Positions 1 to 64,000 of a stretch of DNA of 64,000 bases are shown here, one piece after another. Position 1 is the first letter of the stretch; each line of letters starts with the position of its first letter. The stretch covers positions 86,070-150,069 of the forward strand of contig JAGOVG010000001.1 of the NCBI GenBank assembly GCA_018060845.1, in the 5' to 3' direction. The notes under the pieces were generated by a model. It saw nothing but the letters and a program-made list of their open reading frames with translations, was not told where the DNA came from and did no database searches. The stretch comes from Candidatus Woesebacteria bacterium (GTDB lineage Bacteria; Patescibacteriota; Microgenomatia; UBA1400; UBA12108). Position numbers and translations under genes: made by a program.

Positions 1-225
1 TAAAACTCTTATCACTGCTCCCTCGCACACTCGTTGCAGAAAAGTGGCTCATGGCGACGGTGCCAATTGTGATTTTTGGGGTTATGCGATACATGCAGCT
101 GATCTACGAAAAGAATGAGGGGGAGAGCCCACATAAAGTGCTCATGAGTGATAAAACCCTACTAGGGACAGTGGCTATATGGGGACTGATGGTCCTACTT
201 ATGATCTACGGAGTATAGAGCTCTA

Positions 226-1140
226 CTATTTGGTGATCGTTGTATATTTGGCTGAGACGTAACCCACGCTACCCTCGAACTCGATTTTGTGCCAGCCAGC
301 GCTCGTGGTTTCACCCAGATACTTTAGGTGTTCACCGATATCGGCTCGCCCCAAACTCTCGGCGCTACTACTAGGCTCTTTGCGGACGTTTAGGCCCCCA
401 GCAGATACAACATCCGCGGAGTCGCTCACGGTCACATAAGGTCTCACTGGCGAGGCTAGAGGAGCGGGTGAGGCGGAACTTGATGGCTTGGGAGTGGCGA
501 GAGCTGCCTTCGTACTGGCTGCAGGAGTAGCAATCGTTGGCTCTGTAGGAGCCGCAGAGACCTCCTGCGTTGGCGTAAGATTAACTGGTTCGCTCTTTAG
601 TTTGACGCTAACAACTAGGTTAAAGCCAGTTGTTGCAACGATCGGGATTTTTTGCTCGGCAAAACCGGGTGTGCCAACGATTATTTCATGGTTACCCGGA
701 CTTACCTCACGCTTACTCAGTGGGGTAAAGCCAGAGGGGACGCCGTCGATCGTTAGACTACTAGTATCAGGATCCGAAACGACCGAGATGGTCGAGAGCC
801 CAGTCTTGTCTGGGACTAAGTTGAGGCTGTAGCCAAAACTGTCGAGGACGGTCTCGCCAAAAGTGCGGGAAAGGACGGTCGAGGCAGAGCTCTCTAGCTC
901 GACTGTTGCCTCATAGGGAGTCAGGGTCGTGTCATCGGGGATCAGCCTGAGCGTATAGGTGCCGGGCGCGATATTTTGGTTTTTGAGGGGAGTTTTGCCT
1001 AGTTCTTTGTCAGATAGGTAGACTGTTGCGGGCGCGCTAGTTGAGATCTCGAGACCAGCTGGCTTTTTGACGAACAGGTTTTTGACTGTACACCCAGACA
1101 GGATCAAGCTAGATATAACGACCATAATTAACTTGAGCAT
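226..1140 (-). CDS. Lipoprotein with PEGA-like domains and C-terminal SH3b domain
   Basis: N-terminal signal peptide with lipobox LSGC. Repeated PEGA-like beta segments (VYLSDKELGKTPL..GTYTLRL). C-terminal SH3b-like segment (GLNVRKEPSSSAESLG...GWHKIEFEGSVGYVSAKY). Confidence 0.55.
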   Translation of the reverse strand: MLKLIMVVISSLILSGCTVKNLFVKKPAGLEISTSAPATVYLSDKELGKTPLKNQNIAPGTYTLRLIPDDTTLTPYEATVELESSASTVLSRTFGETVLDSFGYSLNLVPDKTGLSTISVVSDPDTSSLTIDGVPSGFTPLSKREVSPGNHEIIVGTPGFAEQKIPIVATTGFNLVVSVKLKSEPVNLTPTQEVSAAPTEPTIATPAASTKAALATPKPSSSASPAPLASPVRPYVTVSDSADVVSAGGLNVRKEPSSSAESLGRADIGEHLKYLGETTSAGWHKIEFEGSVGYVSAKYTTITK

Positions 1141-1182
1141 ATGACTCTATGTTACCACGGCTAGGTTAGTGAGCGCGGGTAC

Positions 1183-1211
1183 TTGACAAGCTAACTCCCC
1201 TATTTTATATT
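1183..1211 (+). promoter_or_regulatory. Sigma70-like promoter of the Hsp20 gene
   Basis: TTGACA at 1183-1188, 17-nt spacer, TATATT at 1206-1211, about 60 nt upstream of the ATG at 1273. Confidence 0.4.
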
Positions 1212-1215
1212 AATT

Positions 1216-1242
1216 TTGGCAGTCGTACCATGAGACTGCTAG
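1216..1242 (+). promoter_or_regulatory. CIRCE-like inverted repeat (putative HrcA operator variant) upstream of the Hsp20 gene
   Basis: TTGGCAGTC-N9-GACTGCTAG matches CIRCE TTAGCACTC-N9-GAGTGCTAA at 7/9 plus 7/9 positions, with a perfect GCAGTC/GACTGC dyad. It lies between the promoter and the RBS. Confidence 0.5.
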
Positions 1243-1272
1243 ATTATGACCAACATGGTGGAGGTATAACTT

Positions 1273-1671
1273 ATGACAATAATTCGTTGGGACCCCACAC
1301 GCGCCCTCTTACGCTGGCCAAATGTCTGGGATGATGACGATTTTATGCCAAACTCTGCAGACAACCTAGACGTCTATGAGACAAAAGACGAGGTAGTAGT
1401 TAAAGCGGCTGTAGCTGGGGTAAACCCAGAAAAAGTTGATGTAACCTTTGAAAAAGGGATACTCACGATCACAGGATCTGAGGAGAGTGAGGAAAAAGAA
1501 GATAAGAAGTATTACCGTAAGAGTAGCCGCTCTTACTCATACCGAGTGGCGGTCCCTGGCAATATCGATCTATCGGTCGAGCCAGAAGCAAAAGTAGAGC
1601 ACGGAGTAATTAGTATCAGCTTTAAAAAAGCAGAAGAGGCTAAGCCAAAGAAGATTGCGGTTAAGAAGTAA
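1273..1671 (+). CDS. Hsp20/alpha-crystallin family small heat shock protein
   Basis: 132 aa. Alpha-crystallin domain pattern (DVYETKDEVVVKAAVAGVNPEKVDVTFEKGILTITGSEE...YYRKS..SYSYRVAVP), GGAGG RBS upstream. Confidence 0.85.
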   Translation: MTIIRWDPTRALLRWPNVWDDDDFMPNSADNLDVYETKDEVVVKAAVAGVNPEKVDVTFEKGILTITGSEESEEKEDKKYYRKSSRSYSYRVAVPGNIDLSVEPEAKVEHGVISISFKKAEEAKPKKIAVKK

Positions 1672-1699
1672 AAAGTACTGAGTAACAATTGTAAGACAA

Positions 1700-1721
1700 A
1701 CCCCTGGGAAACCGGGGGTTT
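1700..1721 (+). terminator. Weak intrinsic terminator hairpin after the Hsp20 gene
   Basis: ACCCCTGG-GAAA-CCGGGGGT stem-loop followed by only a short TTT, so the call is weak. Confidence 0.3.
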
Positions 1722-1741
1722 GCTGTATAATGAAAAACGTT

Positions 1742-1814
1742 GGCCCAGTGGCGAAGTGGAAACGCGGCTGTCTGCAAAACAGCTACTGCACCAGTCCGAT
1801 TCTGGTCTGGGCCT
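1742..1814 (+). tRNA. tRNA-Cys (anticodon GCA)
   Basis: 7-bp acceptor stem GGCCCAG/CTGGGCC. Anticodon stem GCTGT/ACAGC with loop CTGCAAA (GCA). D-loop contains GG and the T-arm is ACCAG/CTGGT. A TATAAT lies about 10 nt upstream. The T-loop TCCGATT is slightly non-canonical. Confidence 0.7.
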
Positions 1815-1858
1815 CAGACAATATTGACTTCGGGTTTGTTTAGGATAATACTTAATTT

Positions 1859-2593
1859 GTGAAGAGAGATACTAGGGGTGGTTATAACAGAAAGAGTATA
1901 AACGAAAATTTCTTTAAGACATGGACGCCCTCCATGGCATATGTGCTTGGTTTTATGTATGCGGATGGGACAATAGTTGATTCTTATAAATCTAGTAGAG
2001 CGTACTATATTAGTTTTTCTAGTAATGACTTTCAGATTTTGAGTGATATCAAGGAAGTATTAAGGTCTAAACATATAATTTATACTGTTGCACCCAGAAT
2101 CTTGTCTCACAAAAATACTAGATATATTTCCAAGACAGGATATGTACTCAGATTAGGTAACAGAACCATGTATGAGGATTTGATTAAACTTGGACTAAGT
2201 CATAGAAAATCGCTAGTAATGTCACTCCCATCGATGCCAGATACATATTTTTCTTACTATTTGAGAGGATACTTTGATGGAGACGGATGTATAAGCATTA
2301 CAAAGGTAACATCGACAAGTAACAGGATTAGAGTTGTGTTTACCAGTGGTAGTACAGTTTTCCTATCACAGTTGGCTACGAGCATCTGTAGGCTGATCGA
2401 CGTTCCACTGCCTCACTATTATAAAAGTGTAGGTGCTTTTAACTTAGTACTCAGCGGAAATGCAGCTATAAAAGTCTTGGACTATTTATATAACAATATT
2501 GAACTGTCGCCTTCTTTGAAAAGAAAGAGGAAAATTTACTGTGACTTTTTAGAAAATAGTTCTAAATTTAATAAATTGCCAGTCATTACCTAG
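1859..2593 (+). CDS. LAGLIDADG-family homing endonuclease (free-standing, two-motif)
   Basis: Two LAGLIDADG motifs (YVLGFMYADGT and YLRGYFDGDGCI) at the spacing expected for a single-chain enzyme. The gene is markedly AT-rich relative to its neighbours. The GTG start is uncertain, and the ATG at 1935 is an alternative. Confidence 0.8.
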   Translation: MKRDTRGGYNRKSINENFFKTWTPSMAYVLGFMYADGTIVDSYKSSRAYYISFSSNDFQILSDIKEVLRSKHIIYTVAPRILSHKNTRYISKTGYVLRLGNRTMYEDLIKLGLSHRKSLVMSLPSMPDTYFSYYLRGYFDGDGCISITKVTSTSNRIRVVFTSGSTVFLSQLATSICRLIDVPLPHYYKSVGAFNLVLSGNAAIKVLDYLYNNIELSPSLKRKRKIYCDFLENSSKFNKLPVIT

Positions 2594-2594
2594 T

Positions 2595-3668
2595 TTAAGC
2601 ATTAGCAATATCTATCACTGTTTCGACCAGGCGATTGCTGTAACCCCATTCATTGTCATACCAGGCAAAAACTTTGACCAAATCCCCTCCGATTACCTGA
2701 GTTAAGTCGAGATCGACTATTGCCGACTCACTCCTACCGACTATGTCGGATGAGACGAGCGGCTCATCGGTAACTGCCAGGATGTTGTGAAATCTATCCT
2801 CGAGTGTAGCCTGGCGGAGAATGTTGTTTACCTCTTCTTTTGTAGTAGTCCTTTTGACGACAAACGTAAAGTCTGTGAGGGAGCCTGTGATAGTTGGCAC
2901 CCTGATGGAGACCCCATCAAAGAGACCTTTTAGCTCTGGAATAGTCTCGGTGGTTGCGATCGCAGCCCCAGTACTGGTGGGTACCATGTTCTGGGCAGCT
3001 GCTCTGGCACGGCGAAGATCCTTGTGAGAGGCATCCTGGAGGTTTTGGTCGTCGGTGTAGCTATGGATAGTGGTCATGGCCGCTTTGGCTATCCCGAGTC
3101 TATCCTGAAGAACCCAGGCTACCGGGGCCACACAGTTGGTGGTGCAGCTGGCATTATTGAGAACGCTGATAGTATTTTTACGATCAGCTTCGACTATCTC
3201 TGCCTCGTTGACGCCGATTACACTGGTCGGGACACCGCCTCCTTTGGCTGGAGCGGAGAGGACTACCTGCTTGGCACCGCCTGCCAGGTGCAGGCTCGCC
3301 TTTTCTTGAGAGGTAAATGCCCCTGTACTCTCGATTACCACTTCGACATTGTATTTACCCCAAGGGATCTTGGCAGGATCACGCTGCGCAAACACAGGGA
3401 TTTTGTGAGTACCACCGAGTATAAGGTGGCCAATGAGCGGATCCTCGTCACTCGCTTCTTTTGATGATTGATATTTTTCGTATGCGATCTCGCCATCAAA
3501 ACGACCGTAGGTAGTGTCATATTTGAGGAGGTGGGCCCAGCCTTCGATATCCATAGATCCAGAGGTATTGATTGCGGCTAGCTGGATGTCGCTCCGGTGT
3601 TTTTGCCACCAAACCCTGGCAGCTAAGCGACCTATACGGCCAAAGCCATTGATTGAGAATGATTTCAT
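2595..3668 (-). CDS. gap: Glyceraldehyde-3-phosphate dehydrogenase
   Basis: NGFGRIGR NAD-binding motif and active-site SCTTNCVAPV, full length at 357 aa. Confidence 0.92.
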   Translation of the reverse strand: MKSFSINGFGRIGRLAARVWWQKHRSDIQLAAINTSGSMDIEGWAHLLKYDTTYGRFDGEIAYEKYQSSKEASDEDPLIGHLILGGTHKIPVFAQRDPAKIPWGKYNVEVVIESTGAFTSQEKASLHLAGGAKQVVLSAPAKGGGVPTSVIGVNEAEIVEADRKNTISVLNNASCTTNCVAPVAWVLQDRLGIAKAAMTTIHSYTDDQNLQDASHKDLRRARAAAQNMVPTSTGAAIATTETIPELKGLFDGVSIRVPTITGSLTDFTFVVKRTTTKEEVNNILRQATLEDRFHNILAVTDEPLVSSDIVGRSESAIVDLDLTQVIGGDLVKVFAWYDNEWGYSNRLVETVIDIANA

Positions 3669-3854
3669 TCATTCAGTATAGCTGTAAAGTCGAAAATCCG
3701 TAAATCGGTATATTTTGATATACTTTGATATATATTCCTAATCACCTCTGGTATTTACTACCCTCACATCTGGTGTATTATCCTATAATTAGTTGACAAA
3801 TGGGGACTTTTTGGTACGATGTGTCACTTAAGCGAGGTTAATTAGCCTCGGTAT

Positions 3855-4421
3855 ATGAAAAAACATTGGTCAAGCAAAAATTTGTTAGACTGGCATCGAT
3901 TCCGACGTTTGGTTGGAATGCAGTTTGCTAGTCTCGCCTTAGCTGTATCTGTAGTCTCATACCCTACCCATGCCTTTGACTACCACTTTAGTTCTGGCGT
4001 AGAAATCATGGGTGAGTCAGAAGAGGTGGTTACTACTAGTACCTATAGCACCTTTGAGTTCCCCCTAGAGTCGACGCTCGGCATGTCACAGAGCTACCAC
4101 GGCCTACACCCAGGTGTTGACCTACGGGCCAACCGCGGCACTGGCGTCCTAGCCATGGCTGAGGGGACAGTAACGCAAGTAGAGAAGATCTGGGGCGGCT
4201 ACGGCCACTACATCCGTATTGCCCACAAAGGAACGCTATCGAGCCTTTATGCCCATTTAGACGAGGTGTATGTGGTGCCAGGCCAAAAAGTGGCTGGTGG
4301 AGAGAAGGTAGGTACTGTTGGGATGACTGGCTGGACTACTGGGCCTCACTTGCATCTTGAGGTGACACAGGGTGAGCGCGCGGTTAACCCGCTAAGTTAT
4401 TTTTCGATAAACGAAAAATAA
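3855..4421 (+). CDS. M23 family metallopeptidase (secreted)
   Basis: Signal/TM segment, then HPGVDL...GYGHYIRIAH...GPHLHLEV, the LytM/M23 zinc-binding motifs. Confidence 0.8.
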   Translation: MKKHWSSKNLLDWHRFRRLVGMQFASLALAVSVVSYPTHAFDYHFSSGVEIMGESEEVVTTSTYSTFEFPLESTLGMSQSYHGLHPGVDLRANRGTGVLAMAEGTVTQVEKIWGGYGHYIRIAHKGTLSSLYAHLDEVYVVPGQKVAGGEKVGTVGMTGWTTGPHLHLEVTQGERAVNPLSYFSINEK

Positions 4422-4460
4422 GTCGAAAGTAGCAAGTACCAAGTTATCAAGTTGAGAACA

Positions 4461-5177
4461 TTACTTTACTATCGTGCCGATTTTGGCGCCCTCGACTGCC
4501 ATCTTGGCGTTACCCTTTTGGAAGAAGTCAAAGACCATGATCGGGAGTTTGTTGTCCATACAGAGGGCAAAAGCTGATGTATCCATAACCTCGATCCTGT
4601 TTTTGAGGGCATCCATAAAGCTTAGCTCCTCATATTTGACTGCATCTGGATATTTGACAGGGTCTCGGTCGTAAATACCATCGACCTTGGTGGCCTTCAT
4701 GATGACGTCACAACCTAGTTCTAGACCGCGTAGAGCGGCTCCTGTGTCAGTAGTAAAGTAAGGTGCGCCTGTGCCGGCCGCGAGGATTAATACCCTCCCC
4801 TTGTCCATATGGCGGATCGCACGACGTCTGATGTAGGGCTCGGCAACAGCGGGCATCTCCAGACCTGATTGTACTCTGGTGTCTACCCCTATCTTCTCGA
4901 GAGCGTCCTGGATGGCCAGACTGTTCATGACAGTGGCCAACATACCCATGTAGTCGGCAGTGGATCTCTCGATGCCGTTGGCGGCCCCAGCGATGCCGCG
5001 GAAGATGTTGCCTGCGCCTATTACGACAATTACCTGGCTACCGGTCTCATGGACGCTCTTAATCTCTTCGGCTACGGCTGTTGCTGCCTTGGGATCGATC
5101 CCGTACTCCCGATCGCCAAGTAGGCTCTCGCCGCCGAGTTTGAGAAGGACGCGTTTAAAATGAGGTTGTTTGGTCAT
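4461..5177 (-). CDS. pyrH: UMP kinase
   Basis: [22 protein letters not shown] and the conserved amino-acid kinase fold. Start chosen at MTKQ (5177), which has a GGAGA RBS. The longer ORF extends to 5204. Confidence 0.88.
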
Positions 5178-5229
5178 AAAATATTCTCCAATTATTGATA
5201 CCAATGATTAGGATAACACAGTTGCTCTA

Positions 5230-5565
5230 CTATTTAATTATGAATCTATCTATAGAGATCATTGAGTAAGGATCGGCGGAATGCCAGCTCGAAAATACAG
5301 ACGCAGTATCTATGCCAGAATCACCAGTCACCACATACTTGCCTTGACTGTAATCAAAGGTAATAGTTATGCCATCCACTGACAGTGGAAGTTCAGAGTT
5401 TAGTTTTTCCATTGCACTGAGTTCTGTGTAATACTCTGGCGGAGCTATATCTAGTCTATTGCCTCCTGTTTGCTTGGGTTCTGCATTACGAATCGCCTGG
5501 TAAGATGCTATGAATGTAGTAACTAGAACTGTGACTATGACAGTAATCACTAATAATTTTTTCAT
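5230..5565 (-). CDS. Small membrane-anchored hypothetical protein
   Basis: N-terminal TM helix (LLVITVIVTVLVTTFIA). Start taken at MKKLL to avoid overlap with the upstream giant gene. Confidence 0.4.
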   Translation of the reverse strand: MKKLLVITVIVTVLVTTFIASYQAIRNAEPKQTGGNRLDIAPPEYYTELSAMEKLNSELPLSVDGITITFDYSQGKYVVTGDSGIDTASVFSSWHSADPYSMISIDRFIIK

Positions 5566-8072
5566 ATAGCCTCCGCTGGTGGGATTACTGCGTTGACCAC
5601 CCATTTAGTTCGACCACCATCACAAGTATTAGAGCAGTCTACGTCAAAACGCTCTACTGGCATTTCGTAGTTTTCGCCATAATAGGGGTCATTAAGTATT
5701 ATGCATGAGCCATCAGGACATGTCCCCACAGCTAAGGTTTGATGACCAAAACCTTTATCCCCATTTGGCTGATCGATATTGGAGTTTATCCAGACAGGTA
5801 TCCCATACTTACTGTATTCGTTGATCTGGGATACTATATTAACCACTGAGCCAGCAACAGGTACTACGTCAAAACCTTGATTTTCAAGTATTGGCTTGTG
5901 CTGTTCAAACCAGCTAGTACCTCCGGCTGATACACCACCATTTTCTTCGAGCAGGGCATTATAATCCTCAGGAGTGATGCTCGGATCTACCAATGACATG
6001 ACCATCGCTCCAGACATGATGCCACAGCCAACATCACCCCAATTTGAGCCATCAGGATTGGTAACTCCAGAGTAGTTCTTTTGATTAAAGTATGAAATAT
6101 TTCCATGTGTTGAAGTAACATTACTTTCCACAATATTATTAGCATCTGCACTTAAATTAAAGCCGCCGGTGTTGCCGGCGGTTTTTGTTGCGTTTACATT
6201 ATTTATTTGGCTAGGCCCCGTGTCATTTATCTGCGCAGGAGACTGTGTGTCCGTACCAAATGACTGCGGTTCATCTGGGGTAAATAGGTCATTTACACCA
6301 CCTATAATTGCGCCTAACACCGCACATGGATAAATAAACGGCCCACACGTAGTAGCTCCACCCATGATGCCAGAAGTAAAGCTCTTGGGTAATGTTGGGC
6401 GATCAATGTCCAAGTAAGTTGGTGCATCTTTTGCCTCTTTGCCTATCACAAAATCTGCACCTGCAATTGATATGTTAAAACCAGTATATAGATTATCCCA
6501 GTCCTCTGCTTCACTTTTTACCTTGAAAGGACTAAAGTTGATTATTGGTAAAAATCTATTCTCTTGTGATCCGATGGTCAGAACATCCCTCCCAGCTAAT
6601 GAGAAAGAGAAGCCTGAGTATATTTTGTCATTTAATGTATTGTAGGTTTTTGCTCTATTCATCGCACTTTTTCTGTCTTCTGTTCCTGATCCTTTCTGAT
6701 CTGAGGCAGTTAATCCACCACTCGCCTGGCCAAACTCGAAGGAAGTGGGGCTAAGTATCTCTTGGTTACGCTCAAATACATTTAGCTGTTCTGCGACGTA
6801 TGTCTCTTTATCTATCCATTTACCATCGTTACAGACACCGATCTCTTCTCTGGCATTACCAGAGGGAACTGTCTCGCCATTTGCTATACATGTAGCTAGT
6901 ACTTTGGGAGTTTCTCTAGGGCTAACTTCGCTAGATGGCTTGCCTACTGTATATTCGGCACCTGCGCCTGTTGGCAATATAACCTGAGCGGGATTTTCCA
7001 TATATACTTCGTGACAAGGCCTAGAATTGATGTGACCACACTTGGCATCTAACTGAACACATTGTCGTTGATTTCCATCACCTCCCATATTAAATCCAGT
7101 AGCTACATAGGTCCCAGATGAAACAGTTACGTTACCTGCTTTGCACTTATTAGTCTGCTCAGTCTGGCGTGCTGGGATATAGGAATTGGGATTGGTTGGA
7201 TTGGATGGATTAGTAGCACTAGTATTTGATGGTGTAGTCACAGTAGCACCTCTGCCAGTATTAAGAACTACTTTGCCACCACGTGTTAATGAGGTCTCAT
7301 CAACATACTCTCCATTCTCAGATTTGGTTCTCTTGAGCGTCGCTGTAGTGTCATCGACTGTTGTGCCTTTATCGTCTTTTACTACAATTTGTCTGGTTTG
7401 ATTGATGTTGCCTGTTTTTACTTCTTCTTTTGTGGATACTGTGGTAGTAGTCTCACCACCTAGCGCGTTGCGAGCTGTGGTGATGTTTTTGCTTACTTTG
7501 TTTCCCTCTTTGTCTTCACCATCGTATCCTGCTCCAGCAAATGCGTCTTTGAAAGGATTGTCATCTACGGGTTTAACTACGCAATCATCTGTCATACATC
7601 TACCAGGCTTTTCTGCTGTTGCATTTTCTGCCTTAGGAGCTACGCCAAGAGATTGCTTTTCCTCTGGCTTTTTAATAAATCCTGTAATTATTTCGACAAA
7701 ACCAGGTTTTTCTGTCGCTTTGGTTCCACCGTTTAGACTTGCCCCTTCGAATGGGTTAGATTTTTGAGTTGTAGTAGTTCCTCTCTCAGGAACGGTATTG
7801 GTAGCTGGTTTGACCGTGTCTTTTAAAGTAGTTTTTGTTGTTGTTAGACTAGAAGAGTCAACTTGCGTTCCAGCTTTTGAGCCAACTATACCTGCGCCGT
7901 TTAAAGTTCGGATTTGATTAACGGAAGGTGTAGCAGGAGTTACATAAAAATATATTAAATTGATCGCAACGACTAGTAATGCTAAACCTATTAGGATATT
8001 TTTTTTAGAAGAAATGTTGTTGCTTCGTAATACTTTTATGTTGTTTACTTTTTGTTTGGCTTTTTGCTTCAT
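5562..8072 (-). CDS. Giant membrane-anchored Thr-rich/Cys-rich surface protein with C-terminal papain/C39-like cysteine peptidase domain
   Basis: 836 aa. N-terminal signal-anchor helix and a Thr/Ser-rich low-complexity region with FxGAxLNGG motifs. A Cys-rich middle. C-terminus has GCGIMSGAMVMSL (catalytic Cys context) and GFGHQTLAVG...LNDPYYG (His/Asp), like Peptidase_C39-like domains. Confidence 0.6.
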   Translation of the reverse strand: MKQKAKQKVNNIKVLRSNNISSKKNILIGLALLVVAINLIYFYVTPATPSVNQIRTLNGAGIVGSKAGTQVDSSSLTTTKTTLKDTVKPATNTVPERGTTTTQKSNPFEGASLNGGTKATEKPGFVEIITGFIKKPEEKQSLGVAPKAENATAEKPGRCMTDDCVVKPVDDNPFKDAFAGAGYDGEDKEGNKVSKNITTARNALGGETTTTVSTKEEVKTGNINQTRQIVVKDDKGTTVDDTTATLKRTKSENGEYVDETSLTRGGKVVLNTGRGATVTTPSNTSATNPSNPTNPNSYIPARQTEQTNKCKAGNVTVSSGTYVATGFNMGGDGNQRQCVQLDAKCGHINSRPCHEVYMENPAQVILPTGAGAEYTVGKPSSEVSPRETPKVLATCIANGETVPSGNAREEIGVCNDGKWIDKETYVAEQLNVFERNQEILSPTSFEFGQASGGLTASDQKGSGTEDRKSAMNRAKTYNTLNDKIYSGFSFSLAGRDVLTIGSQENRFLPIINFSPFKVKSEAEDWDNLYTGFNISIAGADFVIGKEAKDAPTYLDIDRPTLPKSFTSGIMGGATTCGPFIYPCAVLGAIIGGVNDLFTPDEPQSFGTDTQSPAQINDTGPSQINNVNATKTAGNTGGFNLSADANNIVESNVTSTHGNISYFNQKNYSGVTNPDGSNWGDVGCGIMSGAMVMSLVDPSITPEDYNALLEENGGVSAGGTSWFEQHKPILENQGFDVVPVAGSVVNIVSQINEYSKYGIPVWINSNIDQPNGDKGFGHQTLAVGTCPDGSCIILNDPYYGENYEMPVERFDVDCSNTCDGGRTKWVVNAVIPPAEAI

Positions 8073-8074
8073 AC

Positions 8075-8461
8075 TTATGATTGCTTAATAGTAGTTAATA
8101 TAATCAATCCACTAAAACTGTCGTTGGGTAGGGGTACTACCGAGCCAGTGATCGTAACTTCTTGATCTACCAAATCTTTGTTAAATAACTTGCTGGAGCT
8201 ATCGACTACTAGTATCCGACCATCAGTGAGCACTAGCTGATATGACATTGAGGGGTCTATAGATGGATCAAATCTAAGTACACCCTGAAGAGTGGCATCG
8301 CCTAGCACAACACTCTCTCCTACCTCGAAAATGTCAACAGGCTTTGGTCTTAGTCCGCGTTCGTAATCGGTATTGACTATTGCGAGTACTAACCATACCA
8401 AGAAGATAGATAAACCTATCACCCACTTCTTTTTATTATCTTTGCGCTTTTTTAAGGTCAT
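8075..8461 (-). CDS. Small membrane-anchored protein (paralog of 10829..11209)
   Basis: 128 aa, N-terminal basic stretch plus TM helix. Shares LxLxxGxILxxxSSxxL...VTITG pattern with the 10829..11209 product. Confidence 0.45.
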   Translation of the reverse strand: MTLKKRKDNKKKWVIGLSIFLVWLVLAIVNTDYERGLRPKPVDIFEVGESVVLGDATLQGVLRFDPSIDPSMSYQLVLTDGRILVVDSSSKLFNKDLVDQEVTITGSVVPLPNDSFSGLIILTTIKQS

Positions 8462-8476
8462 ATATTTATTAGAGCT

Positions 8477-10801
8477 TTAACGAGTCGTAGATACACAGAC
8501 TCCGTCTTTTATAACACCCTGCTGATTACGATTATTAGCATCGCGGCAAGAGTCACCCTCTCTAACTAAGGTGTCAGTGTTTAGCTGAGTACCCTCAGAA
8601 TCTTCTGAGCCTTTGGTGCCGCCATCTAGGTTACCGTCAAGATTTGGATCTACATTTAGACCCTGACTGTCGTTAGGCTGAGTTACATTTTCTATTAATC
8701 GCTTGACGGTGCTTCTCGCGAGACAGCCAATTCCTTCTAGTTTTAAGAAATTTACGTCACATTGTGCATTCTTATCTTGCAACTCAGGGTTTATTGACCC
8801 GTCTTCGTCAGGACAGATGTAGTAGCCTTTGTTGTTAACGGTAGCTCCGCGTAGTTTACAGTCAGTGTCTTTTTCGACAACTTGGTTAGTCTTACCGTCA
8901 GGCTTTTGAACGATTCTGACTGCGTCAGGACTTAAGGAACCTCCAGTTTCAACTTCCAATCTAGGGGTCTCAGACTGCTTGTCGGGACTAAATGTAGGAT
9001 TTTTGGGAACGCAAATTCCTTTATTATAGACAACATTATTATTGGAGCATTTTTCGCCTGCTTCGCATGTCCAACTTATTCGACATTCTTCAGGCGCATT
9101 GAACTGACCGGAGTTCTTGTCGGCGCCCAGATTACCTGTAGCATCCCCTGTCTGAGGAGCCGCAGGAGCATTGAACTGACCTGAGTTCTTGTCATTGCCG
9201 AGGGTGCCTGTAGCATCATTAGTTGAGGCATCTTCTGGGCAGGATGTGGTCTTACTAAGGTATCCTCCCGTACACACTTGAACTGTAGTATTTGCATCTT
9301 TATTGACATGGTCACCTGGTCGGTAACACTTCTTAGCGTTACTATCCCACCAACCGGCGTTATCACCGGAAGCACATTCCTGTGAGCTCTTTGGTTCGTT
9401 AGCGTTTGTGGCTGACTGGGTAGGACAGTTGGTAGAGAGGAATGGATACTTAACATTAGGCCTGCCGCCTACAGTCCAGTCACAGACATAATTGCCTGGT
9501 GTGACTTCATCACCTATTGGATAACACTTGCCATTTAAAGGGAAAGCGTAGAGTCCACAGTTGGAGCCAGTAGTTGGAGCACAGACACTTCCTTTAGCCC
9601 TAGTTTTGACTAATTTTGTGTCTTTAGGACAGATAATTTCTGTTTGCTTGTCAGGACTGAGGGATCCGGCAGTGTCAGCACCAGTTTTTAGAGCTACAGG
9701 GACCTTGTTGGAAGCTGGTGGCGCGTAGAAAGTGTCAGACTGCTTGTCAGGGCTATATAGAGTCGTTTGCACCCCACTAGTGTTTGTTAGGTTGGTTATA
9801 TATTTCCCATTTTCGTTGAGAGTTTTGGTTATAGTAGCGGTATTCTCGTCAATCTTTTTGCCTGCTGTGTCATACTTCTCAACTTTGGAGATCAAAATCT
9901 CATTACCTGTTGGAGAGACGATAGTTCTGGTAGTGGTGACAGTCTTGCCTCCATCAGCCAGAGTTTGTGTCTCTGTTTTTGAGGTTAAAGCATTACCCTG
10001 CCCATCACTGCCGGAGTAACCACCTCCTACATTTGAATCAAACATTGCGTTCATTGCATCAATTTTGATCTTTTGCTCTTCTTGCATGTCATCCCGATTA
10101 GTTCTCGGACTGGTTGGGACGAAACTCTTTGAGATCTCTGCGCCACCATCGTCAACTTTTTCGCCTGGGCGAACAGGTGTAACACCTGATGTGCTCTTGG
10201 TGATCTCTTGAGATGGCATAGATACTCTGCCATTTTGGTCTAGATCTTTCCCTGTTACTTCTTCTGCATACTTGATTGCCTCGGTGACAATTTTGGTGTT
10301 CTGAGTTGTACCACCACCTAGGTTGGCGCCCTCAAAAGCATTTCCATAGTCAGCTTTTGGAGAAGTCTTGGTGGTAGTAACACCCGAAGCACTACGAGTA
10401 AGCTCGGCTCCACCATTGTCTGTTTTTTCTCCTGTTCTTGTAGTTGTTACATTTTGACCTGCGGTTTGCGTGCTACCAGCACCATCTTCTGTCTTGCCAC
10501 CGTTTAATTTGGCTCCTGCAAACACATCATTACCATCTTTTGGTTTGGTAGTAACTGTGCCAGTTTTTTGAGTCGTTTCGGTTGTTTTGTTTAAGGTAGT
10601 TTTTGGCGTTGTAGTTGTACTACGAGTAACCGAGCCCATACCAACTAGATTGATTGATGCTTGTTCTACAGATTGAGTAAAGAGGTAAATACCAATAAAC
10701 ACAAATGCTGTTATAGAGAGAACAAGGAATTTGTTTTTCTTAACATATTTGATAAATATGTTCTCTTTATTCTTGGTTGTTTTGTGTGTTATTTTTTTCA
10801 T
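8477..10801 (-). CDS. Giant membrane-anchored Thr-rich/Cys-rich surface protein (paralog of 5562..8072)
   Basis: 774 aa. Same N-terminal architecture and FxGAxLxGG motifs as 5562..8072. Many Cys, repeated SPDKQ(S/T) motifs and a 24-aa tandem repeat. Confidence 0.6.
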   Translation of the reverse strand: MKKITHKTTKNKENIFIKYVKKNKFLVLSITAFVFIGIYLFTQSVEQASINLVGMGSVTRSTTTTPKTTLNKTTETTQKTGTVTTKPKDGNDVFAGAKLNGGKTEDGAGSTQTAGQNVTTTRTGEKTDNGGAELTRSASGVTTTKTSPKADYGNAFEGANLGGGTTQNTKIVTEAIKYAEEVTGKDLDQNGRVSMPSQEITKSTSGVTPVRPGEKVDDGGAEISKSFVPTSPRTNRDDMQEEQKIKIDAMNAMFDSNVGGGYSGSDGQGNALTSKTETQTLADGGKTVTTTRTIVSPTGNEILISKVEKYDTAGKKIDENTATITKTLNENGKYITNLTNTSGVQTTLYSPDKQSDTFYAPPASNKVPVALKTGADTAGSLSPDKQTEIICPKDTKLVKTRAKGSVCAPTTGSNCGLYAFPLNGKCYPIGDEVTPGNYVCDWTVGGRPNVKYPFLSTNCPTQSATNANEPKSSQECASGDNAGWWDSNAKKCYRPGDHVNKDANTTVQVCTGGYLSKTTSCPEDASTNDATGTLGNDKNSGQFNAPAAPQTGDATGNLGADKNSGQFNAPEECRISWTCEAGEKCSNNNVVYNKGICVPKNPTFSPDKQSETPRLEVETGGSLSPDAVRIVQKPDGKTNQVVEKDTDCKLRGATVNNKGYYICPDEDGSINPELQDKNAQCDVNFLKLEGIGCLARSTVKRLIENVTQPNDSQGLNVDPNLDGNLDGGTKGSEDSEGTQLNTDTLVREGDSCRDANNRNQQGVIKDGVCVSTTR
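9096..9239. repeat. Tandem 72-bp direct repeat (2 copies) inside the surface-protein gene
   Basis: GCATTGAACTGACC(G/T)GAGTTCTTGTC... recurs at 9096 and 9168. It encodes the 24-aa repeat ..GxLGxDKNSGQFNAP. Confidence 0.7.
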
Positions 10802-10828
10802 GAGTTTTGACCCCTTTTGTGTCGATAA

Positions 10829-11209
10829 TTACTGAGTAGAAAGTACTTCTAATTTTGTTAAGATTAGACTTTGTGAGGAGGTAGCTGACTCGGCACTGAG
10901 CATACCTGTGACACTGACTTGTTTGCCTTCGAAACTATCTAGATTATCGGACGTGGATAAGAGAATGGCGTTTCCGCTGAGATTGAGGAGATAGTAGCTG
11001 CCTTTGACTCCAGCAGGCGTATCTTTGATAAGTACTCCCTCAAGACTGACGGTAGACTGGGAGCCGATTAGGTTAATGTCCACAGGCTTGGTCATCGAAG
11101 AAATTAGTGTGCCGACCAGTACGACTGATAGAACAGCTATAACTACAATTTTAGTTTTACTGGTTTTATTCTTACTAGTGTTACTTGAGTATTTATTGGT
11201 TTTTTTCAT
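10829..11209 (-). CDS. Small membrane-anchored protein (paralog of 8075..8461)
   Basis: 126 aa, N-terminal Lys/Ser-rich stretch plus TM helix. Sequence pattern similar to 8075..8461. Confidence 0.45.
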   Translation of the reverse strand: MKKTNKYSSNTSKNKTSKTKIVVIAVLSVVLVGTLISSMTKPVDINLIGSQSTVSLEGVLIKDTPAGVKGSYYLLNLSGNAILLSTSDNLDSFEGKQVSVTGMLSAESATSSQSLILTKLEVLSTQ

Positions 11210-11335
11210 ATTATCTCCCGCAGAACATAGATAATATCTCTATCTATTGTTTGCAATATACTATGTATCACTTAATATTATTTTGGGTGTAGTGTCAAGT
11301 AGATTGTTTTTATTTTTTCGGTCTCATTAATAAAT

Positions 11336-11358
11336 AACCCCCTTGTGCAAGGGGGTTA
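11336..11358 (-). terminator. Intrinsic terminator downstream of groEL (palindromic, possibly bidirectional)
   Basis: Perfect 9-bp stem AACCCCCTT-GTGC-AAGGGGGTT followed by T-rich ATTTTCTTG. Confidence 0.6.
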
Positions 11359-11389
11359 TTTTCTTGTCTTGAGTAAAGAAGTATTAGTT

Positions 11390-13078
<1,689 letters not shown>

Positions 13079-13100
13079 TTAATATTTAATGTGCTCAACT

Positions 13101-13403
13101 TTATTTTATTGTTGCTAAGATGTCTTCGAACTTTAAGAATTGATATTCGGTGTCATTAATCCGGACGTCGTTACCACCCCATTTTTTGTAAACTACTCTA
13201 TCGCCTACTTTAACTGGACTCTTGACCTCTTTGACGCCGCTCTCCCAAACCGAGTCACCGACGGCGATGACTGATCCTGCCTGAGGCTTTTCGTCATGGC
13301 TATCTGGGAGATAGATCCCACCTGCGGTCTGAGTGGCTTTTTCGGTTGGCTCGACCAAGACATATCCTGGCATTGGAGATAATTTTTTTGGATCTAGTTG
13401 CAT
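13101..13403 (-). CDS. groES: Co-chaperonin GroES
   Basis: 100 aa with PMPGYVLVEP...AGGIYLP...GSVIAVGD. Immediately upstream of groEL. Confidence 0.92.
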   Translation of the reverse strand: MQLDPKKLSPMPGYVLVEPTEKATQTAGGIYLPDSHDEKPQAGSVIAVGDSVWESGVKEVKSPVKVGDRVVYKKWGGNDVRINDTEYQFLKFEDILATIK

Positions 13404-13440
13404 AACTTCCTCCTGTTTAATAGTTAAATATACTTCTAAT

Positions 13441-13467
13441 TAGCAGTGTGTGACTGCGAGTGCTATG
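13441..13467 (-). promoter_or_regulatory. CIRCE-like operator upstream of groES
   Basis: Minus strand reads ATAGCACTC-GCAGTCACA-CACTGCTAA, matching CIRCE at 8/9 plus 7/9 positions. It overlaps the -10 hexamer TAACAT. Confidence 0.55.
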
Positions 13468-13495
13468 TTAGCAAAAGGTGGGATTGAGTGTCAAC
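13466..13495 (-). promoter_or_regulatory. Sigma70-like promoter of groES-groEL
   Basis: Minus strand has TTGACA (13495-13490), an 18-nt spacer, then TAACAT (13471-13466). Confidence 0.45.
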
Positions 13496-13519
13496 TGCTG
13501 TTAGTAGATCAAAACCAAG

Positions 13520-14341
13520 TTAGGCGGTAAAAACATCTTTGTCAGGGAGGCGGAAGAGTGGCTCACCCAAACGCTTTTGGTCGAGGTAGTGAGCGATCAA
13601 ACCAACAGAGCGAGAGAGGACAAAGATAGCATTAAAGAATTCGCTCTCGATTAAAGAGGCAAGCTCATCTCTCGTTAACTGTTCTTCGTGACTAAGCAAA
13701 TCAAGCATGACAGCTGCGAGGGTACCGTCGACGTTTAATATTAAGTTTGGTTTTTTGGCTGTAGTTAATTTTTCGACTGCTCGAGCAAAATCGAGGTGAG
13801 GATGAGGGATGTCTTGATTAAGATCTGATAAGAGTGAGACACGTGGATCGGGTGCATCGAGTCTGTATTTGCGATGACCAATACCAGGAATATACTCTTT
13901 TCGCTTGGCAAAATCTTCGACGAGAGTGGTTGGGTCGACACGGGGGTCGACCCCTACAGATTCAAACCATACCTTGGCGGCACCATTTACCGCGCCACCA
14001 AAACGAGGGCCAATAGTCAGGAGTCCGGCAACCAGAGAACTGACCAAGTCTTTGCCGGCGCGTGCAGTAACCATGGTGTTGACCGCACCTGAGACATAGG
14101 GACCGTGATCTACCAATAAGCGAAGTGCAAGATCAATCACTTTCTCTGTCTTTTTTGACTTTAGCTCTCGACCGAGCCAGAGACTACCAACAATCCAAGA
14201 TAGAGATTGGGTGGTAGCTACGTTGGTCAGATTTTTGCCTAGAATAGTGGGATCGCCACCTACGTCTCCACTAATAGTTGTGGTAAAGAGGGAGTGGGTG
14301 CGGTTGTCTAGGTTGTCCATAGTATGCAGTTTATCAGACAA
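13520..14341 (-). CDS. aclA: ATP-citrate lyase, citrate-synthase-like (citryl-CoA lyase) domain, encoded as a separate ORF
   Basis: LVDHGPYVSGAVNTMVTARAGKDLVSSLVAGLLTIGPRFGG...GIGHRKYR..PDPR...KKPNLILNVDG...LIAHYLDQKRL aligns closely with the C-terminal domain of eukaryotic ACLY and bacterial AclA. Confidence 0.8.
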   Translation of the reverse strand: MSDKLHTMDNLDNRTHSLFTTTISGDVGGDPTILGKNLTNVATTQSLSWIVGSLWLGRELKSKKTEKVIDLALRLLVDHGPYVSGAVNTMVTARAGKDLVSSLVAGLLTIGPRFGGAVNGAAKVWFESVGVDPRVDPTTLVEDFAKRKEYIPGIGHRKYRLDAPDPRVSLLSDLNQDIPHPHLDFARAVEKLTTAKKPNLILNVDGTLAAVMLDLLSHEEQLTRDELASLIESEFFNAIFVLSRSVGLIAHYLDQKRLGEPLFRLPDKDVFTA

Positions 14342-14374
14342 TCAGAATACTCGGAGAGTCTGAGATACGGATAA

Positions 14375-15331
14375 TCAGATTTTCAGATTATTAACAAGAT
14401 CAATGAATTCAGAGAAGGAGTTACTTACCTGAAAGCCAGCTTTTGTTAGCGCCTCACGCTTGGCGGTGGCAGTGACCCTATCTTTGTCGGCTTTGGCTTT
14501 GGCGTGACCAAACTGGGGTGATTCGGGGAAGAGGCTAGAGACGGTTCCGGCAATGTGAGCTAATACTTGCTTGGTAAATCTTCCTTCTTCTTTTAGTTTG
14601 ACCAGATCATATTCGTCCTCGCCACCTAGCTCACCATAATAGAGAACCGATTTTGTCTCTGGATCATTTTCGGCTAGTATAAAGGCGTCTCTCGGTGATA
14701 AAACAGGAAAGCGGTCACCACCAAAGCTAAGGGCAAAAGACAATCGAGCGCCGCCACTGGTTGCGATATTAATTAGCTCGTTGGTCATACCACCACTAGC
14801 AGATAAAACTGCCACACTACCCGGTTCTGTAAGATGTGACTCGTTGATCTGGACCGGCGTAATCCCACCGATTGGCCCGAGCTTGAGAACACCGGGAACC
14901 AGGAGGCCGACTGATGCAGGTCCTACTATTAACTTTGAAGAGTCACTATTCAACTTGATAAGGTTTTGCGAGTGCAGCTCGGGAACATTTTCGGCAAAGA
15001 GAGCGGCGCCACAAGCGTGTGGTAAGTGCTTGAGAAATTCTTCTGTACTAGATAGCGTGCGGCGACCTGAGAGGAGGTTGAGGAGCCAGAGATTTGAATT
15101 CGAATTTCGAAGTTCGAAATTAGTAATTGAAGTAAGGGTGGGAATAAGAATTTCTTTTCTACCCCAGAAATACTTAGCAAAACCTGAGCGGCCAGTGACT
15201 ATCCCTAGAATACTGCCCTCCCTTTTGCCAGATAAATAATCAAAATCGAGGATGCTCTGAATGATCCCGTCGTGGTTACCTAGGACTAATATTTTGTTGA
15301 TGCCACTTCTGATGTCTTCAATACTAATCAT
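14375..15331 (-). CDS. aclA: ATP-citrate lyase, CoA-binding/phosphohistidine domain (succinyl-CoA-synthetase-alpha-like)
   Basis: ILDFDYLSGK, YFWGRKEILIP, PGSVAVLSASGGMTNEL and catalytic-His motif QFGHAKAKA match the ACLY central region. Confidence 0.8.
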   Translation of the reverse strand: MISIEDIRSGINKILVLGNHDGIIQSILDFDYLSGKREGSILGIVTGRSGFAKYFWGRKEILIPTLTSITNFELRNSNSNLWLLNLLSGRRTLSSTEEFLKHLPHACGAALFAENVPELHSQNLIKLNSDSSKLIVGPASVGLLVPGVLKLGPIGGITPVQINESHLTEPGSVAVLSASGGMTNELINIATSGGARLSFALSFGGDRFPVLSPRDAFILAENDPETKSVLYYGELGGEDEYDLVKLKEEGRFTKQVLAHIAGTVSSLFPESPQFGHAKAKADKDRVTATAKREALTKAGFQVSNSFSEFIDLVNNLKI

Positions 15332-16455
15332 TGTGACCTCATGAGATAATTATTTACTTCGGTTACTACCTGAGTAAGAGGCGTCTCGTGACCATAGACA
15401 CACCCGAGGAGACTATTGTCGCTTAAGAAGTCGTGCATTAGCTTGAGTCCTGCCGCTTCGTTAGGACCGCCACGCCTGACAAACACTTTGACGCCGCTAT
15501 TGTTTAGTGAGTCTTTTTGCTCAGATAGAGCTCTGATTATTCCTTTAAACGTCTTAGCTACATCGGTAAAGTTGGCGACGCCGCCAGCAATAATTATGGC
15601 TTTTGGCGTTTTGTTTTTGATCAAGAGCATTTGCTTGAGAATAATTTTGGTATAGGAGTAGACGTCGTCGTCAGTTGGGGCACCACTGTACTCACCATAG
15701 TTGGCGAGCTGACCACCTAGACCTAGATCTGCGACTTCGTCGGCGAGGACTAGGCTAGCCCCACCCCCCGAGAGGAGCATCCAGATACTTCCATCCGGAT
15801 TTATAAGATGAAACTTAAGGCTAGCGGGGGTACTGTTATCCAGCTCGGCGATAGCCCGCTCTGACTCTGAGAGGAGTCGATCAGGGATTGCGGGGAGAGT
15901 AGAGCCAGCAGAGTCGATCTCAGCAGCCATATCGAGTGGAATAATTTTTTCACCCCTAATTACAATCGGATTCATCTCTAAAAAGGCGATATGGTGAACA
16001 TCGAGTTTGGGGATTAACTCTTGATTAATAAACTCTTCGAGGCGAGTCGGGAGTTTGTCGGTCACACTATCCCAGTGAGACTCGATTTCGACCCCACCGC
16101 TTTTACTATATTTGATATCCCAACCTTCACGTGCGCGAGTGAGTGACAAATATCGCTCCGCCCCGCTATCGTGCTCGTAGACTGGTTCTATTAAAAAATT
16201 GGTCCACCCCTGCTTGGCCCAGTCCGCAGTTACCGATTGGACGTCTTTTGGAGAAATATTGATTTTGACGAGACCTAGTTTGCCTCTTTTTTTGATCCCT
16301 TGGTCGACCTTGAGGACGAGGTTGGTGTCACCAAAGTGTTTTTTTATCTCAGATGCAGTAGTTTCCGCAGTCGCGGCAAGACCCTGGAATTTGAGATCAA
16401 AAATGGGATAGAGAGTAGTCTTAGCTACAAATTCGGAGATTTTTTGTCGGGACAT
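15328..16455 (-). CDS. aclB: ATP-citrate lyase, ATP-grasp subunit (AclB-like)
   Basis: LVLKVDQGIKKRGKLGLV, FLIEPVYEH, LINPDGSIWMLLSGGGASLV, LANYGEYSGAP and VFVRRGGPN give near-collinear identity with the ACLY N-terminal ATP-grasp region. The ATGA overlap with the next ORF suggests translational coupling. Confidence 0.85.
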   Translation of the reverse strand: MSRQKISEFVAKTTLYPIFDLKFQGLAATAETTASEIKKHFGDTNLVLKVDQGIKKRGKLGLVKINISPKDVQSVTADWAKQGWTNFLIEPVYEHDSGAERYLSLTRAREGWDIKYSKSGGVEIESHWDSVTDKLPTRLEEFINQELIPKLDVHHIAFLEMNPIVIRGEKIIPLDMAAEIDSAGSTLPAIPDRLLSESERAIAELDNSTPASLKFHLINPDGSIWMLLSGGGASLVLADEVADLGLGGQLANYGEYSGAPTDDDVYSYTKIILKQMLLIKNKTPKAIIIAGGVANFTDVAKTFKGIIRALSEQKDSLNNSGVKVFVRRGGPNEAAGLKLMHDFLSDNSLLGCVYGHETPLTQVVTEVNNYLMRSQ

Positions 16456-16465
16456 GGATATTAGT

Positions 16466-17023
16466 TTACCCTACACTCATCTCAGAGAGCAAAACGCCTT
16501 CACAGATGAGGCCGCGGTTCTGAAACTCTATATTGAGCTCAGTCTTGAGACGTGATTCGAGGTCGGCGCGTGAGGTCTTGATATTAACTGCGTCGACTGT
16601 GGTAAAGACTGCGGAGATCTTACTGCGACTAAATGGGCGGATCACTTTGCTAACAAAACTCTCCCCTATATTCTCCCAGAGTTCAGGAGCGTTTTGTTTG
16701 TCGATACGGAAGAGAATGCTACCCTCAACGATTACTTCTTTGCCGTCTTTGGTGCTAGTTTTGATTGGTTCATCCCCCAATTTTTCTTTGTTGCTTAAAT
16801 CAAAGCCTTTGTGGATCGTATATTCGAGAACCTGAGCGTTAAAGAGTTTGGCGATCTGCCAAAAAGGGATCTTAATATGAAGTCCTGGACCATAGACCTG
16901 CTTGAGGACACCTCGACCACGATCATAAAGACAGGCCACATGACCAGGTGGAACAGAGATAAAGAAGCCGCCTACGACCTCGTCAGCCAAAAATGACACC
17001 ACAAGATTGTCAAACATAAGCAA
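16466..17023 (-). CDS. SPFH/band-7 domain protein (short)
   Basis: VPPGHVACLYDRGRGVLKQVYGPGLHIKIPF, typical of the SPFH N-terminus. At 185 aa it is shorter than typical prohibitin/stomatin homologs. Confidence 0.5.
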   Translation of the reverse strand: MLMFDNLVVSFLADEVVGGFFISVPPGHVACLYDRGRGVLKQVYGPGLHIKIPFWQIAKLFNAQVLEYTIHKGFDLSNKEKLGDEPIKTSTKDGKEVIVEGSILFRIDKQNAPELWENIGESFVSKVIRPFSRSKISAVFTTVDAVNIKTSRADLESRLKTELNIEFQNRGLICEGVLLSEMSVG

Positions 17024-17029
17024 ATTGTA

Positions 17030-17821
17030 TCATGTCGTATGTGATTGCGCGGGTGGAGGGGTTGGTTCTGTGGGTGGAGTTGGCAGCTGTTCCTCTGGTG
17101 GTTTGGGAGTTAGTCTGGTCATCAACTTGTTCCCCCAGTCCTGAGCTAAGCGAAATGCGTTGTAGAGAGCAGAGATCGAGAGTGAAGTAATAACAAAGAG
17201 TTTTTTGCCTGAGGGGAGGAACATAAAGATAATATAGCTACCGATCGGGAGCACGACCTGGAGCAAGATCTTGTCTTTGCGTGACACTGGGAGGGGTGAG
17301 CGCATGGCAATAAGCACCTCGACCACAAAAATCATGATTGATTGGACTAGGTTGAGATAGGCGTTGGTATGACTAAGATCGTACTTGCCTAAGAAGAGCA
17401 AATTGATCGAGTCAGGGTGTGGCATAAAGTCGTATAGTAGATGAAAGTCTTTGCCCTCTAGGCCGGTCGCAAAGATGCGATAAAGCATCAGGATGATACC
17501 GAGCTGGATCAAAATGTTGGTAGTGGTTGCGAGGACAGTTCTGATGTTGCTGCGCATCACTACTCGAATTGCTTCTTTTTGACGGATTGGCTCATGGGCA
17601 TACAGTTTTTTGGCTTCTTCGATCTTGTCGATTATTTTCTGCTTTTCTTCTTCGCTCCGCTCCCCTGCGATGGTTAGAGGAAATGTGAGGATGCGAACTA
17701 TGATTGCAAAGATTATGACAGCGATACCCATGTCGGCGAGATCAGGGGAGATGGCACCTAGGAGAGCGTAGAGGCCGACTAGGATATTAAAAAATGGAGT
17801 ATAAATGTATGTTTCGAACAT
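17030..17821 (-). CDS. YidC/Oxa1-family membrane insertase paralog with Pro-rich C-terminal tail
   Basis: RILTFPLT...ILIQLGIILMLYRIF...FLPSGKKLFVITSLSISALYN parallels YidC conserved blocks (compare yidC at 48815..49549). Multiple TM helices. C-terminal TPKPPEEQLPTPPTEPTPPP. Confidence 0.45.
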   Translation of the reverse strand: MFETYIYTPFFNILVGLYALLGAISPDLADMGIAVIIFAIIVRILTFPLTIAGERSEEEKQKIIDKIEEAKKLYAHEPIRQKEAIRVVMRSNIRTVLATTTNILIQLGIILMLYRIFATGLEGKDFHLLYDFMPHPDSINLLFLGKYDLSHTNAYLNLVQSIMIFVVEVLIAMRSPLPVSRKDKILLQVVLPIGSYIIFMFLPSGKKLFVITSLSISALYNAFRLAQDWGNKLMTRLTPKPPEEQLPTPPTEPTPPPAQSHTT

Positions 17822-17830
17822 GCCAAGCTA

Positions 17831-18301
17831 TTATAGCTTGGATTGTTGAATAATATTAGTTGTTGAGACTGCGGGGTTGTGTGTATAAACTACCTGCAGC
17901 TCGCCCCCATACTTTTCAACTAACTTGGTCTTTTTATCTTGATGAGCAGTGTGACTACTAACGGCTAAGATAGTAGGACGGACGCTCGCAATCAAACTCT
18001 CAAATGCGGCTGGGTTGTTAAAATCTTTATCAAGAGCAATCAGGTAATCGGCGTAGGGAGTTAGATGATCTAGGCGGGTGGATTGAGTCTCCACTGGTCT
18101 ACCCTCCCCCTTAAGGACTCTAGCACGCTCGTCTGACTCGACTGCAACTACTAATATGTCTCCTGCTTTTTTGGCAGCATTTAAAAAATTAATGTGCTCC
18201 TCGTGCAATAGATCAAAAAACCCGGTCGCGAGGACCAGCTTGTTATCAGTATTACGCAGCTGGGTAGCTATGGGCGCAAATGACTTGATACTGTAATGCA
18301 T
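17831..18301 (-). CDS. Cytidylyltransferase-like nucleotidyltransferase (HldE domain II / RfaE-like)
   Basis: LVLATGFFDLLHEEHINFL...GDILVVAVESDE...LKGEGRP, the HxGH-type motif of the cytidylyltransferase superfamily. Confidence 0.5.
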   Translation of the reverse strand: MHYSIKSFAPIATQLRNTDNKLVLATGFFDLLHEEHINFLNAAKKAGDILVVAVESDERARVLKGEGRPVETQSTRLDHLTPYADYLIALDKDFNNPAAFESLIASVRPTILAVSSHTAHQDKKTKLVEKYGGELQVVYTHNPAVSTTNIIQQSKL

Positions 18302-18308
18302 GCCTGAA

Positions 18309-19136
18309 TTATAACCTTAATAATCGAACCTTTGGAGCAGGATTGCGGGGGTGAAAAAAGGCAGCGTCACGGGTAATATATTCGCGAGTGATCCTGGGCT
18401 TCATATAGAGGTATTGGAGTGAGTAGGCGAGTCGTTCGTATATTGGATATCGTGTGCCAGATACTTTATGGGTTTTAGTTATAGGTAGGGGGTAGTTGGG
18501 TAGATAAGTCTTGATCCAAGAGTTAGACGATAGTAGTTCTGCGTGAGTATTGTTTGGGTCATAGAGCGGAGTCATCTGCAATAGCTCGTAGGCTGTATAG
18601 AGTGAGCGGCGAGAGGCGGGCATTAAGTAAGAATCGGGGGTTAGATAGAGGTTGAGACAGAGTTTGCCCATAATATTAGTGGTCTTTGGGGTGCGACGCA
18701 GGCCTAGGAGGGAGGTGTACATAGTCAATAGTAGACGTGTCGTCCAGAGCAGCCCTGGCCTCGCAATAACTAGTAGATCGATGTCGTCGTGGCCATCGGT
18801 ATTATTCATGGCGAGACTGCCTGTTAAATATATAGCCATAACAGATGGTATACGTCGTAGGATGGGGACGTAGGACATAGCCAAATCTTTGAGTGGCTTA
18901 GATAGCTTGTCATAAAGCAACCTCTGTTTGACGAGAATACTTTGATTGGGTAAGAAGTAAAATCCCGCTTTGGTTTCGATAGCTTTTGACTTTATTAGAG
19001 CTTTTGCTTCACTCTCTAGTTTGTTCTTGACTACTTTTTGCCCCACTAGCCTCACGTGGAGCTCATCCATAGTTAGAGGATAGTGAAAATGATTAGAGTA
19101 AGAGAGCGTTGTGATAATAGCTTTGGCGAGTGTCAT
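18309..19136 (-). CDS. Pol-beta-superfamily nucleotidyltransferase domain protein
   Basis: GSLAMNNTDGHDDIDLLVI fits the G[GS]-x9-13-DhDh minimal NTase motif. Rest of protein is unrecognised. Confidence 0.4.
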   Translation of the reverse strand: MTLAKAIITTLSYSNHFHYPLTMDELHVRLVGQKVVKNKLESEAKALIKSKAIETKAGFYFLPNQSILVKQRLLYDKLSKPLKDLAMSYVPILRRIPSVMAIYLTGSLAMNNTDGHDDIDLLVIARPGLLWTTRLLLTMYTSLLGLRRTPKTTNIMGKLCLNLYLTPDSYLMPASRRSLYTAYELLQMTPLYDPNNTHAELLSSNSWIKTYLPNYPLPITKTHKVSGTRYPIYERLAYSLQYLYMKPRITREYITRDAAFFHPRNPAPKVRLLRL

Positions 19137-20602
19137 TTGGCGTCTGGGAACTTGGTCATAACCTGGGCAACGCCTGCGTCTAATGTCTTGGTGATTGAGT
19201 CGACGGTGCTCCCATTATTTATTGTGTTGATCCCATCTTCGTAGTATTTGATTAGCTGATCGTTGATCCCCTCGTCATATGTGCGACTGGTCAGATACCA
19301 GGAGACATAGTTGGGTGCCTGAGCCACATAAGGGCCAGCAAGAGGATCGCTACTCAGAAGAGTTGCCATGCTAGTTAAAGGATATGGCTCGCCGATAGTA
19401 TGGACTTGTGCGGCACCTGCATAGATTTTTTGGAGTGATTCTTCACTACTCATAAATTTGATAAATTTCCACGCCTCTTCTGCATTCTTGCTCGTTTTTG
19501 GGACAGCTTCCATCCAGTAACTAGCCCACGCGATCTTAGTGGAGGGCAAAGTAGGAGCTGGTGCGACCCCAAATTTGAGATCGGGATTAATCGCTTTGAT
19601 CTCTGGGATCTGCCAACTAGGTGCTAGGATCATGGCAACTGTGCCGGTTGCAAACGCATAGACGGAGTTAGGCTGCGCGCTATCCCAGGATTTGTCTTGA
19701 GTACTAAAGATCGTATAAAAAGTAATGGCATCCTGAACTGCGCTACTAGTCGGCTTGGATGGATCACCCGAGTTTTGCAAGATTAAGAGTCCAAGAATAT
19801 CGGACCAATGCTCGACATTACCTGTCGTACCCATCGCTGCACCAGCGCGCTCGATCACCTTGGTTTCGAGGTTAATTTTGGTTAGGTCAAAGGCTAGTTT
19901 GCGAAAACTGTTCCAGTCGGCAGGCGGTGTCGCCCCAACTTCTGCGAGCATATCCTCGTTATAGAGGAGAGCTAGGCCATCGATACCGATTGGGAGTGCA
20001 TAAGTCTTGCCAGCGCTGGTTGCGTTCTTTTTGACGACTGGGTAGTAGGCGTCAATCGTGCTTGTCGGGACCACTGCCTCTGGGGCAGGAGTGAGTGAAT
20101 TTTTAAACATTGGGAGCCAAGTGTTGTGGATCCTGGCAATGTCGGGGGCGGTATCACCATTGATTGCAGACTGCAAACGGCTCCTGTAGTTTTTGGGGCT
20201 TTGCATGGAGTATTCGATCTTTACGTTTGGATTTTGGGATTCATAATCGGCTATTACCGCTTGCATAACCGAGCTTGGTTCCCAGAGACCCCAGTAGGTG
20301 AGCGTAATATTCTCGACTTTCTTGCTGAGGCGAGGGAGGATGGTCATCGCGAGGACGACCAGGACTATGATGACGCCGAGCCCGATTAGGATCGGGATCA
20401 TGTTGCGAAAAGGAGACGGTGAAACATATTGGTCTGCAGAAGTCGGAGTTGGTGCAGGTGGGACTGAGGAAGTATTAATAGGTGCTGGATCAGGCGCTTG
20501 GTACACGGGCACCTCAGCCTGCTGAGGCGTGTTGACTACTGGCTTGTTGGGATCAACTGGGGTCGCATCGTAGTTTTTTGTTGGATCAGGGAATTTGGAC
20601 AT
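19133..20602 (-). CDS. ABC transporter substrate-binding protein (family 1, sugar-type), membrane-anchored
   Basis: Pro-rich N-terminus and TM helix. Then LTYWGLWEP...TAPDIARIHNTWLP and a length typical of SBP_bac_1. No permease or ATPase genes are adjacent. Confidence 0.65.
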   Translation of the reverse strand: MSKFPDPTKNYDATPVDPNKPVVNTPQQAEVPVYQAPDPAPINTSSVPPAPTPTSADQYVSPSPFRNMIPILIGLGVIIVLVVLAMTILPRLSKKVENITLTYWGLWEPSSVMQAVIADYESQNPNVKIEYSMQSPKNYRSRLQSAINGDTAPDIARIHNTWLPMFKNSLTPAPEAVVPTSTIDAYYPVVKKNATSAGKTYALPIGIDGLALLYNEDMLAEVGATPPADWNSFRKLAFDLTKINLETKVIERAGAAMGTTGNVEHWSDILGLLILQNSGDPSKPTSSAVQDAITFYTIFSTQDKSWDSAQPNSVYAFATGTVAMILAPSWQIPEIKAINPDLKFGVAPAPTLPSTKIAWASYWMEAVPKTSKNAEEAWKFIKFMSSEESLQKIYAGAAQVHTIGEPYPLTSMATLLSSDPLAGPYVAQAPNYVSWYLTSRTYDEGINDQLIKYYEDGINTINNGSTVDSITKTLDAGVAQVMTKFPDAK

Positions 20603-20665
20603 AAACTTAGTATAAAGTACTTAGTACCGAGTTATTAGATATATGTATTATGATAGCAGAGACAT

Positions 20666-22411
20666 ATGAAAAAAGTGCAGAAGAAGAGCAGTGTTTTAAA
20701 AATGAGTGGTTACTACCTGCTCGGAGTCCTGGCAGGGCTGCTCGGCATGATTGCGATGACCCGGATAATATGGCATAGCAAGTTTTATCCTAACGTAACT
20801 ATAGCTAACCTGGCGGTTGGTGGTATGACCAGAGCGGAGGCAGCGACCACTCTACAGCAAGCGATTGGTGAGAGAAAAATAACCCTTAACTACAACGGCT
20901 ACGCTTGGGAGCTAGATACAAGCTCAGTAGACATTAATATTGACGAGAGTCTCAACCGCGCCTACCGTGTGGGGCGAAGACTAGACCTACGCGACTACGC
21001 GCTCGTGTTTGTGGCGCAGCCGCAAGAGTTTGGAATAGTGCTCGGTACTGGGACTACACCTGAGTATATAAAAATGGTTGAGGAGATAGCTCAGACTGTA
21101 GAGATCCCTTCTATTCAGACAGAGCTGAGTGTAAAAAACGGAGTAGTTAACTTGATTAATGGCCACGATGGACTAGCTGTTGATACTCAAGAACTTTCTA
21201 AGGCCATCGGTGAGCGAGCGACACTATTGTCCCCTGATCCTGTTGCTGTCCCCACTAAAGTTATTTTGACCCAGCTCAGAGACGAGGAGCAGGCAGTACT
21301 CAAAGAGCGAGCGATTACCCTTTTGCCAAAGCAGTTAATCCTAGGATTGGACGATGAGCGCATAAAGCTGTTGGGGGTCGAGCTTATTCAGTTTTTGAGT
21401 CGCGAACCAGGTCAGAACAAACTAGTCGATTCTAATGCGGTATCAGAGTATGTGAGTGGCCTAAAGGAGAGTTTGAATAGAGAGGCGGTCGATGCCAAGT
21501 TTAAGTACGAAGACGGTCGGGTTACTGAGTTTGCACCCGGGCGAGATGGGATAAAAGTTGACCTAGAAAAAACAGCACAAAACATAGAGCTGGCTATGGC
21601 TACGCTAAGCGAGAATGAGGAAAAAGAAACAAAGATAGAGATCGTGGTGGATAGAACATCACCAAAGGTGACGATCGACAAAATAAATGAACTGGGGATA
21701 AAAGAGCGGATTGGTCGAGGTGAGTCATATTATGCTCACTCCATACCCAACCGCGTGTTTAATGTAGGACTAGCTGCGGAGAGAACCAACTCAGTACTAG
21801 TGCCACCTGGTGAAGAGTATAGTTTTAATAAGAGTGTGGGTGAGATATCGGGAGCCACTGGGTATCGGACAGCCTATGTGATATCTGGTGGGCGGACGGT
21901 ACTGGGGGACGGGGGCGGTGTGTGCCAGGTATCTACTACCCTATTCCGCGCAGCGATGAATGCAGGACTACCGATTACAGAGCGGTGGGCGCATGCATAC
22001 CGAGTCGGGTATTACGAGCAGAATAGTAAGCCGGGGGTTGATGCAACCGTATACTCCCCTAGCAAAGATCTAAGATTTAAGAATGACACGCCAGGTCATA
22101 TCCTCGTGCAGACTATTAATGATCCAAAAGAGCTCCACCTGGTTGTTGAGATTTATGGCACGAGTGATGGGAGAGTGGCCACGGTGACCGAGCCAAAAGT
22201 CTCGGGGATGAGTGGACCACTGCCGACTATCTATCAAGACGACCCATCGTTACCTACTGGGACGATGAAACAGGTAGACTGGGCAGCATCGGGCGCAAAA
22301 ACTAGTTTTGAATATAAAGTTGAGAGGAACGGGGATGTCTTGCAAGACAAAGTGTTTAGCTCCAACTACCGCCCATGGGCATCGGTGTTTTTGAGAGGGA
22401 CGGGGCAATAG
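20666..22411 (+). CDS. VanW family protein
   Basis: N-terminal TM helix and C-terminal VanW domain with GGGVCQVSTTLFRAA. Confidence 0.8.
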   Translation: MKKVQKKSSVLKMSGYYLLGVLAGLLGMIAMTRIIWHSKFYPNVTIANLAVGGMTRAEAATTLQQAIGERKITLNYNGYAWELDTSSVDINIDESLNRAYRVGRRLDLRDYALVFVAQPQEFGIVLGTGTTPEYIKMVEEIAQTVEIPSIQTELSVKNGVVNLINGHDGLAVDTQELSKAIGERATLLSPDPVAVPTKVILTQLRDEEQAVLKERAITLLPKQLILGLDDERIKLLGVELIQFLSREPGQNKLVDSNAVSEYVSGLKESLNREAVDAKFKYEDGRVTEFAPGRDGIKVDLEKTAQNIELAMATLSENEEKETKIEIVVDRTSPKVTIDKINELGIKERIGRGESYYAHSIPNRVFNVGLAAERTNSVLVPPGEEYSFNKSVGEISGATGYRTAYVISGGRTVLGDGGGVCQVSTTLFRAAMNAGLPITERWAHAYRVGYYEQNSKPGVDATVYSPSKDLRFKNDTPGHILVQTINDPKELHLVVEIYGTSDGRVATVTEPKVSGMSGPLPTIYQDDPSLPTGTMKQVDWAASGAKTSFEYKVERNGDVLQDKVFSSNYRPWASVFLRGTGQ

Positions 22412-22421
22412 ATTAAATGAT

Positions 22422-22757
22422 TTAACTTTTACCTAATTCTGTTAGCCAATTAATAGTCTCATTCACTGTCAAGTGCATAGTAGCGTCAAACCAAGAGGTG
22501 TCAGGGTGGCCAGTTGCCTTTATAGATGCCACAATTCTTTCGTGCTCAGCTAGGGTTTCTGTGCTCATTTGCCAAACTTTTTGATCATCTGGATTAAAAC
22601 CTAGAGCTAACAATCTGTCGCGTCGTAAATGTAAATAATCTCGTGGAGCGAATTTTTTACTCTTGCGTTTTATTGCTGAGCTATAAGTATCACCAATATA
22701 TTCGTTCCAAGTCGAGTCTGCGTCTGGTAGATTTAGTTTTTCTGTTTTTGCTGACAT
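22422..22757 (-). CDS. Hypothetical protein
   Basis: 111-aa ORF with no recognisable motifs. Compact intergenic spacing. Confidence 0.3.
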   Translation of the reverse strand: MSAKTEKLNLPDADSTWNEYIGDTYSSAIKRKSKKFAPRDYLHLRRDRLLALGFNPDDQKVWQMSTETLAEHERIVASIKATGHPDTSWFDATMHLTVNETINWLTELGKS

Positions 22758-22807
22758 CAGATTATTCTACTATCCTGGTCAAGCCTGGTTTGGTAGAATA
22801 GCTGGAT

Positions 22808-25147
22808 ATGACAATGGCAAAGAACTTTGATCACACGGCAGTAGAATCCCAGATTTATGATGAGTGGGAGAAGTCGGGGGCTTTTCAGCCTCGTGAATCC
22901 GTAAACCCGTCTAACCGTAAATCCGTTAATAAACCTTTTACCATAGTGCTCCCTCCCCCTAATGCCTCTGGCAAGATGCACATGGGGAATGTACTGATGA
23001 TTGCGATAGAGGACTTGATGATCCGCCACCACCGAATGAAGGGTGATCCAACCCTTTGGATCCCAGGAACAGACCATGCTGGGTTTGAGACGCAGATCAC
23101 CTACGAGCGAGAGCTAAAGAAACAAGGAAAGTCACGGTTTGAGTTTGACCGCAGTACTCTATACCAAAACATCTGGGAATTTGTGCAGAATAATAAGAGT
23201 CAGATTGAGGGACAGATCAAACAGATGGGTGCCTCAGTTGATTGGAGTCGCTACACCTTTACACTCGATCCACACGTAATAGAAACGGTTTATACAACAT
23301 TTGCCAAGATGTATAAAGAGGGATTGGTTTACCGTGACAACTATATGGTTAACTACTGCCCCAAATGTGGGACGACTTTTGCTGATCTAGAGATACTGCA
23401 CGAAGAGAGAGTGGGGAAACTTTATTATATTCGTTATGCCGTAAATCCGTTGTCCCGTAAATCCGTAAAGACAGAATATATCCAGGTAGCGACAACGAGA
23501 CCTGAAACGATCATGCTAGATACTCATATTGCGGTGAATCCTAAAGATAAAAAGCGAGCAAGTTGGATCGGAAAAAAGGTGATTAATCCCCTAACGAATA
23601 CCGAGATGGAGATAATCGGCGATGAGTTTGTGGATCCTAAGTTTGGGACAGGGTTTGTTAAGTTAACACCTGCTCATGACAAGAATGATTACGAGGCTGG
23701 CAAGAAACATGGATTGCCATTTATTGTGGGCATTGGGATGGATGGGCGGATGACTTCTGCAGCTGGCCGCTGGGCTGGCAAAACTGTGTTTACTGCAAGA
23801 GAAGAAGTGGTCAAGGAGCTAACTGAAACAGGGGCGATCGAAAAAGTAGATGACAAATATAACCAAAGTGTCACGGTGTGTTACAAGGGTGGCCACGATA
23901 TAGAGCCAATGATGCTGCCCAACTGGTTTGTAAAAGTTGAGTCACTCAAAAAACCTGCGCTTGAAGCAGTGACTAGTGGGAAAGTAAAGATTTATCCCAA
24001 GTGGCGAGAGATAACCTATACCAAGTGGATGGAGGAGATGCATGACTGGCCCATTAGTCGACAAGTGGTTTGGGGGATCAGGATACCAGTGTGGTACGAG
24101 GTCGGAAAATCCGAAAATCAGAAAATCCAGATAACTTTCTTAAATAAGGAGAAAAATGTAGTGAGTGGCACGATAGGTGAACTGCTTGCAACATATAGTT
24201 TTGAAGAAATACGGGACGGTCTGCAGACACTGATTGCACCAGCTGGGTGTGAGATGGTGGTGTCGGCGACTAGTCCAGGTGAGGGATGTCTGCAAGAAAC
24301 AGATACTTTTGACACCTGGTTCTCTTCTGGACACTGGCCACTAGTTACGCTTAAATATCCCGACTCAGACGATTTTGCCAAGTTCTACCCCACCTCAGTA
24401 CTAGAGACTGGATGGGAGATCATCCGGTTCTGGGTGTCACGCATGATTATGTTTGGGATCTACCTGACCGGCAAACCTCCATTTGAGTATGTCTACTTAC
24501 ATGGACTAGTTAGATCGCTCGATGGACGCAAAATGAGCAAGAGCCTGGGCAACGTAATAAACCCCGACGAATACATGGAGAAGTATGGAGTGGATGCTCT
24601 GCGAATGGGGCTAATATCAGGTACTGCAAATGGTAAGGATTTCGCTTTCCCCAAAGATAAAATTATCGCTTACCGCAACTTTGCTAACAAGCTCTGGAAT
24701 ATGGCACGTTTTTACCACATGATGGTAGACCCCACTTCGTCCCGCGAGGGCGGAACTTCGTTAGGGGCAAGGGAAATTAAGTGGTACGAGCCAGGGATGG
24801 AGGGGTTAACAACCAGCGACACTGAGATCATGAGCAAGTTAAACGACACGATAAAAATGACTGATGAGCTACTAGAGAAGTTCCGCTTTGCGGAGGCAGC
24901 TGAGACGATTTACCATTTTATGTGGGATGAGGTGGCGGCAAAGTATCTAGAAGAAGTAAAGAATCGAGAAGATCAGGATATTGCCCTGACTGTCCTTAGA
25001 CATGTACTACTAACAGGCCTCAAACTACTGCATCCATTTATGCCGTTTGTAACAGAGGCGATCTGGAAAGAGATGCCAAGGAAATACAATGACATGTTGA
25101 TAGTTTCGAAGTGGCCCTCCTACACTCAGGCACCGACGAGTAAATGA
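22808..25147 (+). CDS. valS: Valyl-tRNA synthetase (compact form)
   Basis: PPPNASGKMHMGN (HIGH region, ValRS-type PPPNxTG), VATTRPETIM and KMSKSLGN. At 779 aa it lacks a long C-terminal coiled coil. Confidence 0.8.
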   Translation: MTMAKNFDHTAVESQIYDEWEKSGAFQPRESVNPSNRKSVNKPFTIVLPPPNASGKMHMGNVLMIAIEDLMIRHHRMKGDPTLWIPGTDHAGFETQITYERELKKQGKSRFEFDRSTLYQNIWEFVQNNKSQIEGQIKQMGASVDWSRYTFTLDPHVIETVYTTFAKMYKEGLVYRDNYMVNYCPKCGTTFADLEILHEERVGKLYYIRYAVNPLSRKSVKTEYIQVATTRPETIMLDTHIAVNPKDKKRASWIGKKVINPLTNTEMEIIGDEFVDPKFGTGFVKLTPAHDKNDYEAGKKHGLPFIVGIGMDGRMTSAAGRWAGKTVFTAREEVVKELTETGAIEKVDDKYNQSVTVCYKGGHDIEPMMLPNWFVKVESLKKPALEAVTSGKVKIYPKWREITYTKWMEEMHDWPISRQVVWGIRIPVWYEVGKSENQKIQITFLNKEKNVVSGTIGELLATYSFEEIRDGLQTLIAPAGCEMVVSATSPGEGCLQETDTFDTWFSSGHWPLVTLKYPDSDDFAKFYPTSVLETGWEIIRFWVSRMIMFGIYLTGKPPFEYVYLHGLVRSLDGRKMSKSLGNVINPDEYMEKYGVDALRMGLISGTANGKDFAFPKDKIIAYRNFANKLWNMARFYHMMVDPTSSREGGTSLGAREIKWYEPGMEGLTTSDTEIMSKLNDTIKMTDELLEKFRFAEAAETIYHFMWDEVAAKYLEEVKNREDQDIALTVLRHVLLTGLKLLHPFMPFVTEAIWKEMPRKYNDMLIVSKWPSYTQAPTSK
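22897..22928. repeat. CCGTAAA-type heptamer micro-array, in-frame within valS (encodes NPSNRKSVN)
   Basis: ATCCGTAAACCCGTCTAACCGTAAATCCGTTA. Confidence 0.6.
23439..23470. repeat. CCGTAAATCCGT heptamer micro-array, in-frame within valS (encodes NPLSRKSVK)
   Basis: CCGTAAATCCGTTGTCCCGTAAATCCGTAAAG. Confidence 0.6.
24104..24130. repeat. GAAAATC(C/A) tandem heptamer x3 within valS
   Basis: GGAAAATCCGAAAATCAGAAAATCCAG encodes GKSENQKIQ. Confidence 0.5.
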
Positions 25148-26208
25148 CCGGAAACATTTCGCGGATTAAGACGATAGAGGGTTTACGAGGGCTAGCTGCG
25201 CTGTCAGTTACGATACACCACGGACTATTGGTTTTGGCGATTAATGGAGTAGGTAATCTGTGGATGCAGCCCCTATATGCTGGACTAGGTACAGAGAGCT
25301 TGATTGTGCAGACTCTACTTTGGCTAAGCAACGGCAGCTTTTTTGTAATGGTGTTTATGGTGATATCAGGATGGGCGAGCTCAGTTTCTTACTCACCGAG
25401 TAATGGGCTCTACTCTTATTACACCCGTCGGTTGTCCCGACTAATGCCGGTGTACGTGGTTACAACTCTACTACTATATTTAGCAGTCGTTACTAGAATG
25501 GCGCCTGTCACTATACCTAATGCGAGCTTGTGGTGGGGGTGGTGGCTGCAGGGACCGATTAGTATAAGAGAACTGTTTGAACATCTATTATTTCTAAAGC
25601 CTGGACTCGGAGGTGCTACCTGGACAATGAGTGTGTTTGTGGTTGGAGCAATAGTTTATCCACTGCTCTACAGATTAAAAGATAAGTTGAACGGGTGGGT
25701 ATACAGTTTAATATTTCTCGACCTAATACTACTTGCTTGGATTACAAGTAAAGATGAGTACCTGCTCTTTGGGGCATTTATATTGGGCACGATGATAAAT
25801 AAATACTCATCTAAACTCGCGTGGGTCTATAACAAGCTAAGCGGGCACGGGCTATTTGTCATAACTATGTTAGTAATGAGTTTGCGCTATCTAATATTCA
25901 CTAGGTGGGTCTGGATTATTGAAGCCATCTGGGCATTCATCCTAGTTGGGTCGGTGATCTACAACAAGCTCCCAGTGTTTGAAAATAAACCTCTGATATA
26001 TCTTGGCAAGATTTCTTACAGCTATTACTTGTGGCATTTTTTGGTTTTATATGCGATTACGCCATTGTTGGTAGGGAGTATGGGTGGAAGGTCAGCAACA
26101 TTACTACTAAATACTGCGCTTAGCGTGGTGGCTACTGTGCCAGTGGCATACATTAGCTACCGTTTTATTGAGCAAAATCAGTGGATGAGAAGAGTCTCTA
26201 GAGAGTAA
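25144..26208 (+). CDS. Acyltransferase family 3 membrane protein
   Basis: IEGLRGLAALSVTIHH plus about 10 TM helices. The start overlaps the valS stop (ATGA). Confidence 0.8.
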   Translation: MTGNISRIKTIEGLRGLAALSVTIHHGLLVLAINGVGNLWMQPLYAGLGTESLIVQTLLWLSNGSFFVMVFMVISGWASSVSYSPSNGLYSYYTRRLSRLMPVYVVTTLLLYLAVVTRMAPVTIPNASLWWGWWLQGPISIRELFEHLLFLKPGLGGATWTMSVFVVGAIVYPLLYRLKDKLNGWVYSLIFLDLILLAWITSKDEYLLFGAFILGTMINKYSSKLAWVYNKLSGHGLFVITMLVMSLRYLIFTRWVWIIEAIWAFILVGSVIYNKLPVFENKPLIYLGKISYSYYLWHFLVLYAITPLLVGSMGGRSATLLLNTALSVVATVPVAYISYRFIEQNQWMRRVSRE

Positions 26209-27237
26209 TTATCCTATCTTTGGGATTTTGTAATAAGTGGCGCGGCCTGATCCGAGGCGGCGCAAAATCTGATATTTTACGAGACGAGAGAGTCGTGACT
26301 GTGAAGTACGCAATGGCACTGAGAGAATATCACTCACGTCACTACTACTAACTTTGCCAAGCGTTAAGACAAAGTCGATAATTTTGAGATCAGATGAGTC
26401 AAGATTTCGATCCCTTAGAGAGCCAGTACCAGCGAGAAGTGAGTTAACAGACTCTTGTAATTGAAGTGCTTCGACCCAAAAACCTTGGATAAAATAGGTA
26501 AGCCAAGAGGTTAAGTCGTCTCTGCCCTCTTTTAGTGCTTGGTAATACGCAGAGCGATCTAGGTTGTAGTATTCCTCTAGAACTAGCCCGCGACGAAAAT
26601 CCCAACCGGACTGGTAGAGTGAGAGAAGCGTTAGGAGGCGACCAACGCGGCCATTGCCATCAGGAAAAGGGTGAATAGACTCAAACTGGAAATGTAAAAT
26701 ACCAGCTCGGATAACAGGATGAACATTACTGGCAGATTTGTGCCAAGAAAACAAATTTTTGATAAGAGCTTTTACCTGATCTGCAGAGGGCGGGGTGTAA
26801 ACTATTTCGTCTGGTCTGCCGAGGCGAGTGTTAACGATGTAGACTGGACCAGTGCGAAGTACGCCTATTTTGGCAGAGGGCAATAATCCCTGCATTGTTT
26901 GACGATGGAGTGAGAGGAGGTGTGACAAGGTAATACTCGACTTGGTAGCGAGCTGGCTAACTGTTTCGATTGCTTTGAGATAGTTTTCGACTTCAAGTCG
27001 ATCTTGATTTGGCACCAATAGTGGTTGCTTGGCGGCGACTTTTTCGACCTCTTCTTCGGATAGAGAGTTTCCTTCGATACTAGTACTACTATGCGTCATT
27101 CTGATGATCGCCCGTCGACGCAAAATGGTCTCTCGGACGGGGAGCAATTGGGCTTGCGCTATTTTAGCGCGAATTTCGGCGATATCTGACAACCAGGCTA
27201 GAATTTGATCTGTAATCTGGTATTTTGGGTTGAACAT
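26209..27237 (-). CDS. Fic family protein (AMPylase-type)
   Basis: Canonical Fic motif HPFPDGNGRVGR. C-terminal winged-helix-like region. Confidence 0.85.
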   Translation of the reverse strand: MFNPKYQITDQILAWLSDIAEIRAKIAQAQLLPVRETILRRRAIIRMTHSSTSIEGNSLSEEEVEKVAAKQPLLVPNQDRLEVENYLKAIETVSQLATKSSITLSHLLSLHRQTMQGLLPSAKIGVLRTGPVYIVNTRLGRPDEIVYTPPSADQVKALIKNLFSWHKSASNVHPVIRAGILHFQFESIHPFPDGNGRVGRLLTLLSLYQSGWDFRRGLVLEEYYNLDRSAYYQALKEGRDDLTSWLTYFIQGFWVEALQLQESVNSLLAGTGSLRDRNLDSSDLKIIDFVLTLGKVSSSDVSDILSVPLRTSQSRLSRLVKYQILRRLGSGRATYYKIPKIG

Positions 27238-27278
27238 GAGTTGATTATAACATAATCGCGCAACTATCGCGCAATGAT

Positions 27279-27791
27279 CTAGATATTATAGATTGAGGGG
27301 TAAAAAGTCTTAAAGACGTGGTGCCAGGCTTCGCCAAAGTTGGCTGGGTTTGATTGGACTAGTGATTTAATGTCTTCTTTGGTGAACCATTTAAACTCGA
27401 CTGATTCGTGGTTTAGAACTGGGTCTTCGTCTGTATAGATCTCATAAACTACAAAGAAGTGATTTTCGCGACGACCGATAACTTCGCGATTATATATAGT
27501 TGTACCTATGAGCTTGTAATTTGTTGGCGTGATGCCACACTCCTCCTGGCATTCGCGGATTAGTGTCGCATCGTCCGACTCCCCGGCGCTAACATGGCCG
27601 CCAACGGGAGAGACAAACTGTCCTGCATCCTGCTTGTCGCTAGATTGACGGACAAAACAAAACTCGCCACGACTATTAATAAGCTGAGAAATAACTGTTT
27701 TATGAAGCAGTCCTTCTTTGTGAGCTTGCGACTTTGGCACAGTCGCCACAACTACTTCAGTGGGATCAATTATGTCGACTAATTCATCCAT
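27279..27791 (-). CDS. NUDIX hydrolase
   Basis: Nudix box GGHVSAGESDDATLIRECQEECGI. Confidence 0.8.
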   Translation of the reverse strand: MDELVDIIDPTEVVVATVPKSQAHKEGLLHKTVISQLINSRGEFCFVRQSSDKQDAGQFVSPVGGHVSAGESDDATLIRECQEECGITPTNYKLIGTTIYNREVIGRRENHFFVVYEIYTDEDPVLNHESVEFKWFTKEDIKSLVQSNPANFGEAWHHVFKTFYPSIYNI

Positions 27792-27801
27792 AACTTTTAT
27801 T

Positions 27802-28680
27802 TTAGCGATCTTTAGCTTTTTCTGCCTTTAGATATGGATTGGGCATCCAGGACTCAATCATGTCCTTGGTAACTGGATCTGCCAACTTCCAGAGCGCTTG
27901 GTGGAGAGAGATCAATGAACTTGCGAGATTACTGCTTCTGATTTTGATTCCCCAGACTTCTTTGTCTTTGACTGAGACTATCCAGACACGATCGCCTTTG
28001 AGCCGGACCATAATATTAAAGTTTTGCATCTCAAATGGGAGGTAGCGAAACTGAGCACGATCTAGGTAGTGAGGGTTGCGCTCGACCTGATAAGAGAGGA
28101 CGTGTTTGGTCCAGTCGGTCATTGGGGTTAGATTGTACTCAATCCCCCTCCCACCCACACGTTTTTTAATACCTCGATCAACCCCTTTGTTCATTTCTAC
28201 CCCACCGGTCGCATCCATCGGGACTTGATAATCAAAAACATAGGAATCTTCATCGACTCCGTCGTAGTCAAACATGACGTAGTTGGCGCCCTCCATTCCT
28301 GGGAAAAACTGAAAATCAGAATCTGTTGTGTCTTTGAGATATTCTTTTTTTAGCCAAGGGAGGATTTCAACAATATCAACTTCCTGAGAATTTAGTGATT
28401 TTTGTTTGGTGTGAATGATGTCTCTGAGGACGCTCGGGTTTTTGACTATCACCTTGGTTTGCTGCTTCATGAGCCCCGTTGCACTCTCTAGTTCGACCAG
28501 ACCCTTTAGAGCGAGATCAGTTAAGACGGCATAGACAGTGGTACGAGCGATCCCGGTCGCTTTGGCAATTTTGAATGGCGAAGTTTGACCTAGCTCCACA
28601 GCTTTTTGGTAAACAATGGCTTCGTTGTCTGACAAGCCAAAGTTTTTTAAGACTTCGATTGTACGTTTTTGATAATCCAT
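27802..28680 (-). CDS. TrmB-family transcriptional regulator (paralog 1 of 4)
   Basis: N-terminal HTH with LGLSDNEAIVYQKAVELGQTSPFKIAKATGIARTTVYAVLTDLALKGLV. C-terminal TrmB-like effector domain. Confidence 0.65.
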   Translation of the reverse strand: MDYQKRTIEVLKNFGLSDNEAIVYQKAVELGQTSPFKIAKATGIARTTVYAVLTDLALKGLVELESATGLMKQQTKVIVKNPSVLRDIIHTKQKSLNSQEVDIVEILPWLKKEYLKDTTDSDFQFFPGMEGANYVMFDYDGVDEDSYVFDYQVPMDATGGVEMNKGVDRGIKKRVGGRGIEYNLTPMTDWTKHVLSYQVERNPHYLDRAQFRYLPFEMQNFNIMVRLKGDRVWIVSVKDKEVWGIKIRSSNLASSLISLHQALWKLADPVTKDMIESWMPNPYLKAEKAKDR

Positions 28681-28779
28681 TTTTCCCTCCCCTACTGTTG
28701 TTTACTGACGACAGTGATCGTCACTTTTGACACTAAGTATAGCAGGGGAGTAGGATACGAGCAACTATGGAGGATAGAT

Positions 28780-29553
28780 ATGTGCACGCAAGCAGTAAAG
28801 AGAGTAAATAATACCTGGTACCTTATGAAGACCCGTGACCCAGTGTCATGGATGCGGCACGAGGATGAGATCAAGCTCTTTGACTCCCCTACTGATAAGT
28901 ACCGCAAGCTGATTATCCAGAACCCAGTGCCTTACGAGGATGGATATTATGGAGGGATTAATGAGCAGGGAGTGGCCTTTATCTCGACATTTGTCAGAAC
29001 TAGCGAAGACCAGATCAGTTATATTCGCAAGCCATATATCAGGTTAATTTTGAATGCTGCTACTGCCAAAGAAGCTGTCGAGATAATCAAGAGCTTTAAC
29101 CCAAAAATTGGTGGGAATATGTTTGTCGCAGATCCAGATGAGTGTTACGGGATAGAAGCTACAGCTCATGAATACTTTGTCGAGCAGATCGATGATCAAG
29201 CAGTAAAGGCTAATCATTTTTGTCATATACCTGATCGGAATATCAACTTTAACAATGATCCAGAGTTTGAGATATGGAGTAAGACGCATGAGACCAGAGC
29301 TACAGAACTTGTTGCAGAGGTAGTTACTCTAGATGATTGCGAGCAACTACTGTCAGACCGAGCTAACAGTGGTACTAAACGGGCGATCTGTACCACACCA
29401 GAAGAAGCCCCGGTATATACCTACTCAGCGTTCGTGCTTGATACTAATAACAAGGTGGTGAGATATGCACAGGGATGCCCGGGTATAGTCGGGTTTAAGG
29501 AGTATTCGTTTAAGAAACCACCAAAGAACACTGCGACAGAACAGGTCGACTAG
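28780..29553 (+). CDS. Ntn-hydrolase-like protein (choloylglycine hydrolase / linear amide C-N hydrolase family-like)
   Basis: N-terminal MCTQAV with Cys2 as putative nucleophile, followed by an R-D pair (KTRD) as in CBAH/PVA enzymes. GGAGG RBS 7 nt upstream. Start trimmed from the longer ORF at 28669. Confidence 0.4.
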   Translation: MCTQAVKRVNNTWYLMKTRDPVSWMRHEDEIKLFDSPTDKYRKLIIQNPVPYEDGYYGGINEQGVAFISTFVRTSEDQISYIRKPYIRLILNAATAKEAVEIIKSFNPKIGGNMFVADPDECYGIEATAHEYFVEQIDDQAVKANHFCHIPDRNINFNNDPEFEIWSKTHETRATELVAEVVTLDDCEQLLSDRANSGTKRAICTTPEEAPVYTYSAFVLDTNNKVVRYAQGCPGIVGFKEYSFKKPPKNTATEQVD

Positions 29554-29568
29554 ATTACAATAACTCAC

Positions 29569-30756
29569 ATGGCAATAATCAAGATAGCAGAGCGAAATAT
29601 TCAAACTTTCTTTTATACCGAGGGGTTTAGGAGTCTGGTTTTTACAATCCCTGTCTGGATAGCATATCTACAGGAGCGGATCTCGATCCCACAGATATCA
29701 CTGTACCTGGCTATTGGATTTGCCACCCAGCTCATCCTAGAGCTGCCAACGGGAGCACTAGCAGACCTAATCGGGAGACGTAAAACCGTTATTCTGGGTC
29801 ACCTAATCGACTTTGTGCAGTACGGATTGTTTGCATTCGCCGTAACATTTCCCCAATTTGCTGTCCTCTCTGTTTTGTCTGGGACAGCTGAGGCGCTTCG
29901 CTCTGGGTCGCTCGAAGCACTGGTGTATGACTCGCTCAAACAGGAAAAACGGGAATCGGAGTTCCAATCCGTGATGGCAAAAATTGGTAAATGGTTCCAG
30001 ATAGGGCTGATGACTGGGACACTGCTCGGTGGCTTTATGGCGAGCTGGTGGGTGGCCCTGCCTTACCTGGCATCGTCTTTTGCCGTCTTTTGTGCAGGGA
30101 TCTGTGCCACGCGCTTTGTTGAGCCAACAATTGATAGCGAGAAGTTTGGGCTGCGCAACTACCTCCGACAAATTAAGTGGGGAGCGATAGAAGCCTTTAA
30201 GACCCAGAAGCACCGGGATATGTCGCTGTACTACATAGCTGTTGGGTCAATTACCTGGCTGTGTGCCACCTATTTTAACGATTCGATGTTGATTACCCTC
30301 GGCTTTGGTGGTGAAGAGCGCGGGATGATAGCGGCAGCACTAAGACTAATTAATGTGGTCGTGATAGCCAAACTACTGACTCAAGAAAAGTTATTCGATT
30401 TTCGCCGGACGATCATGTTCTTTCCTATCCTTATGTCTTTGGCATTACTACCCGGGTGGTGGCTGCAGGGATACTGGGGAGTCCCGTTTGTGGGTATGGC
30501 GATGATGGCTTCGACTGCTCGGTGGATACTGCTCGGCAAATATACTAACGCGGTTTTTTCCTCTAAATATCGGGCAACGGCGATCTCGGCCCTGTCTATG
30601 GCAATTAGTGTCATCTATATTTTAGGGGTAGTCTTGGCGGGACTGATCATGGGCAAGTACGGAGACACGAGACTCATATATAGTCTACTCGGGTTAATCA
30701 CAGTGTTCACTGTACCTTATCTTGGATACAGGCTAGTTGCAAATAAAGCTCGTTAA
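29569..30756 (+). CDS. MFS transporter (paralog)
   Basis: 12-TM profile. Motif LPTGALADLIGRRKTVILG (MFS loop 2-3 signature). Confidence 0.75.
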   Translation: MAIIKIAERNIQTFFYTEGFRSLVFTIPVWIAYLQERISIPQISLYLAIGFATQLILELPTGALADLIGRRKTVILGHLIDFVQYGLFAFAVTFPQFAVLSVLSGTAEALRSGSLEALVYDSLKQEKRESEFQSVMAKIGKWFQIGLMTGTLLGGFMASWWVALPYLASSFAVFCAGICATRFVEPTIDSEKFGLRNYLRQIKWGAIEAFKTQKHRDMSLYYIAVGSITWLCATYFNDSMLITLGFGGEERGMIAAALRLINVVVIAKLLTQEKLFDFRRTIMFFPILMSLALLPGWWLQGYWGVPFVGMAMMASTARWILLGKYTNAVFSSKYRATAISALSMAISVIYILGVVLAGLIMGKYGDTRLIYSLLGLITVFTVPYLGYRLVANKAR

Positions 30757-31607
30757 ATTAGTAAAACTGCACCAATAAAAGCCAAAACTGACCCAATTAT
30801 TTTATTGGGGATTCTGTTTCGCTCTTTGAGAAAAATGTAGCTGAGAATTGTTGTAGTAATAATACTTAATTGTTGTAGCGGTGAGATGATACTGGCCATA
30901 CCTCCTGCCTTGTAAGCTCCAAATATTGTGATGGAGGAAAGTGAATAAATGATACAGCATATTATCAGTTTTGCGAGAGTAGCTCTGTCGAAGTAGTGCG
31001 GGATAGCTTTTATTGAAGATGGTTTTACAAATAGTGTGAATATCCCAGGAAGAGTGAATGCTACAATCATATATGATGCAATGCTGTTGTATCGGCCAAT
31101 AATATAGGCGTCATTTATAAATGCAACACCAAATAGAAATGCACCCGCTGCTGCATAAAGGTGACCCAAGCTTAGCTTCCATTTTGATCGAGTAATATTG
31201 ATCACCACTATCCCACTGACTATTAATAAAATGCCTAGGTAGTTAGAGACCTTTAAGCGCTCTCCCAACAATACTGAGGCAGAAATGATTGCCCATATAG
31301 AGCTAGAGGAAAAAATGACGGCAACTTCTGAAGCATCGGCTAGTTTAAAGGCTTTGAAGGTAAATATATTGCCAAGACTGTAAAAGATGGTCATTACTAT
31401 CAGGTTTACCCATAGATCGGATATGTTGGGCAACTCTAAACTGTTGGTTGCTAAGGTATATATCAAGAATAATAGAGCAACTATTGTTTGAAACACAAAT
31501 CCTAGAGCGTAAGCGTCCCCCTGCTTGTTTGATAACAGTACCTTCTGCAACACCCTGGCAATAGAACCAAATAGTGCGCTAAGCAGTGCGAGCGTAATCC
31601 AACTCAT
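30753..31607 (-). CDS. EamA/DMT family transporter
   Basis: 10 TM helices with two EamA-like halves. AT-rich gene. Confidence 0.7.
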   Translation of the reverse strand: MSWITLALLSALFGSIARVLQKVLLSNKQGDAYALGFVFQTIVALLFLIYTLATNSLELPNISDLWVNLIVMTIFYSLGNIFTFKAFKLADASEVAVIFSSSSIWAIISASVLLGERLKVSNYLGILLIVSGIVVINITRSKWKLSLGHLYAAAGAFLFGVAFINDAYIIGRYNSIASYMIVAFTLPGIFTLFVKPSSIKAIPHYFDRATLAKLIICCIIYSLSSITIFGAYKAGGMASIISPLQQLSIITTTILSYIFLKERNRIPNKIIGSVLAFIGAVLLI

Positions 31608-31623
31608 ATGAGAATGATATCAC

Positions 31624-32817
31624 TTATCTATGCATGAATGATCTAGTTTTTGTAAATGATCTTTTTAGTGTGATTGTTAATAATATGACGACATATATCG
31701 AGAATAGCGTAGGGAGGTTTTGGATTTCAGTCATGTAGGCGAAGGCCATGGTCAGAAAGATATATGGTATCTGACTAAATAGTGCGAGAGTGGAGAGAGT
31801 GGTTGCGCGGTGTTTGGAGTCTGTATGCTCGTTGATAATGGTAGAGGTTAAGGGCTTAACGACATTCTCAATACTATTAATGATTAGGTAGTATGCTGCG
31901 CCAATTAGAGGGTTATTTGTTGTGGCGGCAACTAGAAAAGCAAGCGTGAAAGCAAGTAGACTAAATGTTGTTAATTTCTGATCTCCGAATCGTATGCGAA
32001 GTTGTGCAAATTTAAATGATACATAGATGGCGGGAATTGAGATCGCAGCAAATAGGTATCCGAATGTCTCACCGGAGTAGCCAAAATAAGCGGCGGTCGA
32101 CTGGCGAACAATACCTTGGTAGAGCTTAATGAAGGTGGCAAAGGTAAAGAGAGACAACAAGTATGGTCTAAGATTGTTATTAAAAAGTGTGATAGTCCCC
32201 TCTTTAAGATGCGCTAGGTAGTTACGAAAATTAAACCTGACAGTGTCTACTTTAGGTTCTTTCATAAAAATGAGAATAAGAATTGAGAAGATTAGAAAGA
32301 TTGTCCACGCATAAAATGGATAGGTGGGACTCTGGCCATAGAGATAGCCACCAATAACGGTTGAGAAAAGAGTGGCAGAAATGGTGATCGAAGATGATTT
32401 ACCAATAACTTCGGAATATTTGTCTGCTTTCTTTTTTTCTTTGAGGGAATCGTAGGCTAGAGCTTCGGTTGCGCCAGAGTGAAAAGCAAAACCAATAAAC
32501 ATAATTGAGTTACCAATGAGGAAGTGTTCGAATTGAGTAGAGTTAACAAGTATTAGACAGGAGATTAGTTGAAAGAGGCTTCCCATAATCAAAGTGTTGC
32601 GTTTACCTAAAAGGTCTGCGAGTACGCCTGAGGGAACTTCCATGATAATACCTATCAAGACTGCGATTCCTTCGACTAGTCCTACTTGGCTCTGTGAAAT
32701 ATACTGGCGGAAGTAGAATACCCAATTGGGGAGAATAAACCAGCCGTTAATGAACAAAGTTAACCAATAAAAGAGCCGAATATTGCTGATGCCGAAATAA
32801 GGGAAGTGTCTTTTCAT
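31624..32817 (-). CDS. MFS transporter (paralog)
   Basis: VPSGVLADLLGKRNTLIMG, 12 TM. Start set at MKRHF (GGGGGA RBS), 13 nt after the upstream stop. Confidence 0.75.
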   Translation of the reverse strand: MKRHFPYFGISNIRLFYWLTLFINGWFILPNWVFYFRQYISQSQVGLVEGIAVLIGIIMEVPSGVLADLLGKRNTLIMGSLFQLISCLILVNSTQFEHFLIGNSIMFIGFAFHSGATEALAYDSLKEKKKADKYSEVIGKSSSITISATLFSTVIGGYLYGQSPTYPFYAWTIFLIFSILILIFMKEPKVDTVRFNFRNYLAHLKEGTITLFNNNLRPYLLSLFTFATFIKLYQGIVRQSTAAYFGYSGETFGYLFAAISIPAIYVSFKFAQLRIRFGDQKLTTFSLLAFTLAFLVAATTNNPLIGAAYYLIINSIENVVKPLTSTIINEHTDSKHRATTLSTLALFSQIPYIFLTMAFAYMTEIQNLPTLFSIYVVILLTITLKRSFTKTRSFMHR

Positions 32818-32830
32818 AAATCCCCCGTCA

Positions 32831-33703
32831 CTATGATTTTTGGAAGATTTTTGATGGTAAGTTACCAATGATAATTGCTATAACGATTAACAATCCACCA
32901 TATAAATCTGTGGTGCTAGGAATTTCGGCAAAAAGTAGGTAGCCAAATAGAGTTGCAAACACGACTTCAGAAGAGATAGCTATAGTGCCTAGGTTTAAGT
33001 CAAAGTGTTGAAAACCATAGAGTAGTAGGTAGTTAACACTAAAGAGTAGAGCCCCAAAAATAATACCTACTACCCAGCTAGATGTAGTTATTGTGGGAAT
33101 TTGAAATGTTGCTGATTGGATCATAAAAATAGTTGCGACTATTATTCCCCCGATTTGTGGAATTAATGTCAAAACTACGCGATTTATTTTGCCTGACAGG
33201 TGTTTTCGGAAAGAATTGGAGACCACATCAAACAAACCGCCAACTATTCCTAATAGTATTCCAACATTAAATGAGTCAAATCCTTTTGCAAAGAAAGAAA
33301 ATCCGACCACTACCAACGCAAGGCTAAGAGCTTTTTGTAATGTAATTGTTTCTTTAAACACCAACATCCCAATTAAAAGAGAAGAGAAAATAGAACCTAG
33401 ATAAAACGAGAATATTGATAACATTATTGTGGTATTGAGAACAGATAGTGTGTAGCAAATGACGCCTATTGGAAAGGAGATACCAAATAGTAGTAGATAT
33501 TTAGGCGATACTCCCTCAAAATTGAGCTTTATTTTGGTAGTTATAATGATTAACAGGGCTACACCAAGAGCCATAACATTTCGAAAAGCAATTTGTTGGT
33601 AAGATGATAGATCGACAGACAAAAGTCTAACCCACACACCAAACGAGCCAAAAATAAGGCCTGCAAAAATTAGTGAGAGTAATCCAAGAGTTGATCGTTT
33701 CAT
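32831..33703 (-). CDS. EamA/DMT family transporter
   Basis: 10 TM, EamA repeats. Confidence 0.7.
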   Translation of the reverse strand: MKRSTLGLLSLIFAGLIFGSFGVWVRLLSVDLSSYQQIAFRNVMALGVALLIIITTKIKLNFEGVSPKYLLLFGISFPIGVICYTLSVLNTTIMLSIFSFYLGSIFSSLLIGMLVFKETITLQKALSLALVVVGFSFFAKGFDSFNVGILLGIVGGLFDVVSNSFRKHLSGKINRVVLTLIPQIGGIIVATIFMIQSATFQIPTITTSSWVVGIIFGALLFSVNYLLLYGFQHFDLNLGTIAISSEVVFATLFGYLLFAEIPSTTDLYGGLLIVIAIIIGNLPSKIFQKS

Positions 33704-33731
33704 TGGTATATGATAACAGAAATACTATAGT

Positions 33732-34580
33732 TTAATCATTCAAGTGCGCAGCTCCGCGAGAACTGGAAATTGTAAATTTGACAGCACCTGACCAGAGATA
33801 TTCAAAGAGTTGTCGCTGCATGTCGGCGAGCTCGCTAGAGTGGATCTCGACGCAAAAAATGTCATTCCCTGTGTATTTGTACGTGCAATAGACGTCGTTG
33901 TAGATGAGGATCTCAAACTGGAAAGGTTTACCATTCGGGTCTAAGTGTTTGATCTCCCAATATTTTTCGACTATCTCGGTGACGTTGGTATACGCATCTA
34001 CTTTTGTAGCATTGGTAAGGGTGCGAATTTTAATCCGGTTGTCCACAAATCTCTGACGTAGTTTTTCGGCTTCGTACTGATCCATAAATGCGTTCATTGT
34101 GGAGAGTTCGTACGTAAGGAGTTCTCCTTTGGCTTTTAGAGAGTTATAGGTAACCTGCTTGAGACCATCTATGCCATGATAATAGAGTACCCTTGACTTG
34201 GGAGATGCACTACTTATACCTGATAGTTCGGATTGGAGCGTAGGGAAAGTTTGGCGGAGTTTCTCTAGTTCGTGCTCGCGGTCTAAGAGGAGGAATTCTA
34301 GCTGGTCTGGTAGAGTTGCGACAAAACGCATGCCCCGCTCGCCTACCCTAGTCACAATTAATTTTTTAGCGAGCAAATTGTCCAATAACCTATACACCTT
34401 TGTTCTTGCTAGTTTAATATTGCGAGAAATAGTGAGAGCTGTGTCTGCCCTTCCCGATAATATCTCCAGGTATATTTTGGCTTCTAGCTCACCAATCCCA
34501 AATTGGGTGAGAAGAGAAATAGTAGTGTCTACTTTTTCGGACATCAGATTGAATATTAACAGATTTGTGGCAGAATGCAA
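33732..34580 (-). CDS. TrmB-family transcriptional regulator (paralog 2)
   Basis: HTH GIGELEAKIYLEILSGRADTALTISRNIKLARTKVYRLLDNLLAKKLI plus TrmB-like C-terminal domain. Confidence 0.6.
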   Translation of the reverse strand: MHSATNLLIFNLMSEKVDTTISLLTQFGIGELEAKIYLEILSGRADTALTISRNIKLARTKVYRLLDNLLAKKLIVTRVGERGMRFVATLPDQLEFLLLDREHELEKLRQTFPTLQSELSGISSASPKSRVLYYHGIDGLKQVTYNSLKAKGELLTYELSTMNAFMDQYEAEKLRQRFVDNRIKIRTLTNATKVDAYTNVTEIVEKYWEIKHLDPNGKPFQFEILIYNDVYCTYKYTGNDIFCVEIHSSELADMQRQLFEYLWSGAVKFTISSSRGAAHLND

Positions 34581-34946
34581 GAAAAAGGAGGAGTTATGAC
34601 TGAGTTTGCTAAACCATTATTGGATCTGGTGCCTGGGCAAGAAGGATTACTAAAAGATGTACAGGATTTAATGCTTGTCGGTGGCATGGCAATAAAACGA
34701 ATTGATTTTGAGTCTCGCAAAAGGCTAGAGCCTGATCTAGAAGCACATGGTGCTATGAGATATTACTCGATATTAGAATTGATGAATATTTTAGCTAAGT
34801 TAGTTGAGAGTGTTGATATGCAATCTGCACGATTGGGAATATCTTCTGAGACCTGGATGGATCATCAGGGATTTCTCTTAAAAAGAGCTCAAGATTACTG
34901 TATGCTTGGGAGAGCTGAAATTGTTCGTCTACAAAATCGAGCTTAA
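34575..34946 (+). CDS. Hypothetical protein
   Basis: 123-aa ORF, no motifs. Start may be at MTEFAK. Confidence 0.3.
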   Translation: MQEKGGVMTEFAKPLLDLVPGQEGLLKDVQDLMLVGGMAIKRIDFESRKRLEPDLEAHGAMRYYSILELMNILAKLVESVDMQSARLGISSETWMDHQGFLLKRAQDYCMLGRAEIVRLQNRA

Positions 34947-34955
34947 TAACTGTTT

Positions 34956-35534
34956 ATGATTACTACTAATTTATTTTTAATATTCTCTATAGTTGCAGGA
35001 TTTGTGTCGCCAATTATCGGCGTGACTAGTGTGATTAAGGGGAGTTTCCGACCCCAGAGAATGACTAGATTCCTTATTTTCCTGGTATCTCTCTTATTTG
35101 TTGGAACGCTGTATGCTCAGGGCGACCGAAATTCTATATATATGGCGAGCGCACAACTCCTGGGGAGTGCTGTTCTTTTTTACCTATCTCTCAAGCGAGG
35201 AATGGGTGGAAACAATAGACTAGATTGGATTGTTTTCGCGATGGCGATAGTGTCTCTGGTCGTATGGCAAACGACTAACAATCCCCTATTAGGCTTGATC
35301 ATGTCGATAGTGACGGATTTTATTGGCTTTGTACCAACCTTGATTAAGACGTGGAAGTATCCAGACACAGAAGACTGGAAATTTTATATGTCAGATGTCG
35401 TGGCAAGTTTTTTTAGTATTTTGTCGATTGGAGTATTTTCGCTTAGCAACCTAGTCTTTCCGATATACATTTTTATAATAAATATTGTGAGTGTCGTGAT
35501 GATCTTGGGGAGAAAAAGACGTCTCGCCAGGTAG
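34956..35534 (+). CDS. Small polytopic membrane protein (unknown function)
   Basis: 192 aa, about 6 TM helices. Confidence 0.4.
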   Translation: MITTNLFLIFSIVAGFVSPIIGVTSVIKGSFRPQRMTRFLIFLVSLLFVGTLYAQGDRNSIYMASAQLLGSAVLFYLSLKRGMGGNNRLDWIVFAMAIVSLVVWQTTNNPLLGLIMSIVTDFIGFVPTLIKTWKYPDTEDWKFYMSDVVASFFSILSIGVFSLSNLVFPIYIFIINIVSVVMILGRKRRLAR

Positions 35535-35720
35535 TGTTTTGGTTTATCGGTTCAATAGAATTTTTAAGACAATTTCTTTAACACTTCATTTGGTTTTCCA
35601 GATATGTAGATTGTGTCGGCAGGGTTGATGCCGAGATTCGTTTGTATAGATATGTTTGGAAATATTGTTGATCTGGTGATTTGGTTGTAGTCCGAAAAGG
35701 AATTGTCCAGCGACGAATGA

Positions 35721-36470
35721 TCAGTCTGCGACGATATAGCAAAATTGTTCATAGCGCTTCCCATCTTTATCTGGTGCAAAAAAGTCAGTGGAGCCTTGAG
35801 CGTTCTCTTGAGAATATTGAGATTTGTGGCACGCGATCGCCTGAGTTCTAATCTTCTCCTGATCGGTAATATCAATAAAAATTGTATCCTCGTGTCCCCA
35901 CGAGTCGACAAAGAGAAACTCGGAGCAGGAGTGGCCTGACAACCCGTCTTTAATATGCTCGGGATAGAAGAGGAGGTCGCGACTGTAGGGATAAGCGGCA
36001 TCGACAGTCACCTCGGCGGTATGGCGGTGATCGCGGTGATTGACGTAGTATCCCCCACTCTCGTCACGGATTAGTGTTTTTTCGGGATTGTGAGTGACAA
36101 TGAGATCGGGCTTAAATTTACGGATCTCTTTGACTACTTTGCCTATTGTTTCGAGATTAGTTTCGATCTCGCCATCACCTAGATCGAGATTAACGCTGTC
36201 AGTATATTTGAGTCCTAGGACTTTGAGTGCCTCTGCATCTTCTGACTCTCTGGTTTTGGCCAGGTCGGCTTCGGAGATAGTCTCGCCGCGAGACCCCTTG
36301 TTCCCTGTCGTCATCTTAATGAGTTTTACCTGCTTACCATCTTTGGCTAGTCTTGCGATTAGTCCTCCACAATAAATCTCGGCATCGTCGGGATGAGCAA
36401 AGACAAACATAACTCTTTGTTTTTCGCTGAATATTTTGGAGTATGAATCTTGCATTTGTATATTATACAA
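35721..36470 (-). CDS. PIG-L/LmbE family deacetylase
   Basis: MFVFAHPDDAEIYCGG and a downstream HxxH context (NHRDHRHTAEV). Confidence 0.75.
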   Translation of the reverse strand: MYNIQMQDSYSKIFSEKQRVMFVFAHPDDAEIYCGGLIARLAKDGKQVKLIKMTTGNKGSRGETISEADLAKTRESEDAEALKVLGLKYTDSVNLDLGDGEIETNLETIGKVVKEIRKFKPDLIVTHNPEKTLIRDESGGYYVNHRDHRHTAEVTVDAAYPYSRDLLFYPEHIKDGLSGHSCSEFLFVDSWGHEDTIFIDITDQEKIRTQAIACHKSQYSQENAQGSTDFFAPDKDGKRYEQFCYIVAD

Positions 36471-36476
36471 CTGGAT

Positions 36477-37328
36477 CTAGCGCATGAGGTAGATGGCGAT
36501 GAGGACCAGGATGCTAGAGAAGATTTTGCGAGCTAAGGAGTCGCGCTCGCCCAGAAGGAGGATTCCAATTAAGACCACAAAAGGGGTGGTTGAGGTGGCG
36601 ATCGGCATGACGTTGCTCGCCTCCCCTAGCGTTAGCGCTTTGAGCATAAAGCCATAACCAATGAGATTAAAGAATCCAAGTACTAGGAACTGCCACCAGG
36701 GAGTGAGTTTTAGCTCTCGTACTAATTGCTTCTTTTTGATAGTTGGGAAGAATGAGCTCATGACGACTGGCGCAAAGAACGAGAACATACAAAACACCCC
36801 TACTCCCCAGGCCTTGACGTTGACGGCGTCAAAGAGCCAGGCGACTGAAAGAATGAGAGCGAGTAGTAGTGTATATCGCACACCTCTTGGATCAATTTTG
36901 GCGTGTCGGAGGTTGCCTGCTAAGAGAATAATGTTGGCCGCGACAATTAAGATAACCCCGGCGAGTTTGGAGTAAGTAAAAGTCTCTCCAAGAAAAATGA
37001 GAGCTAGGAAAAAACTTATGACAGGACCTAGTTTGATTATGATCGAGAAAACTGAGGCCTCGGTGTGTTTTTTGGCAAAGTATTCAAAACGTCCGTTGAG
37101 TCCCCAGATAACGAGACCGAGAACAGTCATAAAGATGACGTAGGGAGTGATGCCTGTGGGCATGGTCTGATCAAAGAGGAAAATAATGGGAGACATGAGG
37201 GCGACGCCTAGGTTATAGATGACGGCAAATGCCTGAGGGTTCTCGGAGCGAGTAGCTAGGTAGCGGCCAGCAACGTCGTATATGACAAAGAATGATACTG
37301 CTAGGAGGGAGAGAATAAGCCAAGACAT
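36477..37328 (-). CDS. EamA/DMT family transporter
   Basis: 10 TM, EamA repeats. Confidence 0.7.
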   Translation of the reverse strand: MSWLILSLLAVSFFVIYDVAGRYLATRSENPQAFAVIYNLGVALMSPIIFLFDQTMPTGITPYVIFMTVLGLVIWGLNGRFEYFAKKHTEASVFSIIIKLGPVISFFLALIFLGETFTYSKLAGVILIVAANIILLAGNLRHAKIDPRGVRYTLLLALILSVAWLFDAVNVKAWGVGVFCMFSFFAPVVMSSFFPTIKKKQLVRELKLTPWWQFLVLGFFNLIGYGFMLKALTLGEASNVMPIATSTTPFVVLIGILLLGERDSLARKIFSSILVLIAIYLMR

Positions 37329-37335
37329 GAATTAA

Positions 37336-37731
37336 TTATGACAGATCTTCTGGTGATTGGAGTAGTTGATTCATTGCTTGTTGGACTCTATTCGCGTCAA
37401 AACCTTCAGCTTCAATGTTTTCAACGCCAACCAACTGCAGTAAATAGACTGCCGAAGGGTAACCTCCGTCTGAGTAAAGAATTCTTTCAATGAGTTGGAA
37501 GGCGACCTGCCACGGGGGAGCGCCCGTGTAGACGTGCGAGCGAACATTGTCTGGAAAATGAGCTTCTATTAGTAATTCCCATCGTTCTTTTGCGTCAAGG
37601 GGTCCGACAAGTTCCACTAATTCTTGTTGGACTGTTATGCGTGTGGCACTGGAAATAAGACTTTTTTGAATAATCTGGAATTCGACTGATTGATCTCCTC
37701 CTCCAATGACTTCCCTATATTTGGTATTCAT
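37336..37731 (-). CDS. Hypothetical protein
   Basis: 131-aa ORF, no recognised motif. Confidence 0.3.
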   Translation of the reverse strand: MNTKYREVIGGGDQSVEFQIIQKSLISSATRITVQQELVELVGPLDAKERWELLIEAHFPDNVRSHVYTGAPPWQVAFQLIERILYSDGGYPSAVYLLQLVGVENIEAEGFDANRVQQAMNQLLQSPEDLS

Positions 37732-37791
37732 GCACGCGATTTTAGATTAATCTGGATAAGTAATATACTTGTTGTGTATAATTTGCACAGT

Positions 37792-38586
37792 ATGAGTAAA
37801 CATAATAAAGATAAGATTATTGAGTTTGTGCAGAAGATGGGATTTTCCGCGGAAGCAGCGAGGGTATACCAAACCATGGTTTTGCGTGGGGCGATGAGCT
37901 TGTCTGAACTATCGAGAGAGTCGGGGGTAGAGCGGACGAGGTTATACCGCCAAGTACCAGAGTGGGTGGCGCAAGGTCTACTACAAGAACTACTGGCATA
38001 TAAATCACGTCGATATGCGGCAGTAGAGCCCACAATGCTTGCCAACAAACTTAGTGTGCAGAAGAAGAGAATTGAGGAGTTAGAGCTACAAGTTCCCGAG
38101 ATAGAGCAGATAGCCAGCGAAGCAATGGGCCAGCAAAAGACCAGGGTTAAGTACTTCCGGGGAGTTGAAGGGATCAAGCAGATACTTTGGAATGAGAGTA
38201 AAGCCAGGAGCGAAGTAGTGGGATATACCTACCGAAACTTGATTGAGGTGGTGGGGAAAGAGTTTTTTGAAGAGTATGCGAGAGAGCTTGAGAAAAATAA
38301 AGTGAAGATGCGTGACCTGCGCGCAGACGCGTTTATGGAGAGCGTTAAGAGCGAAGGGTTTGTGAGGAGACACATTGAACACTCTGGTTGGAGGTATCTA
38401 CCTGACTCGACCATGAAGCTGACCCACAACTTAGATGTTTACGATGATGTGGTTGCTATGTACTACTGGGATGATAATGATGTCTGGGGAGTGGAGATCC
38501 AGAATGCGCGCATGGCGAAGATGCAGAGGAGTATTTTTGAGACTCTGTGGGGGATCGCTAAAAAAGTAAAACTAGAAAGCCGCTAA
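37792..38586 (+). CDS. TrmB-family transcriptional regulator (paralog 3)
   Basis: HTH MGFSAEAARVYQTMVLRGAMSLSELSRESGVERTRLYRQVPEWVAQGLL. A TATAAT lies just upstream of the ATG at 37792. The longer ORF from 37690 was trimmed. Confidence 0.6.
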   Translation: MSKHNKDKIIEFVQKMGFSAEAARVYQTMVLRGAMSLSELSRESGVERTRLYRQVPEWVAQGLLQELLAYKSRRYAAVEPTMLANKLSVQKKRIEELELQVPEIEQIASEAMGQQKTRVKYFRGVEGIKQILWNESKARSEVVGYTYRNLIEVVGKEFFEEYARELEKNKVKMRDLRADAFMESVKSEGFVRRHIEHSGWRYLPDSTMKLTHNLDVYDDVVAMYYWDDNDVWGVEIQNARMAKMQRSIFETLWGIAKKVKLESR

Positions 38587-38882
38587 TCAGGATGAATGAT
38601 TTGGCCGGTGGCGTAGCGATGAAGGATACTACTGGCTAGCGTTTGGTAAGGCATACCCAGCTTTGCTGCTGACTCCCTAAGTTTCTCTAGGGTCGTTGGC
38701 TGTAAGCGGATATTAATGTTTTTTGATTTAACAAGTTTAAGAGTCAGAGCTGCAGAGCGCTTCAGCTCTTCGCGGCGCTTAGTAATGTTTTTAACTGACT
38801 TCCACTCACCCCTATTATAAGAGTCAAGTATTTCTTGCTCTTCTTTGTCAAGCTTGTAGACTGGTTCTAATATAGATTTCAT
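38583..38882 (-). CDS. brnA: BrnA-type antitoxin (ribbon-helix-helix)
   Basis: 99 aa. ...NINIRLQPTTLEKLRESAAKLGMPYQTLASSILHRY resembles the BrnA antitoxin family. It overlaps the upstream toxin ORF by 4 nt. Confidence 0.6.
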   Translation of the reverse strand: MKSILEPVYKLDKEEQEILDSYNRGEWKSVKNITKRREELKRSAALTLKLVKSKNINIRLQPTTLEKLRESAAKLGMPYQTLASSILHRYATGQIIHPD

Positions 38883-39187
38883 ATATTTTTCTCCTTGGTT
38901 AGATTATATTTTTTATTAGCTTTGCGGCTGGGAATAATTGTCTTTAGAAAGCGTTTTTCTGAGTCTTCGACGTATGGAACTAGATAGGTGTAGTTACGAA
39001 TAGAGACTATGAGCATTTGTTGATGTGGATATTTTGATTGATTGGGGTGTGGACCATCAAAGAGGACTCTTTTTGCTTTAACTGCTCTGACTACTTGATC
39101 AAAAGTAATTTTCCGCAAAGCTTTTAATGTGCTATTTTTATCTGGATCCCACTCGAATGGCTTGTCCATACTTGGATAATATGACAA
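38879..39187 (-). CDS. brnT: BrnT-type toxin
   Basis: FEWDPDKNSTLKALRKITFDQVVRAV, the BrnT family N-terminal signature. Confidence 0.6.
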   Translation of the reverse strand: MSYYPSMDKPFEWDPDKNSTLKALRKITFDQVVRAVKAKRVLFDGPHPNQSKYPHQQMLIVSIRNYTYLVPYVEDSEKRFLKTIIPSRKANKKYNLTKEKNI

Positions 39188-39204
39188 ATGATATACAATG
39201 TCAA

Positions 39205-40383
39205 CTACTTAATCTGTTTACTGAGATAAATTGCAGATGGCAAGACGAGGATGAGACCAATAATAGCGGAGTAGCCGAAGGTGGTCGCAACACTCCCCTG
39301 CTCCATAAGATAGCCGATGAGTGGTCCTACGCCAGCGATTAGGATATTACCGAGGAGAGAGATGGCAGAGAGACTGGTCGCACGATAGCGGGATTCGAGT
39401 TCGACGTTCTGTAGTCTAGTGAGGATAGGGCTCCTCATGCCGTCGGACATTTTGCGCAAGTAGACACTACTGACCGCCCCAAAGCTATTTTCAATAAATG
39501 AGAGAGCAGAGCCAAATGCCTGGAAAAGAGTAAGGAAAATTGGGATATTCTTGTCTCCGAGCTTCATAACCAAAGGAATCAGCTTGGTGCCGAGTGCGCG
39601 AATTACGTATGTACCTGCTACCAGATATCCCAGGTAAGAGGCGGGAAAGTTGGCTTCGGCGAGCCTGGGCTCATACAGATACCACAAGCCGACATAGGCT
39701 ACAAAATTGATCGCAATGCTGAAAATAGAAATGGCGGCGATACGAGAATGGCGGAAGATGTGGATGGTCCCCTCCCAGTTTTGGCGTAAATATGATTTGA
39801 GAGTAAATTTCTCACTATCTAGCTCTGGTTCTTCGAGGGGAAGCGCAGTAATGAGAGCACCAATAGCCACTAGTGTGGTTAAGGCATAAGGGAGCTGGGG
39901 ATGTAGCGTATAGAGATAGCCGCCCAGCACACTACTGATTGCCATACCGATAGTGCACCAAAAGAAGGTGTCTGCCTCGACTTTTTGATACTCTTCTTCG
40001 CTACGACCATTTTCTTTCATAGAGTCAAATAGGAGTGCAGAGAGGGCGCCTGATTCAAATGCCCAGTTGGCGAGGTAGAGAATGTTACCAAGTAAAAACA
40101 TCCAAAAGTTGGTTGCAAAGGTGAGGATGCCAAAACCGACAACACCGAGGACGCGACCAAGTAGGACGGTGTTTTTCCGTCCCCAGAGATCAGCTAGAGC
40201 ACCTGATGGGAGCTCAAGTAGTAGTTGGAGAAAAAGACTAATTGAGGTAATGAGAGCTATTTCTTGCCACGATAAATAACTGCGCCAGATAAGCACCCAG
40301 ACACCAATGACTACAAAAAACCACTGAAAAATCGACGTGATCATGAAGTATTTGATGTTTTGTTTGACGTTGGTTTTGGCCAT
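39205..40383 (-). CDS. MFS transporter (paralog)
   Basis: LPSGALADLWGRKNTVLLG, 12 TM. Confidence 0.75.
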   Translation of the reverse strand: MAKTNVKQNIKYFMITSIFQWFFVVIGVWVLIWRSYLSWQEIALITSISLFLQLLLELPSGALADLWGRKNTVLLGRVLGVVGFGILTFATNFWMFLLGNILYLANWAFESGALSALLFDSMKENGRSEEEYQKVEADTFFWCTIGMAISSVLGGYLYTLHPQLPYALTTLVAIGALITALPLEEPELDSEKFTLKSYLRQNWEGTIHIFRHSRIAAISIFSIAINFVAYVGLWYLYEPRLAEANFPASYLGYLVAGTYVIRALGTKLIPLVMKLGDKNIPIFLTLFQAFGSALSFIENSFGAVSSVYLRKMSDGMRSPILTRLQNVELESRYRATSLSAISLLGNILIAGVGPLIGYLMEQGSVATTFGYSAIIGLILVLPSAIYLSKQIK

Positions 40384-40472
40384 AGTATTTATTTTATGTT
40401 ATCCACATATGTTTGTGGTTATCAACATAGTTGTCCACATATTCTATCTGTATTATTGAATATGTTAAACTG

Positions 40473-41240
40473 ATGTTCACTATGGTGAACAGGTCATTAC
40501 TCAGAATAATTAAGCAGATGGGGCTGACAAGTAAACATGCTTTGATATATGAGATCCTCAATAAGAAGCCTGCCACTACCCCACTACAATTATCACGTGA
40601 AACTAAGTTGAATAGATCGTCGCTCTACCGCTATCTCGAAGAACTGAGAGAGAGAGGGTTAGTTGAGCTAATTTTAGGTGACAAGACGAGCAAATACCGG
40701 ACAAGTCCAGATGGATTTGACCGATACCTCGCAAGCGAAGAGCTGCGAGTCACAAGCCTGAAGAACGAGATCCCCGCCCTCCTGCGAGCGCTGCCAAAAA
40801 ATGAAGGTGGAGAGCGGTCTGAAATAAAGTACTTTCAAGGTAAAGATGGGCTTAAACAAATGCTGTGGAATGTGGTCTCTAGTGGGCACGACTTCGTCGG
40901 CTTAGGATATGAGGATTGGAATACCAGTGTAGGTAAAACTTTTGCTGAGAGATTGCGCGTAAAGAATATAGAAACTGGGGCAAGATCCCGAGAAATAACA
41001 AATGATAAAGATGATGATTATGAATATACGACTCTTGGAGAGAAGTATCATAAGGTTTATGAACACCGCGGAATCAACGCAACCGTCCTAGAGATCAAAC
41101 ACGACACGTATATTTATGGCGAAGTTTTTTCCTATTACTACCACTATCAGGGCGAGCACTTTGGCGTCGAGATACATAACAGAGAGATTGCTAGGACTGA
41201 GAGACAGATGTTTGAAATTTTGTGGAAAATAGCAAAATAG
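40473..41240 (+). CDS. TrmB-family transcriptional regulator (paralog 4)
   Basis: HTH MGLTSKHALIYEILNKKPATTPLQLSRETKLNRSSLYRYLEELRERGLV. The C-terminal domain is similar to the other three paralogs (..FGVEIHNREIARTERQMFEILW). Start uncertain. Confidence 0.6.
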   Translation: MFTMVNRSLLRIIKQMGLTSKHALIYEILNKKPATTPLQLSRETKLNRSSLYRYLEELRERGLVELILGDKTSKYRTSPDGFDRYLASEELRVTSLKNEIPALLRALPKNEGGERSEIKYFQGKDGLKQMLWNVVSSGHDFVGLGYEDWNTSVGKTFAERLRVKNIETGARSREITNDKDDDYEYTTLGEKYHKVYEHRGINATVLEIKHDTYIYGEVFSYYYHYQGEHFGVEIHNREIARTERQMFEILWKIAK

Positions 41241-41289
41241 CTCCGACTCAGAATTTTTTGGTCTAACCAGGGACTGATATACTCGGTTT

Positions 41290-41775
41290 ATGAAAAAGCA
41301 GGTTGGTTTTTTGGGTAGTTTTGAAAATTACACGTGGATAGTATTAGAGAGAGCGTCACCTTCCCTACCCTATTTTGCGGCAGGGTTAGTGTTCTTAATG
41401 ATTGGATCATCGATAGTTAGAAGTAAGGCGAGTTTGGCGGGCGTACGCGACCTGCGAGAGGCAAGTATTAGGGCGGCGGGTGTTGGAGATTACACGAAGG
41501 CACAGGATTTGTTTAATCTTCACAAATCACAAATCATAAATTCTCAAAATGTTTTGGGGGTGGAGAACGAAGAGGACCTAGTTTTTCCGTATAGAGTAAT
41601 TGAGCGTGAGATAGCAAAATATGAGGAGATGCTTGAGAGGTACCCCGGTCACCGAGACATATATCTAGTGCTATCTAAGCTGCACAACCAAATTGGGGAG
41701 AGCGAACAGGCTACGGCTTACCTCGAACTGGCAAGAGAACTAGATCCGAACAATGAGATGGTTATTCTTTTTTAG
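41290..41775 (+). CDS. TPR-like repeat protein
   Basis: Helical-repeat patterns (AQDLFNLHKSQ...YLELARELDPNNE). Confidence 0.35.
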   Translation: MKKQVGFLGSFENYTWIVLERASPSLPYFAAGLVFLMIGSSIVRSKASLAGVRDLREASIRAAGVGDYTKAQDLFNLHKSQIINSQNVLGVENEEDLVFPYRVIEREIAKYEEMLERYPGHRDIYLVLSKLHNQIGESEQATAYLELARELDPNNEMVILF

Positions 41776-42421
41776 CATCGTCAGCTTTGGGAGCGTCAGC
41801 GCCTTCGGCAGGTGCGGCTGCGACCTCTCCCTCTGCTGGAGCGGCTGCGACCACCTCTTCTTCTTTGGCTGGCTCTTGGATGGTGGCGATCACTTCTTCG
41901 TCCTCGACCATTAGGGTTACTTTGGAGCGATCAAGCTTGAGATCTTTGGCGTGAATGGTAGCACCTACTTCGGTTAAGACAGTGATGTCGACCTCGATCT
42001 CACTTGGGAGATCGGCTGGGAGTGCCTCGACTTCGATTTCGTTTCTTTGGAGAGCTAAGACGTTTCCTGCTTTGACAGCCTCTGATTCACCGACTGGTTT
42101 GAGAGGTACCATGGCTGTGGTTTTGACGTTTAGATCTACTTCGTGAAAGTCGACGTGGAGGAGCTCACCACTAACTGGATCCTGGGCATAACCAGCAACT
42201 AGTACTGGGTGAGCCTTACCTGTGTCAACAACTAAATCGATTAGACTAGTTTCGCCGGCTTTTTTGAGAATTTCTTTGAGAGCTTTGATTTCGATCTGGA
42301 TCGAGAGAGATTTCATCTTTTTACCAAAGATGTTAGCTGGAACAATGCCAGTCTTTCGGAGGGTGCGGACACGTCGTCCGAGGGCGGTGCGAGTAGCTGC
42401 TTTGACTGTAAAGTTGGACAT
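41762..42421 (-). CDS. rplY: 50S ribosomal protein L25/general stress protein Ctc
   Basis: MSNFTVKAATRTALGRRVRTLRKTGIVPANIFGK... L25 beta-barrel with Ctc-type C-terminal acidic tail. Confidence 0.85.
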   Translation of the reverse strand: MSNFTVKAATRTALGRRVRTLRKTGIVPANIFGKKMKSLSIQIEIKALKEILKKAGETSLIDLVVDTGKAHPVLVAGYAQDPVSGELLHVDFHEVDLNVKTTAMVPLKPVGESEAVKAGNVLALQRNEIEVEALPADLPSEIEVDITVLTEVGATIHAKDLKLDRSKVTLMVEDEEVIATIQEPAKEEEVVAAAPAEGEVAAAPAEGADAPKADDAKKE

Positions 42422-42482
42422 AGTGTTCCTTTAGTAATTAGTTATCAGTAATTATGTATGTGCAGATTATAGCAGATTAGAA

Positions 42483-45260
42483 CTAAAATTGAATCGAGAG
42501 GCGGTGGTCTGTATCGTTTAGGAAATCAAACCTTAGTTTTTGCGAATCTAGTACCGAAGGCTCGGGCGAGAGTTTGGAGGGTTTGAGGTAGAGAGGTAGG
42601 TTGTAGTTTACAGTTAACTTGTCCTGCGACCTAGTGCCAGATTGCCTCTGGTAGTAGAGAGTATAGAAAGAGCCAGACTTAAGCTGGGTGCGGTTGGTAT
42701 ATACCACTGTGCTCGTGGTCAGTCTGTTGATCGGAACAGTCACTAGGTATGAGACTACGAGGCGGCCATGCTCCTCGGCAACAGCGTAGTCAGATGGAGA
42801 GAGAGCATTCTCCCCTACTCTGATCTCGACAAGGCTCGAGGATGGAGGCAGATAAAGCCGTGCGTAGTTTTTGTAGGAGCCAGCTGGCCAAGCATTACTG
42901 GTCGCGGCATTTTTCCAGGTAGTTGTTAGGGTATGGGTGGGCTCGCCATCTTTACTGACATTAATATCCAAGTTCATATCTTTGGTGATGTAAAAATTAG
43001 CTTTGTTGACACCAAAGTTGCTGTCGACGCTATAGAGATAGTCGTCGTAGCAAGGACTGGTTGGACAGGGCTTATTTTCGATCCCACCATTCCAGCCGAG
43101 CGTCTGGAGGATCCGCTCGGAGTTGGGACTGGTCACGCTCACTTGAGTATCGCTACTCTCAAGCGAGCTCATGAGGGCAGCGCTTACGCTCAGGAGTGAT
43201 TTGGCGTCCGCGGTTTTTATTTTTTCGAATAAGGCGTCTGCCACACTACTTAAAAACTCTTTTTTGGCAGTGCTACCAGGAAAGAAGTTGACCTCGGCGT
43301 GGTACTGAGCACGCTCGGCTAGGTTGCCTGCATTAATCGTTTCATCATAGTCAGGCAGCTCTAGAGGACCGATTGCGGACAAGAGGAGCTTTAAGGTTTC
43401 GAGATTAACTGCGATTGTACCTGAGACATCTTGGTTCATCGATTTTTTGAGGAACCACTCGGCACGCCTGGCACTAGTTGGGAAGTCGGGGTCAAAGTTA
43501 CTGTCTCTTAAGTACCATTTGGCTTCGCCCAGAATATTTTTGATCGGAGCGGGCGGTTCGACGTGCCCTTTTAGTGCGCCGTCGGCGGTATAGACGTCAT
43601 AAACCTGAAAATCGTAGAGCTTACCTTTTTCAAAAGAAATGATGCCGTAGCTGCCAATAAAACCACCAGTCCCCCGGAGCTCCATATTATTTTGAAATAA
43701 CACGAGGTATTTAGCCCGATCACTGAGACTGATCAGGTCTGGGAGGATGCTAACAACCCCCTTGCCTAGTAAAGTATTTTTTTTGAGACTTGGTAGCAAG
43801 TTTTTGATAGCCTGATAATCGTCGCTCATGCTCGTGATGAGATCTGGCGTCTTTGCGGGGAGCGTGCCATCGAGGAGAGAAAGCTCTTGGTAGAGTGTCT
43901 CGACATCCAGCCTGGCGGTGGTTAAGGTGCTAGCCAAATTGAGATCAACATCGCTCAAAATGTAAGAAGAGATGTCGCGCGCGCCGAGTGAGAGATTGGA
44001 AGTGGTCTCGCCAAGCTTTAGCGCCTGTTGATAGGCATCAAGAAGCAGAGATGCGTCGGTTAGCCCAAAAGCCACTGAGTTGGTGTATAGATATTTAGCG
44101 GCAGTCTTTGCCACTGGGTTGGATTTAAGATTATCGAGAGAGCCGGCCACAAATTGATTTTTGTAGTTGGTGATAGTGACCCATGTAATACCGAGAGTGA
44201 GAGCAAGCGAACCTAAGTAAAAAATTAACCCAAAAAGCAATCCTTTGGCGACTACCCTCAGGCCACGCTTCTTGAGAAATGAGGGAACAGTCAACTTTCT
44301 TTTGACCCGAGTCTTCTTCTTTGGCACAAACTCGAGTCCGGTTAGGTTGTATGTTTTTGGCTTGACTGGCTCCGACTCAGTCGTCCGAACAAGTTTGGGG
44401 AGGCGAGTCTTAGGGAGAGTGATAACCGGTTCTTTTACTGATTCTGTCTCTGGTTCTAGATTTGGATCAGGCAGTGGCACTGGAATAGGTTCAGTTTTTG
44501 GAGTTGGATCTCCCTTGGGTTTATGTTCCTTTAAGTAGTTTATCGCCAGATCGAGCGTGCTCTCTTTGGGTAGATCACTTAGGAGCTGATGAGTGGAGCG
44601 ATAAAAACTGGGAGAGACTGGGGAGACTATACCATCATCTGAATAGGTGACCTCACCTCTGGACTCTTGCGAGTCAGTAATCAACTGCAAGAGTGTGGTT
44701 AGGGAGACTCCGCTCGTGTTACCAATATTGATCTGGGGCGCTTCGGTCTGACTAACTAGGATCCTAATAACCGCATTAACTAAATATTCTTCACTCATCA
44801 AGTGCAGCGCAGACAGGCCGCCCTCCCCCAGACTGACTGGACTCATTCCGTTAATCTCTCGCTCCAGGCTAGCGAGTGTGGGTGAACCTTCGCCATCCAA
44901 CCCCAGGTACTCCCCTACTACCAACCTAGTGGCCCGACTCGAGACTTCGAGGGGGATTTTTTGCCAGGCTCGCTCAACCAAATAGAGATGAGGGTGTGGG
45001 TATGAGGTGAGCATGCTCCAGACTCCCCTGCCCTCGCCAACAAAAAAACTAGCTAGTTCCGGCGTCAAAAAAATGAGCCAGGCGTCGTGTACTGGGAAGG
45101 ATTGATCTGTAAAGCCGAGCATTTGGTCGAGCGAATAGTGATGAGTCTCGAGGTTGTGCTTTTCGGCATATTGACCGATCACACGATCGACATCTTGAGC
45201 GTTCGAGAGAATCGCAACATTACCACGCACGGCTTCAACCGCAAATCTTACAGCAGGCAT
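42483..45260 (-). CDS. Large membrane protein with cytoplasmic N-domain, single TM helix and large extracytoplasmic domain (DUF4012-like?)
   Basis: 925 aa. TM helix at about aa 330 (LLFGLIFYLGSLALTLGITWVTI). Pro/Lys-rich linker. C-terminal region with NMELRGTGGFIGSYG. Confidence 0.45.
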   Translation of the reverse strand: MPAVRFAVEAVRGNVAILSNAQDVDRVIGQYAEKHNLETHHYSLDQMLGFTDQSFPVHDAWLIFLTPELASFFVGEGRGVWSMLTSYPHPHLYLVERAWQKIPLEVSSRATRLVVGEYLGLDGEGSPTLASLEREINGMSPVSLGEGGLSALHLMSEEYLVNAVIRILVSQTEAPQINIGNTSGVSLTTLLQLITDSQESRGEVTYSDDGIVSPVSPSFYRSTHQLLSDLPKESTLDLAINYLKEHKPKGDPTPKTEPIPVPLPDPNLEPETESVKEPVITLPKTRLPKLVRTTESEPVKPKTYNLTGLEFVPKKKTRVKRKLTVPSFLKKRGLRVVAKGLLFGLIFYLGSLALTLGITWVTITNYKNQFVAGSLDNLKSNPVAKTAAKYLYTNSVAFGLTDASLLLDAYQQALKLGETTSNLSLGARDISSYILSDVDLNLASTLTTARLDVETLYQELSLLDGTLPAKTPDLITSMSDDYQAIKNLLPSLKKNTLLGKGVVSILPDLISLSDRAKYLVLFQNNMELRGTGGFIGSYGIISFEKGKLYDFQVYDVYTADGALKGHVEPPAPIKNILGEAKWYLRDSNFDPDFPTSARRAEWFLKKSMNQDVSGTIAVNLETLKLLLSAIGPLELPDYDETINAGNLAERAQYHAEVNFFPGSTAKKEFLSSVADALFEKIKTADAKSLLSVSAALMSSLESSDTQVSVTSPNSERILQTLGWNGGIENKPCPTSPCYDDYLYSVDSNFGVNKANFYITKDMNLDINVSKDGEPTHTLTTTWKNAATSNAWPAGSYKNYARLYLPPSSSLVEIRVGENALSPSDYAVAEEHGRLVVSYLVTVPINRLTTSTVVYTNRTQLKSGSFYTLYYQRQSGTRSQDKLTVNYNLPLYLKPSKLSPEPSVLDSQKLRFDFLNDTDHRLSIQF

Positions 45261-45563
45261 GAGTTCAGTTTATCGGCATTTAGCTAAATCAGCAAATAGC
45301 GAGATTGTTGATCGTTTACGACCTATATATTCTATTGACCTAACAACACTCTTCGTTATGACGTTTTTTTGTTCCGTTCTTTTGTTAATCTCTCTTGATA
45401 TGTCGCCTACTGTGTTCGTTCTTACGTTTTTTGCACGTTCTGTTTGGTCTGCACTGTTTCTTTGCCGGCTTCACTCTTTTTCACGTTTTTGTAAACCTAT
45501 AGCTATCAAAGATTAAGACACGAAATTACCGCTTATTAAGAAATATGACCGACTAGTAAAGAT

Positions 45564-45974
45564 TTACTGGTGATTATCTAGTGCATCGTTAACGAGGCTG
45601 TCTGCGAGAGAGTTGCCTTCGCGATAGGTGTGAGCGATACCCCAGGACTGGATTTTGCTAAGTAGTCCCCTCACCTCCTGAATCCTCGGGATTAAGTCTG
45701 GACTTTTTACCTTGTAGAGGCCTTTGACCTGGTTAACGATAAGCAATGAATCCATTTTGATACTCAACTTGGCGGTGGGATGATTGGTCGCAACCCAGGT
45801 TAAGCCGGCAATTAAACCCTGGTATTCTGCCTGATTGTTGGTAGTGACCCCTATGTAATTACCGCATTTTTCCAGTACGATTCCCGCACTATCACTAATG
45901 TCGTACACTACATAGCCATAGGCAGCGGGACCGGGGTTGCCGCGTGAGCCACCGTCACACTGGAGGAGGATTTT
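45564..45974 (-). CDS. rnhA: Ribonuclease HI
   Basis: DGGSRGNPGPAAYG, TNNQAEY and YREGNSLADSL catalytic motifs. Start set at MKILL. Confidence 0.85.
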   Translation of the reverse strand, partial: KILLQCDGGSRGNPGPAAYGYVVYDISDSAGIVLEKCGNYIGVTTNNQAEYQGLIAGLTWVATNHPTAKLSIKMDSLLIVNQVKGLYKVKSPDLIPRIQEVRGLLSKIQSWGIAHTYREGNSLADSLVNDALDNHQ

Positions 45975-45997
45975 CATAAATCTCAAATCTTAAATTC

Positions 45998-47212
45998 TCA
46001 AATTCTCAAATGGGAATCTTGAGTTCTGTGTGAATAATACAGGAGAGAGATAAAAATGAGAAGCTCGGTAACACCAGTAATAATAGCTGCAGCAACTACT
46101 CCATGGTGGGGGATAGCCCAGAGGTTGGCGGAGACGTTTAGGAGTGCGGCGATTATGTATATTTTTAAGACTAAGCCATCTTTGGACTTGGCCACAAGAT
46201 CCCACATGAGTGGTGCGGTTAGGTAGAAGAGTGGGAGAGAGAGCGAGAGTATGCGTAGAGTGGTTATCGAGAGACCCAGCTCTGGCTTGATATAGATTAT
46301 GAGAGGAGCCAGGACGTAGGTAGCAATACCAGCGAGGAAGCCGAGGGAGCCGAGTGTTTTTAGGGTAGGAATGAGCAGACTCTCTTTGTTTTTGAGCATG
46401 AGAGGGTAGAGAGAGTTCATGACAAAAACAGGCAGAACTAGGATTACGTCAAAAATGCGGTAAGCAAAAGCATACTGCCCAACCTCGCTACTAGTGCGAA
46501 AAACACCCAGGAGAATAGTGTCCACTTTGCTACTTAGGATACTAAAGATTAGGATGGCGCCCAGAGTAGAAGCGCGAAGAAGTGTTGGCACTACCTCCCG
46601 AAGATCACTAATCTGGATGTCTTTGAAGAGCAATCTGGGAAGTAATAAGAATGTTGAGACTGCCATTACAAAATACCCAAAGGTAATTGAGAGAGTAAGG
46701 CTCGGGAGAGTAGGGGATGAGCTTAGGTAATATAGCGTTAAGATGGTTGTCACTATAGTGCCGAGAATTACTGAGATTGTGGAGCGCCAATAATTCATGC
46801 TGTACTGAAAATAAGCATTGCCCGAGGTATAAATACTCTGGAATAGTATACCTATACTTGCTACCCAAAACAGCGACTTGATCTCTGGACTATAACCCCC
46901 AGGGAGTAGAAATACGAATGTGTTAAGCACCATGATCGCAACGAGTGCGAGCGCTAGTCGGGTAAGCATCACTCGCCGCGTTAACTGAAGCATCGAGGAT
47001 ACCCCTGTAGCCCTACGAACTGCGTCGGCATTTAGCCCAAAATCTATTACAGTAAAGCCTAGTGCGACGAGAACTAAGATTTTGCTCAAGTCTCCATACA
47101 GATAGAGTCCGGCGATTCTGATGGTAAAAAAGGTGGTAAGTAAGGTCAGGCCTGCCCCAAAGAACTTGGCGGTTAGCTGGGCTAGGGTGTTACTCGCGAT
47201 GTTTTTGAACAT
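45998..47212 (-). CDS. Polysaccharide biosynthesis/flippase (Wzx/MOP-like) membrane protein
   Basis: 404 aa, about 12 TM, N-terminal MFKNIASNTLAQLTAKFFGAGLTLL typical of Polysacc_synt family. Confidence 0.6.
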   Translation of the reverse strand: MFKNIASNTLAQLTAKFFGAGLTLLTTFFTIRIAGLYLYGDLSKILVLVALGFTVIDFGLNADAVRRATGVSSMLQLTRRVMLTRLALALVAIMVLNTFVFLLPGGYSPEIKSLFWVASIGILFQSIYTSGNAYFQYSMNYWRSTISVILGTIVTTILTLYYLSSSPTLPSLTLSITFGYFVMAVSTFLLLPRLLFKDIQISDLREVVPTLLRASTLGAILIFSILSSKVDTILLGVFRTSSEVGQYAFAYRIFDVILVLPVFVMNSLYPLMLKNKESLLIPTLKTLGSLGFLAGIATYVLAPLIIYIKPELGLSITTLRILSLSLPLFYLTAPLMWDLVAKSKDGLVLKIYIIAALLNVSANLWAIPHHGVVAAAIITGVTELLIFISLLYYSHRTQDSHLRI

Positions 47213-48428
47213 GGGAGTAGTTTACTACTTTGAGATAGAGTAAGAGGATAAGTAATCCCTGTGGAGAAGTCAGAAGGTAATGATCGAGGAGAAGAAGAGG
47301 AAATAATGGGAGATAATCGTAAAGCCGTATAGCCGTATAGCCGTATAGCCGTATTAAATAAATGATTGATAGGATCCCAGCCAAGCCAAACCAGGAAACG
47401 AAGAGGGTAAAGCTATTGTGGTCGGGCTGGAGGAGTCTGAAAGTAGTGTTTAGTTGAGGGTAAGAGGCAATACTAGCTTGAGCTCCTGTACCAAATATCG
47501 GGTAGTTAGCGATAGCTTTTAGTGAAACAGATTGCAGCGAGAGGCGCTCGGATAGGGATAGATCAGCTCTCTCGGGAACAACCAATGACCAATAACCAAT
47601 TGCTAGTGAAAATAGGATTGCAAAATACAGGGCGCGGACTCGGAGAGATTTGAGCATATAAACTGGGATGATAATGCCAAACAATGACAAGAGAGCCGAT
47701 CTACTCTGGGTTAGCAACGCCCCTAGAATAGTTATTAAGAAATAACTGTAATTAATTACTATATTTTTACTAAACCGAAGAATTATGAGGAAGGTAATGA
47801 CTAGCCATCCAGCGAGGACGTTGGGGTGACCAAAAGTACCATAGGCGCGTAGCACTACCTGGTCCATAAACATGGCCAAGGCGACCCCAGGCTGGCCCAC
47901 AGATACCATCCGCTCGCCTAGGTAGTAGAGAGGTCCCTGAATAGAGCGACCAAGCCATACTTGGGTGACTGAAAGTGAGAGTTGAAAAAGCGAAGCGAGG
48001 AACAAACTAGTGGTTAATAGCTTTTGATTAATAATCAATGAGAATGAAGAAAAAAACGAAATATAGAGCAAGAGATGAAGAGACCAGGAGAGGGTGGAGA
48101 GAGGGTTAATACTAAAGATAAGGTTGGATAAGAGAAGAATAATAAAATATGGTGCGCCGTAAATCCGTAAACCTGCCTGCGCAGGCAGGCCCGTAAATCT
48201 GTTTAGTGATAAGTAAGATATTATTAATAGGTCGAGGAAGTAGAGGGTGGGGGAGAGATAGTCGACCCGGACCCCATAGATAAGGGACGAGCTCGGCCAG
48301 AAATGCAAGCCCAACTGGGTCGGGATGAGAAAAAGGATAAGAAAGAGTACGACCCTCTTAGTTTTTTGGAGCCAAGATGAGACGGCGATCGACCCCTTGT
48401 CCCTCGGAATAAGTTGTGAGCGTTTCAT
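47190..48428 (-). CDS. O-antigen ligase/polymerase-like (Wzy_C-like) membrane protein
   Basis: Polytopic with an extracytoplasmic loop YPIFGTGAQAS. The 5' end overlaps jag, so the true start is probably internal. Confidence 0.4.
   Translation of the reverse strand: MKRSQLIPRDKGSIAVSSWLQKTKRVVLFLILFLIPTQLGLHFWPSSSLIYGVRVDYLSPTLYFLDLLIISYLSLNRFTGLPAQAGLRIYGAPYFIILLLSNLIFSINPLSTLSWSLHLLLYISFFSSFSLIINQKLLTTSLFLASLFQLSLSVTQVWLGRSIQGPLYYLGERMVSVGQPGVALAMFMDQVVLRAYGTFGHPNVLAGWLVITFLIILRFSKNIVINYSYFLITILGALLTQSRSALLSLFGIIIPVYMLKSLRVRALYFAILFSLAIGYWSLVVPERADLSLSERLSLQSVSLKAIANYPIFGTGAQASIASYPQLNTTFRLLQPDHNSFTLFVSWFGLAGILSIIYLIRLYGYTAIRLYDYLPLFPLLLLDHYLLTSPQGLLILLLYLKVVNYSHVQKHRE
47318..47356. repeat. 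CCGTATAG tandem octamer array (x3-4) in-frame at the 3' end of the ligase-like gene
   Basis: CGTAAAGCCGTATAGCCGTATAGCCGTATAGCCGTATTA encodes IRLYGYTAIRLY on the minus strand. Confidence 0.7.
48157..48205. repeat. CCGTAAATCCGTAAA micro-array flanking an 18-bp palindrome, in-frame in the ligase-like gene
   Basis: CCGTAAATCCGTAAACC-TGCCTGCGCAGGCAGG-CCCGTAAATCTG encodes RFTGLPAQAGLRIYG on the minus strand. Confidence 0.65.
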
Positions 48429-48804
48429 GATCTTGGAAGATAAGGTGAACAGCGCGCCTGTCGGTCGAACTGAGAGGAGGGAAAGCGTGAGGAGTGCCAG
48501 TTGCCTCTACCTCGGCGCTTATGCGCTCTGCCATGCTACCCAACACACTCATTCTCTCTTGTCGATAACCACCAACGTCAACTGAAACATGGAGATGGGA
48601 GGTATTACCATTATTAATCATTAAAGAAATAATTAACTGGAGCGAATCGAGTGTGGCAGCATAGCGACCAATAAAGCGACCAGATTCTTCACTTGGAACA
48701 TCTAGTGTTATGGTTAGCATGTCGCCATCTTCACTGATCTGAACCTGATCACTAGTTAGACCAAAGTAGCTAAAGAACTGATTAATTAGATCTTGATATT
48801 GCAT
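48358..48804 (-). CDS. jag: Jag/KhpB RNA-binding protein (KH + R3H domains)
   Basis: C-terminal R3H motif RRAVHLIFQDHETLTTYSEGQGVDRRLIL. Conserved position after yidC. Confidence 0.7.
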   Translation of the reverse strand: MQYQDLINQFFSYFGLTSDQVQISEDGDMLTITLDVPSEESGRFIGRYAATLDSLQLIISLMINNGNTSHLHVSVDVGGYRQERMSVLGSMAERISAEVEATGTPHAFPPLSSTDRRAVHLIFQDHETLTTYSEGQGVDRRLILAPKN

Positions 48805-48814
48805 AGATTCCTTT

Positions 48815-49549
48815 TTATTTATTAAACATTTTGCTAATTTTGGCCCAGTAGAGAGTAATCCCGCCGGGACCAGAGACTACTAATTGCTGTACGAGTGAAA
48901 AGCCTGTGGTAATAACCCAGTAGAGAGCGAGGCCTGAGGGGAACTGGAGTGAGAAGATAACCGTCATGATTGGCATCATAAAAACCATTTGTTGTTGCAT
49001 GCTCGTTGCCATCTCGGCAATGTCTTCTTTTTGTTCTTTGGTACCTTCTCGCTTAGCTGGCTCGTTTTCTATCGCAGGAAGTAGGGCAACAGAAGTAATA
49101 AACTGTAAGATGCCGGCGAGCACCGGGAGGACGTAGGTAGTGTCCTTAACTTTGAGATCCCACCAGAGGAAAAGTGAATTTATCTCGCCCATGCCATTGC
49201 CACCCAAGGTGTTCATAAAGACCTGGTACAGTGCAATTAAGACTATAAACTGGGCAATAAAGGGTAGGCAGCCAGCAGCGGGGTTGATCTGATTCTTTTG
49301 ATATAGCTCGAGAGTCTTTTGCTGTAAGAGCTTGGCATCGCTGCCGTGTTTTTTCTTAAGTGCATCCAACTCGGGTTTAAGCGCAGCCATCTTTTTGGCT
49401 GATTTCATCTGGGGGAGGGTGAACGGGATTAAAACTGTGCGAACCAAGAGGGTGAGCGCGATGATAGCAAAACCTAGATTGTTGCCGGTTGCACCATAGA
49501 GCCAGGTCAAGGTATTTAGAATGGGTTGGTAGACGAGTTGGTTGTACAT
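48815..49549 (-). CDS. yidC: Membrane protein insertase YidC (short form)
   Basis: LLVRTVLIPFTLPQMKS...NPAAGCLPFIAQFIVLIALYQV...FPSGLALYWVITTGFSLVQQ. Confidence 0.85.
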   Translation of the reverse strand: MYNQLVYQPILNTLTWLYGATGNNLGFAIIALTLLVRTVLIPFTLPQMKSAKKMAALKPELDALKKKHGSDAKLLQQKTLELYQKNQINPAAGCLPFIAQFIVLIALYQVFMNTLGGNGMGEINSLFLWWDLKVKDTTYVLPVLAGILQFITSVALLPAIENEPAKREGTKEQKEDIAEMATSMQQQMVFMMPIMTVIFSLQFPSGLALYWVITTGFSLVQQLVVSGPGGITLYWAKISKMFNK

Positions 49550-49585
49550 AGTAGTTTTTAAGTTTAAAGTAGCAAGTTTATAAAG

Positions 49586-49801
49586 TTAGGGGATGGGATC
49601 ATAACCACCCTTGCTCCATGGGTGACATTTTAACAGCCTTATGACAGATAACCAAGCACCCTTGAGTAGTCCGTGTTTTTTAAATGCCTGACTGGCGTAG
49701 AGCGAACAAGTGGGAGAGTAGCGACATGAACCTCGAGAGATGCCAAGGTTTATAGAAATTACTTTGAGGTAAGGTGAGAGCTTTCGGTATAGCTTATACA
49801 T
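49586..49801 (-). CDS. yidD: Membrane protein insertion efficiency factor YidD
   Basis: [46 protein letters not shown]. Confidence 0.8.
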
Positions 49802-50117
49802 GGAGCTCGGTGAGTAATAGCTGCTTAGTAGGCGTAGTTTTTTTTAACGACATAGGTTTGAACACCACAACCACGTCCATTTTTTGGTCTTTGATTTGGG
49901 GCCAGAGCGTATCGTATACCAGGCGCTTGAGATAGTTGCGAGTAGTTGCGAGTTTGTTTACTTTTTTGGGGATTATTACTCCGAGGCGAGCGGGGGAAGA
50001 GGTAGCTAGTATGTGTGTGGTAAAAACTGAGGAGACTACTCTTTTGGCGCGAGAGCGAAATCTAAGAAAATCGGTACGGAGAGGGAATTTGCGGGAATGA
50101 GGAATCATATACAACAA
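49794..50117 (-). CDS. rnpA: RNase P protein component
   Basis: Basic small protein ([23 protein letters not shown]) between rpmH and yidD. Confidence 0.7.
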
Positions 50118-50159
50118 ATGTACACCAATTATTAATTTACAATTTGAAAGTTGAGAGAC

Positions 50160-50294
50160 TTAGACGGTTAGGCTACGTCTGCCAGATTGGCGGCGGCGAG
50201 AGAGGACGAGGCGACCCTTGTGGGTAGCCATGCGGGCACGGAAACCATGTACTCTTACTCTTTTTTTCTTTTTTGGCTGGTAGGTTTGTTTCAT
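50160..50294 (-). CDS. rpmH: 50S ribosomal protein L34
   Basis: [44 protein letters not shown], 44 aa, from the internal ATG of the listed 77-aa ORF. Confidence 0.9.
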
Positions 50295-50425
50295 GTGATG
50301 GATTATAAGCGATGAGAGGGGATTTGTCACTGTGGGATACAGTTGTGCCCTATTTTCAATTGTGGAAAAAATGGGGATAATTGATCCAATCACTAGTTTA
50401 TATAACTGCCCCGGAATAACAGAGT

Positions 50426-51772
50426 ATGGATGCTACCTCAGTATGGAGAGCGGTATTAACCGATCTAGAACTTACATTGTCTAAGACGTATTTTGCTGGA
50501 TATATCAAACCTTTATCGCTCATCTCATTAGAACAAGAGGGTGGTCGCGTAACCGCAACCATATTGTCTCCCACCAAATACCACGTCCAGATGATGGATG
50601 AAAAATATGGGAAGCACGTAATAAAGGCGATTGAGAGAGTAGTTAACAGCCCATGCACCATTAAGTACGAAATAGGCAAGGAGGGGGGAATGGAGCAGAC
50701 TGGCTCTATGCCACTATTTCAGCCGGCTCCCAAAGTAAGTGCTCCGATAGGGAGCGGATCACACAACCTTAATCCAAGGTTAACTTTTGACACTTATATT
50801 GTTGGTTCTTCGAACAACTTTGCATATGCTGCAGCACAAGGAGCGGCCAAGAGTCCTGGAACGAGATATAACCCTTTGTTTATTTATGGCGGAGTAGGAC
50901 TTGGTAAGACCCACCTTATGCATGCCATAGGTCACGCCGTGTACGCAGACCATCCAGACTGGGACATTATGTATATCTCGGCAGAGACCTTTGGGAGCGA
51001 TTTGATTGCGAGCTTACAGAACAAGAGAACGGCGGCGTTTAAAAAGAAGTATCGTGCGCCAAACCTACTACTAATCGATGACATTCAGTTTATTGCCGGC
51101 AAAGAATATATACAAGAAGAGTTTTTTCACACCTTTAACGAGTTATATATGTCTCAAAGACAGATTGTCCTCACATCTGACAGACCCCCACAAGAGATCT
51201 CACGACTAGAAGAGCGGCTCTCCTCCCGATTTATGGGTGGACTCATGGTGGATGTACAAAGCCCTGACTTTGAGACAAGAACTGCGATTTTGACGCAAAA
51301 ATGTATTGTGCTAGGACTCGAGGTTTCGCCAGACCTAATTGCACTAGTTGCCGAGAAGGCGGTGGGTAATATCCGTGAGCTAGAGGGAACTCTCCAAGCA
51401 ATAATTGCCAAGTCACATTCAGAAAAGAGACCAATAGATCAAGACCTGATTAGAGAAAACTTTGGAGCATCGTCTGAGCGGCGAAATCACCGGATTAGGC
51501 CACAATCAGTAATAAATAAGACTGCTCAATATTTTAGTTACAAAGTAACAGAGTTAACGGGGGCGAGCCGCAAGGCACCGCTGACAGCGGCAAGGCACAC
51601 TGCGATGTATTTGTTATATGAAGAGTTGTCACTACCATACGTGCAAATAGGGGAGCTGTTTGGCGGGAGAGATCATACAACCATAATCCACGCGGTTGAA
51701 AAGATTAAAGAAGAGTTAAAAACTAATCCTCAACTCTCAAAGACTCTGGCAGACATAAGACATGATTTATGA
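50426..51772 (+). CDS. dnaA: Chromosomal replication initiator protein DnaA
   Basis: AAA+ Walker [14 protein letters not shown], Walker [11 protein letters not shown]-terminal DnaA-box-binding HTH ([11 protein letters not shown]). Confidence 0.93.
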
Positions 51773-51775
51773 GGC

Positions 51776-52010
51776 CCGCAAGTTATCCACATCAGTTGTG
51801 GATAAGTATGAGGAAAAGTAAGGGAAAAGATGAGGATAACTTGAGGATAATGGTGGATAAGTCGGTTATCAACAATAACCCTTTACTTATCCCCAAACCT
51901 ATCCGAGCGGTTATCCACACTACTAGCAGATAGGTATCCACTTATCCACTGACCCTACTATAATTACTAATTAATATTAAAGTGAATAGTCTATAGTACA
52001 TATAAGGGGA
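51776..52010. promoter_or_regulatory. oriC: DnaA-box cluster and AT-rich unwinding element between dnaA and dnaN
   Basis: TTATCCACA at 51784 and 51911. TGTGGATAA at 51797, forming a palindromic pair with the 51784 box. Near-consensus boxes TGGATAAG, TTATCCCCA, GTATCCACTTATCCACT. AT-rich stretch 51961-52005. Confidence 0.6.
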
Positions 52011-52013
52011 AAA

Positions 52014-53117
52014 ATGAAAATAGAAATCTTACAAGAAGAGTTATTAAAAGGCATGGCCGTTGTAATGAGAGCGGTTTCGAACCGTACCCAGCTACCAGTT
52101 TTATCTTCTATTAGGATTGAGGCTAAGCCAACGGAGATCGTTCTTTCGGCGACTGACCTAGAGATAGGGATCAGGTTAGTCATATCTGCAAAAGTTGAGG
52201 AAGTAGGAGTTTTTGCAGTACCTGCAAAAACCTTTAGCGAACTACTCTCTACTCTCTCGCCAGGCAAACTCTCGATGGAGCTAAAAGAGATGGTATTGAC
52301 TATAAAGTCAGGAAGTTTTAAGGGCAAGATAACGACTGTCGACGCATCCGAGTTTCCGGTGCTACCCACAATGAAAGAATCTTTGATTGAAATGTCTTCG
52401 AGTGAGTTATCTCAGGGTATTTTGAATGTGGGCTTTGCTAGCGCCAAGGATTCCCTACGTCCCGTCTTAACTGGCGTGCTTATGGAGGTCTCACAGAGTC
52501 TGCGATTGGTAGCGACCGATGGATTCCGCCTAGCGGTAGCTACGGTCAAAATAAAAGGCTCTACAGCGACCCAGGGACTATCACTACTAGTTCCGGCACG
52601 AGCACTTTTTGAGTGTGGCAAAATTATCAAAGAGGGAGTGATTAAAATAGGATACCTACCAGAATCTAAGCAGGTATTGTTTGAAGGGGAGCAGTTGTTG
52701 TTTATTACTCAGATAATAGAGGGCAACTTTCCTGACTACAATAAAATCTTGCCCAAAGAGTTTGTGGAGAGGATAACTCTATCCAGAGAAGAGCTTCTGG
52801 GTGCTGTAAAAACAGCGCTTGTTTTTGCGAGAGATAACTCAAATATGATGAAGTGGACGGTTACACGTGGCAAGCTATCGGTAGCTGCTAGCTCGACAGG
52901 AAGTGGGGAGGGCTCGATTGAGGTGGGAGCCAAGACGGAGGGTGAGGAATCGCTAGAGGTTATTTTTAACGCAAAGTATGTGATGGATTATCTACAGCTA
53001 TTGAGCACAGAGTCGATCTGGATTGGGCTTGGTGGTAAGCTGGCACCAGGAATGATTGCGGAGAGTGACGCGGGTCGCGAAAATACTTTTTATGTAGTGA
53101 TGCCGATAAATGCGTGA
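52014..53117 (+). CDS. dnaN: DNA polymerase III beta subunit (sliding clamp)
   Basis: 367 aa, three-domain clamp, MKIEILQEELLKG...VMPINA. Confidence 0.9.
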   Translation: MKIEILQEELLKGMAVVMRAVSNRTQLPVLSSIRIEAKPTEIVLSATDLEIGIRLVISAKVEEVGVFAVPAKTFSELLSTLSPGKLSMELKEMVLTIKSGSFKGKITTVDASEFPVLPTMKESLIEMSSSELSQGILNVGFASAKDSLRPVLTGVLMEVSQSLRLVATDGFRLAVATVKIKGSTATQGLSLLVPARALFECGKIIKEGVIKIGYLPESKQVLFEGEQLLFITQIIEGNFPDYNKILPKEFVERITLSREELLGAVKTALVFARDNSNMMKWTVTRGKLSVAASSTGSGEGSIEVGAKTEGEESLEVIFNAKYVMDYLQLLSTESIWIGLGGKLAPGMIAESDAGRENTFYVVMPINA

Positions 53118-53168
53118 TACTGGACAATCGGAAAACTCGGGGTGTCGGCTGGTCGGCGATTCAGTAGA

Positions 53169-55052
53169 TCAGATAGTTGGTTTATCAGGTGGAGTCGGTG
53201 GAGTATTGAGTTTTTGGGCGAGGGTAACCTGAGCTTGTTTGATTGCCTGAGCCTCGGCTTCTTCTTTTTTACGAAGAGTCTCTCTAGGATCGGTGGTAAT
53301 GAGCGCGTGTTCTTCGGGGGACGCGACGACTCGCATGGCAACGTGGTTTTGGCCGGCGAAGAATAGAGACTCCCCCACCTCGGCAGTGAGGAGTAGGTGA
53401 CGCTCACCCTGTGAGAGATAGAAGACGTTAGCTAGTTTTTCAATAGCACTAGTGCTTTGTTTCATTAAAACCTGAATACTGGCGTTACTAACAATAGCCT
53501 TCCCGTGATCGTCTTTTAAGAAGTCTTCGACATCTTGAGTAATGGTAGTTAGACCCAAGAAATATTTGCGAGCCCGTTTGGCAATGCCATAGAGGAAAGT
53601 GGCGGAGTCCTCGTTTTTCATAAGATACCAGGCTTCATCAACCACCAAGAGACGACGCTTTAAATCTCTTTTTACCTTGGTCCAGATATAGTCGAGAATA
53701 ATGAAGATGGCGGTAGGGCGGAGCTCATCCTGAAGGTTTTTAATACCAAAGACAGTTAGCTGTTTGCCAAAGTCCACATTACTTTTTTGGGAGAAAATAC
53801 CCTGAAAACTACCCTTAACATATTTTTCGAGGCGGTCGGCTAGGCCGCGAGCTACCGCTTCTTCCATTCCAACTAGAGCTTTATAGAGATCTTCCATCAG
53901 GGGTGGTTCATTTTTATGAGTAGCAGGATCACGATTTATGCCTTTCATTTGATAGGTCATGACAAGAGCGCGGTCGAGTAGGGCCTCTTCTTGGGCAGTC
54001 ACGTCGCCGAGCATGATTTTGAGTAGTGAGTGGAGCGAGATAATTTTCATAGCCAGTTCGTTTTCGTCAGGCTCGGCAAGTTGAGGGAGCTCAAAGGGGT
54101 TAATACGATTGGGGCTAGTAAAACTAAAGTCGATATAGGTACCGTTTACGGTCTGGGACATTTTACGGTACTCGTCTTCGGGGTCGATAATGATTACCTC
54201 GGTCTCAAATAGTAGTGAGCGGAGGATCTCTAGCTTGACCATGTAACTTTTACCAGAGCCAGACTTAGCAAAGACAACCATGTTGGCATTCTCGAGACTA
54301 AAACGGTCAAAAACCACAAGACTATCGTTGTGTTCGTTGATCCCGTACATAATGCCTTCGTTGGCGGTTAACTCACTGCTAGTAAATGGGAAGGTGGTCG
54401 CTAGGCTGGTCGTGTCCATGTTGCGGTTGATTTTGAGGAAGTCTTTACCCATAGGGAGAGTGGTTTTGAAGCCGTCTTCGATCTGGAGAGTGGCGGTCTT
54501 GGCTACGATAAGGAGAGCTCCTAGAGTTGATTTAATATGATTGGTAACTTTGTCGAGCGCGTCTTTTTTGTCGTCGCGAATAGTAATGTAGAGACCAAAC
54601 TGGAAGAAACGTTCGGCGCCTTTGGCGAGTTGTTCTTGGAGACTACGTGCATCTTCTAGTTTGACCTGGGTATCAATATTGATAATCTTGCCTCGTTGAA
54701 TATCACCTTGTAGCTCCGCCTCCATCTCGGCAATCTTGCGTCTTAGATCCTCAATAACCCCCTTGCCATCGACGGGGTAAATAAACATTGAAATGGAGAG
54801 GGAGTGGGGGAAGTTGATGAGGGGAGAGAGCCAGTTGGCGTTGACGAAGCGGGGGTAGCCGGCGACAAAGAGAGTGCGGTAGTAGGTGTCGTTAATCTTG
54901 ACGTCTGACCAGTCAACTTCGATTGCCTCTGGTGCAATTATATCTTTGACGTTGGTGGTGCCAGTTGAGAGGACTTGGACGGCGGCAGGAACTCCGGAAT
55001 TAGCGTCTTCGGTCGGTTTCTTTTTGCCAGCAAAAGGAAAGGGCAAGTTCAT
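53169..55052 (-). CDS. VirB4/TrsE-like type IV secretion (conjugal transfer) ATPase
   Basis: Walker A FAKSGSGKSY, Walker B LLVVDEAWYLM, IIIDPEDEY, Gram-positive VirB4-like architecture, 627 aa. Confidence 0.75.
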   Translation of the reverse strand: MNLPFPFAGKKKPTEDANSGVPAAVQVLSTGTTNVKDIIAPEAIEVDWSDVKINDTYYRTLFVAGYPRFVNANWLSPLINFPHSLSISMFIYPVDGKGVIEDLRRKIAEMEAELQGDIQRGKIINIDTQVKLEDARSLQEQLAKGAERFFQFGLYITIRDDKKDALDKVTNHIKSTLGALLIVAKTATLQIEDGFKTTLPMGKDFLKINRNMDTTSLATTFPFTSSELTANEGIMYGINEHNDSLVVFDRFSLENANMVVFAKSGSGKSYMVKLEILRSLLFETEVIIIDPEDEYRKMSQTVNGTYIDFSFTSPNRINPFELPQLAEPDENELAMKIISLHSLLKIMLGDVTAQEEALLDRALVMTYQMKGINRDPATHKNEPPLMEDLYKALVGMEEAVARGLADRLEKYVKGSFQGIFSQKSNVDFGKQLTVFGIKNLQDELRPTAIFIILDYIWTKVKRDLKRRLLVVDEAWYLMKNEDSATFLYGIAKRARKYFLGLTTITQDVEDFLKDDHGKAIVSNASIQVLMKQSTSAIEKLANVFYLSQGERHLLLTAEVGESLFFAGQNHVAMRVVASPEEHALITTDPRETLRKKEEAEAQAIKQAQVTLAQKLNTPPTPPDKPTI

Positions 55053-55221
55053 ATGGATTTAGTATAACGCATTAATTAGACTGAGTGTCGCGATTTTGCA
55101 GTCCTCACAGCTATCTGACGTATCAGAGGAGACGCTCCGGGCTGAAAATCATCGCCACTCAGTCTTTGTAAATAACTTTCTTAGCAATACTTAGAGAGAT
55201 GGCGGTAGTTATGTATGGCCA

Positions 55222-55266
55222 GGCCTGCGCTAAATTTTTCTTTGTGAAACTACGTCTACGCCGACA
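55222..55266. repeat. Conserved ~45-bp intergenic element, copy A (upstream of the VirB4-like gene)
   Basis: GGCCTGCGCTAAATTTTTCTTTGTGAAACTACGTCTACGCCGACAC is about 85 percent identical to copy B. Confidence 0.55.
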
Positions 55267-55274
55267 CACAAAAA

Positions 55275-55913
55275 CTATTTAGCAATATTTGGGGCGACGA
55301 CAGGTGTTTCGTAATCTGAGGCGGTCGTGAATTTTTGACCTTTAACGGTTGAATTATAGTAACCGTGGAAGAGTTTCATGAGGTTCTGGCTATTTAACTG
55401 CTGGGCGGTTAAACCAATCCTAGTTAACTGCTTGATAATATGGTCTCTTTTTGGCTCGAGGTCGGCCTTGGCGCGACTTAGGAGTTCTTCGGTTACCTCA
55501 ACTTTGCCTGACAGTGTGACCATTTGGTAGGAGACGATGATATAGAATTTTTTATCGAGCACATTTTGCTCTTGGATGGTGGTCTCGATAAAGTTCCTAT
55601 ACTGCGACATGCGGGTTTTCATGGTTTCGTCTTTGAGTTTCTTTTCCTGAGTAACCAGGAGCTCTAGGTAACTACTGATGTCTTTTTTCTCGGATTTGAT
55701 TACCATCTGGACGGGGAAGCTAAGTGAGTTGAGGAGGCCGGCATACGCGTAGATGGTCGCATCCTGTTCTTCTTCGGAGAGGAGACCAAAGTTGATGGCT
55801 GAAGTTTGGATTACGACGCTTATTAGGCCACCGCGGAGGACCACCACATCATCTTGAATGGTTTCGACCTCGAGATGATCTTGGGTTGTTGCGACGATGA
55901 TTGAGTCAGACAT
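55275..55913 (-). CDS. Hypothetical T4SS-associated protein
   Basis: 212-aa ORF between PrgI-like and VirB4-like genes. No recognised motif. Confidence 0.35.
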   Translation of the reverse strand: MSDSIIVATTQDHLEVETIQDDVVVLRGGLISVVIQTSAINFGLLSEEEQDATIYAYAGLLNSLSFPVQMVIKSEKKDISSYLELLVTQEKKLKDETMKTRMSQYRNFIETTIQEQNVLDKKFYIIVSYQMVTLSGKVEVTEELLSRAKADLEPKRDHIIKQLTRIGLTAQQLNSQNLMKLFHGYYNSTVKGQKFTTASDYETPVVAPNIAK

Positions 55914-56008
55914 CTTTTTAGTATATCAGCTTCGGTTCGGTGCGTTTCACGCGAAAAAGCGGTCTGACTGCGTCTGGTGTCGCAGCGACCTCGAGTTCGG
56001 CCTACCCG

Positions 56009-56053
56009 GCCTGCACTAAATTTTTCTTAGTGAAATCGCGCCTCGCCGGCCCT
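56009..56053. repeat. Conserved ~45-bp intergenic element, copy B (upstream of 55275..55913)
   Basis: GGCCTGCACTAAATTTTTCTTAGTGAAATCGCGCCTCGCCGGCCC. Confidence 0.55.
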
Positions 56054-56057
56054 GCTA

Positions 56058-57080
56058 TTATCCTGTGGCCTGTATCTCGAAAGGTTGGATAATAGTGTCG
56101 TTGATAACTAGTTGCTGAGCGGGGAAGGTGTGACCATCTGACTCGACTTCGAGGCGGTAGGTCCCAGGAGATAGAGGGGTGCTAGTCGCAAACTGGCCGA
56201 GTGCGTTGGTTTTCATGGCGCGGGCTGGGACACCAGTTGAATCTAGTACCTGAACTATCGCACCCTCGACCAACTTGCCTGCTGGGTCGGTTGTGATCCC
56301 AACAATAAGATTGGGTGAGCGAGGTGGGACGGGGAGATTAATTGATTTGAGTTTGGTGGTGGCTTTGGTTTGGGGAGCTGGTGTGGCTGCTATGGGCGCG
56401 GCAGAAAAGATGAGATTGTCTGGAATTGACGACTCTTGTGGTTTGTCTGACTTTACCACTGGTTTGTCGACGACGGTCGGCTGGACTGGGGGAATCACGA
56501 CAGGAGTAGCTTTGGTCGGGGGCGGGGCAACTGTGTCTTCTACTGCTTTGAGTTTGCGTACAGTGACACCAGGCTTGTCAAAAGTAATTTCTGGTTTAGG
56601 GGTCGAATTAACTGGGGCAGATGGCATAGTAGTAAAAATGGAATTAAGGGCTTTGAGTTGCGAATTTTCTCCTTCGCTATAATCGGAGGGTGCTATAGTA
56701 GTGGATTTGATTGTGGGAGCCTTGATGGTTTTGGTGACTGTGTTGGTTGGGGCTATCTGATGAGCCGTAAAGGTAAAAATGTTAGGGATTTTGTTAGTTT
56801 TTTTCCAGGTGAAACGAGTGGGTTTGTAGATAGCGTGTACAAAATTAATAATCCATTGATCGAGTGGGCGGTCTTCGATGGGGAAGAAAGCTAGGGCGAT
56901 ACCAAAAAAAACGGAGAGGAGAATCAGAGGTGCTTTAAAGATAAAGAGTAGGTTGCTACTGTAGAAAAGAAATGCGAGCACTAGTCCGGATGCTAGTTCG
57001 AGAAACTGTTTGAGAGTCATGTCTCCAACAAGACGGAACTGATACTGAGTGACGTTTTGGGGCACTGGATGCTGGTTCAT
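56058..57080 (-). CDS. PrgI-family (VirB3-like) membrane protein with C-terminal carboxypeptidase-regulatory-like beta domain
   Basis: N-terminus PVPQNVTQYQFRLVGDMTLKQFLEL plus two TM helices, typical of PrgI/VirB3 of Gram-positive T4SS. Pro/Thr-rich linker. C-terminal GAIVQVLDSTGVPA...GTYRLEV. Confidence 0.5.
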   Translation of the reverse strand: MNQHPVPQNVTQYQFRLVGDMTLKQFLELASGLVLAFLFYSSNLLFIFKAPLILLSVFFGIALAFFPIEDRPLDQWIINFVHAIYKPTRFTWKKTNKIPNIFTFTAHQIAPTNTVTKTIKAPTIKSTTIAPSDYSEGENSQLKALNSIFTTMPSAPVNSTPKPEITFDKPGVTVRKLKAVEDTVAPPPTKATPVVIPPVQPTVVDKPVVKSDKPQESSIPDNLIFSAAPIAATPAPQTKATTKLKSINLPVPPRSPNLIVGITTDPAGKLVEGAIVQVLDSTGVPARAMKTNALGQFATSTPLSPGTYRLEVESDGHTFPAQQLVINDTIIQPFEIQATG

Positions 57081-57125
57081 TAATACAGTATAAAGTACCG
57101 AGTAAAAAGTACCTAGTGTGCGAAG

Positions 57126-57731
57126 TTAGTTGGAGAAGGAGTAAGTGTGGCTATCTGGGTCTAGTCCATTTTCTTTGACCCAGTCCCTTAAAGAGTTGAT
57201 GATCTCGCTTCGTTCTTCGACCCCCTCTTTAAGAGTGATTTCGAATGCCATTGGGGATTTGTACATAACAGTAAAACCTGGTGCTTCGTAGGGTATTTTG
57301 GCGGCCAGAGGGTAATCGCGCGCAATCTCCTCTCCCACCTCTTGGGCGTGACGAGGATCGCTTTGTTGTGGTTTAACTGTATAGGTGAGAGATGCGATTG
57401 GATTATTTTGATAACTTATATTTAGTAAATACTGTGTGTTGATAAGGAGGTATTTTTTGGACTTAAGTATTACGCTACCATTCGATTTAAGAGATATATC
57501 CCAATCTTCTTCGGGAATGGAGTTCACTACGAGCTCGTCTGGGTTGATATCCTTATCAAACCTGAGTTGTATCTCGTCAAAATAATTAATAGAAGATCGA
57601 TCTTTGGGGGTGCTGTTTAGTAGAGATGGGGCGGGTGGGGTGGGGCGATAGAAAAGAGAAAATAGAAGTGTGGCTAGAGCTACAACACCAAGAGTAATTA
57701 GAGTTAATTTGTTGGTCAAAATTTTGTACAT
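57126..57731 (-). CDS. Membrane-anchored hypothetical protein (possible VirB8-like component)
   Basis: N-terminal TM helix plus about 170-aa periplasmic/extracellular domain. The VirB8 role is assigned from position only. Confidence 0.35.
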   Translation of the reverse strand: MYKILTNKLTLITLGVVALATLLFSLFYRPTPPAPSLLNSTPKDRSSINYFDEIQLRFDKDINPDELVVNSIPEEDWDISLKSNGSVILKSKKYLLINTQYLLNISYQNNPIASLTYTVKPQQSDPRHAQEVGEEIARDYPLAAKIPYEAPGFTVMYKSPMAFEITLKEGVEERSEIINSLRDWVKENGLDPDSHTYSFSN

Positions 57732-57745
57732 AGGTATATTCTAGC

Positions 57746-60592
57746 TTAGATTTTTTTTAGACACCCCGCGATTTTACTACTTAACCAAGTGCCGCTACCT
57801 GGGCCTCTTACAACGCCTGGACCTGCTCCGTTTGCATCGGATACTTGAGAGGTTGCACCACCATTCTTGATAAAGATTCCAGTGTGACCCCAAGTGCCAG
57901 TAGTATCGACAAAGAAGTCTCCTGGTGAGCAGCTGCCGACACCAAGAACAGGCTTATACCCGCTAGGAGGGTTAGATAATAGAGTTTTTGCATCTCCAAA
58001 GCCTGTGCCAGTGCCTCCGTTTGCAACATCGATCGCGACAATAAAGCCCACACACTGTAGGACACTATAGTTGGTGGCTGAATATTGTAGCGCTGCTAGG
58101 GAGCTCTGGGCCAATGTACTCGCCAACATACACTGCCAAGTAGACCCCTGAGCATTGCTAGCAGTTAATGGATTAATACTACATTTACTTAATATTTCGG
58201 CGATACAGGCTGCTGTTTGGATGCGAGAGTTGTTCTGACCTCCTCCCTCGCCTGAGTTACAGAGAATATTGCCGATAAATTCGCCCAGGCCTGAGTCTAA
58301 GTTTATACTAACATCGAGTCGAAAAGTGTTTTTTATGTTATTTTGAGTAAAACTGGTTATAAATGGCAAGCTCACACTTAGGACAAAGGCAACAAGCAAA
58401 TTGATGAATGCTCCAGAGATCAGTCCTGATACTGTAGTAAAAAATCCCAATATTGCCGCTGGAATACCAAGTAGTACTGCACCGATCGCAGCACCACCAA
58501 GTATTATGCTTTCACGAAAGTTGCTGTTTGATATAAACTCTTTTAGTAGCCCCCAACCTAGTTTGAATAGTTCAATGACTGTTTGAATAGCAAAAACCAC
58601 TGTTAATGCAATGCCCACACCCGACAGTGCAGAGAATAGTGCCAAGACAGTCTTTGACCCGGCGCGCGCTAGAGATCTCCCGCCCAATTTTAGTAGTAGT
58701 CTTGTGACAGTTCTTTTTACAGAAACTCCTGAATACTTAAAAACGGATGTAAGTCCGACCTTGGCTATCCCCCACTTGATTGCAGAACTCCAGGCTGCTT
58801 TGCGGATGTGTGCGAGAGCACCGTTATAGGTATATCCACCGAGCTCGTACTGTCTAAATGACCAGTTAACGAGAGAGCCAAAACCCGTACTAGTTTTTGT
58901 ACTAGATATTATGGATTTTACAGATGATTTTTTAAACTGTTTGAGCTGATCGGTAACCCATGGAAAAATCTTAAAAAGAGGGATCTTGGTGCCAGGAATA
59001 CTAAAATTAGTCGAAAACTCGTCCCACTTACTATATATAAACTCATGAAGTTTTTTGCCAGTAACAATGCTTTCAAAGTCAAACCACTTTTCCCAGCCCA
59101 ACCTCTGTGCCTCCGTTAATCCAGAGCGTAGTTCTAATACAAATCTTCCAAACTGAGTCCTTTTAAGTAGACGAGCTTGTTTTGGGGTTAGGTTCTTATA
59201 ATAATATTCGTAGTCGCTAAGCGATCTAATTTTTCTTATTTTTTGTATGTTGGGAGAAGGAGAATTTAACTCATGTTCTTCGAGTTGTTTGAGAGTGGTG
59301 AGTCTGCTATTACCACTTAGGTTGTTGGCTTGGTTATATTCGTTAATGAGCGAATTAGTCTCAAAACCTAGTTTTAGCTTTGATTTAAATGAATAAAATG
59401 GGTTTATTCCTAGTTTAATTAGTTTTAACTCAGCTCTAGTTAGTGCGTGACCGTTGACCAATAGAGACATCTCATTCTGTCTATATTCAATTACTGAATC
59501 GAGGCCTGTCTCTCTTAAGCTTTTTTTAATTAACAATAAAGTAGCAGCGTCTAGATTTTTTAACCCAAGTTTTTTTGAGACTTTTTTTGATGCCAGTATT
59601 AGTAGTTGGTCTGATGTAAGTTGTTGGGCAGAGGACATCGTGATCTCTGTAAGAATGCTCTCAGAGATAAGATCTCGTTCTTTTTGGCTAAGGTTGGGTG
59701 GGAGCGCTGACTTGATTTCTGATAGGAGAGCTTGTTGTCCAGGGATAAAATCGGTACTACTAGTGGATGCTGCAACCTGAGCTCTTTTATACTCAGAGAG
59801 GGGGGTAGAACTGTTGTCAAAGTATCCTACCTTAATCCTGTTAACATAATTTCTGACTAGTGTTCCGGCTTGTCTGTCATTAATAAAATTGAGAAGGCCC
59901 GATGCATCTGGATTTTCTTCTTTGATTATCTTGAATAGTTCCTTAGTAACTGCAAAGTCCCTTCTTTCGTCACTATCACCAACCGAACCGGCTGAGTACA
60001 GCCTATCAAAATTTTTACAGATGATTTGAGCAAGCAAAGTTTTCGTTAGATTGTGTTGATTTTGATCAAGGCCATTGGGAACTAGTGTGCTTAGAACATT
60101 ACCAGGTACACCAGATTGTGAATACCGAAGTAATTTAAAATAGAGCCGATTATACTCATCGAACGCCTTGCCGGTATCAAATCTAGAAGGTTGAGCTGAA
60201 TTTATTGACTGCTGTTGCTTGCGATAGGTTTCGAGGTTGCTAATCCTGGTTGCGTTGAGTAGTTTATGTGGATCAGCAATGCGGTTCGAGTATACTAGCT
60301 GTGCATATCTGGCAAACTCAGCAAAACTGTTAATTGATAATAATACTCTTTTATCTTTTGTTAGGAGATTTTCTGTTGAATCTAAATATTCAACTACCAT
60401 TTTTTTGGCTTCGTCGAGAGAGATATACTCTGGGCTTTGAGTAGAGGATGGCAGCTCGACCCCTCTACTACCAGCTGCAATCCTGCCTTGTGTTTCTAGT
60501 CCTGGTAGTAGGTAGTTTTCGATTAGATAGCGATCACAACCACCGTTTATTCGATAATAGCTAGTTTGGTTGAAGAGACTAGGGTTTGCCAT
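57746..60592 (-). CDS. Large T4SS-associated protein: N-terminal soluble domain, VirB6-like multi-TM region, C-terminal CHAP peptidoglycan hydrolase domain
   Basis: 948 aa. Cluster of 5-6 TM helices at aa 640-760. C-terminal CHAP-like Cys/His (LQCVGFIVAID ... GDFFVDTTGTWGHTGIFIKN). Confidence 0.55.
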   Translation of the reverse strand: MANPSLFNQTSYYRINGGCDRYLIENYLLPGLETQGRIAAGSRGVELPSSTQSPEYISLDEAKKMVVEYLDSTENLLTKDKRVLLSINSFAEFARYAQLVYSNRIADPHKLLNATRISNLETYRKQQQSINSAQPSRFDTGKAFDEYNRLYFKLLRYSQSGVPGNVLSTLVPNGLDQNQHNLTKTLLAQIICKNFDRLYSAGSVGDSDERRDFAVTKELFKIIKEENPDASGLLNFINDRQAGTLVRNYVNRIKVGYFDNSSTPLSEYKRAQVAASTSSTDFIPGQQALLSEIKSALPPNLSQKERDLISESILTEITMSSAQQLTSDQLLILASKKVSKKLGLKNLDAATLLLIKKSLRETGLDSVIEYRQNEMSLLVNGHALTRAELKLIKLGINPFYSFKSKLKLGFETNSLINEYNQANNLSGNSRLTTLKQLEEHELNSPSPNIQKIRKIRSLSDYEYYYKNLTPKQARLLKRTQFGRFVLELRSGLTEAQRLGWEKWFDFESIVTGKKLHEFIYSKWDEFSTNFSIPGTKIPLFKIFPWVTDQLKQFKKSSVKSIISSTKTSTGFGSLVNWSFRQYELGGYTYNGALAHIRKAAWSSAIKWGIAKVGLTSVFKYSGVSVKRTVTRLLLKLGGRSLARAGSKTVLALFSALSGVGIALTVVFAIQTVIELFKLGWGLLKEFISNSNFRESIILGGAAIGAVLLGIPAAILGFFTTVSGLISGAFINLLVAFVLSVSLPFITSFTQNNIKNTFRLDVSINLDSGLGEFIGNILCNSGEGGGQNNSRIQTAACIAEILSKCSINPLTASNAQGSTWQCMLASTLAQSSLAALQYSATNYSVLQCVGFIVAIDVANGGTGTGFGDAKTLLSNPPSGYKPVLGVGSCSPGDFFVDTTGTWGHTGIFIKNGGATSQVSDANGAGPGVVRGPGSGTWLSSKIAGCLKKI

Positions 60593-60640
60593 ATCATTTA
60601 TTTTAGCATTGAAATTTGTCTGGTGTGGTAAAATTGTGAT

Positions 60641-63600
60641 ATGCCACCAAGCCCAGAAAAAACACTAGTTAGACCTACTGAAAAAAGGATTGCTGATTCT
60701 GTTGTTGGCCAGCCAAAAAAAGAAGCAGAGAATGCAATTATCGAGTTTTTTAAGAAACTGATTACCCAAGGTGATCTAGAACAGAGCACCAAGGCACTAG
60801 CCGAGCTAGAGAAGAAGACCAAATGGGATGAAGGTGATTTAAAGCTAATCAGTGGTCTGCGAAAAAGAGTGGTAGAACGAAAAGCAGTAATTGATGATGC
60901 GGTAGGGAAGATTTTTGAAAAGGCAAAGGGTGGAGCTGCTGACGTGAGACTAGCCAAGCAAGAGGCTGCTAAACTCTTAAAAGAGCACGGTCAAGATCTA
61001 GCGTTTGCTCGATCTCCAGACGAACGAAAAAAACTTAAGGCATTTGTAGAGCAATCGATACATGTATTTGGGCAAATAGAACGAGGTCCGGTTAAGCTAG
61101 ACGACGCTAACTCACTAGAGTATGCAAAGGTCGTGGTTACTGCCAAGAGGTACGAGAATATGGGTGTTGATAGAGAAGAGTTTGAAGTAAGAGCAGAGCA
61201 GCTACAAAGCACTATCGAGAGAGAAACTACTATAGTAAGCATGCATACAATAATGGCGGGTGCACCTAACGCAAATCCCAGGAATCAGGCTAAACATGAT
61301 AGAGAGAAAAGAGAAAAGGTTACCCTTAAAGACATAGGGTTGCGTGGAACAGATGAGATAGATAATAGACGAAAATCTTTTAGAGCTGAGGCGTTGAGAC
61401 TTAGGGTTAGGAATACGATGACGAACAGAATAGATGAGTTTTATGGAGATGGAGCCAACGACCCCAAAGACTCAGATTATTGGAACAGGATAGAAGAGCG
61501 CGTTGAGGCTATAACTAAGAAAAGCCAAACTGGATATGATGTACCAATTGACGAGCAAAAAGAGCAGTTGAGAGCAGTCGCTGAATGGATAAGAGAGGCT
61601 CGTAAACCGATGGCAAAGGTAAAAGAAAGAGCGATTTTAGAGAATATAGACCAAAATTTGTTGGCAAATACACCAAGAGCTAAGAGTAAGATTAAAGAGA
61701 GAGGGGTACTACTCGAATCGTTGAAAGGTAGTGCAAGAGAGCGAGTATTAGCAGCTGTGAGTTATGTTGAGATATCAACCGATCCAGCTACTGCTGCCAG
61801 AGGCGTCGAACTAATCGCTGAAGCACTGGAGCCTGGTTCGAGAACTGGTACTCACCCAATCATTTTTAATGAAGCGGCGCGGATATATGGCAACCTAAGG
61901 AACTGGGATCAGATAAACGGCGAGTTTGAACAAGCTATATTTAACACTCAGCGCAGCGTAGAGACAAAACTACTTAATCTTCATAGTGGTTCAGAAAAGT
62001 TGTTGCTTGAGCAATATGGGATTGACGCTAAATATACGATGACTGACGCACAGTGGGGTCTCATGCATGGACTAGTAGCGCCTGGTATGGATAATGCTGA
62101 AGGCAAGTTAAACATGACTCCGAGAGGTAAAGAAAAGATCGAATTTATCCGTGCCAATTATTCTAGACAAGAAGAATATATAGATAACACGGGAGCTGTT
62201 GTAAAGAAATACTTGGACAATGATATGTATTCGGAATATGAGCGTATGAAAAGAGATGGTCAAATGCCAAGCAGTGTCAAGGATAGGATGAATCAGCGTG
62301 GAATGATGGCACAGATGTTTGACATACAGTATGAAGAGTTAATCGCCCGCAAAACCCCACCAGATGTGGCGGAGCGGATAATGCAGGGTAAGATCCACGA
62401 ACGAATAGAGTCGTTAGTTTTTCAGATAATGCGTACTCAAGACGGGTCTCGTGAGGCAGTGAACCAAATGTCTTCATGGGAACTATTTGAATTATTTGGA
62501 CACCGTTTTGTCGGCTCTGATGCCCGAGACCTCTGGCAGGCGCGACTAGGGTTGTACGATGTGTCCGTCTATGCAGGTAGCGCAGAGTCGATTGAGGATT
62601 GGTCAAAAATTGCCTCATTTATGCCAAAGGAGTTTTTGTGGATGGTGTTTGATGAGGATACAATTAAAAATGTTATTCAGTTCCAAGTTGAAAATCCGTC
62701 GACTGGTGTCAAAGAGCTCAAATCAGTTTCTCTAAGTATGAAGGGGATGTTGAGTGCATTAGAAATGAAGGTGCCAGGAACAGATAAGAGTGCACGCGAA
62801 ATCTGGATGGGTGAGATACTGGGATCGGATGATATGAGTAAGATTGATCGGAATAAGAGACGTTTTTTTGCTTTTGCACTGGGACAGCAGATGGGGGTAG
62901 AGTTTGAGATGGTGGGCGACAAATTTCAGGTTAAGAACAACCCCGCTAATAATGAGCGCGCGAGGATTGGAATAGAGCAGGGTAAAGAAATAATGATCTT
63001 AAATATGGTAGGACTAGACAGTAATGGAGAAGTAGTTAAGATTGACTACTTTAAGAACCTGACCAGCGGAGATGAAGTAAAGGCGACAAGAATGCTAGCT
63101 GATTTTGAAAAGAACGACATCTGGGGTCAGTATGGTTGGTATGTTAATAACGCTCTCATGTTTAATCATCTAACTCTTAATTCGGTTGAGTTAGAGCGTG
63201 GTGGCAACTCCAAGGGGATGTGGAAATATATGCCCAATGTGCTACGCAAGTTACATGGGGCGGCAATGAAACATTATTTTAATCAGAAAGACATGGGGAT
63301 GGTGCATGCGCGCGAGATGGTGGATTCTTATTGGAGGTCTTTTGTCGCCTGGAAATTGAGGAGTGGTGTATTTTCGGGGAACGAGAATTCTGTTGGCGAC
63401 ATTAAGGAGGCGGTTAAAAGAGGAGGAGTGGGTATAGCGGGAGGAGTAAAGTGGTCAAGAAAACATCGCGAGGGAATTTTGGCTGGAGTTGGGATAGGTG
63501 AAGTAGAAGAAGTTGGTTTTGATCAGCTCTACTACGAAGTAGCTTTTTCTGAAGACCTACAAAATAATGAAGGTGTTAGTGGTTCTTTGAGAAGCATAGA

Positions 63601-64000
63601 GGATGTTAGAAATCTCGCTACGGCTGAGGGTATTAAAACCGATGCTTATAAACGAATTGTAGAGAAATGGAAAAAGTTTGATACGACTGGAGCATTTAAC
63701 TGGGGGCCGCTACTAGAGGCCATGGGAATCACGAGTCTTCCGACAGTTACAGGAGAGAGTGGCCTCAGGTTATTTTTGCAGAACTACGATAAATATAAAC
63801 TAATGAACTGGAAGGGTGTGCAACATAGTGATTGGCGCGATTTTATTAAATATACCGGCAAATCTAACGAAACATTTAACAACCTTATTCCTGTTACTGA
63901 GCATCCCGGTAGTGATGAGTTAATATCCAAGATCGCTCGACATATTGAAGGATACTTGGGCATAAAAGGAAAGGAAGCCTTTGCTACCAAATATGCCTCT
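60641..64000 (+). CDS. Giant hypothetical protein (N-terminal 1120 aa; ORF runs off the window end)
   Basis: Continuous open frame from ATG 60641 to the window edge, translated manually with no stops. Lys/Glu-rich and helical, with no Walker or relaxase motifs. Divergent from the VirB6-CHAP gene. Confidence 0.5.
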   Translation, partial: MPPSPEKTLVRPTEKRIADSVVGQPKKEAENAIIEFFKKLITQGDLEQSTKALAELEKKTKWDEGDLKLISGLRKRVVERKAVIDDAVGKIFEKAKGGAADVRLAKQEAAKLLKEHGQDLAFARSPDERKKLKAFVEQSIHVFGQIERGPVKLDDANSLEYAKVVVTAKRYENMGVDREEFEVRAEQLQSTIERETTIVSMHTIMAGAPNANPRNQAKHDREKREKVTLKDIGLRGTDEIDNRRKSFRAEALRLRVRNTMTNRIDEFYGDGANDPKDSDYWNRIEERVEAITKKSQTGYDVPIDEQKEQLRAVAEWIREARKPMAKVKERAILENIDQNLLANTPRAKSKIKERGVLLESLKGSARERVLAAVSYVEISTDPATAARGVELIAEALEPGSRTGTHPIIFNEAARIYGNLRNWDQINGEFEQAIFNTQRSVETKLLNLHSGSEKLLLEQYGIDAKYTMTDAQWGLMHGLVAPGMDNAEGKLNMTPRGKEKIEFIRANYSRQEEYIDNTGAVVKKYLDNDMYSEYERMKRDGQMPSSVKDRMNQRGMMAQMFDIQYEELIARKTPPDVAERIMQGKIHERIESLVFQIMRTQDGSREAVNQMSSWELFELFGHRFVGSDARDLWQARLGLYDVSVYAGSAESIEDWSKIASFMPKEFLWMVFDEDTIKNVIQFQVENPSTGVKELKSVSLSMKGMLSALEMKVPGTDKSAREIWMGEILGSDDMSKIDRNKRRFFAFALGQQMGVEFEMVGDKFQVKNNPANNERARIGIEQGKEIMILNMVGLDSNGEVVKIDYFKNLTSGDEVKATRMLADFEKNDIWGQYGWYVNNALMFNHLTLNSVELERGGNSKGMWKYMPNVLRKLHGAAMKHYFNQKDMGMVHAREMVDSYWRSFVAWKLRSGVFSGNENSVGDIKEAVKRGGVGIAGGVKWSRKHREGILAGVGIGEVEEVGFDQLYYEVAFSEDLQNNEGVSGSLRSIEDVRNLATAEGIKTDAYKRIVEKWKKFDTTGAFNWGPLLEAMGITSLPTVTGESGLRLFLQNYDKYKLMNWKGVQHSDWRDFIKYTGKSNETFNNLIPVTEHPGSDELISKIARHIEGYLGIKGKEAFATKYAS

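What the first reader, a model, noticed from the sequence alone, without database searches (positions are those of the whole stretch)
22897..24130. Dispersed short tandem heptamer repeats (CCGTAAA / GAAAATC) inserted in-frame within valS
Three micro-arrays lie inside the valS coding sequence: ATCCGTAAACCCGTCTAACCGTAAATCCGTTA, CCGTAAATCCGTTGTCCCGTAAATCCGTAAAG and GGAAAATCCGAAAATCAGAAAATCCAG. Each keeps the reading frame and falls in regions that are variable between ValRS orthologs (the N-terminal extension, the segment before VATTRPETIM, and after WGIRIPVWY). The same CCGTAAAT(C) core recurs at 3694, 48157 and 62690 and as CCGTATAG x3 at 47318. A specific 12-mer would be expected about 0.01 times by chance in this window, so this is a real repeat family. 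It behaves like a small insertion-tolerant element or a recurrent replication-slippage hotspot.
Basis: seen in the sequence. Interest (0 to 1): 0.6.

Follow-up and report, generated by a model that had tools for sequence, protein, structure and literature searches.

The report
Octamer repeat arrays inside essential genes
The valS gene of this Woesebacteria genome carries short in-frame arrays of an 8-base repeat (CCGTAAAT), part of a clade-wide set of 7- and 8-base repeats and tiny palindromes that sit in protein loops, so the finding is real but resembles repeat families already known from cyanobacteria and Rickettsia.

Summary
The three micro-arrays exist at the stated coordinates inside valS (22808..25147, +), but the unit is an octamer, not a heptamer. 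CCGTAAATCCGT occurs 4 times exactly (0.00 expected), and only lag 8 is enriched. The claimed copy at 62690 is one partial unit. Alignment of 120 ValRS orthologues shows that arrays 1 and 2 lie at indel hot spots in low-confidence loops. Array 3 is the shortest allele of a copy-number-variable site, not an insertion here. Close relatives differ by exactly three units: 24 nt for octamers, 21 nt for heptamers and 48 nt in another gene. The unit that would read TAA in frame is always altered. The family marks one clade: 13 sites in 323 kb of close relatives and none in 572 kb of distant CPR loci. Of the 7/8-nt arrays, 83% lie inside ORFs, in both gene orientations, and the CCGTAAAT arrays are all on one DNA strand. 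An 18-nt palindrome is nested in such arrays in two different genes and species. My best reading is a dispersed family of short tandem repeats that changes length by slippage, is filtered for reading frame, and spreads between lineages by recombination. How new sites are seeded is unresolved. I rate it a new variant of a known kind, of moderate interest.

The parts
22808..25147 (+). valS (valine--tRNA ligase, 779 aa), the host gene. It is 100% identical to an NCBI 'Candidatus Woesebacteria bacterium' protein.
   Evidence: ORF list and translation. Homology search with Pfam tRNA-synt_1 and Anticodon_1. AlphaFold2 model with pLDDT 87.3.
22891..22930 (+). Array 1: five octamer units (TCGTGAAT CCGTAAAC CCGTCTAA CCGTAAAT CCGTTAAT) encoding ESVNPSNRKSVN. 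It has three more units (24 nt) than relative L056, which has CCGTAAAT CCGCGAAC.
   Evidence: It falls in the lowest-confidence loop of the model (residues 31-40, mean pLDDT 51). Most orthologues lack it.
23431..23470 (+). Array 2: five octamer units (TCGTTATG CCGTAAAT CCGTTGTC CCGTAAAT CCGTAAAG) encoding AVNPLSRKSVK, in the loop before VATTRPETIM. The unit that would read TAA in frame is altered differently in each relative: WIN CCGTTGTC, L052 CCGTCGTC, L055 CCGTTAAT.
   Evidence: Residues 211-220 have mean pLDDT 64. Other relatives carry a heptamer-periodic sequence here (AAGGTAC AAGGTGA AAGTGAA).
24102..24133 (+). Array 3: TCGGAAAA TCCGAAAA TCAGAAAA TCCAGATA (GKSENQKIQ). This is the short allele of a site that grows by 8- and 9-nt units in relatives (L031 and L057 about 6 units, L004 and L005 about 8).
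   Evidence: TRF gives period 8, 3.0 copies, 87% matches. The region is well ordered in the model.
24730..24767 (+). A fourth in-frame insert in valS: the hairpin-type element CCCCACTTCG-TCCCGCGAGGGCGGA-ACTTCGTTAGGGG (DPTSSREGGTSLGA). It adds 30 nt relative to most relatives and is shared only with L031. The related peptide 'DPTSPKASLGA' occurs at three different ValRS sites in other species.
   Evidence: RNA fold -20 kcal/mol, z-score -1.3. Mean pLDDT 60 for residues 641-650 and 73 for 651-660.
3690..3713 (+). Intergenic copy of the same family: TCGAAAAT CCGTAAAT CGGTATAT.
47317..47356 (+). Near-perfect array TCGTAAAG (CCGTATAG)x3 CCGTATTA, lying antisense inside the Wzy_C/O-antigen-ligase-like ORF 47190..48428 (-). 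It is translated as LIRLYGYTAIRLYD.
   Evidence: TRF 96% matches.. Conserved in the 90%-identical orthologue L054.
48157..48202 (+). Composite element: CCGTAAAT CCGTAAA | 18-nt palindrome CCTGCCTGCGCAGGCAGG (48172-48189) | CCCGTAAAT CTGT, antisense in the same Wzy_C-like ORF (NRFTGLPAQAGLRIYGA). The palindrome is an exact +18 nt insertion relative to orthologue L054.
   Evidence: The only other copy in 846 kb of fetched DNA (L031 position 2480) is also flanked by CCGTGAA units, in a different gene.
45981..46013 (+). Array of another octamer family (TCTCAAAT x4) between two minus-strand genes. The same unit occurs at ValRS site 4 in other species (NLKFSNSQ), and a related array lies at 41518-41544.

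Best explanation
The three micro-arrays belong to a clade-specific, dispersed family of short tandem repeats with 7- or 8-base units. Here the units are CCGTAAAT and its relative CCGAAAAT/CAGAAAAT. The arrays sit mostly inside protein-coding genes.

Proposed mechanism:
1. A short seed of the unit arises at a site. It comes either from a local sequence that already resembles the unit or from copying of another array (template switching or ectopic recombination). This step is inferred.
2. The copy number then changes by whole units through replication slippage or unequal exchange. This is inferred from the allele pattern.
3. In an essential ORF only changes of three units (24 or 21 nt) keep the frame. 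In the sense orientation the unit that would read TAA has to be mutated. In the antisense orientation (ATTTACGG) no frame contains a stop, so arrays stay near-perfect. These points are shown.
4. Only sites in structurally tolerant surface loops survive, so the same loops become indel hot spots in many species. This is shown.
5. Array-bearing segments move between related lineages by homologous recombination. The valS mosaic is shown.

The encoded peptides are most likely passengers without a function of their own.
For: - Period-8 tandem structure and enrichment.
- Arrays of period 7 and 8 occur at 4.7 and 4.7 per 100 kb in the window and 4.6 and 3.1 in close relatives. Distant CPR loci have 1.9 and 0.3, and shuffles about 0-0.3.
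- CCGTAAAT arrays occur at 13 sites in 323 kb of close relatives, 0 in shuffles and 0 in 572 kb of distant loci.
- 30 of 36 arrays lie in ORFs, where the coding fraction is 0.94.
- Alleles differ by exactly three units. At valS site 1, L056 has 2 octamers and WIN/L052 have 5 (24 nt). L055 has 1 heptamer and L001/L057 have 4 (21 nt). In the CTP_transf gene, L052 has +48 nt, which is 6 octamers.
- Site 3 varies by 8/9-nt units.
- The stop-prone unit is altered in every sense array, in a different way in each lineage. Antisense arrays are near-perfect.
- The inserts coincide with low-pLDDT loops and with indel hot spots across 120 orthologues.
- The nearest relative of WIN changes along valS: L052, then L057, then L031.
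- Published context: heptanucleotide SSRs are the most abundant long SSR class in many bacteria, and polymerase slippage has been proposed as the cause (PMC4679880 and PMC4692102, both citing Mrazek 2007).
Against: - Slippage from random local seeds does not explain why the same 8-base unit appears at about 10 unlinked sites. It also does not explain why all CCGTAAAT arrays are on one DNA strand or why 7 of 10 arrays begin with TCGT instead of CCGT.
- At site 2 the octamer array replaces a heptamer-periodic sequence, with a 15-nt length difference that is not a whole number of units.
- No population data were available, so unit-number polymorphism within a population has not been seen directly.
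- Only about 80 kb of this genome was examined.
Confidence: 0.55

Rival explanations
1. The arrays and the tiny palindromes are non-autonomous, ultra-small mobile elements. They would be copied to new sites by an enzyme acting in trans, for example an HUH/RAYT-like single-strand transposase or a reverse-transcriptase-based process, as proposed for cyanobacterial small dispersed repeats and Rickettsia palindromic elements. Slippage would only be secondary.
For: - The same unit occurs at about 10 unlinked sites, in both gene orientations but on one DNA strand.
- The 18-nt palindrome shows a clean +18-nt presence/absence between 90%-identical orthologues. It lies at the same unit boundary in two different genes and species.
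- Elements are nested: the PACAGRQG peptide sits inside another hairpin element in ValRS P0068.
- Hairpin families recur at different sites and genes, for example CGGGACACCGAAGGTGGGAGG in two L003 genes and DPTSPKASLGA at three ValRS sites.
- A +48 nt array appears in the L052 CTP_transf gene where relatives have no array.
Against: - The arrays have no terminal inverted repeats, no target-site duplication and no fixed length.
- Allelic differences are whole multiples of three units.
- The heptamer array at site 1 looks like an amplification of a unit already present in L055.
- No transposase, HUH enzyme or reverse transcriptase is encoded in the window. Most of the genome was not examined.
Confidence: 0.27
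2. The octamer is a functional nucleic-acid signal. It could be a strand-polarised site read by a DNA- or RNA-binding protein, such as a Chi-like recombination signal for AddAB, a chromosome-orienting signal, or a regulatory RNA site. Arrays would then be kept because of that function.
For: - The CCGTAAAT arrays show complete strand polarity across at least 45 kb.
- An AddB/UvrD-type helicase-nuclease gene lies just left of the window.
- Recombination breakpoints in valS lie near array-bearing segments.
- CCGTAAAT arrays also occur in unrelated metagenomic contigs.
Against: - Positions are not conserved. The same loop holds different unit families, or none, in close relatives.
- Arrays decay by point mutation (L002).
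- The arrays have no predicted RNA structure.
- Control octamer arrays are also found in large databases, so the metagenome hits do not show specificity.
- Many of the metagenome hits belong to one unrelated high-GC element.
Confidence: 0.08
3. The peptides themselves (VNPSxRKSV, SENQKIQ) are selected for a role in ValRS, and the nucleotide periodicity is a by-product.
For: The same frame (VNP.. RKSV) is used at sites 1 and 2 and in several species. The SENQKIQ core at site 3 is conserved among close orthologues.
Against: - The same DNA unit is translated from the opposite strand into unrelated peptides in a membrane protein (LYGYTAIR, RFTG..LRIYG) and also lies in intergenic DNA.
- Most ValRS orthologues lack the peptides or carry unrelated ones at the same loops.
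- The segments have low model confidence.
- An octamer array cycles through all three frames, so 'the same frame' is automatic.
Confidence: 0.05
4. The arrays are chance or compositional artefacts, or assembly errors.
For: The arrays are short (3-5 units) and degenerate. TRF scores are low (34-41).
Against: - No shuffle reaches the observed counts.
- The arrays are reproduced in independent assemblies (L052/L053, L054, L055) and keep an essential ORF intact.
Confidence: 0.02

Closest known systems
Long simple sequence repeats with 5-11 nt units in prokaryotes, including cyanobacterial STRR heptamers (Calothrix/Nostoc) and Xanthomonas/Nostoc GGGAATC-type heptamers (Mrazek 2007 as cited in PMC4679880; PMC4692102)
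   Same: - Family-specific tandem arrays of a 7-nt (here also 8-nt) unit.
- Dispersed over the genome and restricted to particular lineages.
- Few units per array.
- Length variation between close relatives, with slippage proposed as the mechanism.
   Different: - The published families are mainly intergenic and under-represented in coding regions (PMC4692102). Here 30 of 36 arrays are inside ORFs, including essential genes.
- Units are 8 nt as well as 7 nt, and A/T-rich rather than G-quadruplex-forming.
- The host is a CPR bacterium. A full-text search for Woesebacteria with 'tandem repeat' found nothing.
TAACTGA heptamer direct repeats of marine Beggiatoaceae, cyanobacteria and Bacteroidetes (PMC4679880)
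   Same: - One orientation contains stop codons and the other is open, and this governs where arrays can sit in genes.
- Sporadic phylogenetic distribution.
- The mechanism of dispersal is unknown.
   Different: TAACTGA arrays lie mostly just upstream of start codons and are proposed to be regulatory. The arrays here are internal to ORFs, and the stop-containing orientation is tolerated because one unit in three is mutated.
Rickettsia palindromic elements (RPEs), selfish DNA inserted in frame in protein-coding genes (reviewed in PMC10969869)
   Same: - In-frame insertion into unrelated housekeeping genes.
- Several families.
- Insertions compatible with protein fold (loops).
- A host with a reduced genome and a dependent lifestyle.
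   Different: - RPEs are about 150 bp, palindromic, and encode a conserved peptide.
- The elements here are 24-48 nt tandem arrays and 18-70 nt hairpins.
- The arrays have no inverted repeats and vary by unit number.
Small dispersed repeats (SDR, 21-27 nt) of Nostoc punctiforme (Elhai et al. 2008, Genome Res 18:1484; cited from memory and from its mention in PMC3116915, paper not held)
   Same: - Very small dispersed repeats, below 30 nt, proposed to be mobile.
- Found within genes and nested in other repeats.
   Different: - I could not re-read the paper, so details are unverified.
- The hosts are cyanobacteria.
- No link to octamer arrays or to CPR is known to me.
Phase-variable contingency loci (SSRs in coding regions of pathogens, e.g. 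Haemophilus; PMC8262952)
   Same: Tandem units that are not a multiple of three, within or near genes, changing by slippage.
   Different: - Contingency loci are long perfect arrays in surface or virulence genes that switch the frame on and off.
- The arrays here are short and degenerate, lie in essential housekeeping genes, and only frame-preserving alleles are seen.

Membership tests
Simple sequence (tandem) repeat with 7-8 nt unit | Head-to-tail copies of one short unit | tested here: met
   TRF reports period 8 with 3.0-4.9 copies at all three valS sites and 4.6 copies at 47318.
Simple sequence (tandem) repeat with 7-8 nt unit | Copy number differs between relatives by whole units | tested here: met
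   Differences of 24 nt (3 octamers), 21 nt (3 heptamers) and 48 nt (6 octamers). Site 2 differs by 15 nt, which does not fit.
Simple sequence (tandem) repeat with 7-8 nt unit | Polymorphism within a population (ongoing slippage) | not testable with these tools
   No read-level data were available. L052 and L053, from two samples, encode the same protein.
Dispersed repeat family (STRR-like) | The same unit at many unlinked loci, above chance, and lineage-restricted | tested here: met
   13 sites in 323 kb of close relatives, 0 in shuffles and 0 in 572 kb of distant CPR loci. The 12-mer occurs 4 times against 0.00 expected.
Dispersed repeat family (STRR-like) | Predominantly intergenic location (as described for the published heptamer families) | tested here: not met
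   30 of 36 arrays lie inside ORFs of at least 100 aa.
MITE / RPE-type mobile element | Terminal inverted repeats or overall palindromic structure | tested here: not met
   The octamer arrays fold no better than shuffles (z-scores +0.9, +0.9, -1.2). Only the nested 18-nt palindrome and the site-4 element are hairpins.
MITE / RPE-type mobile element | Target-site duplication at the insertion | tested here: inconclusive
   None is visible for the 18-nt palindrome, and its boundaries are ambiguous by 2 nt. A CTTCGT direct repeat flanks the core of the site-4 element, but its meaning is unclear.
MITE / RPE-type mobile element | Presence/absence polymorphism at orthologous sites with clean boundaries | tested here: met
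   The palindrome is +18 nt in WIN relative to L054. The site-4 element is +30 nt in WIN and L031 only. The array in the L052 CTP_transf gene is +48 nt.
MITE / RPE-type mobile element | A cognate transposase or other mobilising enzyme in the genome | tested here: inconclusive
   None was found among the window's ORFs. Only about 80 kb of this genome's 226.7-kb contig, the only contig examined, was seen.
Phase-variable contingency locus | Long perfect array whose length changes switch the reading frame of a non-essential gene | tested here: not met
   The arrays have 3-5 degenerate units in valS and other housekeeping genes. All observed alleles are in frame.

The most novel reading that the evidence does not exclude
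A clade of Woesebacteria (CPR) may be colonised by a previously undescribed set of ultra-small mobile DNAs that are polarised to one DNA strand. These would be 8- and 7-base unit arrays plus palindromes as short as 18 nt that target them. They would copy themselves into new sites, including essential genes, through a single-strand or template-switching mechanism tied to replication. That would make them among the smallest mobile elements known and a steady source of new peptide loops in the proteins of reduced genomes.
Probability: 0.25. Interest if true: 0.8.

Novelty: new variant of a known kind. Interest (0 to 1): 0.55.

Why it matters
Tandem repeats whose unit is not a multiple of three are normally kept out of coding sequence. 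Here they sit in essential genes of a bacterium with a small genome. They change in three-unit steps and add variable loops to housekeeping enzymes such as ValRS.

Practical consequences:
- This could explain part of the unusual length variation and low-complexity insertions seen in CPR proteins.
- It warns annotators and phylogeneticists that such segments are repeat-derived and recombining.
- If the seeding step turns out to be active transposition, it gives a compact system for studying very small mobile DNA.
- The 18-nt palindrome nested in the arrays and the complete strand polarity are concrete, testable handles on the mechanism.

Tried and rejected
1. Metagenome scan for CCGTAAATCCGTAAATCCGT. 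It returned more than 120 loci, but most are unrelated high-GC contigs. 66 of 120 have GC of at least 0.6, and 37 share a GGGAGGGGGAGGGAGGG flank. None resembles the window's genes closely and none has the palindrome. In viral contigs the target gave 0 hits and two control octamer arrays gave 2 and 1. The scan therefore says nothing about specificity. It used the only metagenome scan, and a control octamer could not be run there.

2. RNA or DNA structure in the octamer arrays: none. No Rfam family is present apart from one tRNA.

3. A mobilising enzyme in the window: none found.

4. Testing whether array polarity flips at the origin. I extended the sequence by 9.8 kb on the left and 6.6 kb on the right and found no further arrays, so this could not be tested. 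One look-up found nothing.

5. The Elhai 2008 paper could not be read.

6. Rejected: a heptamer unit, phase variation, a selected peptide motif, and chance.
Full report
**1. The observation**

The region lies in one intact ORF, 22808..25147 (+), 779 aa. The protein is 100% identical to a valine--tRNA ligase of a 'Candidatus Woesebacteria bacterium'. The window corresponds to about 86,070-150,069 of contig JAHZTO010000034.1, assembly GCA_020049755.1.

All three micro-arrays are present, but each has period 8 (TRF):
- 22891-22930: TCGTGAAT CCGTAAAC CCGTCTAA CCGTAAAT CCGTTAAT
- 23431-23470: TCGTTATG CCGTAAAT CCGTTGTC CCGTAAAT CCGTAAAG
- 24102-24133: TCGGAAAA TCCGAAAA TCAGAAAA TCCAGATA

The signal is well above chance:
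- A lag scan of the window gives dense tandem signal only at lag 8.
- CCGTAAATCCGT occurs 4 times exactly against 0.00 in shuffles.
- With up to 2 mismatches there are 15 matches against 3.2 expected, all on the + strand.

The further copies at 3690, 47317 and 48157 are real. The one at 62690 is a single partial unit.

**2. Are the arrays insertions?**

I aligned 120 ValRS orthologues. I then made codon alignments with DNA from 15 close relatives.

*Site 1.* Most orthologues read FKPSESAKGKPF.
- WIN and L052 carry five octamers.
- L056 carries two (CCGTAAAT CCGCGAAC), exactly 24 nt fewer.
- At the same site L055 has one heptamer (GTCCAAG), while L001 and L057 have four (GGTCAAA type), exactly 21 nt more.

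*Site 2.*
- WIN, L052 and L055 carry the octamer array.
- The others carry a heptamer-periodic sequence (AAGGTAC AAGGTGA AAGTGAA).

*Site 3.* In WIN this is only the conserved core SENQKIQ. Relatives are expanded by 8- or 9-nt units, or carry other unit families there. So this array is not an insertion in this genome.

It is a hairpin-type element shared only with L031.

An AlphaFold2 model (pLDDT 87.3) has confidence dips at three of these sites:

| Site | Residues | Mean pLDDT |
|---|---|---|
| 1 | 31-40 | 51 |
| 2 | 211-220 | 64 |
| 4 | 641-650 / 651-660 | 60 / 73 |

**3. Coding constraints**

(CCGTAAAT)3 reads CCG TAA ATC CGT AAA TCC GTA AAT, so it contains one TAA per 24 nt whatever the frame.

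In every sense-oriented array the unit that would read TAA is altered, and differently in each lineage:
- Site 2: CCGTTGTC in WIN, CCGTCGTC in L052, CCGTTAAT in L055.
- Site 1: CCGTCTAA in WIN, CCGTCTAG in L052.

The reverse complement (ATTTACGG)3 has no stop in any frame. The antisense array in the Wzy_C-like gene 47190..48428 (-) is nearly perfect, with 96% matches. It is translated as LYGYTAIR and is conserved in a 90%-identical orthologue.

**4. A property of the clade, not of valS**

Arrays of three or more units, per 100 kb:

| Sequence set | Period 7 | Period 8 |
|---|---|---|
| Window | 4.7 | 4.7 |
| Close relatives | 4.6 | 3.1 |
| Distant CPR loci | 1.9 | 0.3 |
| Shuffles | about 0-0.3 | about 0-0.3 |

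- CCGTAAAT-type arrays occur at 13 sites in 323 kb of close relatives. There are none in shuffles and none in 572 kb of distant loci.
- 30 of 36 arrays lie in ORFs, in both gene orientations, where the coding fraction is 0.94.
- Several unit families recur at different sites and in different species: CCGTAAAT, TCAGAAAA, TCTCAAAT, GGTCAAA/GGTTAAA, CCAGTTTT/CCCGTTTT, AAGATTT and ACAAATG.
- In another gene (CTP_transf-like), L052 has +48 nt, which is six octamers, where WIN, L055 and L056 have none.
- All of the roughly 10-11 independent CCGTAAAT sites are on the same DNA strand in window orientation. The two-sided binomial probability is about 0.001.

**5. Nested palindrome**

At 48157-48202 the array is interrupted by CCTGCCTGCGCAGGCAGG.
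- The 90%-identical orthologue L054 has the array without the palindrome, an exact 18-nt difference.
- The only other copy in 846 kb of fetched DNA is in L031, in a different gene. There it lies again between CCGTGAA units, at the same unit boundary.

Other small hairpin families also recur in different genes.

**6. Recombination**

The nearest relative of WIN changes along valS:
- L052 at aa 1-40 and 159-240, which hold sites 1 and 2.
- L057 in the middle.
- L031 at aa 588-779, which holds site 4.

The patchy distribution of arrays among relatives is therefore explained by homologous exchange of segments. Repeated independent insertion is not needed.

**7. Interpretation**

The allele pattern (three-unit steps), the stop-codon filter and the loop locations support a slippage-plus-selection model for array length.

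Slippage alone does not explain three things:
- The same unit appears at many unlinked sites.
- All CCGTAAAT arrays are on one DNA strand.
- Seven of ten arrays begin with TCGT rather than CCGT.

Some copying between sites must therefore occur, either through template switching or ectopic recombination, or through a true mobile mechanism. I rate the hybrid model 'dispersed tandem-repeat family, slippage for length, unknown templated seeding' at 0.55. I rate a true trans-mobilised micro-element at 0.27. No transposase, HUH enzyme or reverse transcriptase is encoded in the window.

**8. Comparison with what is known**

- Heptamer-rich long SSR families are known in cyanobacteria, Xanthomonas and Beggiatoaceae. 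They are described as mainly intergenic (PMC4692102, PMC4679880).
- Rickettsia palindromic elements insert in frame into housekeeping genes, but they are about 150 bp long and palindromic (PMC10969869).
- Nostoc small dispersed repeats are the nearest analogue for the tiny palindromes. This is from memory, as the paper is not held.
- I found no description of this phenomenon for Woesebacteria or other CPR bacteria.

I therefore class it as a new variant of a known kind.

**9. Limits**

- Only about 80 kb of this genome and about 260 kb from close relatives were examined.
- No population data were available.
- The direction of replication is ambiguous. The DnaA-box cluster at 51.8 kb and the GC skew give conflicting readings.
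- The metagenome scan was uninformative.

Noticed in passing
window 51783-51950 (between dnaA 50426..51772 and dnaN 52014..53117): A cluster of nine DnaA-box-like sites, three of them perfect TTATCCACA, suggests oriC lies here. Yet the GC skew stays positive on the + strand on both sides (about +0.13 to +0.25) and does not change sign.
   Followed up: partly
window 24730-24767 (valS residues ~642-654): A hairpin-type in-frame insert (DPTSSREGGTSLGA) is shared only with L031. The related peptide 'DPTSPKASLGA' occurs at three different ValRS loops in other species, which suggests a separate family of small hairpin elements.
   Followed up: partly
window 48172-48189; L031 2480-2497: The 18-nt perfect palindrome CCTGCCTGCGCAGGCAGG is inserted in frame between CCGTRAA octamer units in two unrelated genes of two species. 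It is absent from a 90%-identical orthologue (L054).
   Followed up: yes
window 22808-25147 compared with L052, L057, L031: valS is a recombination mosaic. Its closest relative changes from L052 to L057 to L031 along the gene.
   Followed up: partly
window 1742-1815 and 1859-2593: A LAGLIDADG homing-endonuclease-like ORF (244 aa) lies directly downstream of the only tRNA gene in the window (tRNA-Cys). It appears to be free-standing.
   Followed up: no
window 53169-62618, and beyond the right end (L182): A type IV secretion-like cluster lies immediately next to dnaN. It includes a TraG/VirB4-type ATPase, a PrgI-like protein and a large protein with a weak, below-threshold CHAP-domain match. Three T4SS pilin genes lie just outside the window.
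   Followed up: no
window 13520-16455: Three adjacent genes have Citrate_synt, Ligase_CoA and Citrate_bind domains, an ATP-citrate-lyase-like set. They are conserved in synteny among the relatives, and several of them carry heptamer arrays (GGTTAAA) in other species.
   Followed up: no
window 27802-41240: TrmB-family regulator genes recur next to EamA or MFS transporter genes (27802, 33732, 37690, 40431). These look like duplicated regulator-transporter cassettes.
   Followed up: no
arrays listed (e.g. window 22891, 23431, 47317; L052 2150, 5920; L004 5979): In 7 of 10 CCGTAAAT-type arrays the 5'-most unit begins TCGT instead of CCGT. This may be a boundary signature and is unexplained.
   Followed up: no
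L062, L064, L072, L089, L103 and others (metagenome loci): 37 of 120 metagenome hits carry a GGGAGGGGGAGGGAGGG-like flank; those inspected are high-GC contigs reading GGGAGGGGGAGGGAGGG..TCAAAT(CCGTAAAT)2-3CCGTAACC. This looks like an unrelated repeat family that uses the same octamer.
   Followed up: partly
L007, orthologue of window gene 17831..18301 (alignment column 82): A ~70-nt in-frame insert holding a near-perfect hairpin (GGGCCAGGCCTTGCAGGT...ACCTGCGAGGCCTGGCCC) occupies the same loop where L005 and L002 carry (AAAACTGG)3 and (AAAACGGG)3 and L052 carries six CCGTAAAT-type units. This is another multi-family hot spot.
   Followed up: partly

Follow-up and report, generated by a model that had tools for sequence, protein, structure and literature searches.

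Gene content and gene order

The window, that is, the whole 64-kb stretch of DNA analysed here, was searched with Pfam profiles. Between 27.8 and 41.2 kb its ORFs encode four TrmB-family regulators, three MFS and three EamA transporters, which bears out the count that a sequence-only reading had given for about 13 kb of this DNA. All 10 genes lie within these 13.4 kb, no T-family, MFS or EamA gene was found elsewhere in the window, and the clustering is not due to chance. The same segment also carries a C45 Ntn-hydrolase, a PIG-L deacetylase and a probable BrnTA pair. All four regulators exceeded the gathering score of the Pfam TrmB profile (PF01978), which is 25.6 bits. The genes are as follows (strand in brackets).

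27802..28680 (-): T1 (subfamily Tg), TrmB-like regulator, 292 aa; PF01978 45.8 bits
28780..29553 (+): C45/AAT-type Ntn-hydrolase-like protein; PF03417 42 bits; ORF 28669-29553
29569..30756 (+): MFS1 (subfamily MFSd); MFS_1 75.9 bits
30753..31607 (-): EamA1, DMT transporter; EamA 81.9 bits, two repeats
31624..32868 (-): MFS2 (subfamily MFSc); MFS_1 83.8 bits, MFS_3 36.5 bits; likely start ATG at 32817
32831..33703 (-): EamA2, DMT transporter; EamA 51.7 bits, two repeats; 28 nt downstream of T2, same strand
33732..34544 (-): T2 (subfamily Tc), TrmB-like regulator; PF01978 39.4 bits; ORF 33732-34580
34596..34946 (+): u123, small soluble protein encoded at the head of the operon that diverges from T2; 90% ortholog in the related locus L008
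34956..35534 (+): u192, 7-TM protein with predicted PQ-loop/SWEET/KDEL-receptor-like fold; AF2 pLDDT 90.6, pTM 0.84, seven helices
35567..35662 (-): remnant of a 165-aa gene intact in L008; tblastn 66% identity over the last 31 aa, E 8e-10
35721..36470 (-): PIG-L/LmbE-type deacetylase, AHPDD motif; PF02585 102 bits; last gene of the u131-EamA3-PIG-L operon
36477..37328 (-): EamA3 (subfamily EamAa); EamA 80.6 bits, two repeats
37336..37731 (-): u131, small protein in the hypervariable slot between EamA3 and T3
37792..38586 (+): T3 (subfamily Ta), TrmB-like regulator, 264 aa; PF01978 35.0 bits; ORF 37690/37792-38586
38583..39187 (-): probable BrnT (38879-39187) and BrnA (38583-38882); weak Pfam scores
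39205..40383 (-): MFS3 (subfamily MFSa); MFS_1 47.7 bits
40473..41240 (+): T4 (subfamily Td), TrmB-like regulator; PF01978 34.3 bits; ORF 40431/40473-41240

The likely start of T2 is the ATG at 34544, which is kept as ATGTCCGA in 8 loci, and T4 starts at 40473 or 40482. For the C45-type gene the likely start is a Met-Cys preceded by GGAGGA, and for u123 a start after AAAGGAGGAG is preferred.

Regulator-transporter modules, with each regulator next to and mostly divergent from a transporter, had been proposed earlier. They are real and recur in relatives. In detail, T2 has the same direction as EamA2 and diverges from u123-u192, T1 and T3 each diverge from an operon with the transporter as second gene, and T4 is the only one of the window's four regulators that directly faces a transporter. 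In relatives, T genes are divergent from their upstream neighbour in 50 of 57 cases, and an MFS or EamA gene directly adjoins the T gene in 26 of 57, as compared to a background of 11.6%. Recurring pairs are Ta with EamAa (at least 11 loci, which makes EamA3 the commonest transporter partner of T3), Td with MFSa (3 of 5 loci), and Tc with a small ORF and a membrane protein.

The C45-type protein scored 70.5 bits with the NCBIfam C45_proenzyme model, under its cut-off of 85, and the PIG-L protein 101 bits with BshB1, under 182.5. An unrelated 260-aa ORF takes the place of the C45-type gene in L008. The PIG-L gene lies downstream of EamAa also in L008, L017 and L021. Pfam and NCBIfam searches gave no match for u123, and the family search gave none for u131. 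In relatives, the slot occupied by u131 holds ORFs from at least four families unrelated to each other, including a PNPOx-like one, and u131 has no DNA similarity to L016 and L017, whereas both flanking genes are 84-90% identical to them. The intact 165-aa gene of L008 looks GNAT-like by eye.

The putative BrnTA pair has the expected toxin-first order and a 4-nt overlap, but its assignment is weaker than the others: the BrnT and BrnA scores are below cut-off (24.3 vs. 34.5 and 22.8 vs. 26.1), and that for CopG_antitoxin is just above (28.9 vs. 28). The pair has a promoter-like site of its own at 39204-39176 (TTGACA-17-TATTAT, 11/12 consensus match), and the arrays of L019, L022 and L026 contain homologous pairs.

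Fold and relatedness of the regulators and transporters

The AF2 model of T3 (pLDDT 90.7) gave TrmBL2 as best and full-length Foldseek match (E 1e-15). Its C-terminal domain matched Nuc/NucT/Zucchini PLD folds, and there was a partial match to the TrmB sugar-binding domain (2f5t). When the regulator profile was compared with the PDB, TrmB (3qph) and TrmBL2 (5bpd) scored best, and the invariant Tyr of the family aligned with the DNA-recognition Tyr of TrmB. As modelled, the architecture matches the TrmBL2 type, with a winged HTH, a long coiled-coil helix and a PLD-like C-terminal domain. The sugar-binding barrel is absent, and PF11495 was not matched in the Pfam search. Profile and fold thus agree on the TrmB identity proposed earlier: the regulators are TrmB-fold and not generic MarR proteins.

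Mutual identity is 25-28% among T2, T3 and T4 (E 1e-28 to 1e-33) and 20% between T1 and T3 (E 5e-13). The MFS proteins are pairwise 27-32% identical over their full length (E 1e-32 to 1e-43), EamA1 and EamA3 are 21% identical (E 1e-5), and EamA2 is linked to them solely via the Pfam profile. The similarity of the paralogs is real, though low. The sequence-only reading, which was staked on a TrmB fold and on detectable mutual similarity, therefore stands on both points. The conserved C-domain residues common to all paralogs may serve dimerisation rather than ligand binding. Orthologs are much closer: T1 (E 2e-67 with the A1-profile HMM) has a 92% ortholog in L008, T2 has orthologs with 84, 72, 66 and 42% identity, T4 has a 73% ortholog in L002, and T3 is 100% identical to KBD69_00660 of a Candidatus Woesebacteria MAG.

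The LPxGxLADLxGR+xT-type motif highlighted earlier is present in the MFS proteins, but it is the generic MFS motif A. As in DHA-type antiporters (NorA, HP1165, Tet(A), EntS), the MFS_1 domain and motif A are accompanied by a motif-C-like GG in TM5, and the alignment to NorA is near full-length; in contrast to these antiporters, the antiporter-motif Pro is absent. The best solved and curated relatives of the MFS profile are all efflux antiporters (NorA, EmrB, EfpA, HP1165, Tet, EntS). EamA1, EamA2 and EamA3 share the two EamA repeats with DMT carriers such as LicB and YddG, and their profile matches the choline importer LicB (its best solved relative), SLC35B1 and the exporter YddG. For both transporter types, every match scored well under the curated cut-off of its family (51 vs. 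700 bits for MFS and efflux families).

The "small polytopic membrane protein" of the earlier description is indeed encoded (34956-35534), and is better described as a transporter-fold protein. The model of u192 matched cystinosin, KDELR and SWEET in Foldseek (TMq 0.60-0.65), which makes it a candidate seventh transporter. Members of its family occur throughout the candidate phyla radiation (CPR), and the family lacks a Pfam domain.

Candidate operators and proposed regulation

Near-invariant, subfamily-specific palindromes precede the regulators' own start codons, a feature identified in this analysis. The control elements are listed below; (.) means that no strand is assigned.

28706..28723 (.): T1 candidate operator TGACGA-N6-TCGTCA, between a TATACT -10-like hexamer and the T1 start
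28727..28756 (+): promoter-like site of the C45-MFS1 operon, TTGACA-18-TAGGAT; 10/12 consensus, consensus match only
34545..34595 (.): control region between T2 and u123, with promoter-like block TTGCAT-16-TAATAT-8-ATG for T2
37764..37789 (.): T3 control element, TATACT -10-like box, then dyad TGTGTA-N5-TGCACA (37773-37789)
40399..40439 (+): three direct boxes TTATCCACA, TTATCAACA, TTGTCCACA within the leader predicted for MFS3
40468-40441: P_MFS3-like site
40474..40491 (.): T4 candidate operator TGTTCA-N6-TGAACA, exact match, overlapping the T4 start codon(s)

Subfamilies Ta, Tb, Td, Te and Tg each have their own 6-N5/6-6 palindrome at the same position, just downstream of a -10-like hexamer (TATACT/TATAAT) and before or across the start codon of their own regulator. 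Those of T1, T3 and T4 lie in short divergent control regions of 50-100 bp. The 3' end of the T3 dyad is 2 nt short of the T3 ATG. The pattern tGTATAcTTGTTGTG.A-N5-TGCACA is common to 22 distinct T3-ortholog upstream regions, in which the remaining intergenic sequence is not conserved; there is no variation in the dyad arms, and free variation in the 5-nt spacers. The T3 dyad occurs once in the window, and in 453 kb of non-redundant loci TGTGYA-N5-TGCACA was found solely directly before T-family genes, including Saccharimonadales members with 31-37% protein identity. The T4 dyad is likewise unique in the window, and was found in 5/5 Td loci and nowhere else in the 453 kb. The T1 candidate, which abuts the -35 of the predicted C45/MFS1 promoter, is identical in the window and L008 (two closely related sequences) and absent elsewhere in the 453 kb. 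Alignment of 8 orthologous T2 control regions showed that the promoter-like block is conserved, and resolved no clear dyad. The search for operator dyads shared between regulators, as proposed earlier, found none; it gave one distinct conserved dyad per regulator subfamily. In subfamily Tb a second copy lies beside the divergent gene. Furthermore, the half-site covaries with the residue at position 47 of the recognition helix: TGTGCA goes with Glu, TGTCCA or TGTTCA with Asn, and others with Ala, Pro or Lys. The three direct boxes before MFS3, conserved in 5/5 Td loci, could be T4 sites or DnaA boxes.

The reading that we consider best, and fairly probable, is that of independent, autoregulated, probably ligand-released repressor-transporter modules. 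Four one-component modules would each comprise a TrmBL2-type regulator of about 265 aa, which as a dimer would bind its own palindrome (TGTGYA-N5-TGCACA for T3, and the T4 and T1 sequences given above). The position of the palindrome between a -10-like hexamer and the start codon, in a short divergent region, argues for repression of the regulator's own gene and, probably, of the facing operon. The operons concerned would be C45 hydrolase-MFS1 for T1, u123 and the PQ-loop-like u192 for T2 (which also heads EamA2-MFS2-EamA1 on its own strand), u131-EamA3-PIG-L for T3, and MFS3 for T4. Since the T3 dyad lies at the T3 start and at least 40 nt from the u131 start, autoregulation is the more secure proposal, and control of the facing operon the less secure one. 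A small molecule sensed by the PLD-like domain would, we infer, release repression. Regulators with conserved candidate sites of their own offer a testable regulator-operator system in bacteria in which gene regulation has hardly been studied.

Divergent pairs of a small dimeric repressor and a secondary transporter, in which the shared control region contains a palindromic operator and the repressor is autoregulated, are well known from TetR-TetA, QacR-QacA and MarR/EmrR-type systems. The same logic is proposed here, with the differences that the fold is TrmB-like with a PLD-like sensor domain, that ligand release is inferred, and that a single conserved slot of the chromosome combines at least four modules, strung together in shuffled order. 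With TrmB and TrmBL1 (Tgr), the sugar-sensing regulators of Thermococcales, the proteins share the PF01978 winged HTH, the recognition Tyr, the coiled-coil dimerisation helix, the PLD-like first subdomain of the effector domain, and the location next to transporter operons. The TrmBL1/Tgr TGM site, TATCAC-N5-GTGATA, lies downstream of the promoter element when repressing, and autoregulation has been reported in the TrmB family (PMC4158304); the T3-type dyads match this 6-N5-6 inverted-repeat geometry and downstream position, although the operator sequences differ. Unlike TrmB and TrmBL1, the proteins described here are bacterial (CPR), have about 265 instead of about 340 aa, lack the C-terminal beta-barrel sugar-binding subdomain, and are partnered by MFS, DMT and PQ-loop secondary transporters instead of ABC sugar importers. 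TrmBL2 (TK0471/PF0496; PDB 5bpd, 5bqt) has the same length (264 aa) and three-part architecture, likewise without the barrel, at 19-22% identity. It acts as a global repressor or chromatin protein, binding with low specificity to DNA in both coding and intergenic regions, and has no known ligand (PMC4158304), whereas the regulators of the array have a single, highly conserved and subfamily-specific palindrome at their own promoter and occur as several paralogs per locus.

Transport direction, rival explanations and origin of the array

We lean towards the MFS proteins being H+-antiport exporters, while for EamA3-PIG-L and u123-u192 we put import at about an even chance. This departs from the "uptake" of the sequence-only reading, given that the best MFS relatives are efflux antiporters and that the EamA relatives include both an importer and an exporter; its "host-derived metabolites" and "central to a scavenging lifestyle" are speculation. 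According to that reading, small host-derived metabolites (e.g., N-acetylated sugars, amides, vitamins) would be inducibly taken up and converted by PIG-L, C45 and similar enzymes. Archaeal TrmB and TrmBL1, which the substrate releases, do govern transporters for sugar uptake (PMC4158304), EamA3 shares an operon with the PIG-L deacetylase in several genomes, LicB is an importer, the modelled u192 fold is of the SWEET/PQ-loop type, and possible salvage enzymes (cytidine/dCMP deaminase-like, ApbA, PNPOx-like) are among the cargo of relatives. The efflux affinities of the MFS profile, the lack of solute-binding proteins or catabolic pathways attached to the modules, the stress and detoxification cargo of relatives (glyoxalase/VOC, APH, SDR, and PMSR beside distant T genes) and the lack of any substrate link to a host make this reading doubtful. 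Equally tentative is a chemical-defence (efflux and detoxification) island, whose repressors would respond to toxic compounds by inducing exporters as well as modifying enzymes, on the pattern of MarR, TetR and QacR systems. It would account for the drug:H+ antiporter affinities, for the cargo across loci (glyoxalase/VOC, APH, SDR, serine hydrolase, PIG-L and C45 amidase), for PNPOx-like and PMSR genes faced by distant T genes and for a strain-to-strain variability typical of resistance loci. However, the identity of MFS3 stays at 50-90% throughout Microgenomates, which would be more typical of a housekeeping transporter, none of the curated resistance models was reached, and importers are found among the EamA and PQ-loop relatives.

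It is very improbable that the dyads are RNA hairpins in 5' leaders, or that the T proteins are non-specific nucleoid proteins like TrmBL2, with transporter proximity having no regulatory meaning. Stems of 6 bp are possible, just one arm change is frequent (C to T) and it preserves pairing as G-U, and the nearest structure is that of a chromatin protein. On the other hand, no compensatory double change was found in 17 distinct dyads and one variant breaks a pair; the dyad abuts or overlaps the start codon without a Shine-Dalgarno sequence, and TATAAT lies inside the spacer in many orthologs. The covariation of half-site and recognition helix and the second Tb copy also speak against this reading, and the strict distribution of one site per T gene is unlike that of a non-specific binder.

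Recent local tandem duplication of one regulator-transporter pair, or arrival as a foreign mobile island, is scarcely credible: the clustering of like genes, the slightly lower GC at 32-36 kb (0.39-0.41 vs. about 0.45 across the window) and the toxin-antitoxin pair would fit, but the paralogs are just 20-32% identical to each other as compared to 57-94% for orthologs in other Woesebacteria, integrase and transposase genes and a tRNA border were looked for and not found, flanks and slot are conserved, and all homologs found belong to Patescibacteria. Because of these identities, the families are old and the array is shuffled; comparison of loci suggests that it was built by recombinational shuffling among Woesebacteria at a fixed slot. 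The accessory character noted earlier is supported, and the region is variable among relatives. The array lies about 10-24 kb from oriC in a Woesebacteria genome, and the same chromosomal slot, about 10 kb from oriC and flanked by Fic-Nudix on one side and TPR-L25-DUF4012 on the other, holds a shuffled mosaic of modules in many Woesebacteria. Regulators and transporters are not always paired in the same way: in L002 an EamA gene faces the T4 ortholog, and L011, L016 and L022 have MFSa but no Td. EamA1 has no close ortholog in any fetched locus and no DNA match in relatives. MFS1 has orthologs in L008 (94%) and L002 (66%), EamA2 has 61-65% orthologs at other array positions of the same two loci, and MFS2, with 90% DNA identity to L017, there directly follows the T2 ortholog.

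Gene content of the array and kinship of its members

Pfam profiles bore out the gene inventory of the sequence-only reading (TrmB, MFS, EamA, C45, PIG-L and BrnTA), with weak scores for the BrnT/BrnA pair. The four TrmB-like regulators (T1 to T4) and the transporters (MFS1 to MFS3, EamA1 to EamA3) are numbered in coordinate order.

Genes of the array as assigned with Pfam (coordinates in the window, strand, assignment)
27802-28680 (-), T1, PF01978 (TrmB), 45.8 bits vs. a cut-off of 25.6
28780-29553 (+), C45/AAT Ntn-hydrolase-like gene
29569-30756 (+), MFS1, MFS_1
30753-31607 (-), EamA1, two EamA repeats, PF00892, 81.9 bits vs. a cut-off of 28.2
31624-32868 (-), MFS2, MFS_1
32831-33703 (-), EamA2, two EamA repeats, PF00892, 51.7 bits vs. 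28.2
33732-34580 (-), T2, PF01978, 39.4 bits vs. 25.6
35721-36470 (-), PIG-L deacetylase
36477-37328 (-), EamA3, two EamA repeats, PF00892, 80.6 bits vs. 28.2
37792-38586 (+), T3, PF01978, 35.0 bits vs. 25.6
38583-39187 (-), BrnT/BrnA pair, weak scores
39205-40383 (-), MFS3, MFS_1
40473-41240 (+), T4, PF01978, 34.3 bits vs. 25.6

A search with a regulator-family HMM and with iterated HMMs for both transporter families placed all ten T, MFS and EamA genes of the window between 27.8 and 41.2 kb, and the same HMMs found no further gene of these families in the remaining 50 kb of the window. The array is flanked on the left by Fic and Nudix genes; to its right lie genes for a TPR protein, for ribosomal protein L25 and for a DUF4012 protein of 925 aa.

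When the proteins were compared all against all by BLASTP, MFS1-3 showed 27-32% mutual identity and T2, T3 and T4 25-28%, in both cases over the full length; T1 and T3 were 20% identical, and EamA1 and EamA3 21%. EamA2 is tied to EamA1 and EamA3 through the Pfam profile only. Since BLASTP detects this mutual similarity, the genes can be called paralogous, as had been proposed; the paralogs are, however, distant. Orthologs found in other genomes share 92% identity with T1, 84, 72 and 66% with T2, up to 89% with T3 and 73% with T4, and 94, 57 and 90% with MFS1, MFS2 and MFS3, respectively. Clustering at 40-45% identity distributed T1-T4 over four separate orthogroups (Tg, Tc, Ta and Td, respectively) and MFS1-3 over three. 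Because orthologs in other genomes are far closer and the orthogroups are separate, a recent tandem duplication is excluded, and the earlier description of the array as a "duplicated" module family is misleading: its members are old, distant paralogs, each of which is nearer to its orthologs in other genomes.

Regulator family and candidate operators

T3 is 100% identical to the hypothetical protein KBD69_00660 of a Candidatus Woesebacteria MAG, which assigns the window to a CPR (Microgenomates) genome. In a 38-sequence alignment of the regulator family, whose members are about 265 aa long, R48, Y52 and W253 are invariant, and the residues of the C-terminal domain that are conserved across paralogs may have a structural role. 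The best PDB matches of the regulator profile were TrmB (3qph) and TrmBL2 (5bpd), with an alignment spanning the HTH and the next helix. The invariant Tyr52 (T3 numbering) aligns with the Tyr of the TrmB "RVYD" motif; Tyr50, in the recognition helix of Pfu TrmB, has been reported to be important for DNA recognition (PMC4158304).

The AlphaFold (AF2) model of T3 (pLDDT 90.7) is composed of a winged HTH, a 30-residue helix (80-111) and a mixed alpha/beta domain. Foldseek gave a full-length match of this model to TrmBL2 (E 1e-15) and a match to the TrmB sugar-binding (effector) domain 2f5t (E 6e-6), and the C-terminal domain matched the PLD-fold nucleases Nuc, NucT and Zucchini. TrmB and TrmBL1 have a complete C-terminal sugar-binding domain (PF11495, which includes a beta-barrel), whereas T1-T4 (255-292 aa) lack it: no Pfam match was obtained past residue ~115, PF11495 is absent, and the T3 model stops after the PLD-like domain with no beta-barrel subdomain. 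For this reason, T1-T4 are TrmB-fold proteins with a TrmBL2-type architecture, and not a TrmB/TrmBL1-type one. PF01978, the PDB profile search and Foldseek agree with the previous assignment of the regulators as TrmB-like, and exclude that they are generic MarR proteins.

Candidate operators were searched for by aligning the DNA upstream of each regulator orthogroup. The 22 distinct upstream sequences of T3 orthologs have in common the element tGTATAcTTGTTGTG(C/T)A-N5-TGCACA, which ends 1-4 nt before the start codon; the remainder of the intergenic region is unconserved. Inverted-repeat candidate operators (dyads) were also recognised in other subfamilies, among them Tb and Te, which are present in relatives.

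Candidate operators of the regulator subfamilies
37764-37789, T3 candidate control element, window copy of the T3-ortholog element
40474-40491, Td (T4) candidate dyad, TGTTCA-N6-TGAACA
28706-28723, Tg (T1) candidate dyad, TGACGA-N6-TCGTCA
Tb candidate dyad, GTGTATAATTGtTGTCCA-N5-TGAACA, plus a second dyad, TGTCC-N7-GGACA, beside the divergent gene
Te candidate dyad, TGTCG-N11-CGACA

No convincing dyad was found for T2, which has a conserved promoter-like block alone (TTGCAT-16-TAATAT-8-ATG). One operator common to all four control regions was sought and not found, each subfamily having its own. Each dyad occurs once in the window. In 453 kb of non-redundant related loci, the T3-type pattern was present only directly upstream of T-family genes, and the other dyads only at genes of their own subfamily. 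T3-type sites extend to Saccharimonadales and other members of Patescibacteria, in which protein identity is only 31-37%, and the 17-bp palindrome TGTGCA-N5-TGCACA is kept from Woesebacteria to Saccharimonadales. Among 17 distinct T3-type dyads, five of the six arm positions are invariant, with sixteen different 5-nt spacers; the sixth is C:G in 11 dyads, T:G in 5 and C:A in one, and no compensatory double change was observed in this set. Across subfamilies, the half-site changes together with residue 47, with which the recognition helix begins: E-R-T is found from this residue onwards in every subfamily using TGTGCA, N-R-T/S goes with TGTCCA and TGTTCA, and A, P or K occupies position 47 in subfamilies with other sites.

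TrmBL2-type chromatin proteins bind coding and intergenic DNA with low specificity and have an abundant nucleoid role. A similar role of the T proteins, which have the same architecture, is indirectly argued against by the occurrence of one invariant palindrome per gene and none elsewhere in 453 kb, and by the covariation with a helix residue. We infer DNA binding, repression and ligand release by the T proteins. At the sequence level, the subfamily-specific dyads (6-N5/6-6) sit between a -10-like box and the start codon. The 6-N5-6 geometry and the placement match those of the TGM site of TrmBL1/Tgr, which, when repressing, lies downstream of the core promoter element and overlaps the transcription start (PMC4158304).

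A consensus promoter scan yielded a number of promoter-like sites not above chance in the region (27 vs. 27.3 in shuffles); the best ones fall in control regions and were used by position only, as hints.

Best promoter-like sites
28727-28756, C45-MFS1 operon, TTGACA-18-TAGGAT, directly after the T1 dyad
37753-37782, T3, TGGATA-18-TATAAT, -10 in the spacer of the T3 dyad, 9 nt upstream of the ATG
39204-39176 (-), BrnT, TTGACA-17-TATTAT, best promoter-like site of the region
40468-40441 (-), MFS3, TTAACA-16-TAGAAT

The position of the MFS3 promoter-like site puts three direct boxes of the divergent MFS3-T4 intergenic region (40399-40439; TTATCCACA, TTATCAACA and TTGTCCACA) in the MFS3 leader. 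These boxes fit the DnaA-box consensus applied at the putative oriC and are kept in 5 of 5 T4-ortholog loci despite a differing facing gene; they may be either additional sites for T4 or a cluster of DnaA boxes. The left half-site and spacer of T3 do not represent a DnaA box, given that orthologs whose spacer is GAAAG do not fit.

The best-supported model is that of four independent autoregulated repressor modules, each of which would have a private operator and would be coupled to a transporter operon via a short control region between divergent genes. Regulation of the facing operon, i.e. the one divergent from the regulator gene, is better supported by the predicted layout for T1 and T4 than for T3, since the candidate sites of T1 and T4 abut or sit inside the facing promoter or leader, whereas the T3 dyad is on the T3 side of the 60-bp region. 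The start codons of T2 (34544), T3 (37792) and u131 (37731), a small ORF between EamA3 and T3, have no Shine-Dalgarno sequence and are located 6-9 nt beyond a -10-like hexamer, an arrangement suggestive of leaderless mRNAs; clear GGAGG sites precede T1, the small ORF u123 and the C45 gene.

Distant T-family genes face non-transporters, in SDR, PNPOx-like, methionine sulfoxide reductase and heliorhodopsin neighbourhoods, and therefore the family appears to be a general local regulator that is not bound to transporters. A full HMMER scan retrieved 787 clusters of this family (50% identity, E ≤ 1e-30), whose named members are listed in databases as "sugar-specific transcriptional regulator TrmB" or as Patescibacteria HTH proteins. 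On Saccharimonadales-type contigs (L004/L005, 7903-8901; L045, 1216-1995), the T gene bears the same TGTGCA-N5-TGCACA site, and its surroundings are conserved: they include a PNPOx-like gene and the genes for methionine sulfoxide reductase, heliorhodopsin and a HAD hydrolase; in L045 a 155-aa ORF without Pfam match takes the place of the PNPOx-like gene.

A variable chromosomal slot and its surroundings

Contigs carrying T3 relatives revealed one chromosomal slot common to many Woesebacteria-type genomes, bounded by Nudix on one side and by TPR-L25-DUF4012-RNase H-polysaccharide genes on the other. It contains 1 to 5 T-family genes with EamA and MFS genes, as well as small enzymes, which across relatives comprise glyoxalase/VOC, APH, SDR, serine hydrolase, ApbA, deaminase and PIG-L. 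Of 57 T genes in the relatives, 50 are oriented divergently to the gene upstream of them; MFS or EamA is the immediate neighbour of 26 and lies no more than two genes away from 34, in loci where transporters account for 11.6% of all genes. The gene of the DUF4012 protein (42483-45260, (-)) adjoins L25, and its position and size (~900-1009 aa) are kept in all related loci; it represents the constant right-hand limit of the variable slot.

The DNA identity of the window to three related loci was 83% (T1), 87% (MFS1) and 90% (T2-u123-u192, the last being a 7-TM protein gene) for L008, 90% (MFS2) and 85% (PIG-L-EamA3) for L017, and 90% (EamA3), 88% (T3), 93% (MFS3) and 90% (right flank) for L016. 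The C45 gene, EamA1 and u131 gave no DNA match in the compared relatives. L008 does not have the EamA1-MFS2-EamA2 block between MFS1 and T2, and its EamA2 and MFS2 homologs adjoin TPR instead. Behind two divergent promoters, close relatives carry different first genes, whereas 84-94% identity is retained by the regulator, the operator and the downstream transporter: an unrelated 260-aa ORF occupies the position of the C45 gene in L008 (3842-4624), and at least four unrelated small-ORF families, one of them PNPOx-like, occupy the u131 slot (37336-37731). This exchange is cassette-like, with no recognisable recombination sites. At 35567-35662 (-) we found what is left of a 165-aa gene, intact in L008 (C-terminal 31 aa, 66% identity, E 8e-10), which is evidence that genes decay within the array. 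The intact L008 gene is GNAT-like by eye only.

An origin of the array as a foreign island was rejected, since integrase, transposase and a tRNA border are all absent; the array is an internal plasticity zone. The four modules of the model would have been put together by recombinational shuffling of old families at this fixed oriC-proximal slot.

In the window, dnaA (50426-51772) and dnaN (52014-53117) are separated by a 240-bp spacer that contains ten DnaA-box-like 9-mers (TTATCCACA, at most one mismatch), especially at 51783-51950, and that is very probably oriC. The regulator-transporter array lies ~10-24 kb from it. Directly after dnaN there is a type IV secretion-like set (53169-60592).

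Members of the type IV secretion-like set
53169-55052, VirB4/TraG-type ATPase
56058-57080, PrgI-family protein
57746-60592, 948-aa protein with a weak CHAP domain

Transporters, enzymes and possible role of the locus

The MFS proteins have MFS_1 and motif A, and their profile, searched against PDB, gave NorA as the best match, near full length (E 1e-6), and also EmrB and EfpA. With respect to the curated efflux families of NCBIfam, MFS1-3 remained far below the cut-offs (best matches of 28-51 bits vs. 475-800), and the families matched at this level were HP1165, Tet, TetA(P) and EntS. In MFS drug:H+ antiporters (DHA1/DHA3), TM5 contains the antiporter motif C, GxxxGPxxGGxL. In TM5 of the MFS proteins of this study G154 and G155 are invariant in the context GxxxS/GxxLGGYL, and the Pro of motif C is replaced by Ser or Thr. 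MFS3 is found at 50-90% identity across Microgenomates, and the search for its homologs gave generic names only, with no hint of transport direction.

The EamA profile matched the choline importer LicB, SLC35B1 and the exporter YddG. PDB searches with the single sequences of MFS3, EamA3 and the C45 protein gave no match, whereas the MFS and EamA profiles did. NCBIfam provided nothing informative on the EamA proteins, u123, u131 and u192. The 192-aa protein u192 (34956-35534), which has no Pfam or NCBIfam match, is a member of a CPR-wide family (Woesebacteria, WWE3) of ~190 aa, with 7 TM helices, ~60-65% identity and no Pfam domain, in which P33, within an "RPQR" motif, is invariant. Its model shows 7 helices (pTM 0.84), and Foldseek matched it to cystinosin, the KDEL receptor (KDELR) and SWEET with TMq 0.60-0.65 and E of only 4e-3 to 1e-1. 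Given this predicted PQ-loop/SWEET/KDELR-like fold, T2 also would face a transporter-fold gene, and the region would hold seven transporter candidates. Two u192 homologs are fused to PF14206 (Cys-rich CPCC).

Export or detoxification is suggested by the affinities of the MFS proteins and by some of the pan-locus cargo. The uptake of host metabolites, which had been proposed for this locus, is possible, being compatible with the TrmB precedent, with the LicB- and SWEET-like folds and with the linkage to PIG-L, whose gene follows that of the EamA3 subfamily (EamAa) in several genomes; it is not, however, better supported than export or detoxification. A wider reading, which we put forward tentatively and regard as rather unlikely as a whole, is that TrmBL2-like proteins of ~265 aa would be the principal family of transcription factors responding to small molecules in Patescibacteria, with an operator code readable from sequence in which residue 47 sets the half-site, and that the Woesebacteria modules would lie in an oriC-proximal recombination hot spot where the first genes behind the operators are swapped as cassettes from strain to strain. 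If so, the locus would serve, in a strain-specific manner, as a chemical interface to the host or the environment.

How candidate-phyla-radiation bacteria regulate their genes has hardly been studied. Searches of the full-text literature returned no reports on TrmB in the Candidate Phyla Radiation, Patescibacteria or Saccharibacteria and none on Woesebacteria transporters with regulators, and "TrmB family" combined with efflux gave nothing relevant. The divergent repressor-transporter module as a design and the TrmB-like database annotation of these proteins are already known. What appears to be undescribed in the searched literature is the TrmBL2-type family as a sequence-specific local regulator in Patescibacteria, the set of conserved operators together with a candidate residue for their specificity, and the array of several shuffled modules at a single chromosomal slot. 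The analysis supplies a regulator family, predicted 17-bp operators, a candidate specificity residue and proposed target operons. The transporter set beside oriC is a strain-variable mosaic, and this bears on how organisms with reduced genomes exchange small molecules with their surroundings.

As regards the enzymes of the array, the PIG-L protein scored 102 bits with PF02585 (cut-off 28.2) and contains the metal-binding motif AHPDD, present as FAHPDDAE; it is not a BshB1 equivalog (101 bits vs. 182.5). The C45 protein matched PF03417 with 42 bits vs. 23.2, but reached 70.5 vs. 85 with NF040521, and it plausibly starts with Met-Cys, following a Shine-Dalgarno sequence. The Pfam matches of the toxin-antitoxin pair were weak (BrnT, 24.3 vs. 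a cut-off of 34.5; BrnA, 22.8 vs. 26.1; CopG_antitoxin, 28.9 vs. 28). The two genes are arranged toxin first with a 4-nt overlap, and BrnTA-like pairs recur at differing positions inside the array of three related loci (L019, L022 and L026).

What the first reader, a model, noticed from the sequence alone, without database searches (positions are those of the whole stretch)
47318..48205. Same repeat family inside the O-antigen-ligase-like gene, including a palindrome-containing unit
At 48157-48205, CCGTAAATCCGTAAACC and CCCGTAAATCTG flank an 18-bp perfect palindrome TGCCTGCGCAGGCAGG, all in-frame (encoding RFTGLPAQAGLRIYG). At 47318-47356 CCGTATAG is repeated 3-4 times (IRLYGYTAIRLY). The palindrome plus flanking direct repeats resembles a miniature insertion footprint or a protein-binding site embedded in coding DNA. 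The varying copy number of the octamer suggests contingency-type (slipped-strand) variation of a surface-polysaccharide gene.
Basis: seen in the sequence. Interest (0 to 1): 0.55.

Follow-up and report, generated by a model that had tools for sequence, protein, structure and literature searches.

The report
Tiny palindrome inserted into gene repeats
A membrane-protein gene of an uncultured ultra-small bacterium carries short 8-base repeats read in frame, and one repeat run was recently split by an 18-base perfect palindrome whose exact sequence recurs as an in-frame insertion in many unrelated genes across dozens of bacterial lineages, so it behaves like one of the smallest mobile DNA elements seen so far.

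Summary
The Wzy_C/O-antigen-ligase-like gene (47190-48428, minus strand) holds two 8-bp tandem arrays, both read in frame. One is (CGTATAGC)x4.6 at 47318-47354. The other is three CCGTAAAY units at 48157-48198, split by a perfect 18-bp palindrome, CCTGCCTGCGCAGGCAGG (48172-48189).

The same octamer occurs twice in ValRS, on the opposite coding strand, so the repeat is a DNA-level feature.

The palindrome is a clean 18-bp insertion with no target duplication. Two close relatives have the uninterrupted three-unit array.

The exact 18-mer occurs at least 125 times in reference genomes (scan truncated). Most copies are in low-GC Patescibacteria of many classes, and flanks are unrelated. About half lie inside ORFs, mostly in the frame giving LPAQAG, including UvrD, DnaG and SOD, where the peptide falls in alignment gaps. 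It is about 19-fold enriched inside short tandem arrays.

Slipped-strand phase variation is not supported. Copy number is identical in four orthologues and all reading frames are intact.

The best reading is a miniature, probably trans-mobilised palindromic insertion element that landed in a dispersed tandem-repeat family. The mobilising mechanism is unknown. I found no paper containing the sequence.

The parts
47190..48428 (-). Wzy_C / O-antigen-ligase-like membrane protein gene (412 aa as the longest ORF; public gene calls start 38 codons later). It hosts both repeat sites.
   Evidence: ORF list. Pfam PF04932 at E=2.6e-9. 736 homologues, mostly Microgenomates/Patescibacteria. Identical gene in NCBI GCA_020049755.1 contig JAHZTO010000034.1.
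48172..48189 (.). PAL: the perfect 18-bp palindrome CCTGCCTGCGCAGGCAGG, inserted in frame. It adds LPAQAG between two Gly codons, in the loop before the third hydrophobic segment.
   Evidence: Single copy in the window. Clean 18-bp indel against L001 and L133. At least 125 exact copies in other genomes. 7-bp stem with a 4-nt loop, -6.5 kcal/mol as ssDNA. The peptide sits at residues 81-86, just before hydrophobic segment 87-114.
48157..48198 (+). Three-unit octamer array CCGTAAAT CCGTAAAC CCGTAAAT (ATTTACGG on the coding strand), interrupted by PAL. It encodes RFTG...LRIYG.
   Evidence: The uninterrupted array is present in relatives L001 and L133 and absent in L132.
47318..47354 (+). (CGTATAGC)x4.6 octamer array (CTATACGG on the coding strand). 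It encodes IRLYGYTAIRLY in the last inter-helix loop, upstream of the invariant DHYLLTSPQG motif.
   Evidence: TRF score 67. Same copy number in window, L001, L132 and L133. The orthologous site carries arrays of other units in more distant homologues.
22892..22930 (+). Same octamer family (CGTAAATC-like, about 5 degenerate units) in the ValRS gene, read on the other strand and frame (RESVNPSNRKSVN).
   Evidence: There is a 21-bp excess and a locally diverged patch relative to the 88%-identical homologue L131.
23439..23469 (+). Same octamer family (CCGTAAAT x about 4) in ValRS, encoding AVNPLSRKSVK.
   Evidence: The patch is lineage-specific relative to P0121/L131 and P0125.
24102..24127 (+). 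Weaker period-8 array (GAAAATCC x3) in ValRS. Its membership of the family is uncertain.
   Evidence: The encoded KSENQKIQ is shared with close homologues.
45981..46011 (+). Period-8 array (TCTCAAAT x4, i.e. ATTTGAGA on the minus strand) at the flippase stop / RNase H start. The same unit forms in-frame arrays in Wzy homologues L004, L005 and L133.

Best explanation
Two layers of selfish or mutational DNA are embedded in frame in tolerant loops of a membrane-protein gene.

Layer 1 is a lineage-wide family of short dispersed tandem arrays. Units are 8 bp here (ATTTACGG, CTATACGG, ATTTGAGA) and 7 bp in other Patescibacteria. The arrays occupy variable loops of proteins irrespective of strand and frame. 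They turn over in unit sequence but are held at frame-preserving lengths by purifying selection.

Layer 2 is an 18-bp perfect palindrome, PAL (CCTGCCTGCGCAGGCAGG). It is a miniature, non-autonomous insertion element that entered the three-unit ATTTACGG array recently, in this lineage only.

PAL has these properties:
- It inserts precisely, without target-site duplication.
- It prefers a purine|pyrimidine junction.
- It is over-represented inside short tandem arrays, and possibly at hairpin tips. These are DNA that readily becomes single-stranded or slipped.
- It survives in coding DNA because it is 6 codons long and stop-free in every frame.
- Selection then favours the frame that yields the bland hexapeptide LPAQAG.

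What is shown: the insertion status, the recurrence across phyla, the frame bias, the enrichment in arrays, and the lack of copy-number variation.

What is inferred: that PAL is mobilised in trans by a hairpin- or ssDNA-specific enzyme (for example a HUH/Y1-type transposase, as for REP/IS200-IS605), and that the arrays arise and are homogenised by slippage or gene conversion. The gene is not a phase-variable contingency locus.
For: Insertion status in the window:
- PAL is a clean 18-bp indel. Relatives L001 (about 90% aa identity) and L133 (84%) have the intact three-octamer array.
- A second, independent filled/empty pair exists in a different context of the same loop. L008/L009 carry PAL with one mismatch and L005 carries it with three. 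L010 lacks exactly 18 bp.

Recurrence:
- At least 125 exact copies occur in 120 reference-genome stretches, and the scan was truncated.
- 95 of them lie in loci below 50% GC, where the chance rate is 3e-13 to 5e-12 per position.
- By my count of record titles, 71 of 120 loci are named Patescibacteria of more than 20 classes. Carriers also include Bacteroidota, among them cultured Litoribacter ruber, and the cultured isolate Rosettibacter primus.
- Flanks are unrelated apart from 78% pyrimidine at +1.
- Within 882 kb of carrier loci there are only 5 one-mismatch copies and no two- or three-mismatch copies.

Coding copies:
- 68 of 125 copies lie in ORFs of at least 150 codons.
- Frame use is 50 LPAQAG: 12 PACAGR: 6 CLRRQ. 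R^Y target preference does not explain this (chi-square p=1e-11).
- In UvrD, Mn/Fe-SOD and DnaG the hexapeptide falls in gaps of 6, 8 and 9 residues against solved homologues.
- Two SOD genes carry PAL at different positions.

Array association: 8 of 125 copies sit inside short tandem arrays against 4 of 1200 random positions.

The arrays are a DNA-level feature:
- The same unit is read on both strands and in different frames in Wzy and ValRS.
- Period 8 is selectively enriched.
- The orthologous loop carries arrays of different units in different lineages at nearly the same length.

No phase variation: copy number is equal in four orthologues and all frames are intact.
Against: - No mobilising enzyme was identified. 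All-against-all clustering of ORFs in 145 PAL-bearing stretches found no gene family recurrently linked to PAL.
- Only one copy lies in this 64-kb window, so activity in this genome is low. The genome-wide count here is unknown.
- Enrichment at hairpin tips is weak (7% against 3%).
- Some hits in high-GC genomes are probably native or chance sequence, for example the SulP motif AGLPAQAGLY in L028. In viral contigs PAL gives 25 hits, while three composition-matched control palindromes give 1, 11 and 1.
- PAL lies in the same Wzy loop in two lineages. This could also reflect ancient presence with repeated precise loss.
- Only four close orthologues were available to test copy-number variation, and no read-level data were examined.
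Confidence: 0.7

Rival explanations
1. Contingency locus. The 8-bp arrays change copy number by slipped-strand mispairing and switch the surface-polysaccharide gene on and off.
For: The unit length is not a multiple of 3. A change of one or two units in the 47318-47354 array frameshifts the tail and removes the invariant DHYLLTSPQG motif. Loss of one unit next to PAL truncates the protein at 102 aa. Surface-polysaccharide genes are classic targets of phase variation (established knowledge).
Against: Copy number is identical in window, L001, L132 and L133; only point substitutions differ. All orthologous ORFs are intact through the arrays. Homologues down to 55-65% identity keep the same loop length. 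The arrays have only 3-4 units. The same units sit in essential ValRS, where on/off switching would be lethal.
Confidence: 0.05
2. PAL here is ancestral sequence, or a locally generated palindrome (for example by template switching), that relatives lost. It is not an inserted mobile element.
For: Short palindromes are deletion-prone. GG/CC microhomology at the junction could mediate precise loss. A related 18-mer sits in the same loop of more distant homologues.
Against: Both the nearer (L001) and the farther (L133) relative lack PAL while sharing the array, so one gain is more parsimonious than two identical losses. The copy is perfect although the flanks differ by about 6-16%. The identical 18-mer occurs in more than 100 unrelated contexts in other phyla, which local mutation cannot produce.
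Confidence: 0.1
3. PAL is a functional cis-element, such as a protein-binding site or an RNA/DNA hairpin that modulates transcription, translation or mRNA stability. On this reading it is kept for that function rather than as selfish DNA.
For: It is perfectly symmetrical like a dimer-binding operator and forms a stable hairpin. Its sequence is nearly invariant between phyla. Some non-coding copies sit at the tip of terminator-like inverted repeats.
Against: Presence or absence differs between close relatives with no other change. The contexts have nothing in common: loops of UvrD, DnaG, SOD, PolA, GatB and aaRS, tRNA-like sequences, and spacers. The strong bias to one reading frame indicates selection on the translated peptide, not on a site. 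There is no Rfam match.
Confidence: 0.1
4. PAL is an assembly or library artefact.
For: Most carriers are metagenome-assembled genomes, and palindromes can arise from chimeric reads.
Against: It is present in two assemblies of this gene (the NCBI MAG and a Logan assembly). Mutated copies are present in independent assemblies from different projects (L005, L008, L009). It occurs in cultured isolates and in data from many laboratories. It is always internal to contigs. An artefact could not show the observed reading-frame bias.
Confidence: 0.02

Closest known systems
Cyanobacterial small dispersed repeats (SDR4-6) and STRR heptamer arrays of Nostoc/Anabaena (Elhai et al. 2008, Genome Res 18:1484). 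The reference was verified in the reference list of PMC3116915. The paper itself is not held, so the details below are from memory.
   Same: Both are very small (about 20-nt) hairpin-forming elements with the hallmarks of non-autonomous mobile DNA. Both are found nested in short tandem repeats, in other repeats and inside genes. In both, related genomes show filled and empty sites and the transposase is unknown. Here the association with tandem arrays was measured: 8 of 125 copies against 4 of 1200 random positions.
   Different: PAL is shorter (18 nt against 21-27) and a perfect palindrome with no orientation. It has a low copy number per genome. Its sequence is identical across many phyla, whereas SDRs are confined to a cyanobacterial clade. 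The host arrays here are octamers. Sequence relatedness to SDRs could not be tested.
Rickettsia palindromic elements (RPE)
   Same: Both are palindromic selfish DNA inserted in frame into unrelated, often essential protein-coding genes, adding a peptide in tolerated positions (review PMC10969869).
   Different: RPEs are about 100-150 bp, encode a conserved peptide of about 30-50 aa, and are confined to Rickettsia. PAL is 18 bp, adds 6 aa, and occurs in many phyla.
REP / REPIN elements mobilised by RAYT transposases
   Same: Both are short palindromic repeats thought to be mobilised in trans by a hairpin-recognising HUH/Y1 transposase without target duplication (PMC3116915).
   Different: REPs are extragenic, imperfect and 20-40 nt long. 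They carry a conserved 5' tetranucleotide, occur in hundreds of copies and flank a RAYT gene. About half of PAL copies are intragenic, the element is perfect and low-copy, and no linked gene was found.
Mobile GC clusters of yeast mitochondrial DNA (own knowledge)
   Same: Both are short GC-rich palindromic elements scattered in AT-rich genomes. Both show presence/absence polymorphism and are occasionally found inside coding sequence.
   Different: GC clusters are 30-50 bp, mitochondrial, and associated with short target duplications.
Simple-sequence contingency loci of Haemophilus, Neisseria and Campylobacter (own knowledge)
   Same: Both involve a tandem repeat, with a unit length not divisible by 3, inside a surface-polysaccharide gene.
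   Different: No length polymorphism was found, the tracts are very short, and the same repeat family occurs in an essential gene.

Membership tests
Simple-sequence contingency (phase-variation) locus | Intragenic tandem repeat whose unit length is not a multiple of three | tested here: met
   8-bp units inside the ORF.
Simple-sequence contingency (phase-variation) locus | Repeat-number polymorphism between strains or reads, including out-of-frame alleles | tested here: not met
   Same copy number in four orthologues. All frames are intact. Read-level data were not available.
Simple-sequence contingency (phase-variation) locus | Long, highly homogeneous tract that makes slippage frequent | tested here: not met
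   3-4.6 units only. L133 carries point substitutions within the tract.
MITE (miniature inverted-repeat transposable element) | Terminal inverted repeats | tested here: inconclusive
   PAL consists only of two 9-bp inverted halves with nothing between them.
MITE (miniature inverted-repeat transposable element) | Target-site duplication flanking the element | tested here: not met
   Both filled/empty comparisons show a clean 18-bp difference with no duplication.
MITE (miniature inverted-repeat transposable element) | Size of about 50-500 bp and a related autonomous IS with the same ends | tested here: not met
   PAL is 18 bp. No recurrent neighbouring gene was found in 145 PAL-bearing stretches. 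Nothing transposase-like lies between paired copies.
REP / REPIN-RAYT | Extragenic location | tested here: not met
   68 of 125 copies lie inside ORFs of at least 150 codons. The insertions fall in UvrD, SOD and DnaG.
REP / REPIN-RAYT | Imperfect palindrome with a conserved 5' tetranucleotide, high copy number, and a flanked RAYT gene | tested here: not met
   PAL is a perfect palindrome. Flanks are conserved only as R/Y. There are 1-7 copies per genome in the truncated sample. No linked gene was found.
Rickettsia palindromic elements | In-frame insertion into unrelated protein-coding genes | tested here: met
Rickettsia palindromic elements | Length of about 100-150 bp encoding a conserved long peptide, confined to the Rickettsia lineage | tested here: not met
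   PAL is 18 bp and adds 6 aa. The carriers are Patescibacteria, Bacteroidota and others. RPE features are taken from PMC10969869.
Cyanobacterial SDR elements / STRR arrays | Very small hairpin element found nested in short tandem arrays and in genes, with filled and empty sites in relatives | tested here: met
   Hairpin. Array enrichment. Genic copies. Empty sites.
Cyanobacterial SDR elements / STRR arrays | Sequence and structural homology to SDR4-6, and cyanobacterial host range | not testable with these tools
   The defining paper is not held. No cyanobacterial record appears among the 120 loci.

The most novel reading that the evidence does not exclude
PAL is a previously undescribed, cross-phylum family of ultra-small (18-bp) symmetric mobile elements. 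It would be the smallest known element with a fixed sequence. An unidentified trans-acting enzyme that targets single-stranded or slipped DNA (tandem 7/8-mers, hairpin tips, the 5' regions of tRNA genes) would spread it. It is built to be harmless in coding DNA, being six codons long and stop-free in all frames. It would therefore be a continuing source of loop insertions in essential proteins of Patescibacteria.
Probability: 0.4. Interest if true: 0.8.

Novelty: new variant of a known kind. Interest (0 to 1): 0.66.

Why it matters
An 18-bp sequence that stays letter-perfect from Microgenomates to Saccharibacteria to Bacteroidota, and that appears as a polymorphic in-frame insertion in genes such as uvrD, dnaG, sodA, polA, gatB and aminoacyl-tRNA synthetases, implies a sequence-specific insertion machinery that has not been described. 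It would extend the lower size limit of mobile DNA.

It would also help explain why proteins of candidate-phyla-radiation bacteria are peppered with odd loop insertions. It gives annotators a simple marker (LPAQAG / CCTGCCTGCGCAGGCAGG) for recent insertions.

Two cultured carriers, Litoribacter ruber KCTC 22899 and Rosettibacter primus, make the question experimentally approachable.

For the gene in hand the practical message is negative. The repeats are not evidence of phase-variable surface polysaccharide.

Tried and rejected
- Exact-protein look-up of the 412-aa ORF failed because public gene calls use a later start. This was solved through homologue P0001.
- A metagenome scan anchored on both sides of the loop-1 array, meant to count alleles, found nothing.
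- A metagenome scan for (CCGTATAG)x3 returned 38 unrelated contigs and no orthologue. It gave no extra strain comparison, and no control octamer could be run.
- A search for a linked enzyme by clustering ORFs around PAL copies found only housekeeping families. The segments between paired copies hold ordinary genes.
- Viral contigs: 25 PAL hits against 1, 11 and 1 for control palindromes, mostly in high-GC contigs. This is too weak to claim a phage vector.
- GC skew gave no replication-strand information, because there is no sign change at dnaA. The same-strand orientation of all arrays was therefore left uninterpreted.
- Rfam found no match.
- Literature: no paper holds the 18-mer, its 14-nt core or LPAQAG. 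There were no hits for CPR plus octamer or palindrome terms. The Elhai 2008 paper is not held.
- The apparently truncated homologues P0008 and P0019 were suspected to be frameshifted at repeats. Both turned out to be intact ORFs with late start calls.
- A resemblance of CTGCC...GGCAG and CCGTATAG to the type I-F CRISPR repeat was considered and dismissed as coincidence. There is no array and no spacers.
Full report
**1. What is in the window**

The region 47190-48428 (minus strand) is a 412-codon ORF. It matches Pfam Wzy_C (O-antigen ligase family) at E=2.6e-9. It lies in a gene row typical of candidate-phyla-radiation bacteria: dnaA, rpmH, rnpA, yidD, yidC, jag, Wzy, a Polysacc_synt flippase, RNase H and DUF4012. 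The same DNA is in NCBI assembly GCA_020049755.1, contig JAHZTO010000034.1 (226.7 kb), and in a Logan assembly of SRR11088367.

- A period-8 array (CGTATAGC)x4.6 at 47318-47354, with the best TRF score in the window.
- At 48157-48198, the sequence CCGTAAAT CCGTAAAC / CCGTAAAT around a palindrome.

The real one is the perfect 18-mer CCTGCCTGCGCAGGCAGG at 48172-48189, the longest perfect palindrome in the window. I call it PAL below. The translations RFTGLPAQAGLRIYG and IRLYGYTAIRLY are correct.

**2. The octamers are a DNA-level family**

- CCGTAAAT is among the most over-represented octamers in the window: 6 observed against 0.45 expected.
- CCGTAWAB occurs 18 times against 8.6 expected, and 0 of 100 shuffles reach 18.
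- Clusters with 8-bp spacing occur at only four places. Two are in this gene and two are in valyl-tRNA synthetase (22892-22930 and 23439-23469).
- ValRS is encoded on the other strand. There the same DNA unit is read as ...SVNPSNRKSVN... and ...AVNPLSRKSVK.... One DNA unit read in different frames and on both strands means that no protein motif is being selected.
- Period 8 is the only strongly enriched tandem period among periods 5-12, both in the window and in loci of relatives. Period 7 comes second.
- In ValRS the arrays sit in locally hyper-diverged patches. An 88%-identical homologue lacks them, while the flanking DNA is 95-100% identical.
- In the Wzy family the first and last short loops are hot spots for such sequence.
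- At the orthologous C-terminal loop different lineages carry different units at nearly the same length: CTATACGG, CTTTACGG, CTTTACGA, AAATTGTA, or the heptamer TCTATCT. This pattern is expected if arrays are homogenised (concerted evolution) and selection allows only frame-preserving outcomes.

**3. Phase variation is not supported**

- A change of one or two units would frameshift the tail and remove the invariant DHYLLTSPQG motif. Loss of a unit in loop 1 would truncate the protein at residue 102. In principle, then, slippage could switch the gene off.
- However, four orthologous DNAs (window, L001, L132, L133; 84-100% protein identity) have exactly the same number of CTATACGG units. L133 differs only by point substitutions.
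- All of these ORFs are open throughout. The 'short' homologues are late start calls, not frameshifts.
- The tracts are only 3-4 units long, and the same family sits in essential ValRS.
- I could not examine reads, and a metagenome scan for further alleles found none.

**4. The palindrome is an insertion**

- L001 (ENA ERZ3602260, about 94% nucleotide identity) and L133 (GCA_964393925.1) both read ATTTACGG GTTTACGG GTTTACGG.
- The window reads ATTTACGGG + CCTGCCTGCGCAGGCAGG + TTTACGG ATTTACGG. This is a clean 18-bp difference, with no target duplication and three octamers in both states.
- Both the nearer and the farther relative lack PAL, so one gain in the window's lineage is the parsimonious reading.
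- A second filled/empty pair exists in more distant homologues, in a different local context of the same loop. L008/L009 carry CCTGCCTGCGCAGTCAGG and L005 carries a copy with three mismatches. L010 lacks exactly 18 bp.

**5. PAL is a recurrent, cross-phylum element**

Uniform-composition expectation is about 9. 95 copies are in loci below 50% GC, where the chance rate is 3e-13 to 5e-12 per position.

*Taxonomy.* By my count of record titles, 71 of the 120 loci are named Patescibacteria. They include WWE3, Microgenomates, Gottesman-, Woese-, Beckwith-, Shapiro-, Dojka-, Uhr-, Kaiser-, Nomura-, Yonath-, Zambryski-, Wildermuth-, Magasanik- and Staskawiczbacteria, Paceibacterota, Minisyncoccia and Saccharibacteria. 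About 15 loci are Bacteroidota, including the cultured Litoribacter ruber. The rest include the cultured Rosettibacter primus, and Proteobacteria and others. Some hits in high-GC genomes are probably native or chance sequence, for example a SulP motif in L028.

*Flanks and decay.* Flanks share nothing except a purine at -1 and a pyrimidine at +1 (78% Y). Within 882 kb of carrier loci there are only five one-mismatch copies and no two- or three-mismatch copies.

*Coding copies.* PAL is its own reverse complement and has no stop codon in any frame (from the sequence). 68 of 125 copies lie in ORFs of at least 150 codons, against 80% of random positions. Frame use is 50 LPAQAG: 12 PACAGR: 6 CLRRQ. 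The R|Y preference would predict 34% for the LPAQAG frame, so it does not explain the bias (chi-square p=1e-11). This points to selection on a translated peptide.

*Conserved proteins.* In UvrD, Mn/Fe superoxide dismutase and DnaG of different lineages the hexapeptide falls in gaps of 6, 8 and 9 residues relative to solved homologues. Two SOD genes carry PAL at different positions.

*Context preference.* 8 of 125 copies lie inside short tandem arrays, mostly heptamers, against 4 of 1200 random positions. That is the situation seen in the window. Placement at the tip of pre-existing inverted repeats is only weakly enriched (7% against 3%).

**6. Mechanism**

Shown:
- Precise 18-bp gain without duplication.
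- Recurrence of one exact sequence in unrelated contexts and phyla.
- Preference for R|Y junctions and for slippage-prone arrays.
- Survival in coding DNA with a frame bias.

Inferred:
- PAL is mobilised in trans by a sequence- or hairpin-specific enzyme acting on single-stranded or extruded DNA. A HUH/Y1 transposase of the REP-RAYT or IS200/IS605 type would fit the absence of target duplication.
- The arrays arise and are homogenised by slippage or conversion.

I found no linked gene. I also found no convincing phage reservoir: 25 viral hits against 1, 11 and 1 for control palindromes. The mechanistic step therefore remains a hypothesis.

As single-stranded DNA, PAL folds into a 7-bp stem with a 4-nt loop at -6.5 kcal/mol. 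Hydropathy places LPAQAG (residues 81-86) and RLYGYTAIRLY (360-370) in short loops between hydrophobic segments. This is consistent with tolerance of the insertions.

**7. Comparison with known systems**

- The nearest analogue is the very small dispersed repeats of Nostoc, which nest in tandem heptamer (STRR) arrays and in genes (Elhai et al. 2008). The reference was verified. The paper is not held, so the details are from memory.
- Rickettsia palindromic elements share the in-frame colonisation of genes but are about 150 bp long.
- REP/REPIN-RAYT elements share the hairpin logic but are extragenic, imperfect and high-copy.
- PAL fails the defining tests of a MITE (no duplication, wrong size), of REP (intragenic, no RAYT) and of a contingency locus (no length variation).
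- No paper in the library contains the 18-mer, its core or LPAQAG.

**8. Verdict**

- The 'contingency' idea is not supported.
- What is here is a recently inserted copy of an apparently undescribed ultra-small palindromic element, sitting in a dispersed octamer-repeat family.
- The element's biology outside this window is the interesting part. Its mobilising mechanism is unknown.

Noticed in passing
L048:6792; L037:1735; L052:372; L120:728; L104:6119; L130:538; L095:6202: In other Patescibacteria genomes, PAL often sits in a partial or duplicate 5' end of a tRNA gene next to an intact copy (tRNA-Gln four times; also Thr, Ala and Arg). In L048, removing PAL in silico restores a full tRNA-Gln for ARAGORN, with the insertion after nucleotide 10/11.
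   Followed up: partly
window 47318-47354 and the orthologous site in L004, L005, L007, L008: The same C-terminal loop of Wzy homologues carries a short tandem array in nearly every lineage examined, but with different units (CTATACGG, CTTTACGG, CTTTACGA, AAATTGTA, heptamer TCTATCT) at nearly constant length.
   Followed up: partly
L159-L196 (JGI metagenome contigs): (CTATACGG)n arrays of 3 to at least 10 units occur in 38 unrelated contigs of 33-70% GC, often next to variant units (CTATACAG, CTGTACGG, CTATATGG). No control with other octamers could be run, so enrichment is unknown.
   Followed up: partly
window 45981-46011: A (TCTCAAAT)x4 array, i.e. ATTTGAGA on the minus strand, lies at the flippase stop / RNase H start. 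The same unit forms in-frame arrays (FENLRIWDL...) in Wzy homologues L004, L005 and L133.
   Followed up: partly
window 24102-24127: A third period-8 stretch in ValRS (GAAAATCC x3, encoding KSENQKIQ) lies inside a clade-specific insertion domain. Close homologues share it, so it may be older or due to chance.
   Followed up: no
L004:10220-10320; L005, L008 and L010, Wzy loop 1: Loop 1 of more distant Wzy homologues holds larger nested inverted repeats translated in frame: GGGTCCGACCTG...CAGGTCGGACCC around CCCCGCTTAGCGGGG, and GAGGAGACTC...GAGTCTCCTC. Other homologues show peptides such as TRSDP, KVRPY and RSDL that suggest further small palindromic families.
   Followed up: no
L090:4948 and L088:7807: Superoxide dismutase genes of two Patescibacteria lineages carry PAL at two different positions. 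These are independent insertions into the same gene family.
   Followed up: partly
window 1-64000: GC skew stays positive on the plus strand across nearly the whole window, with no sign change at dnaA (50426-51772).
   Followed up: no
window 47190-47212: The Wzy stop overlaps the flippase start by 23 nt. The conserved C-terminal tail VVNYSH.Q..R. of Wzy homologues coincides with this overlap.
   Followed up: no
window about 52400-58300 (seen as L002:1-5146): Downstream of dnaN there is a cluster with PrgI-like, CarboxypepD_reg and DUF87/AAA_10/TraG-type ATPase genes, i.e. type IV secretion- or conjugation-like genes. It is conserved in L004.
   Followed up: no
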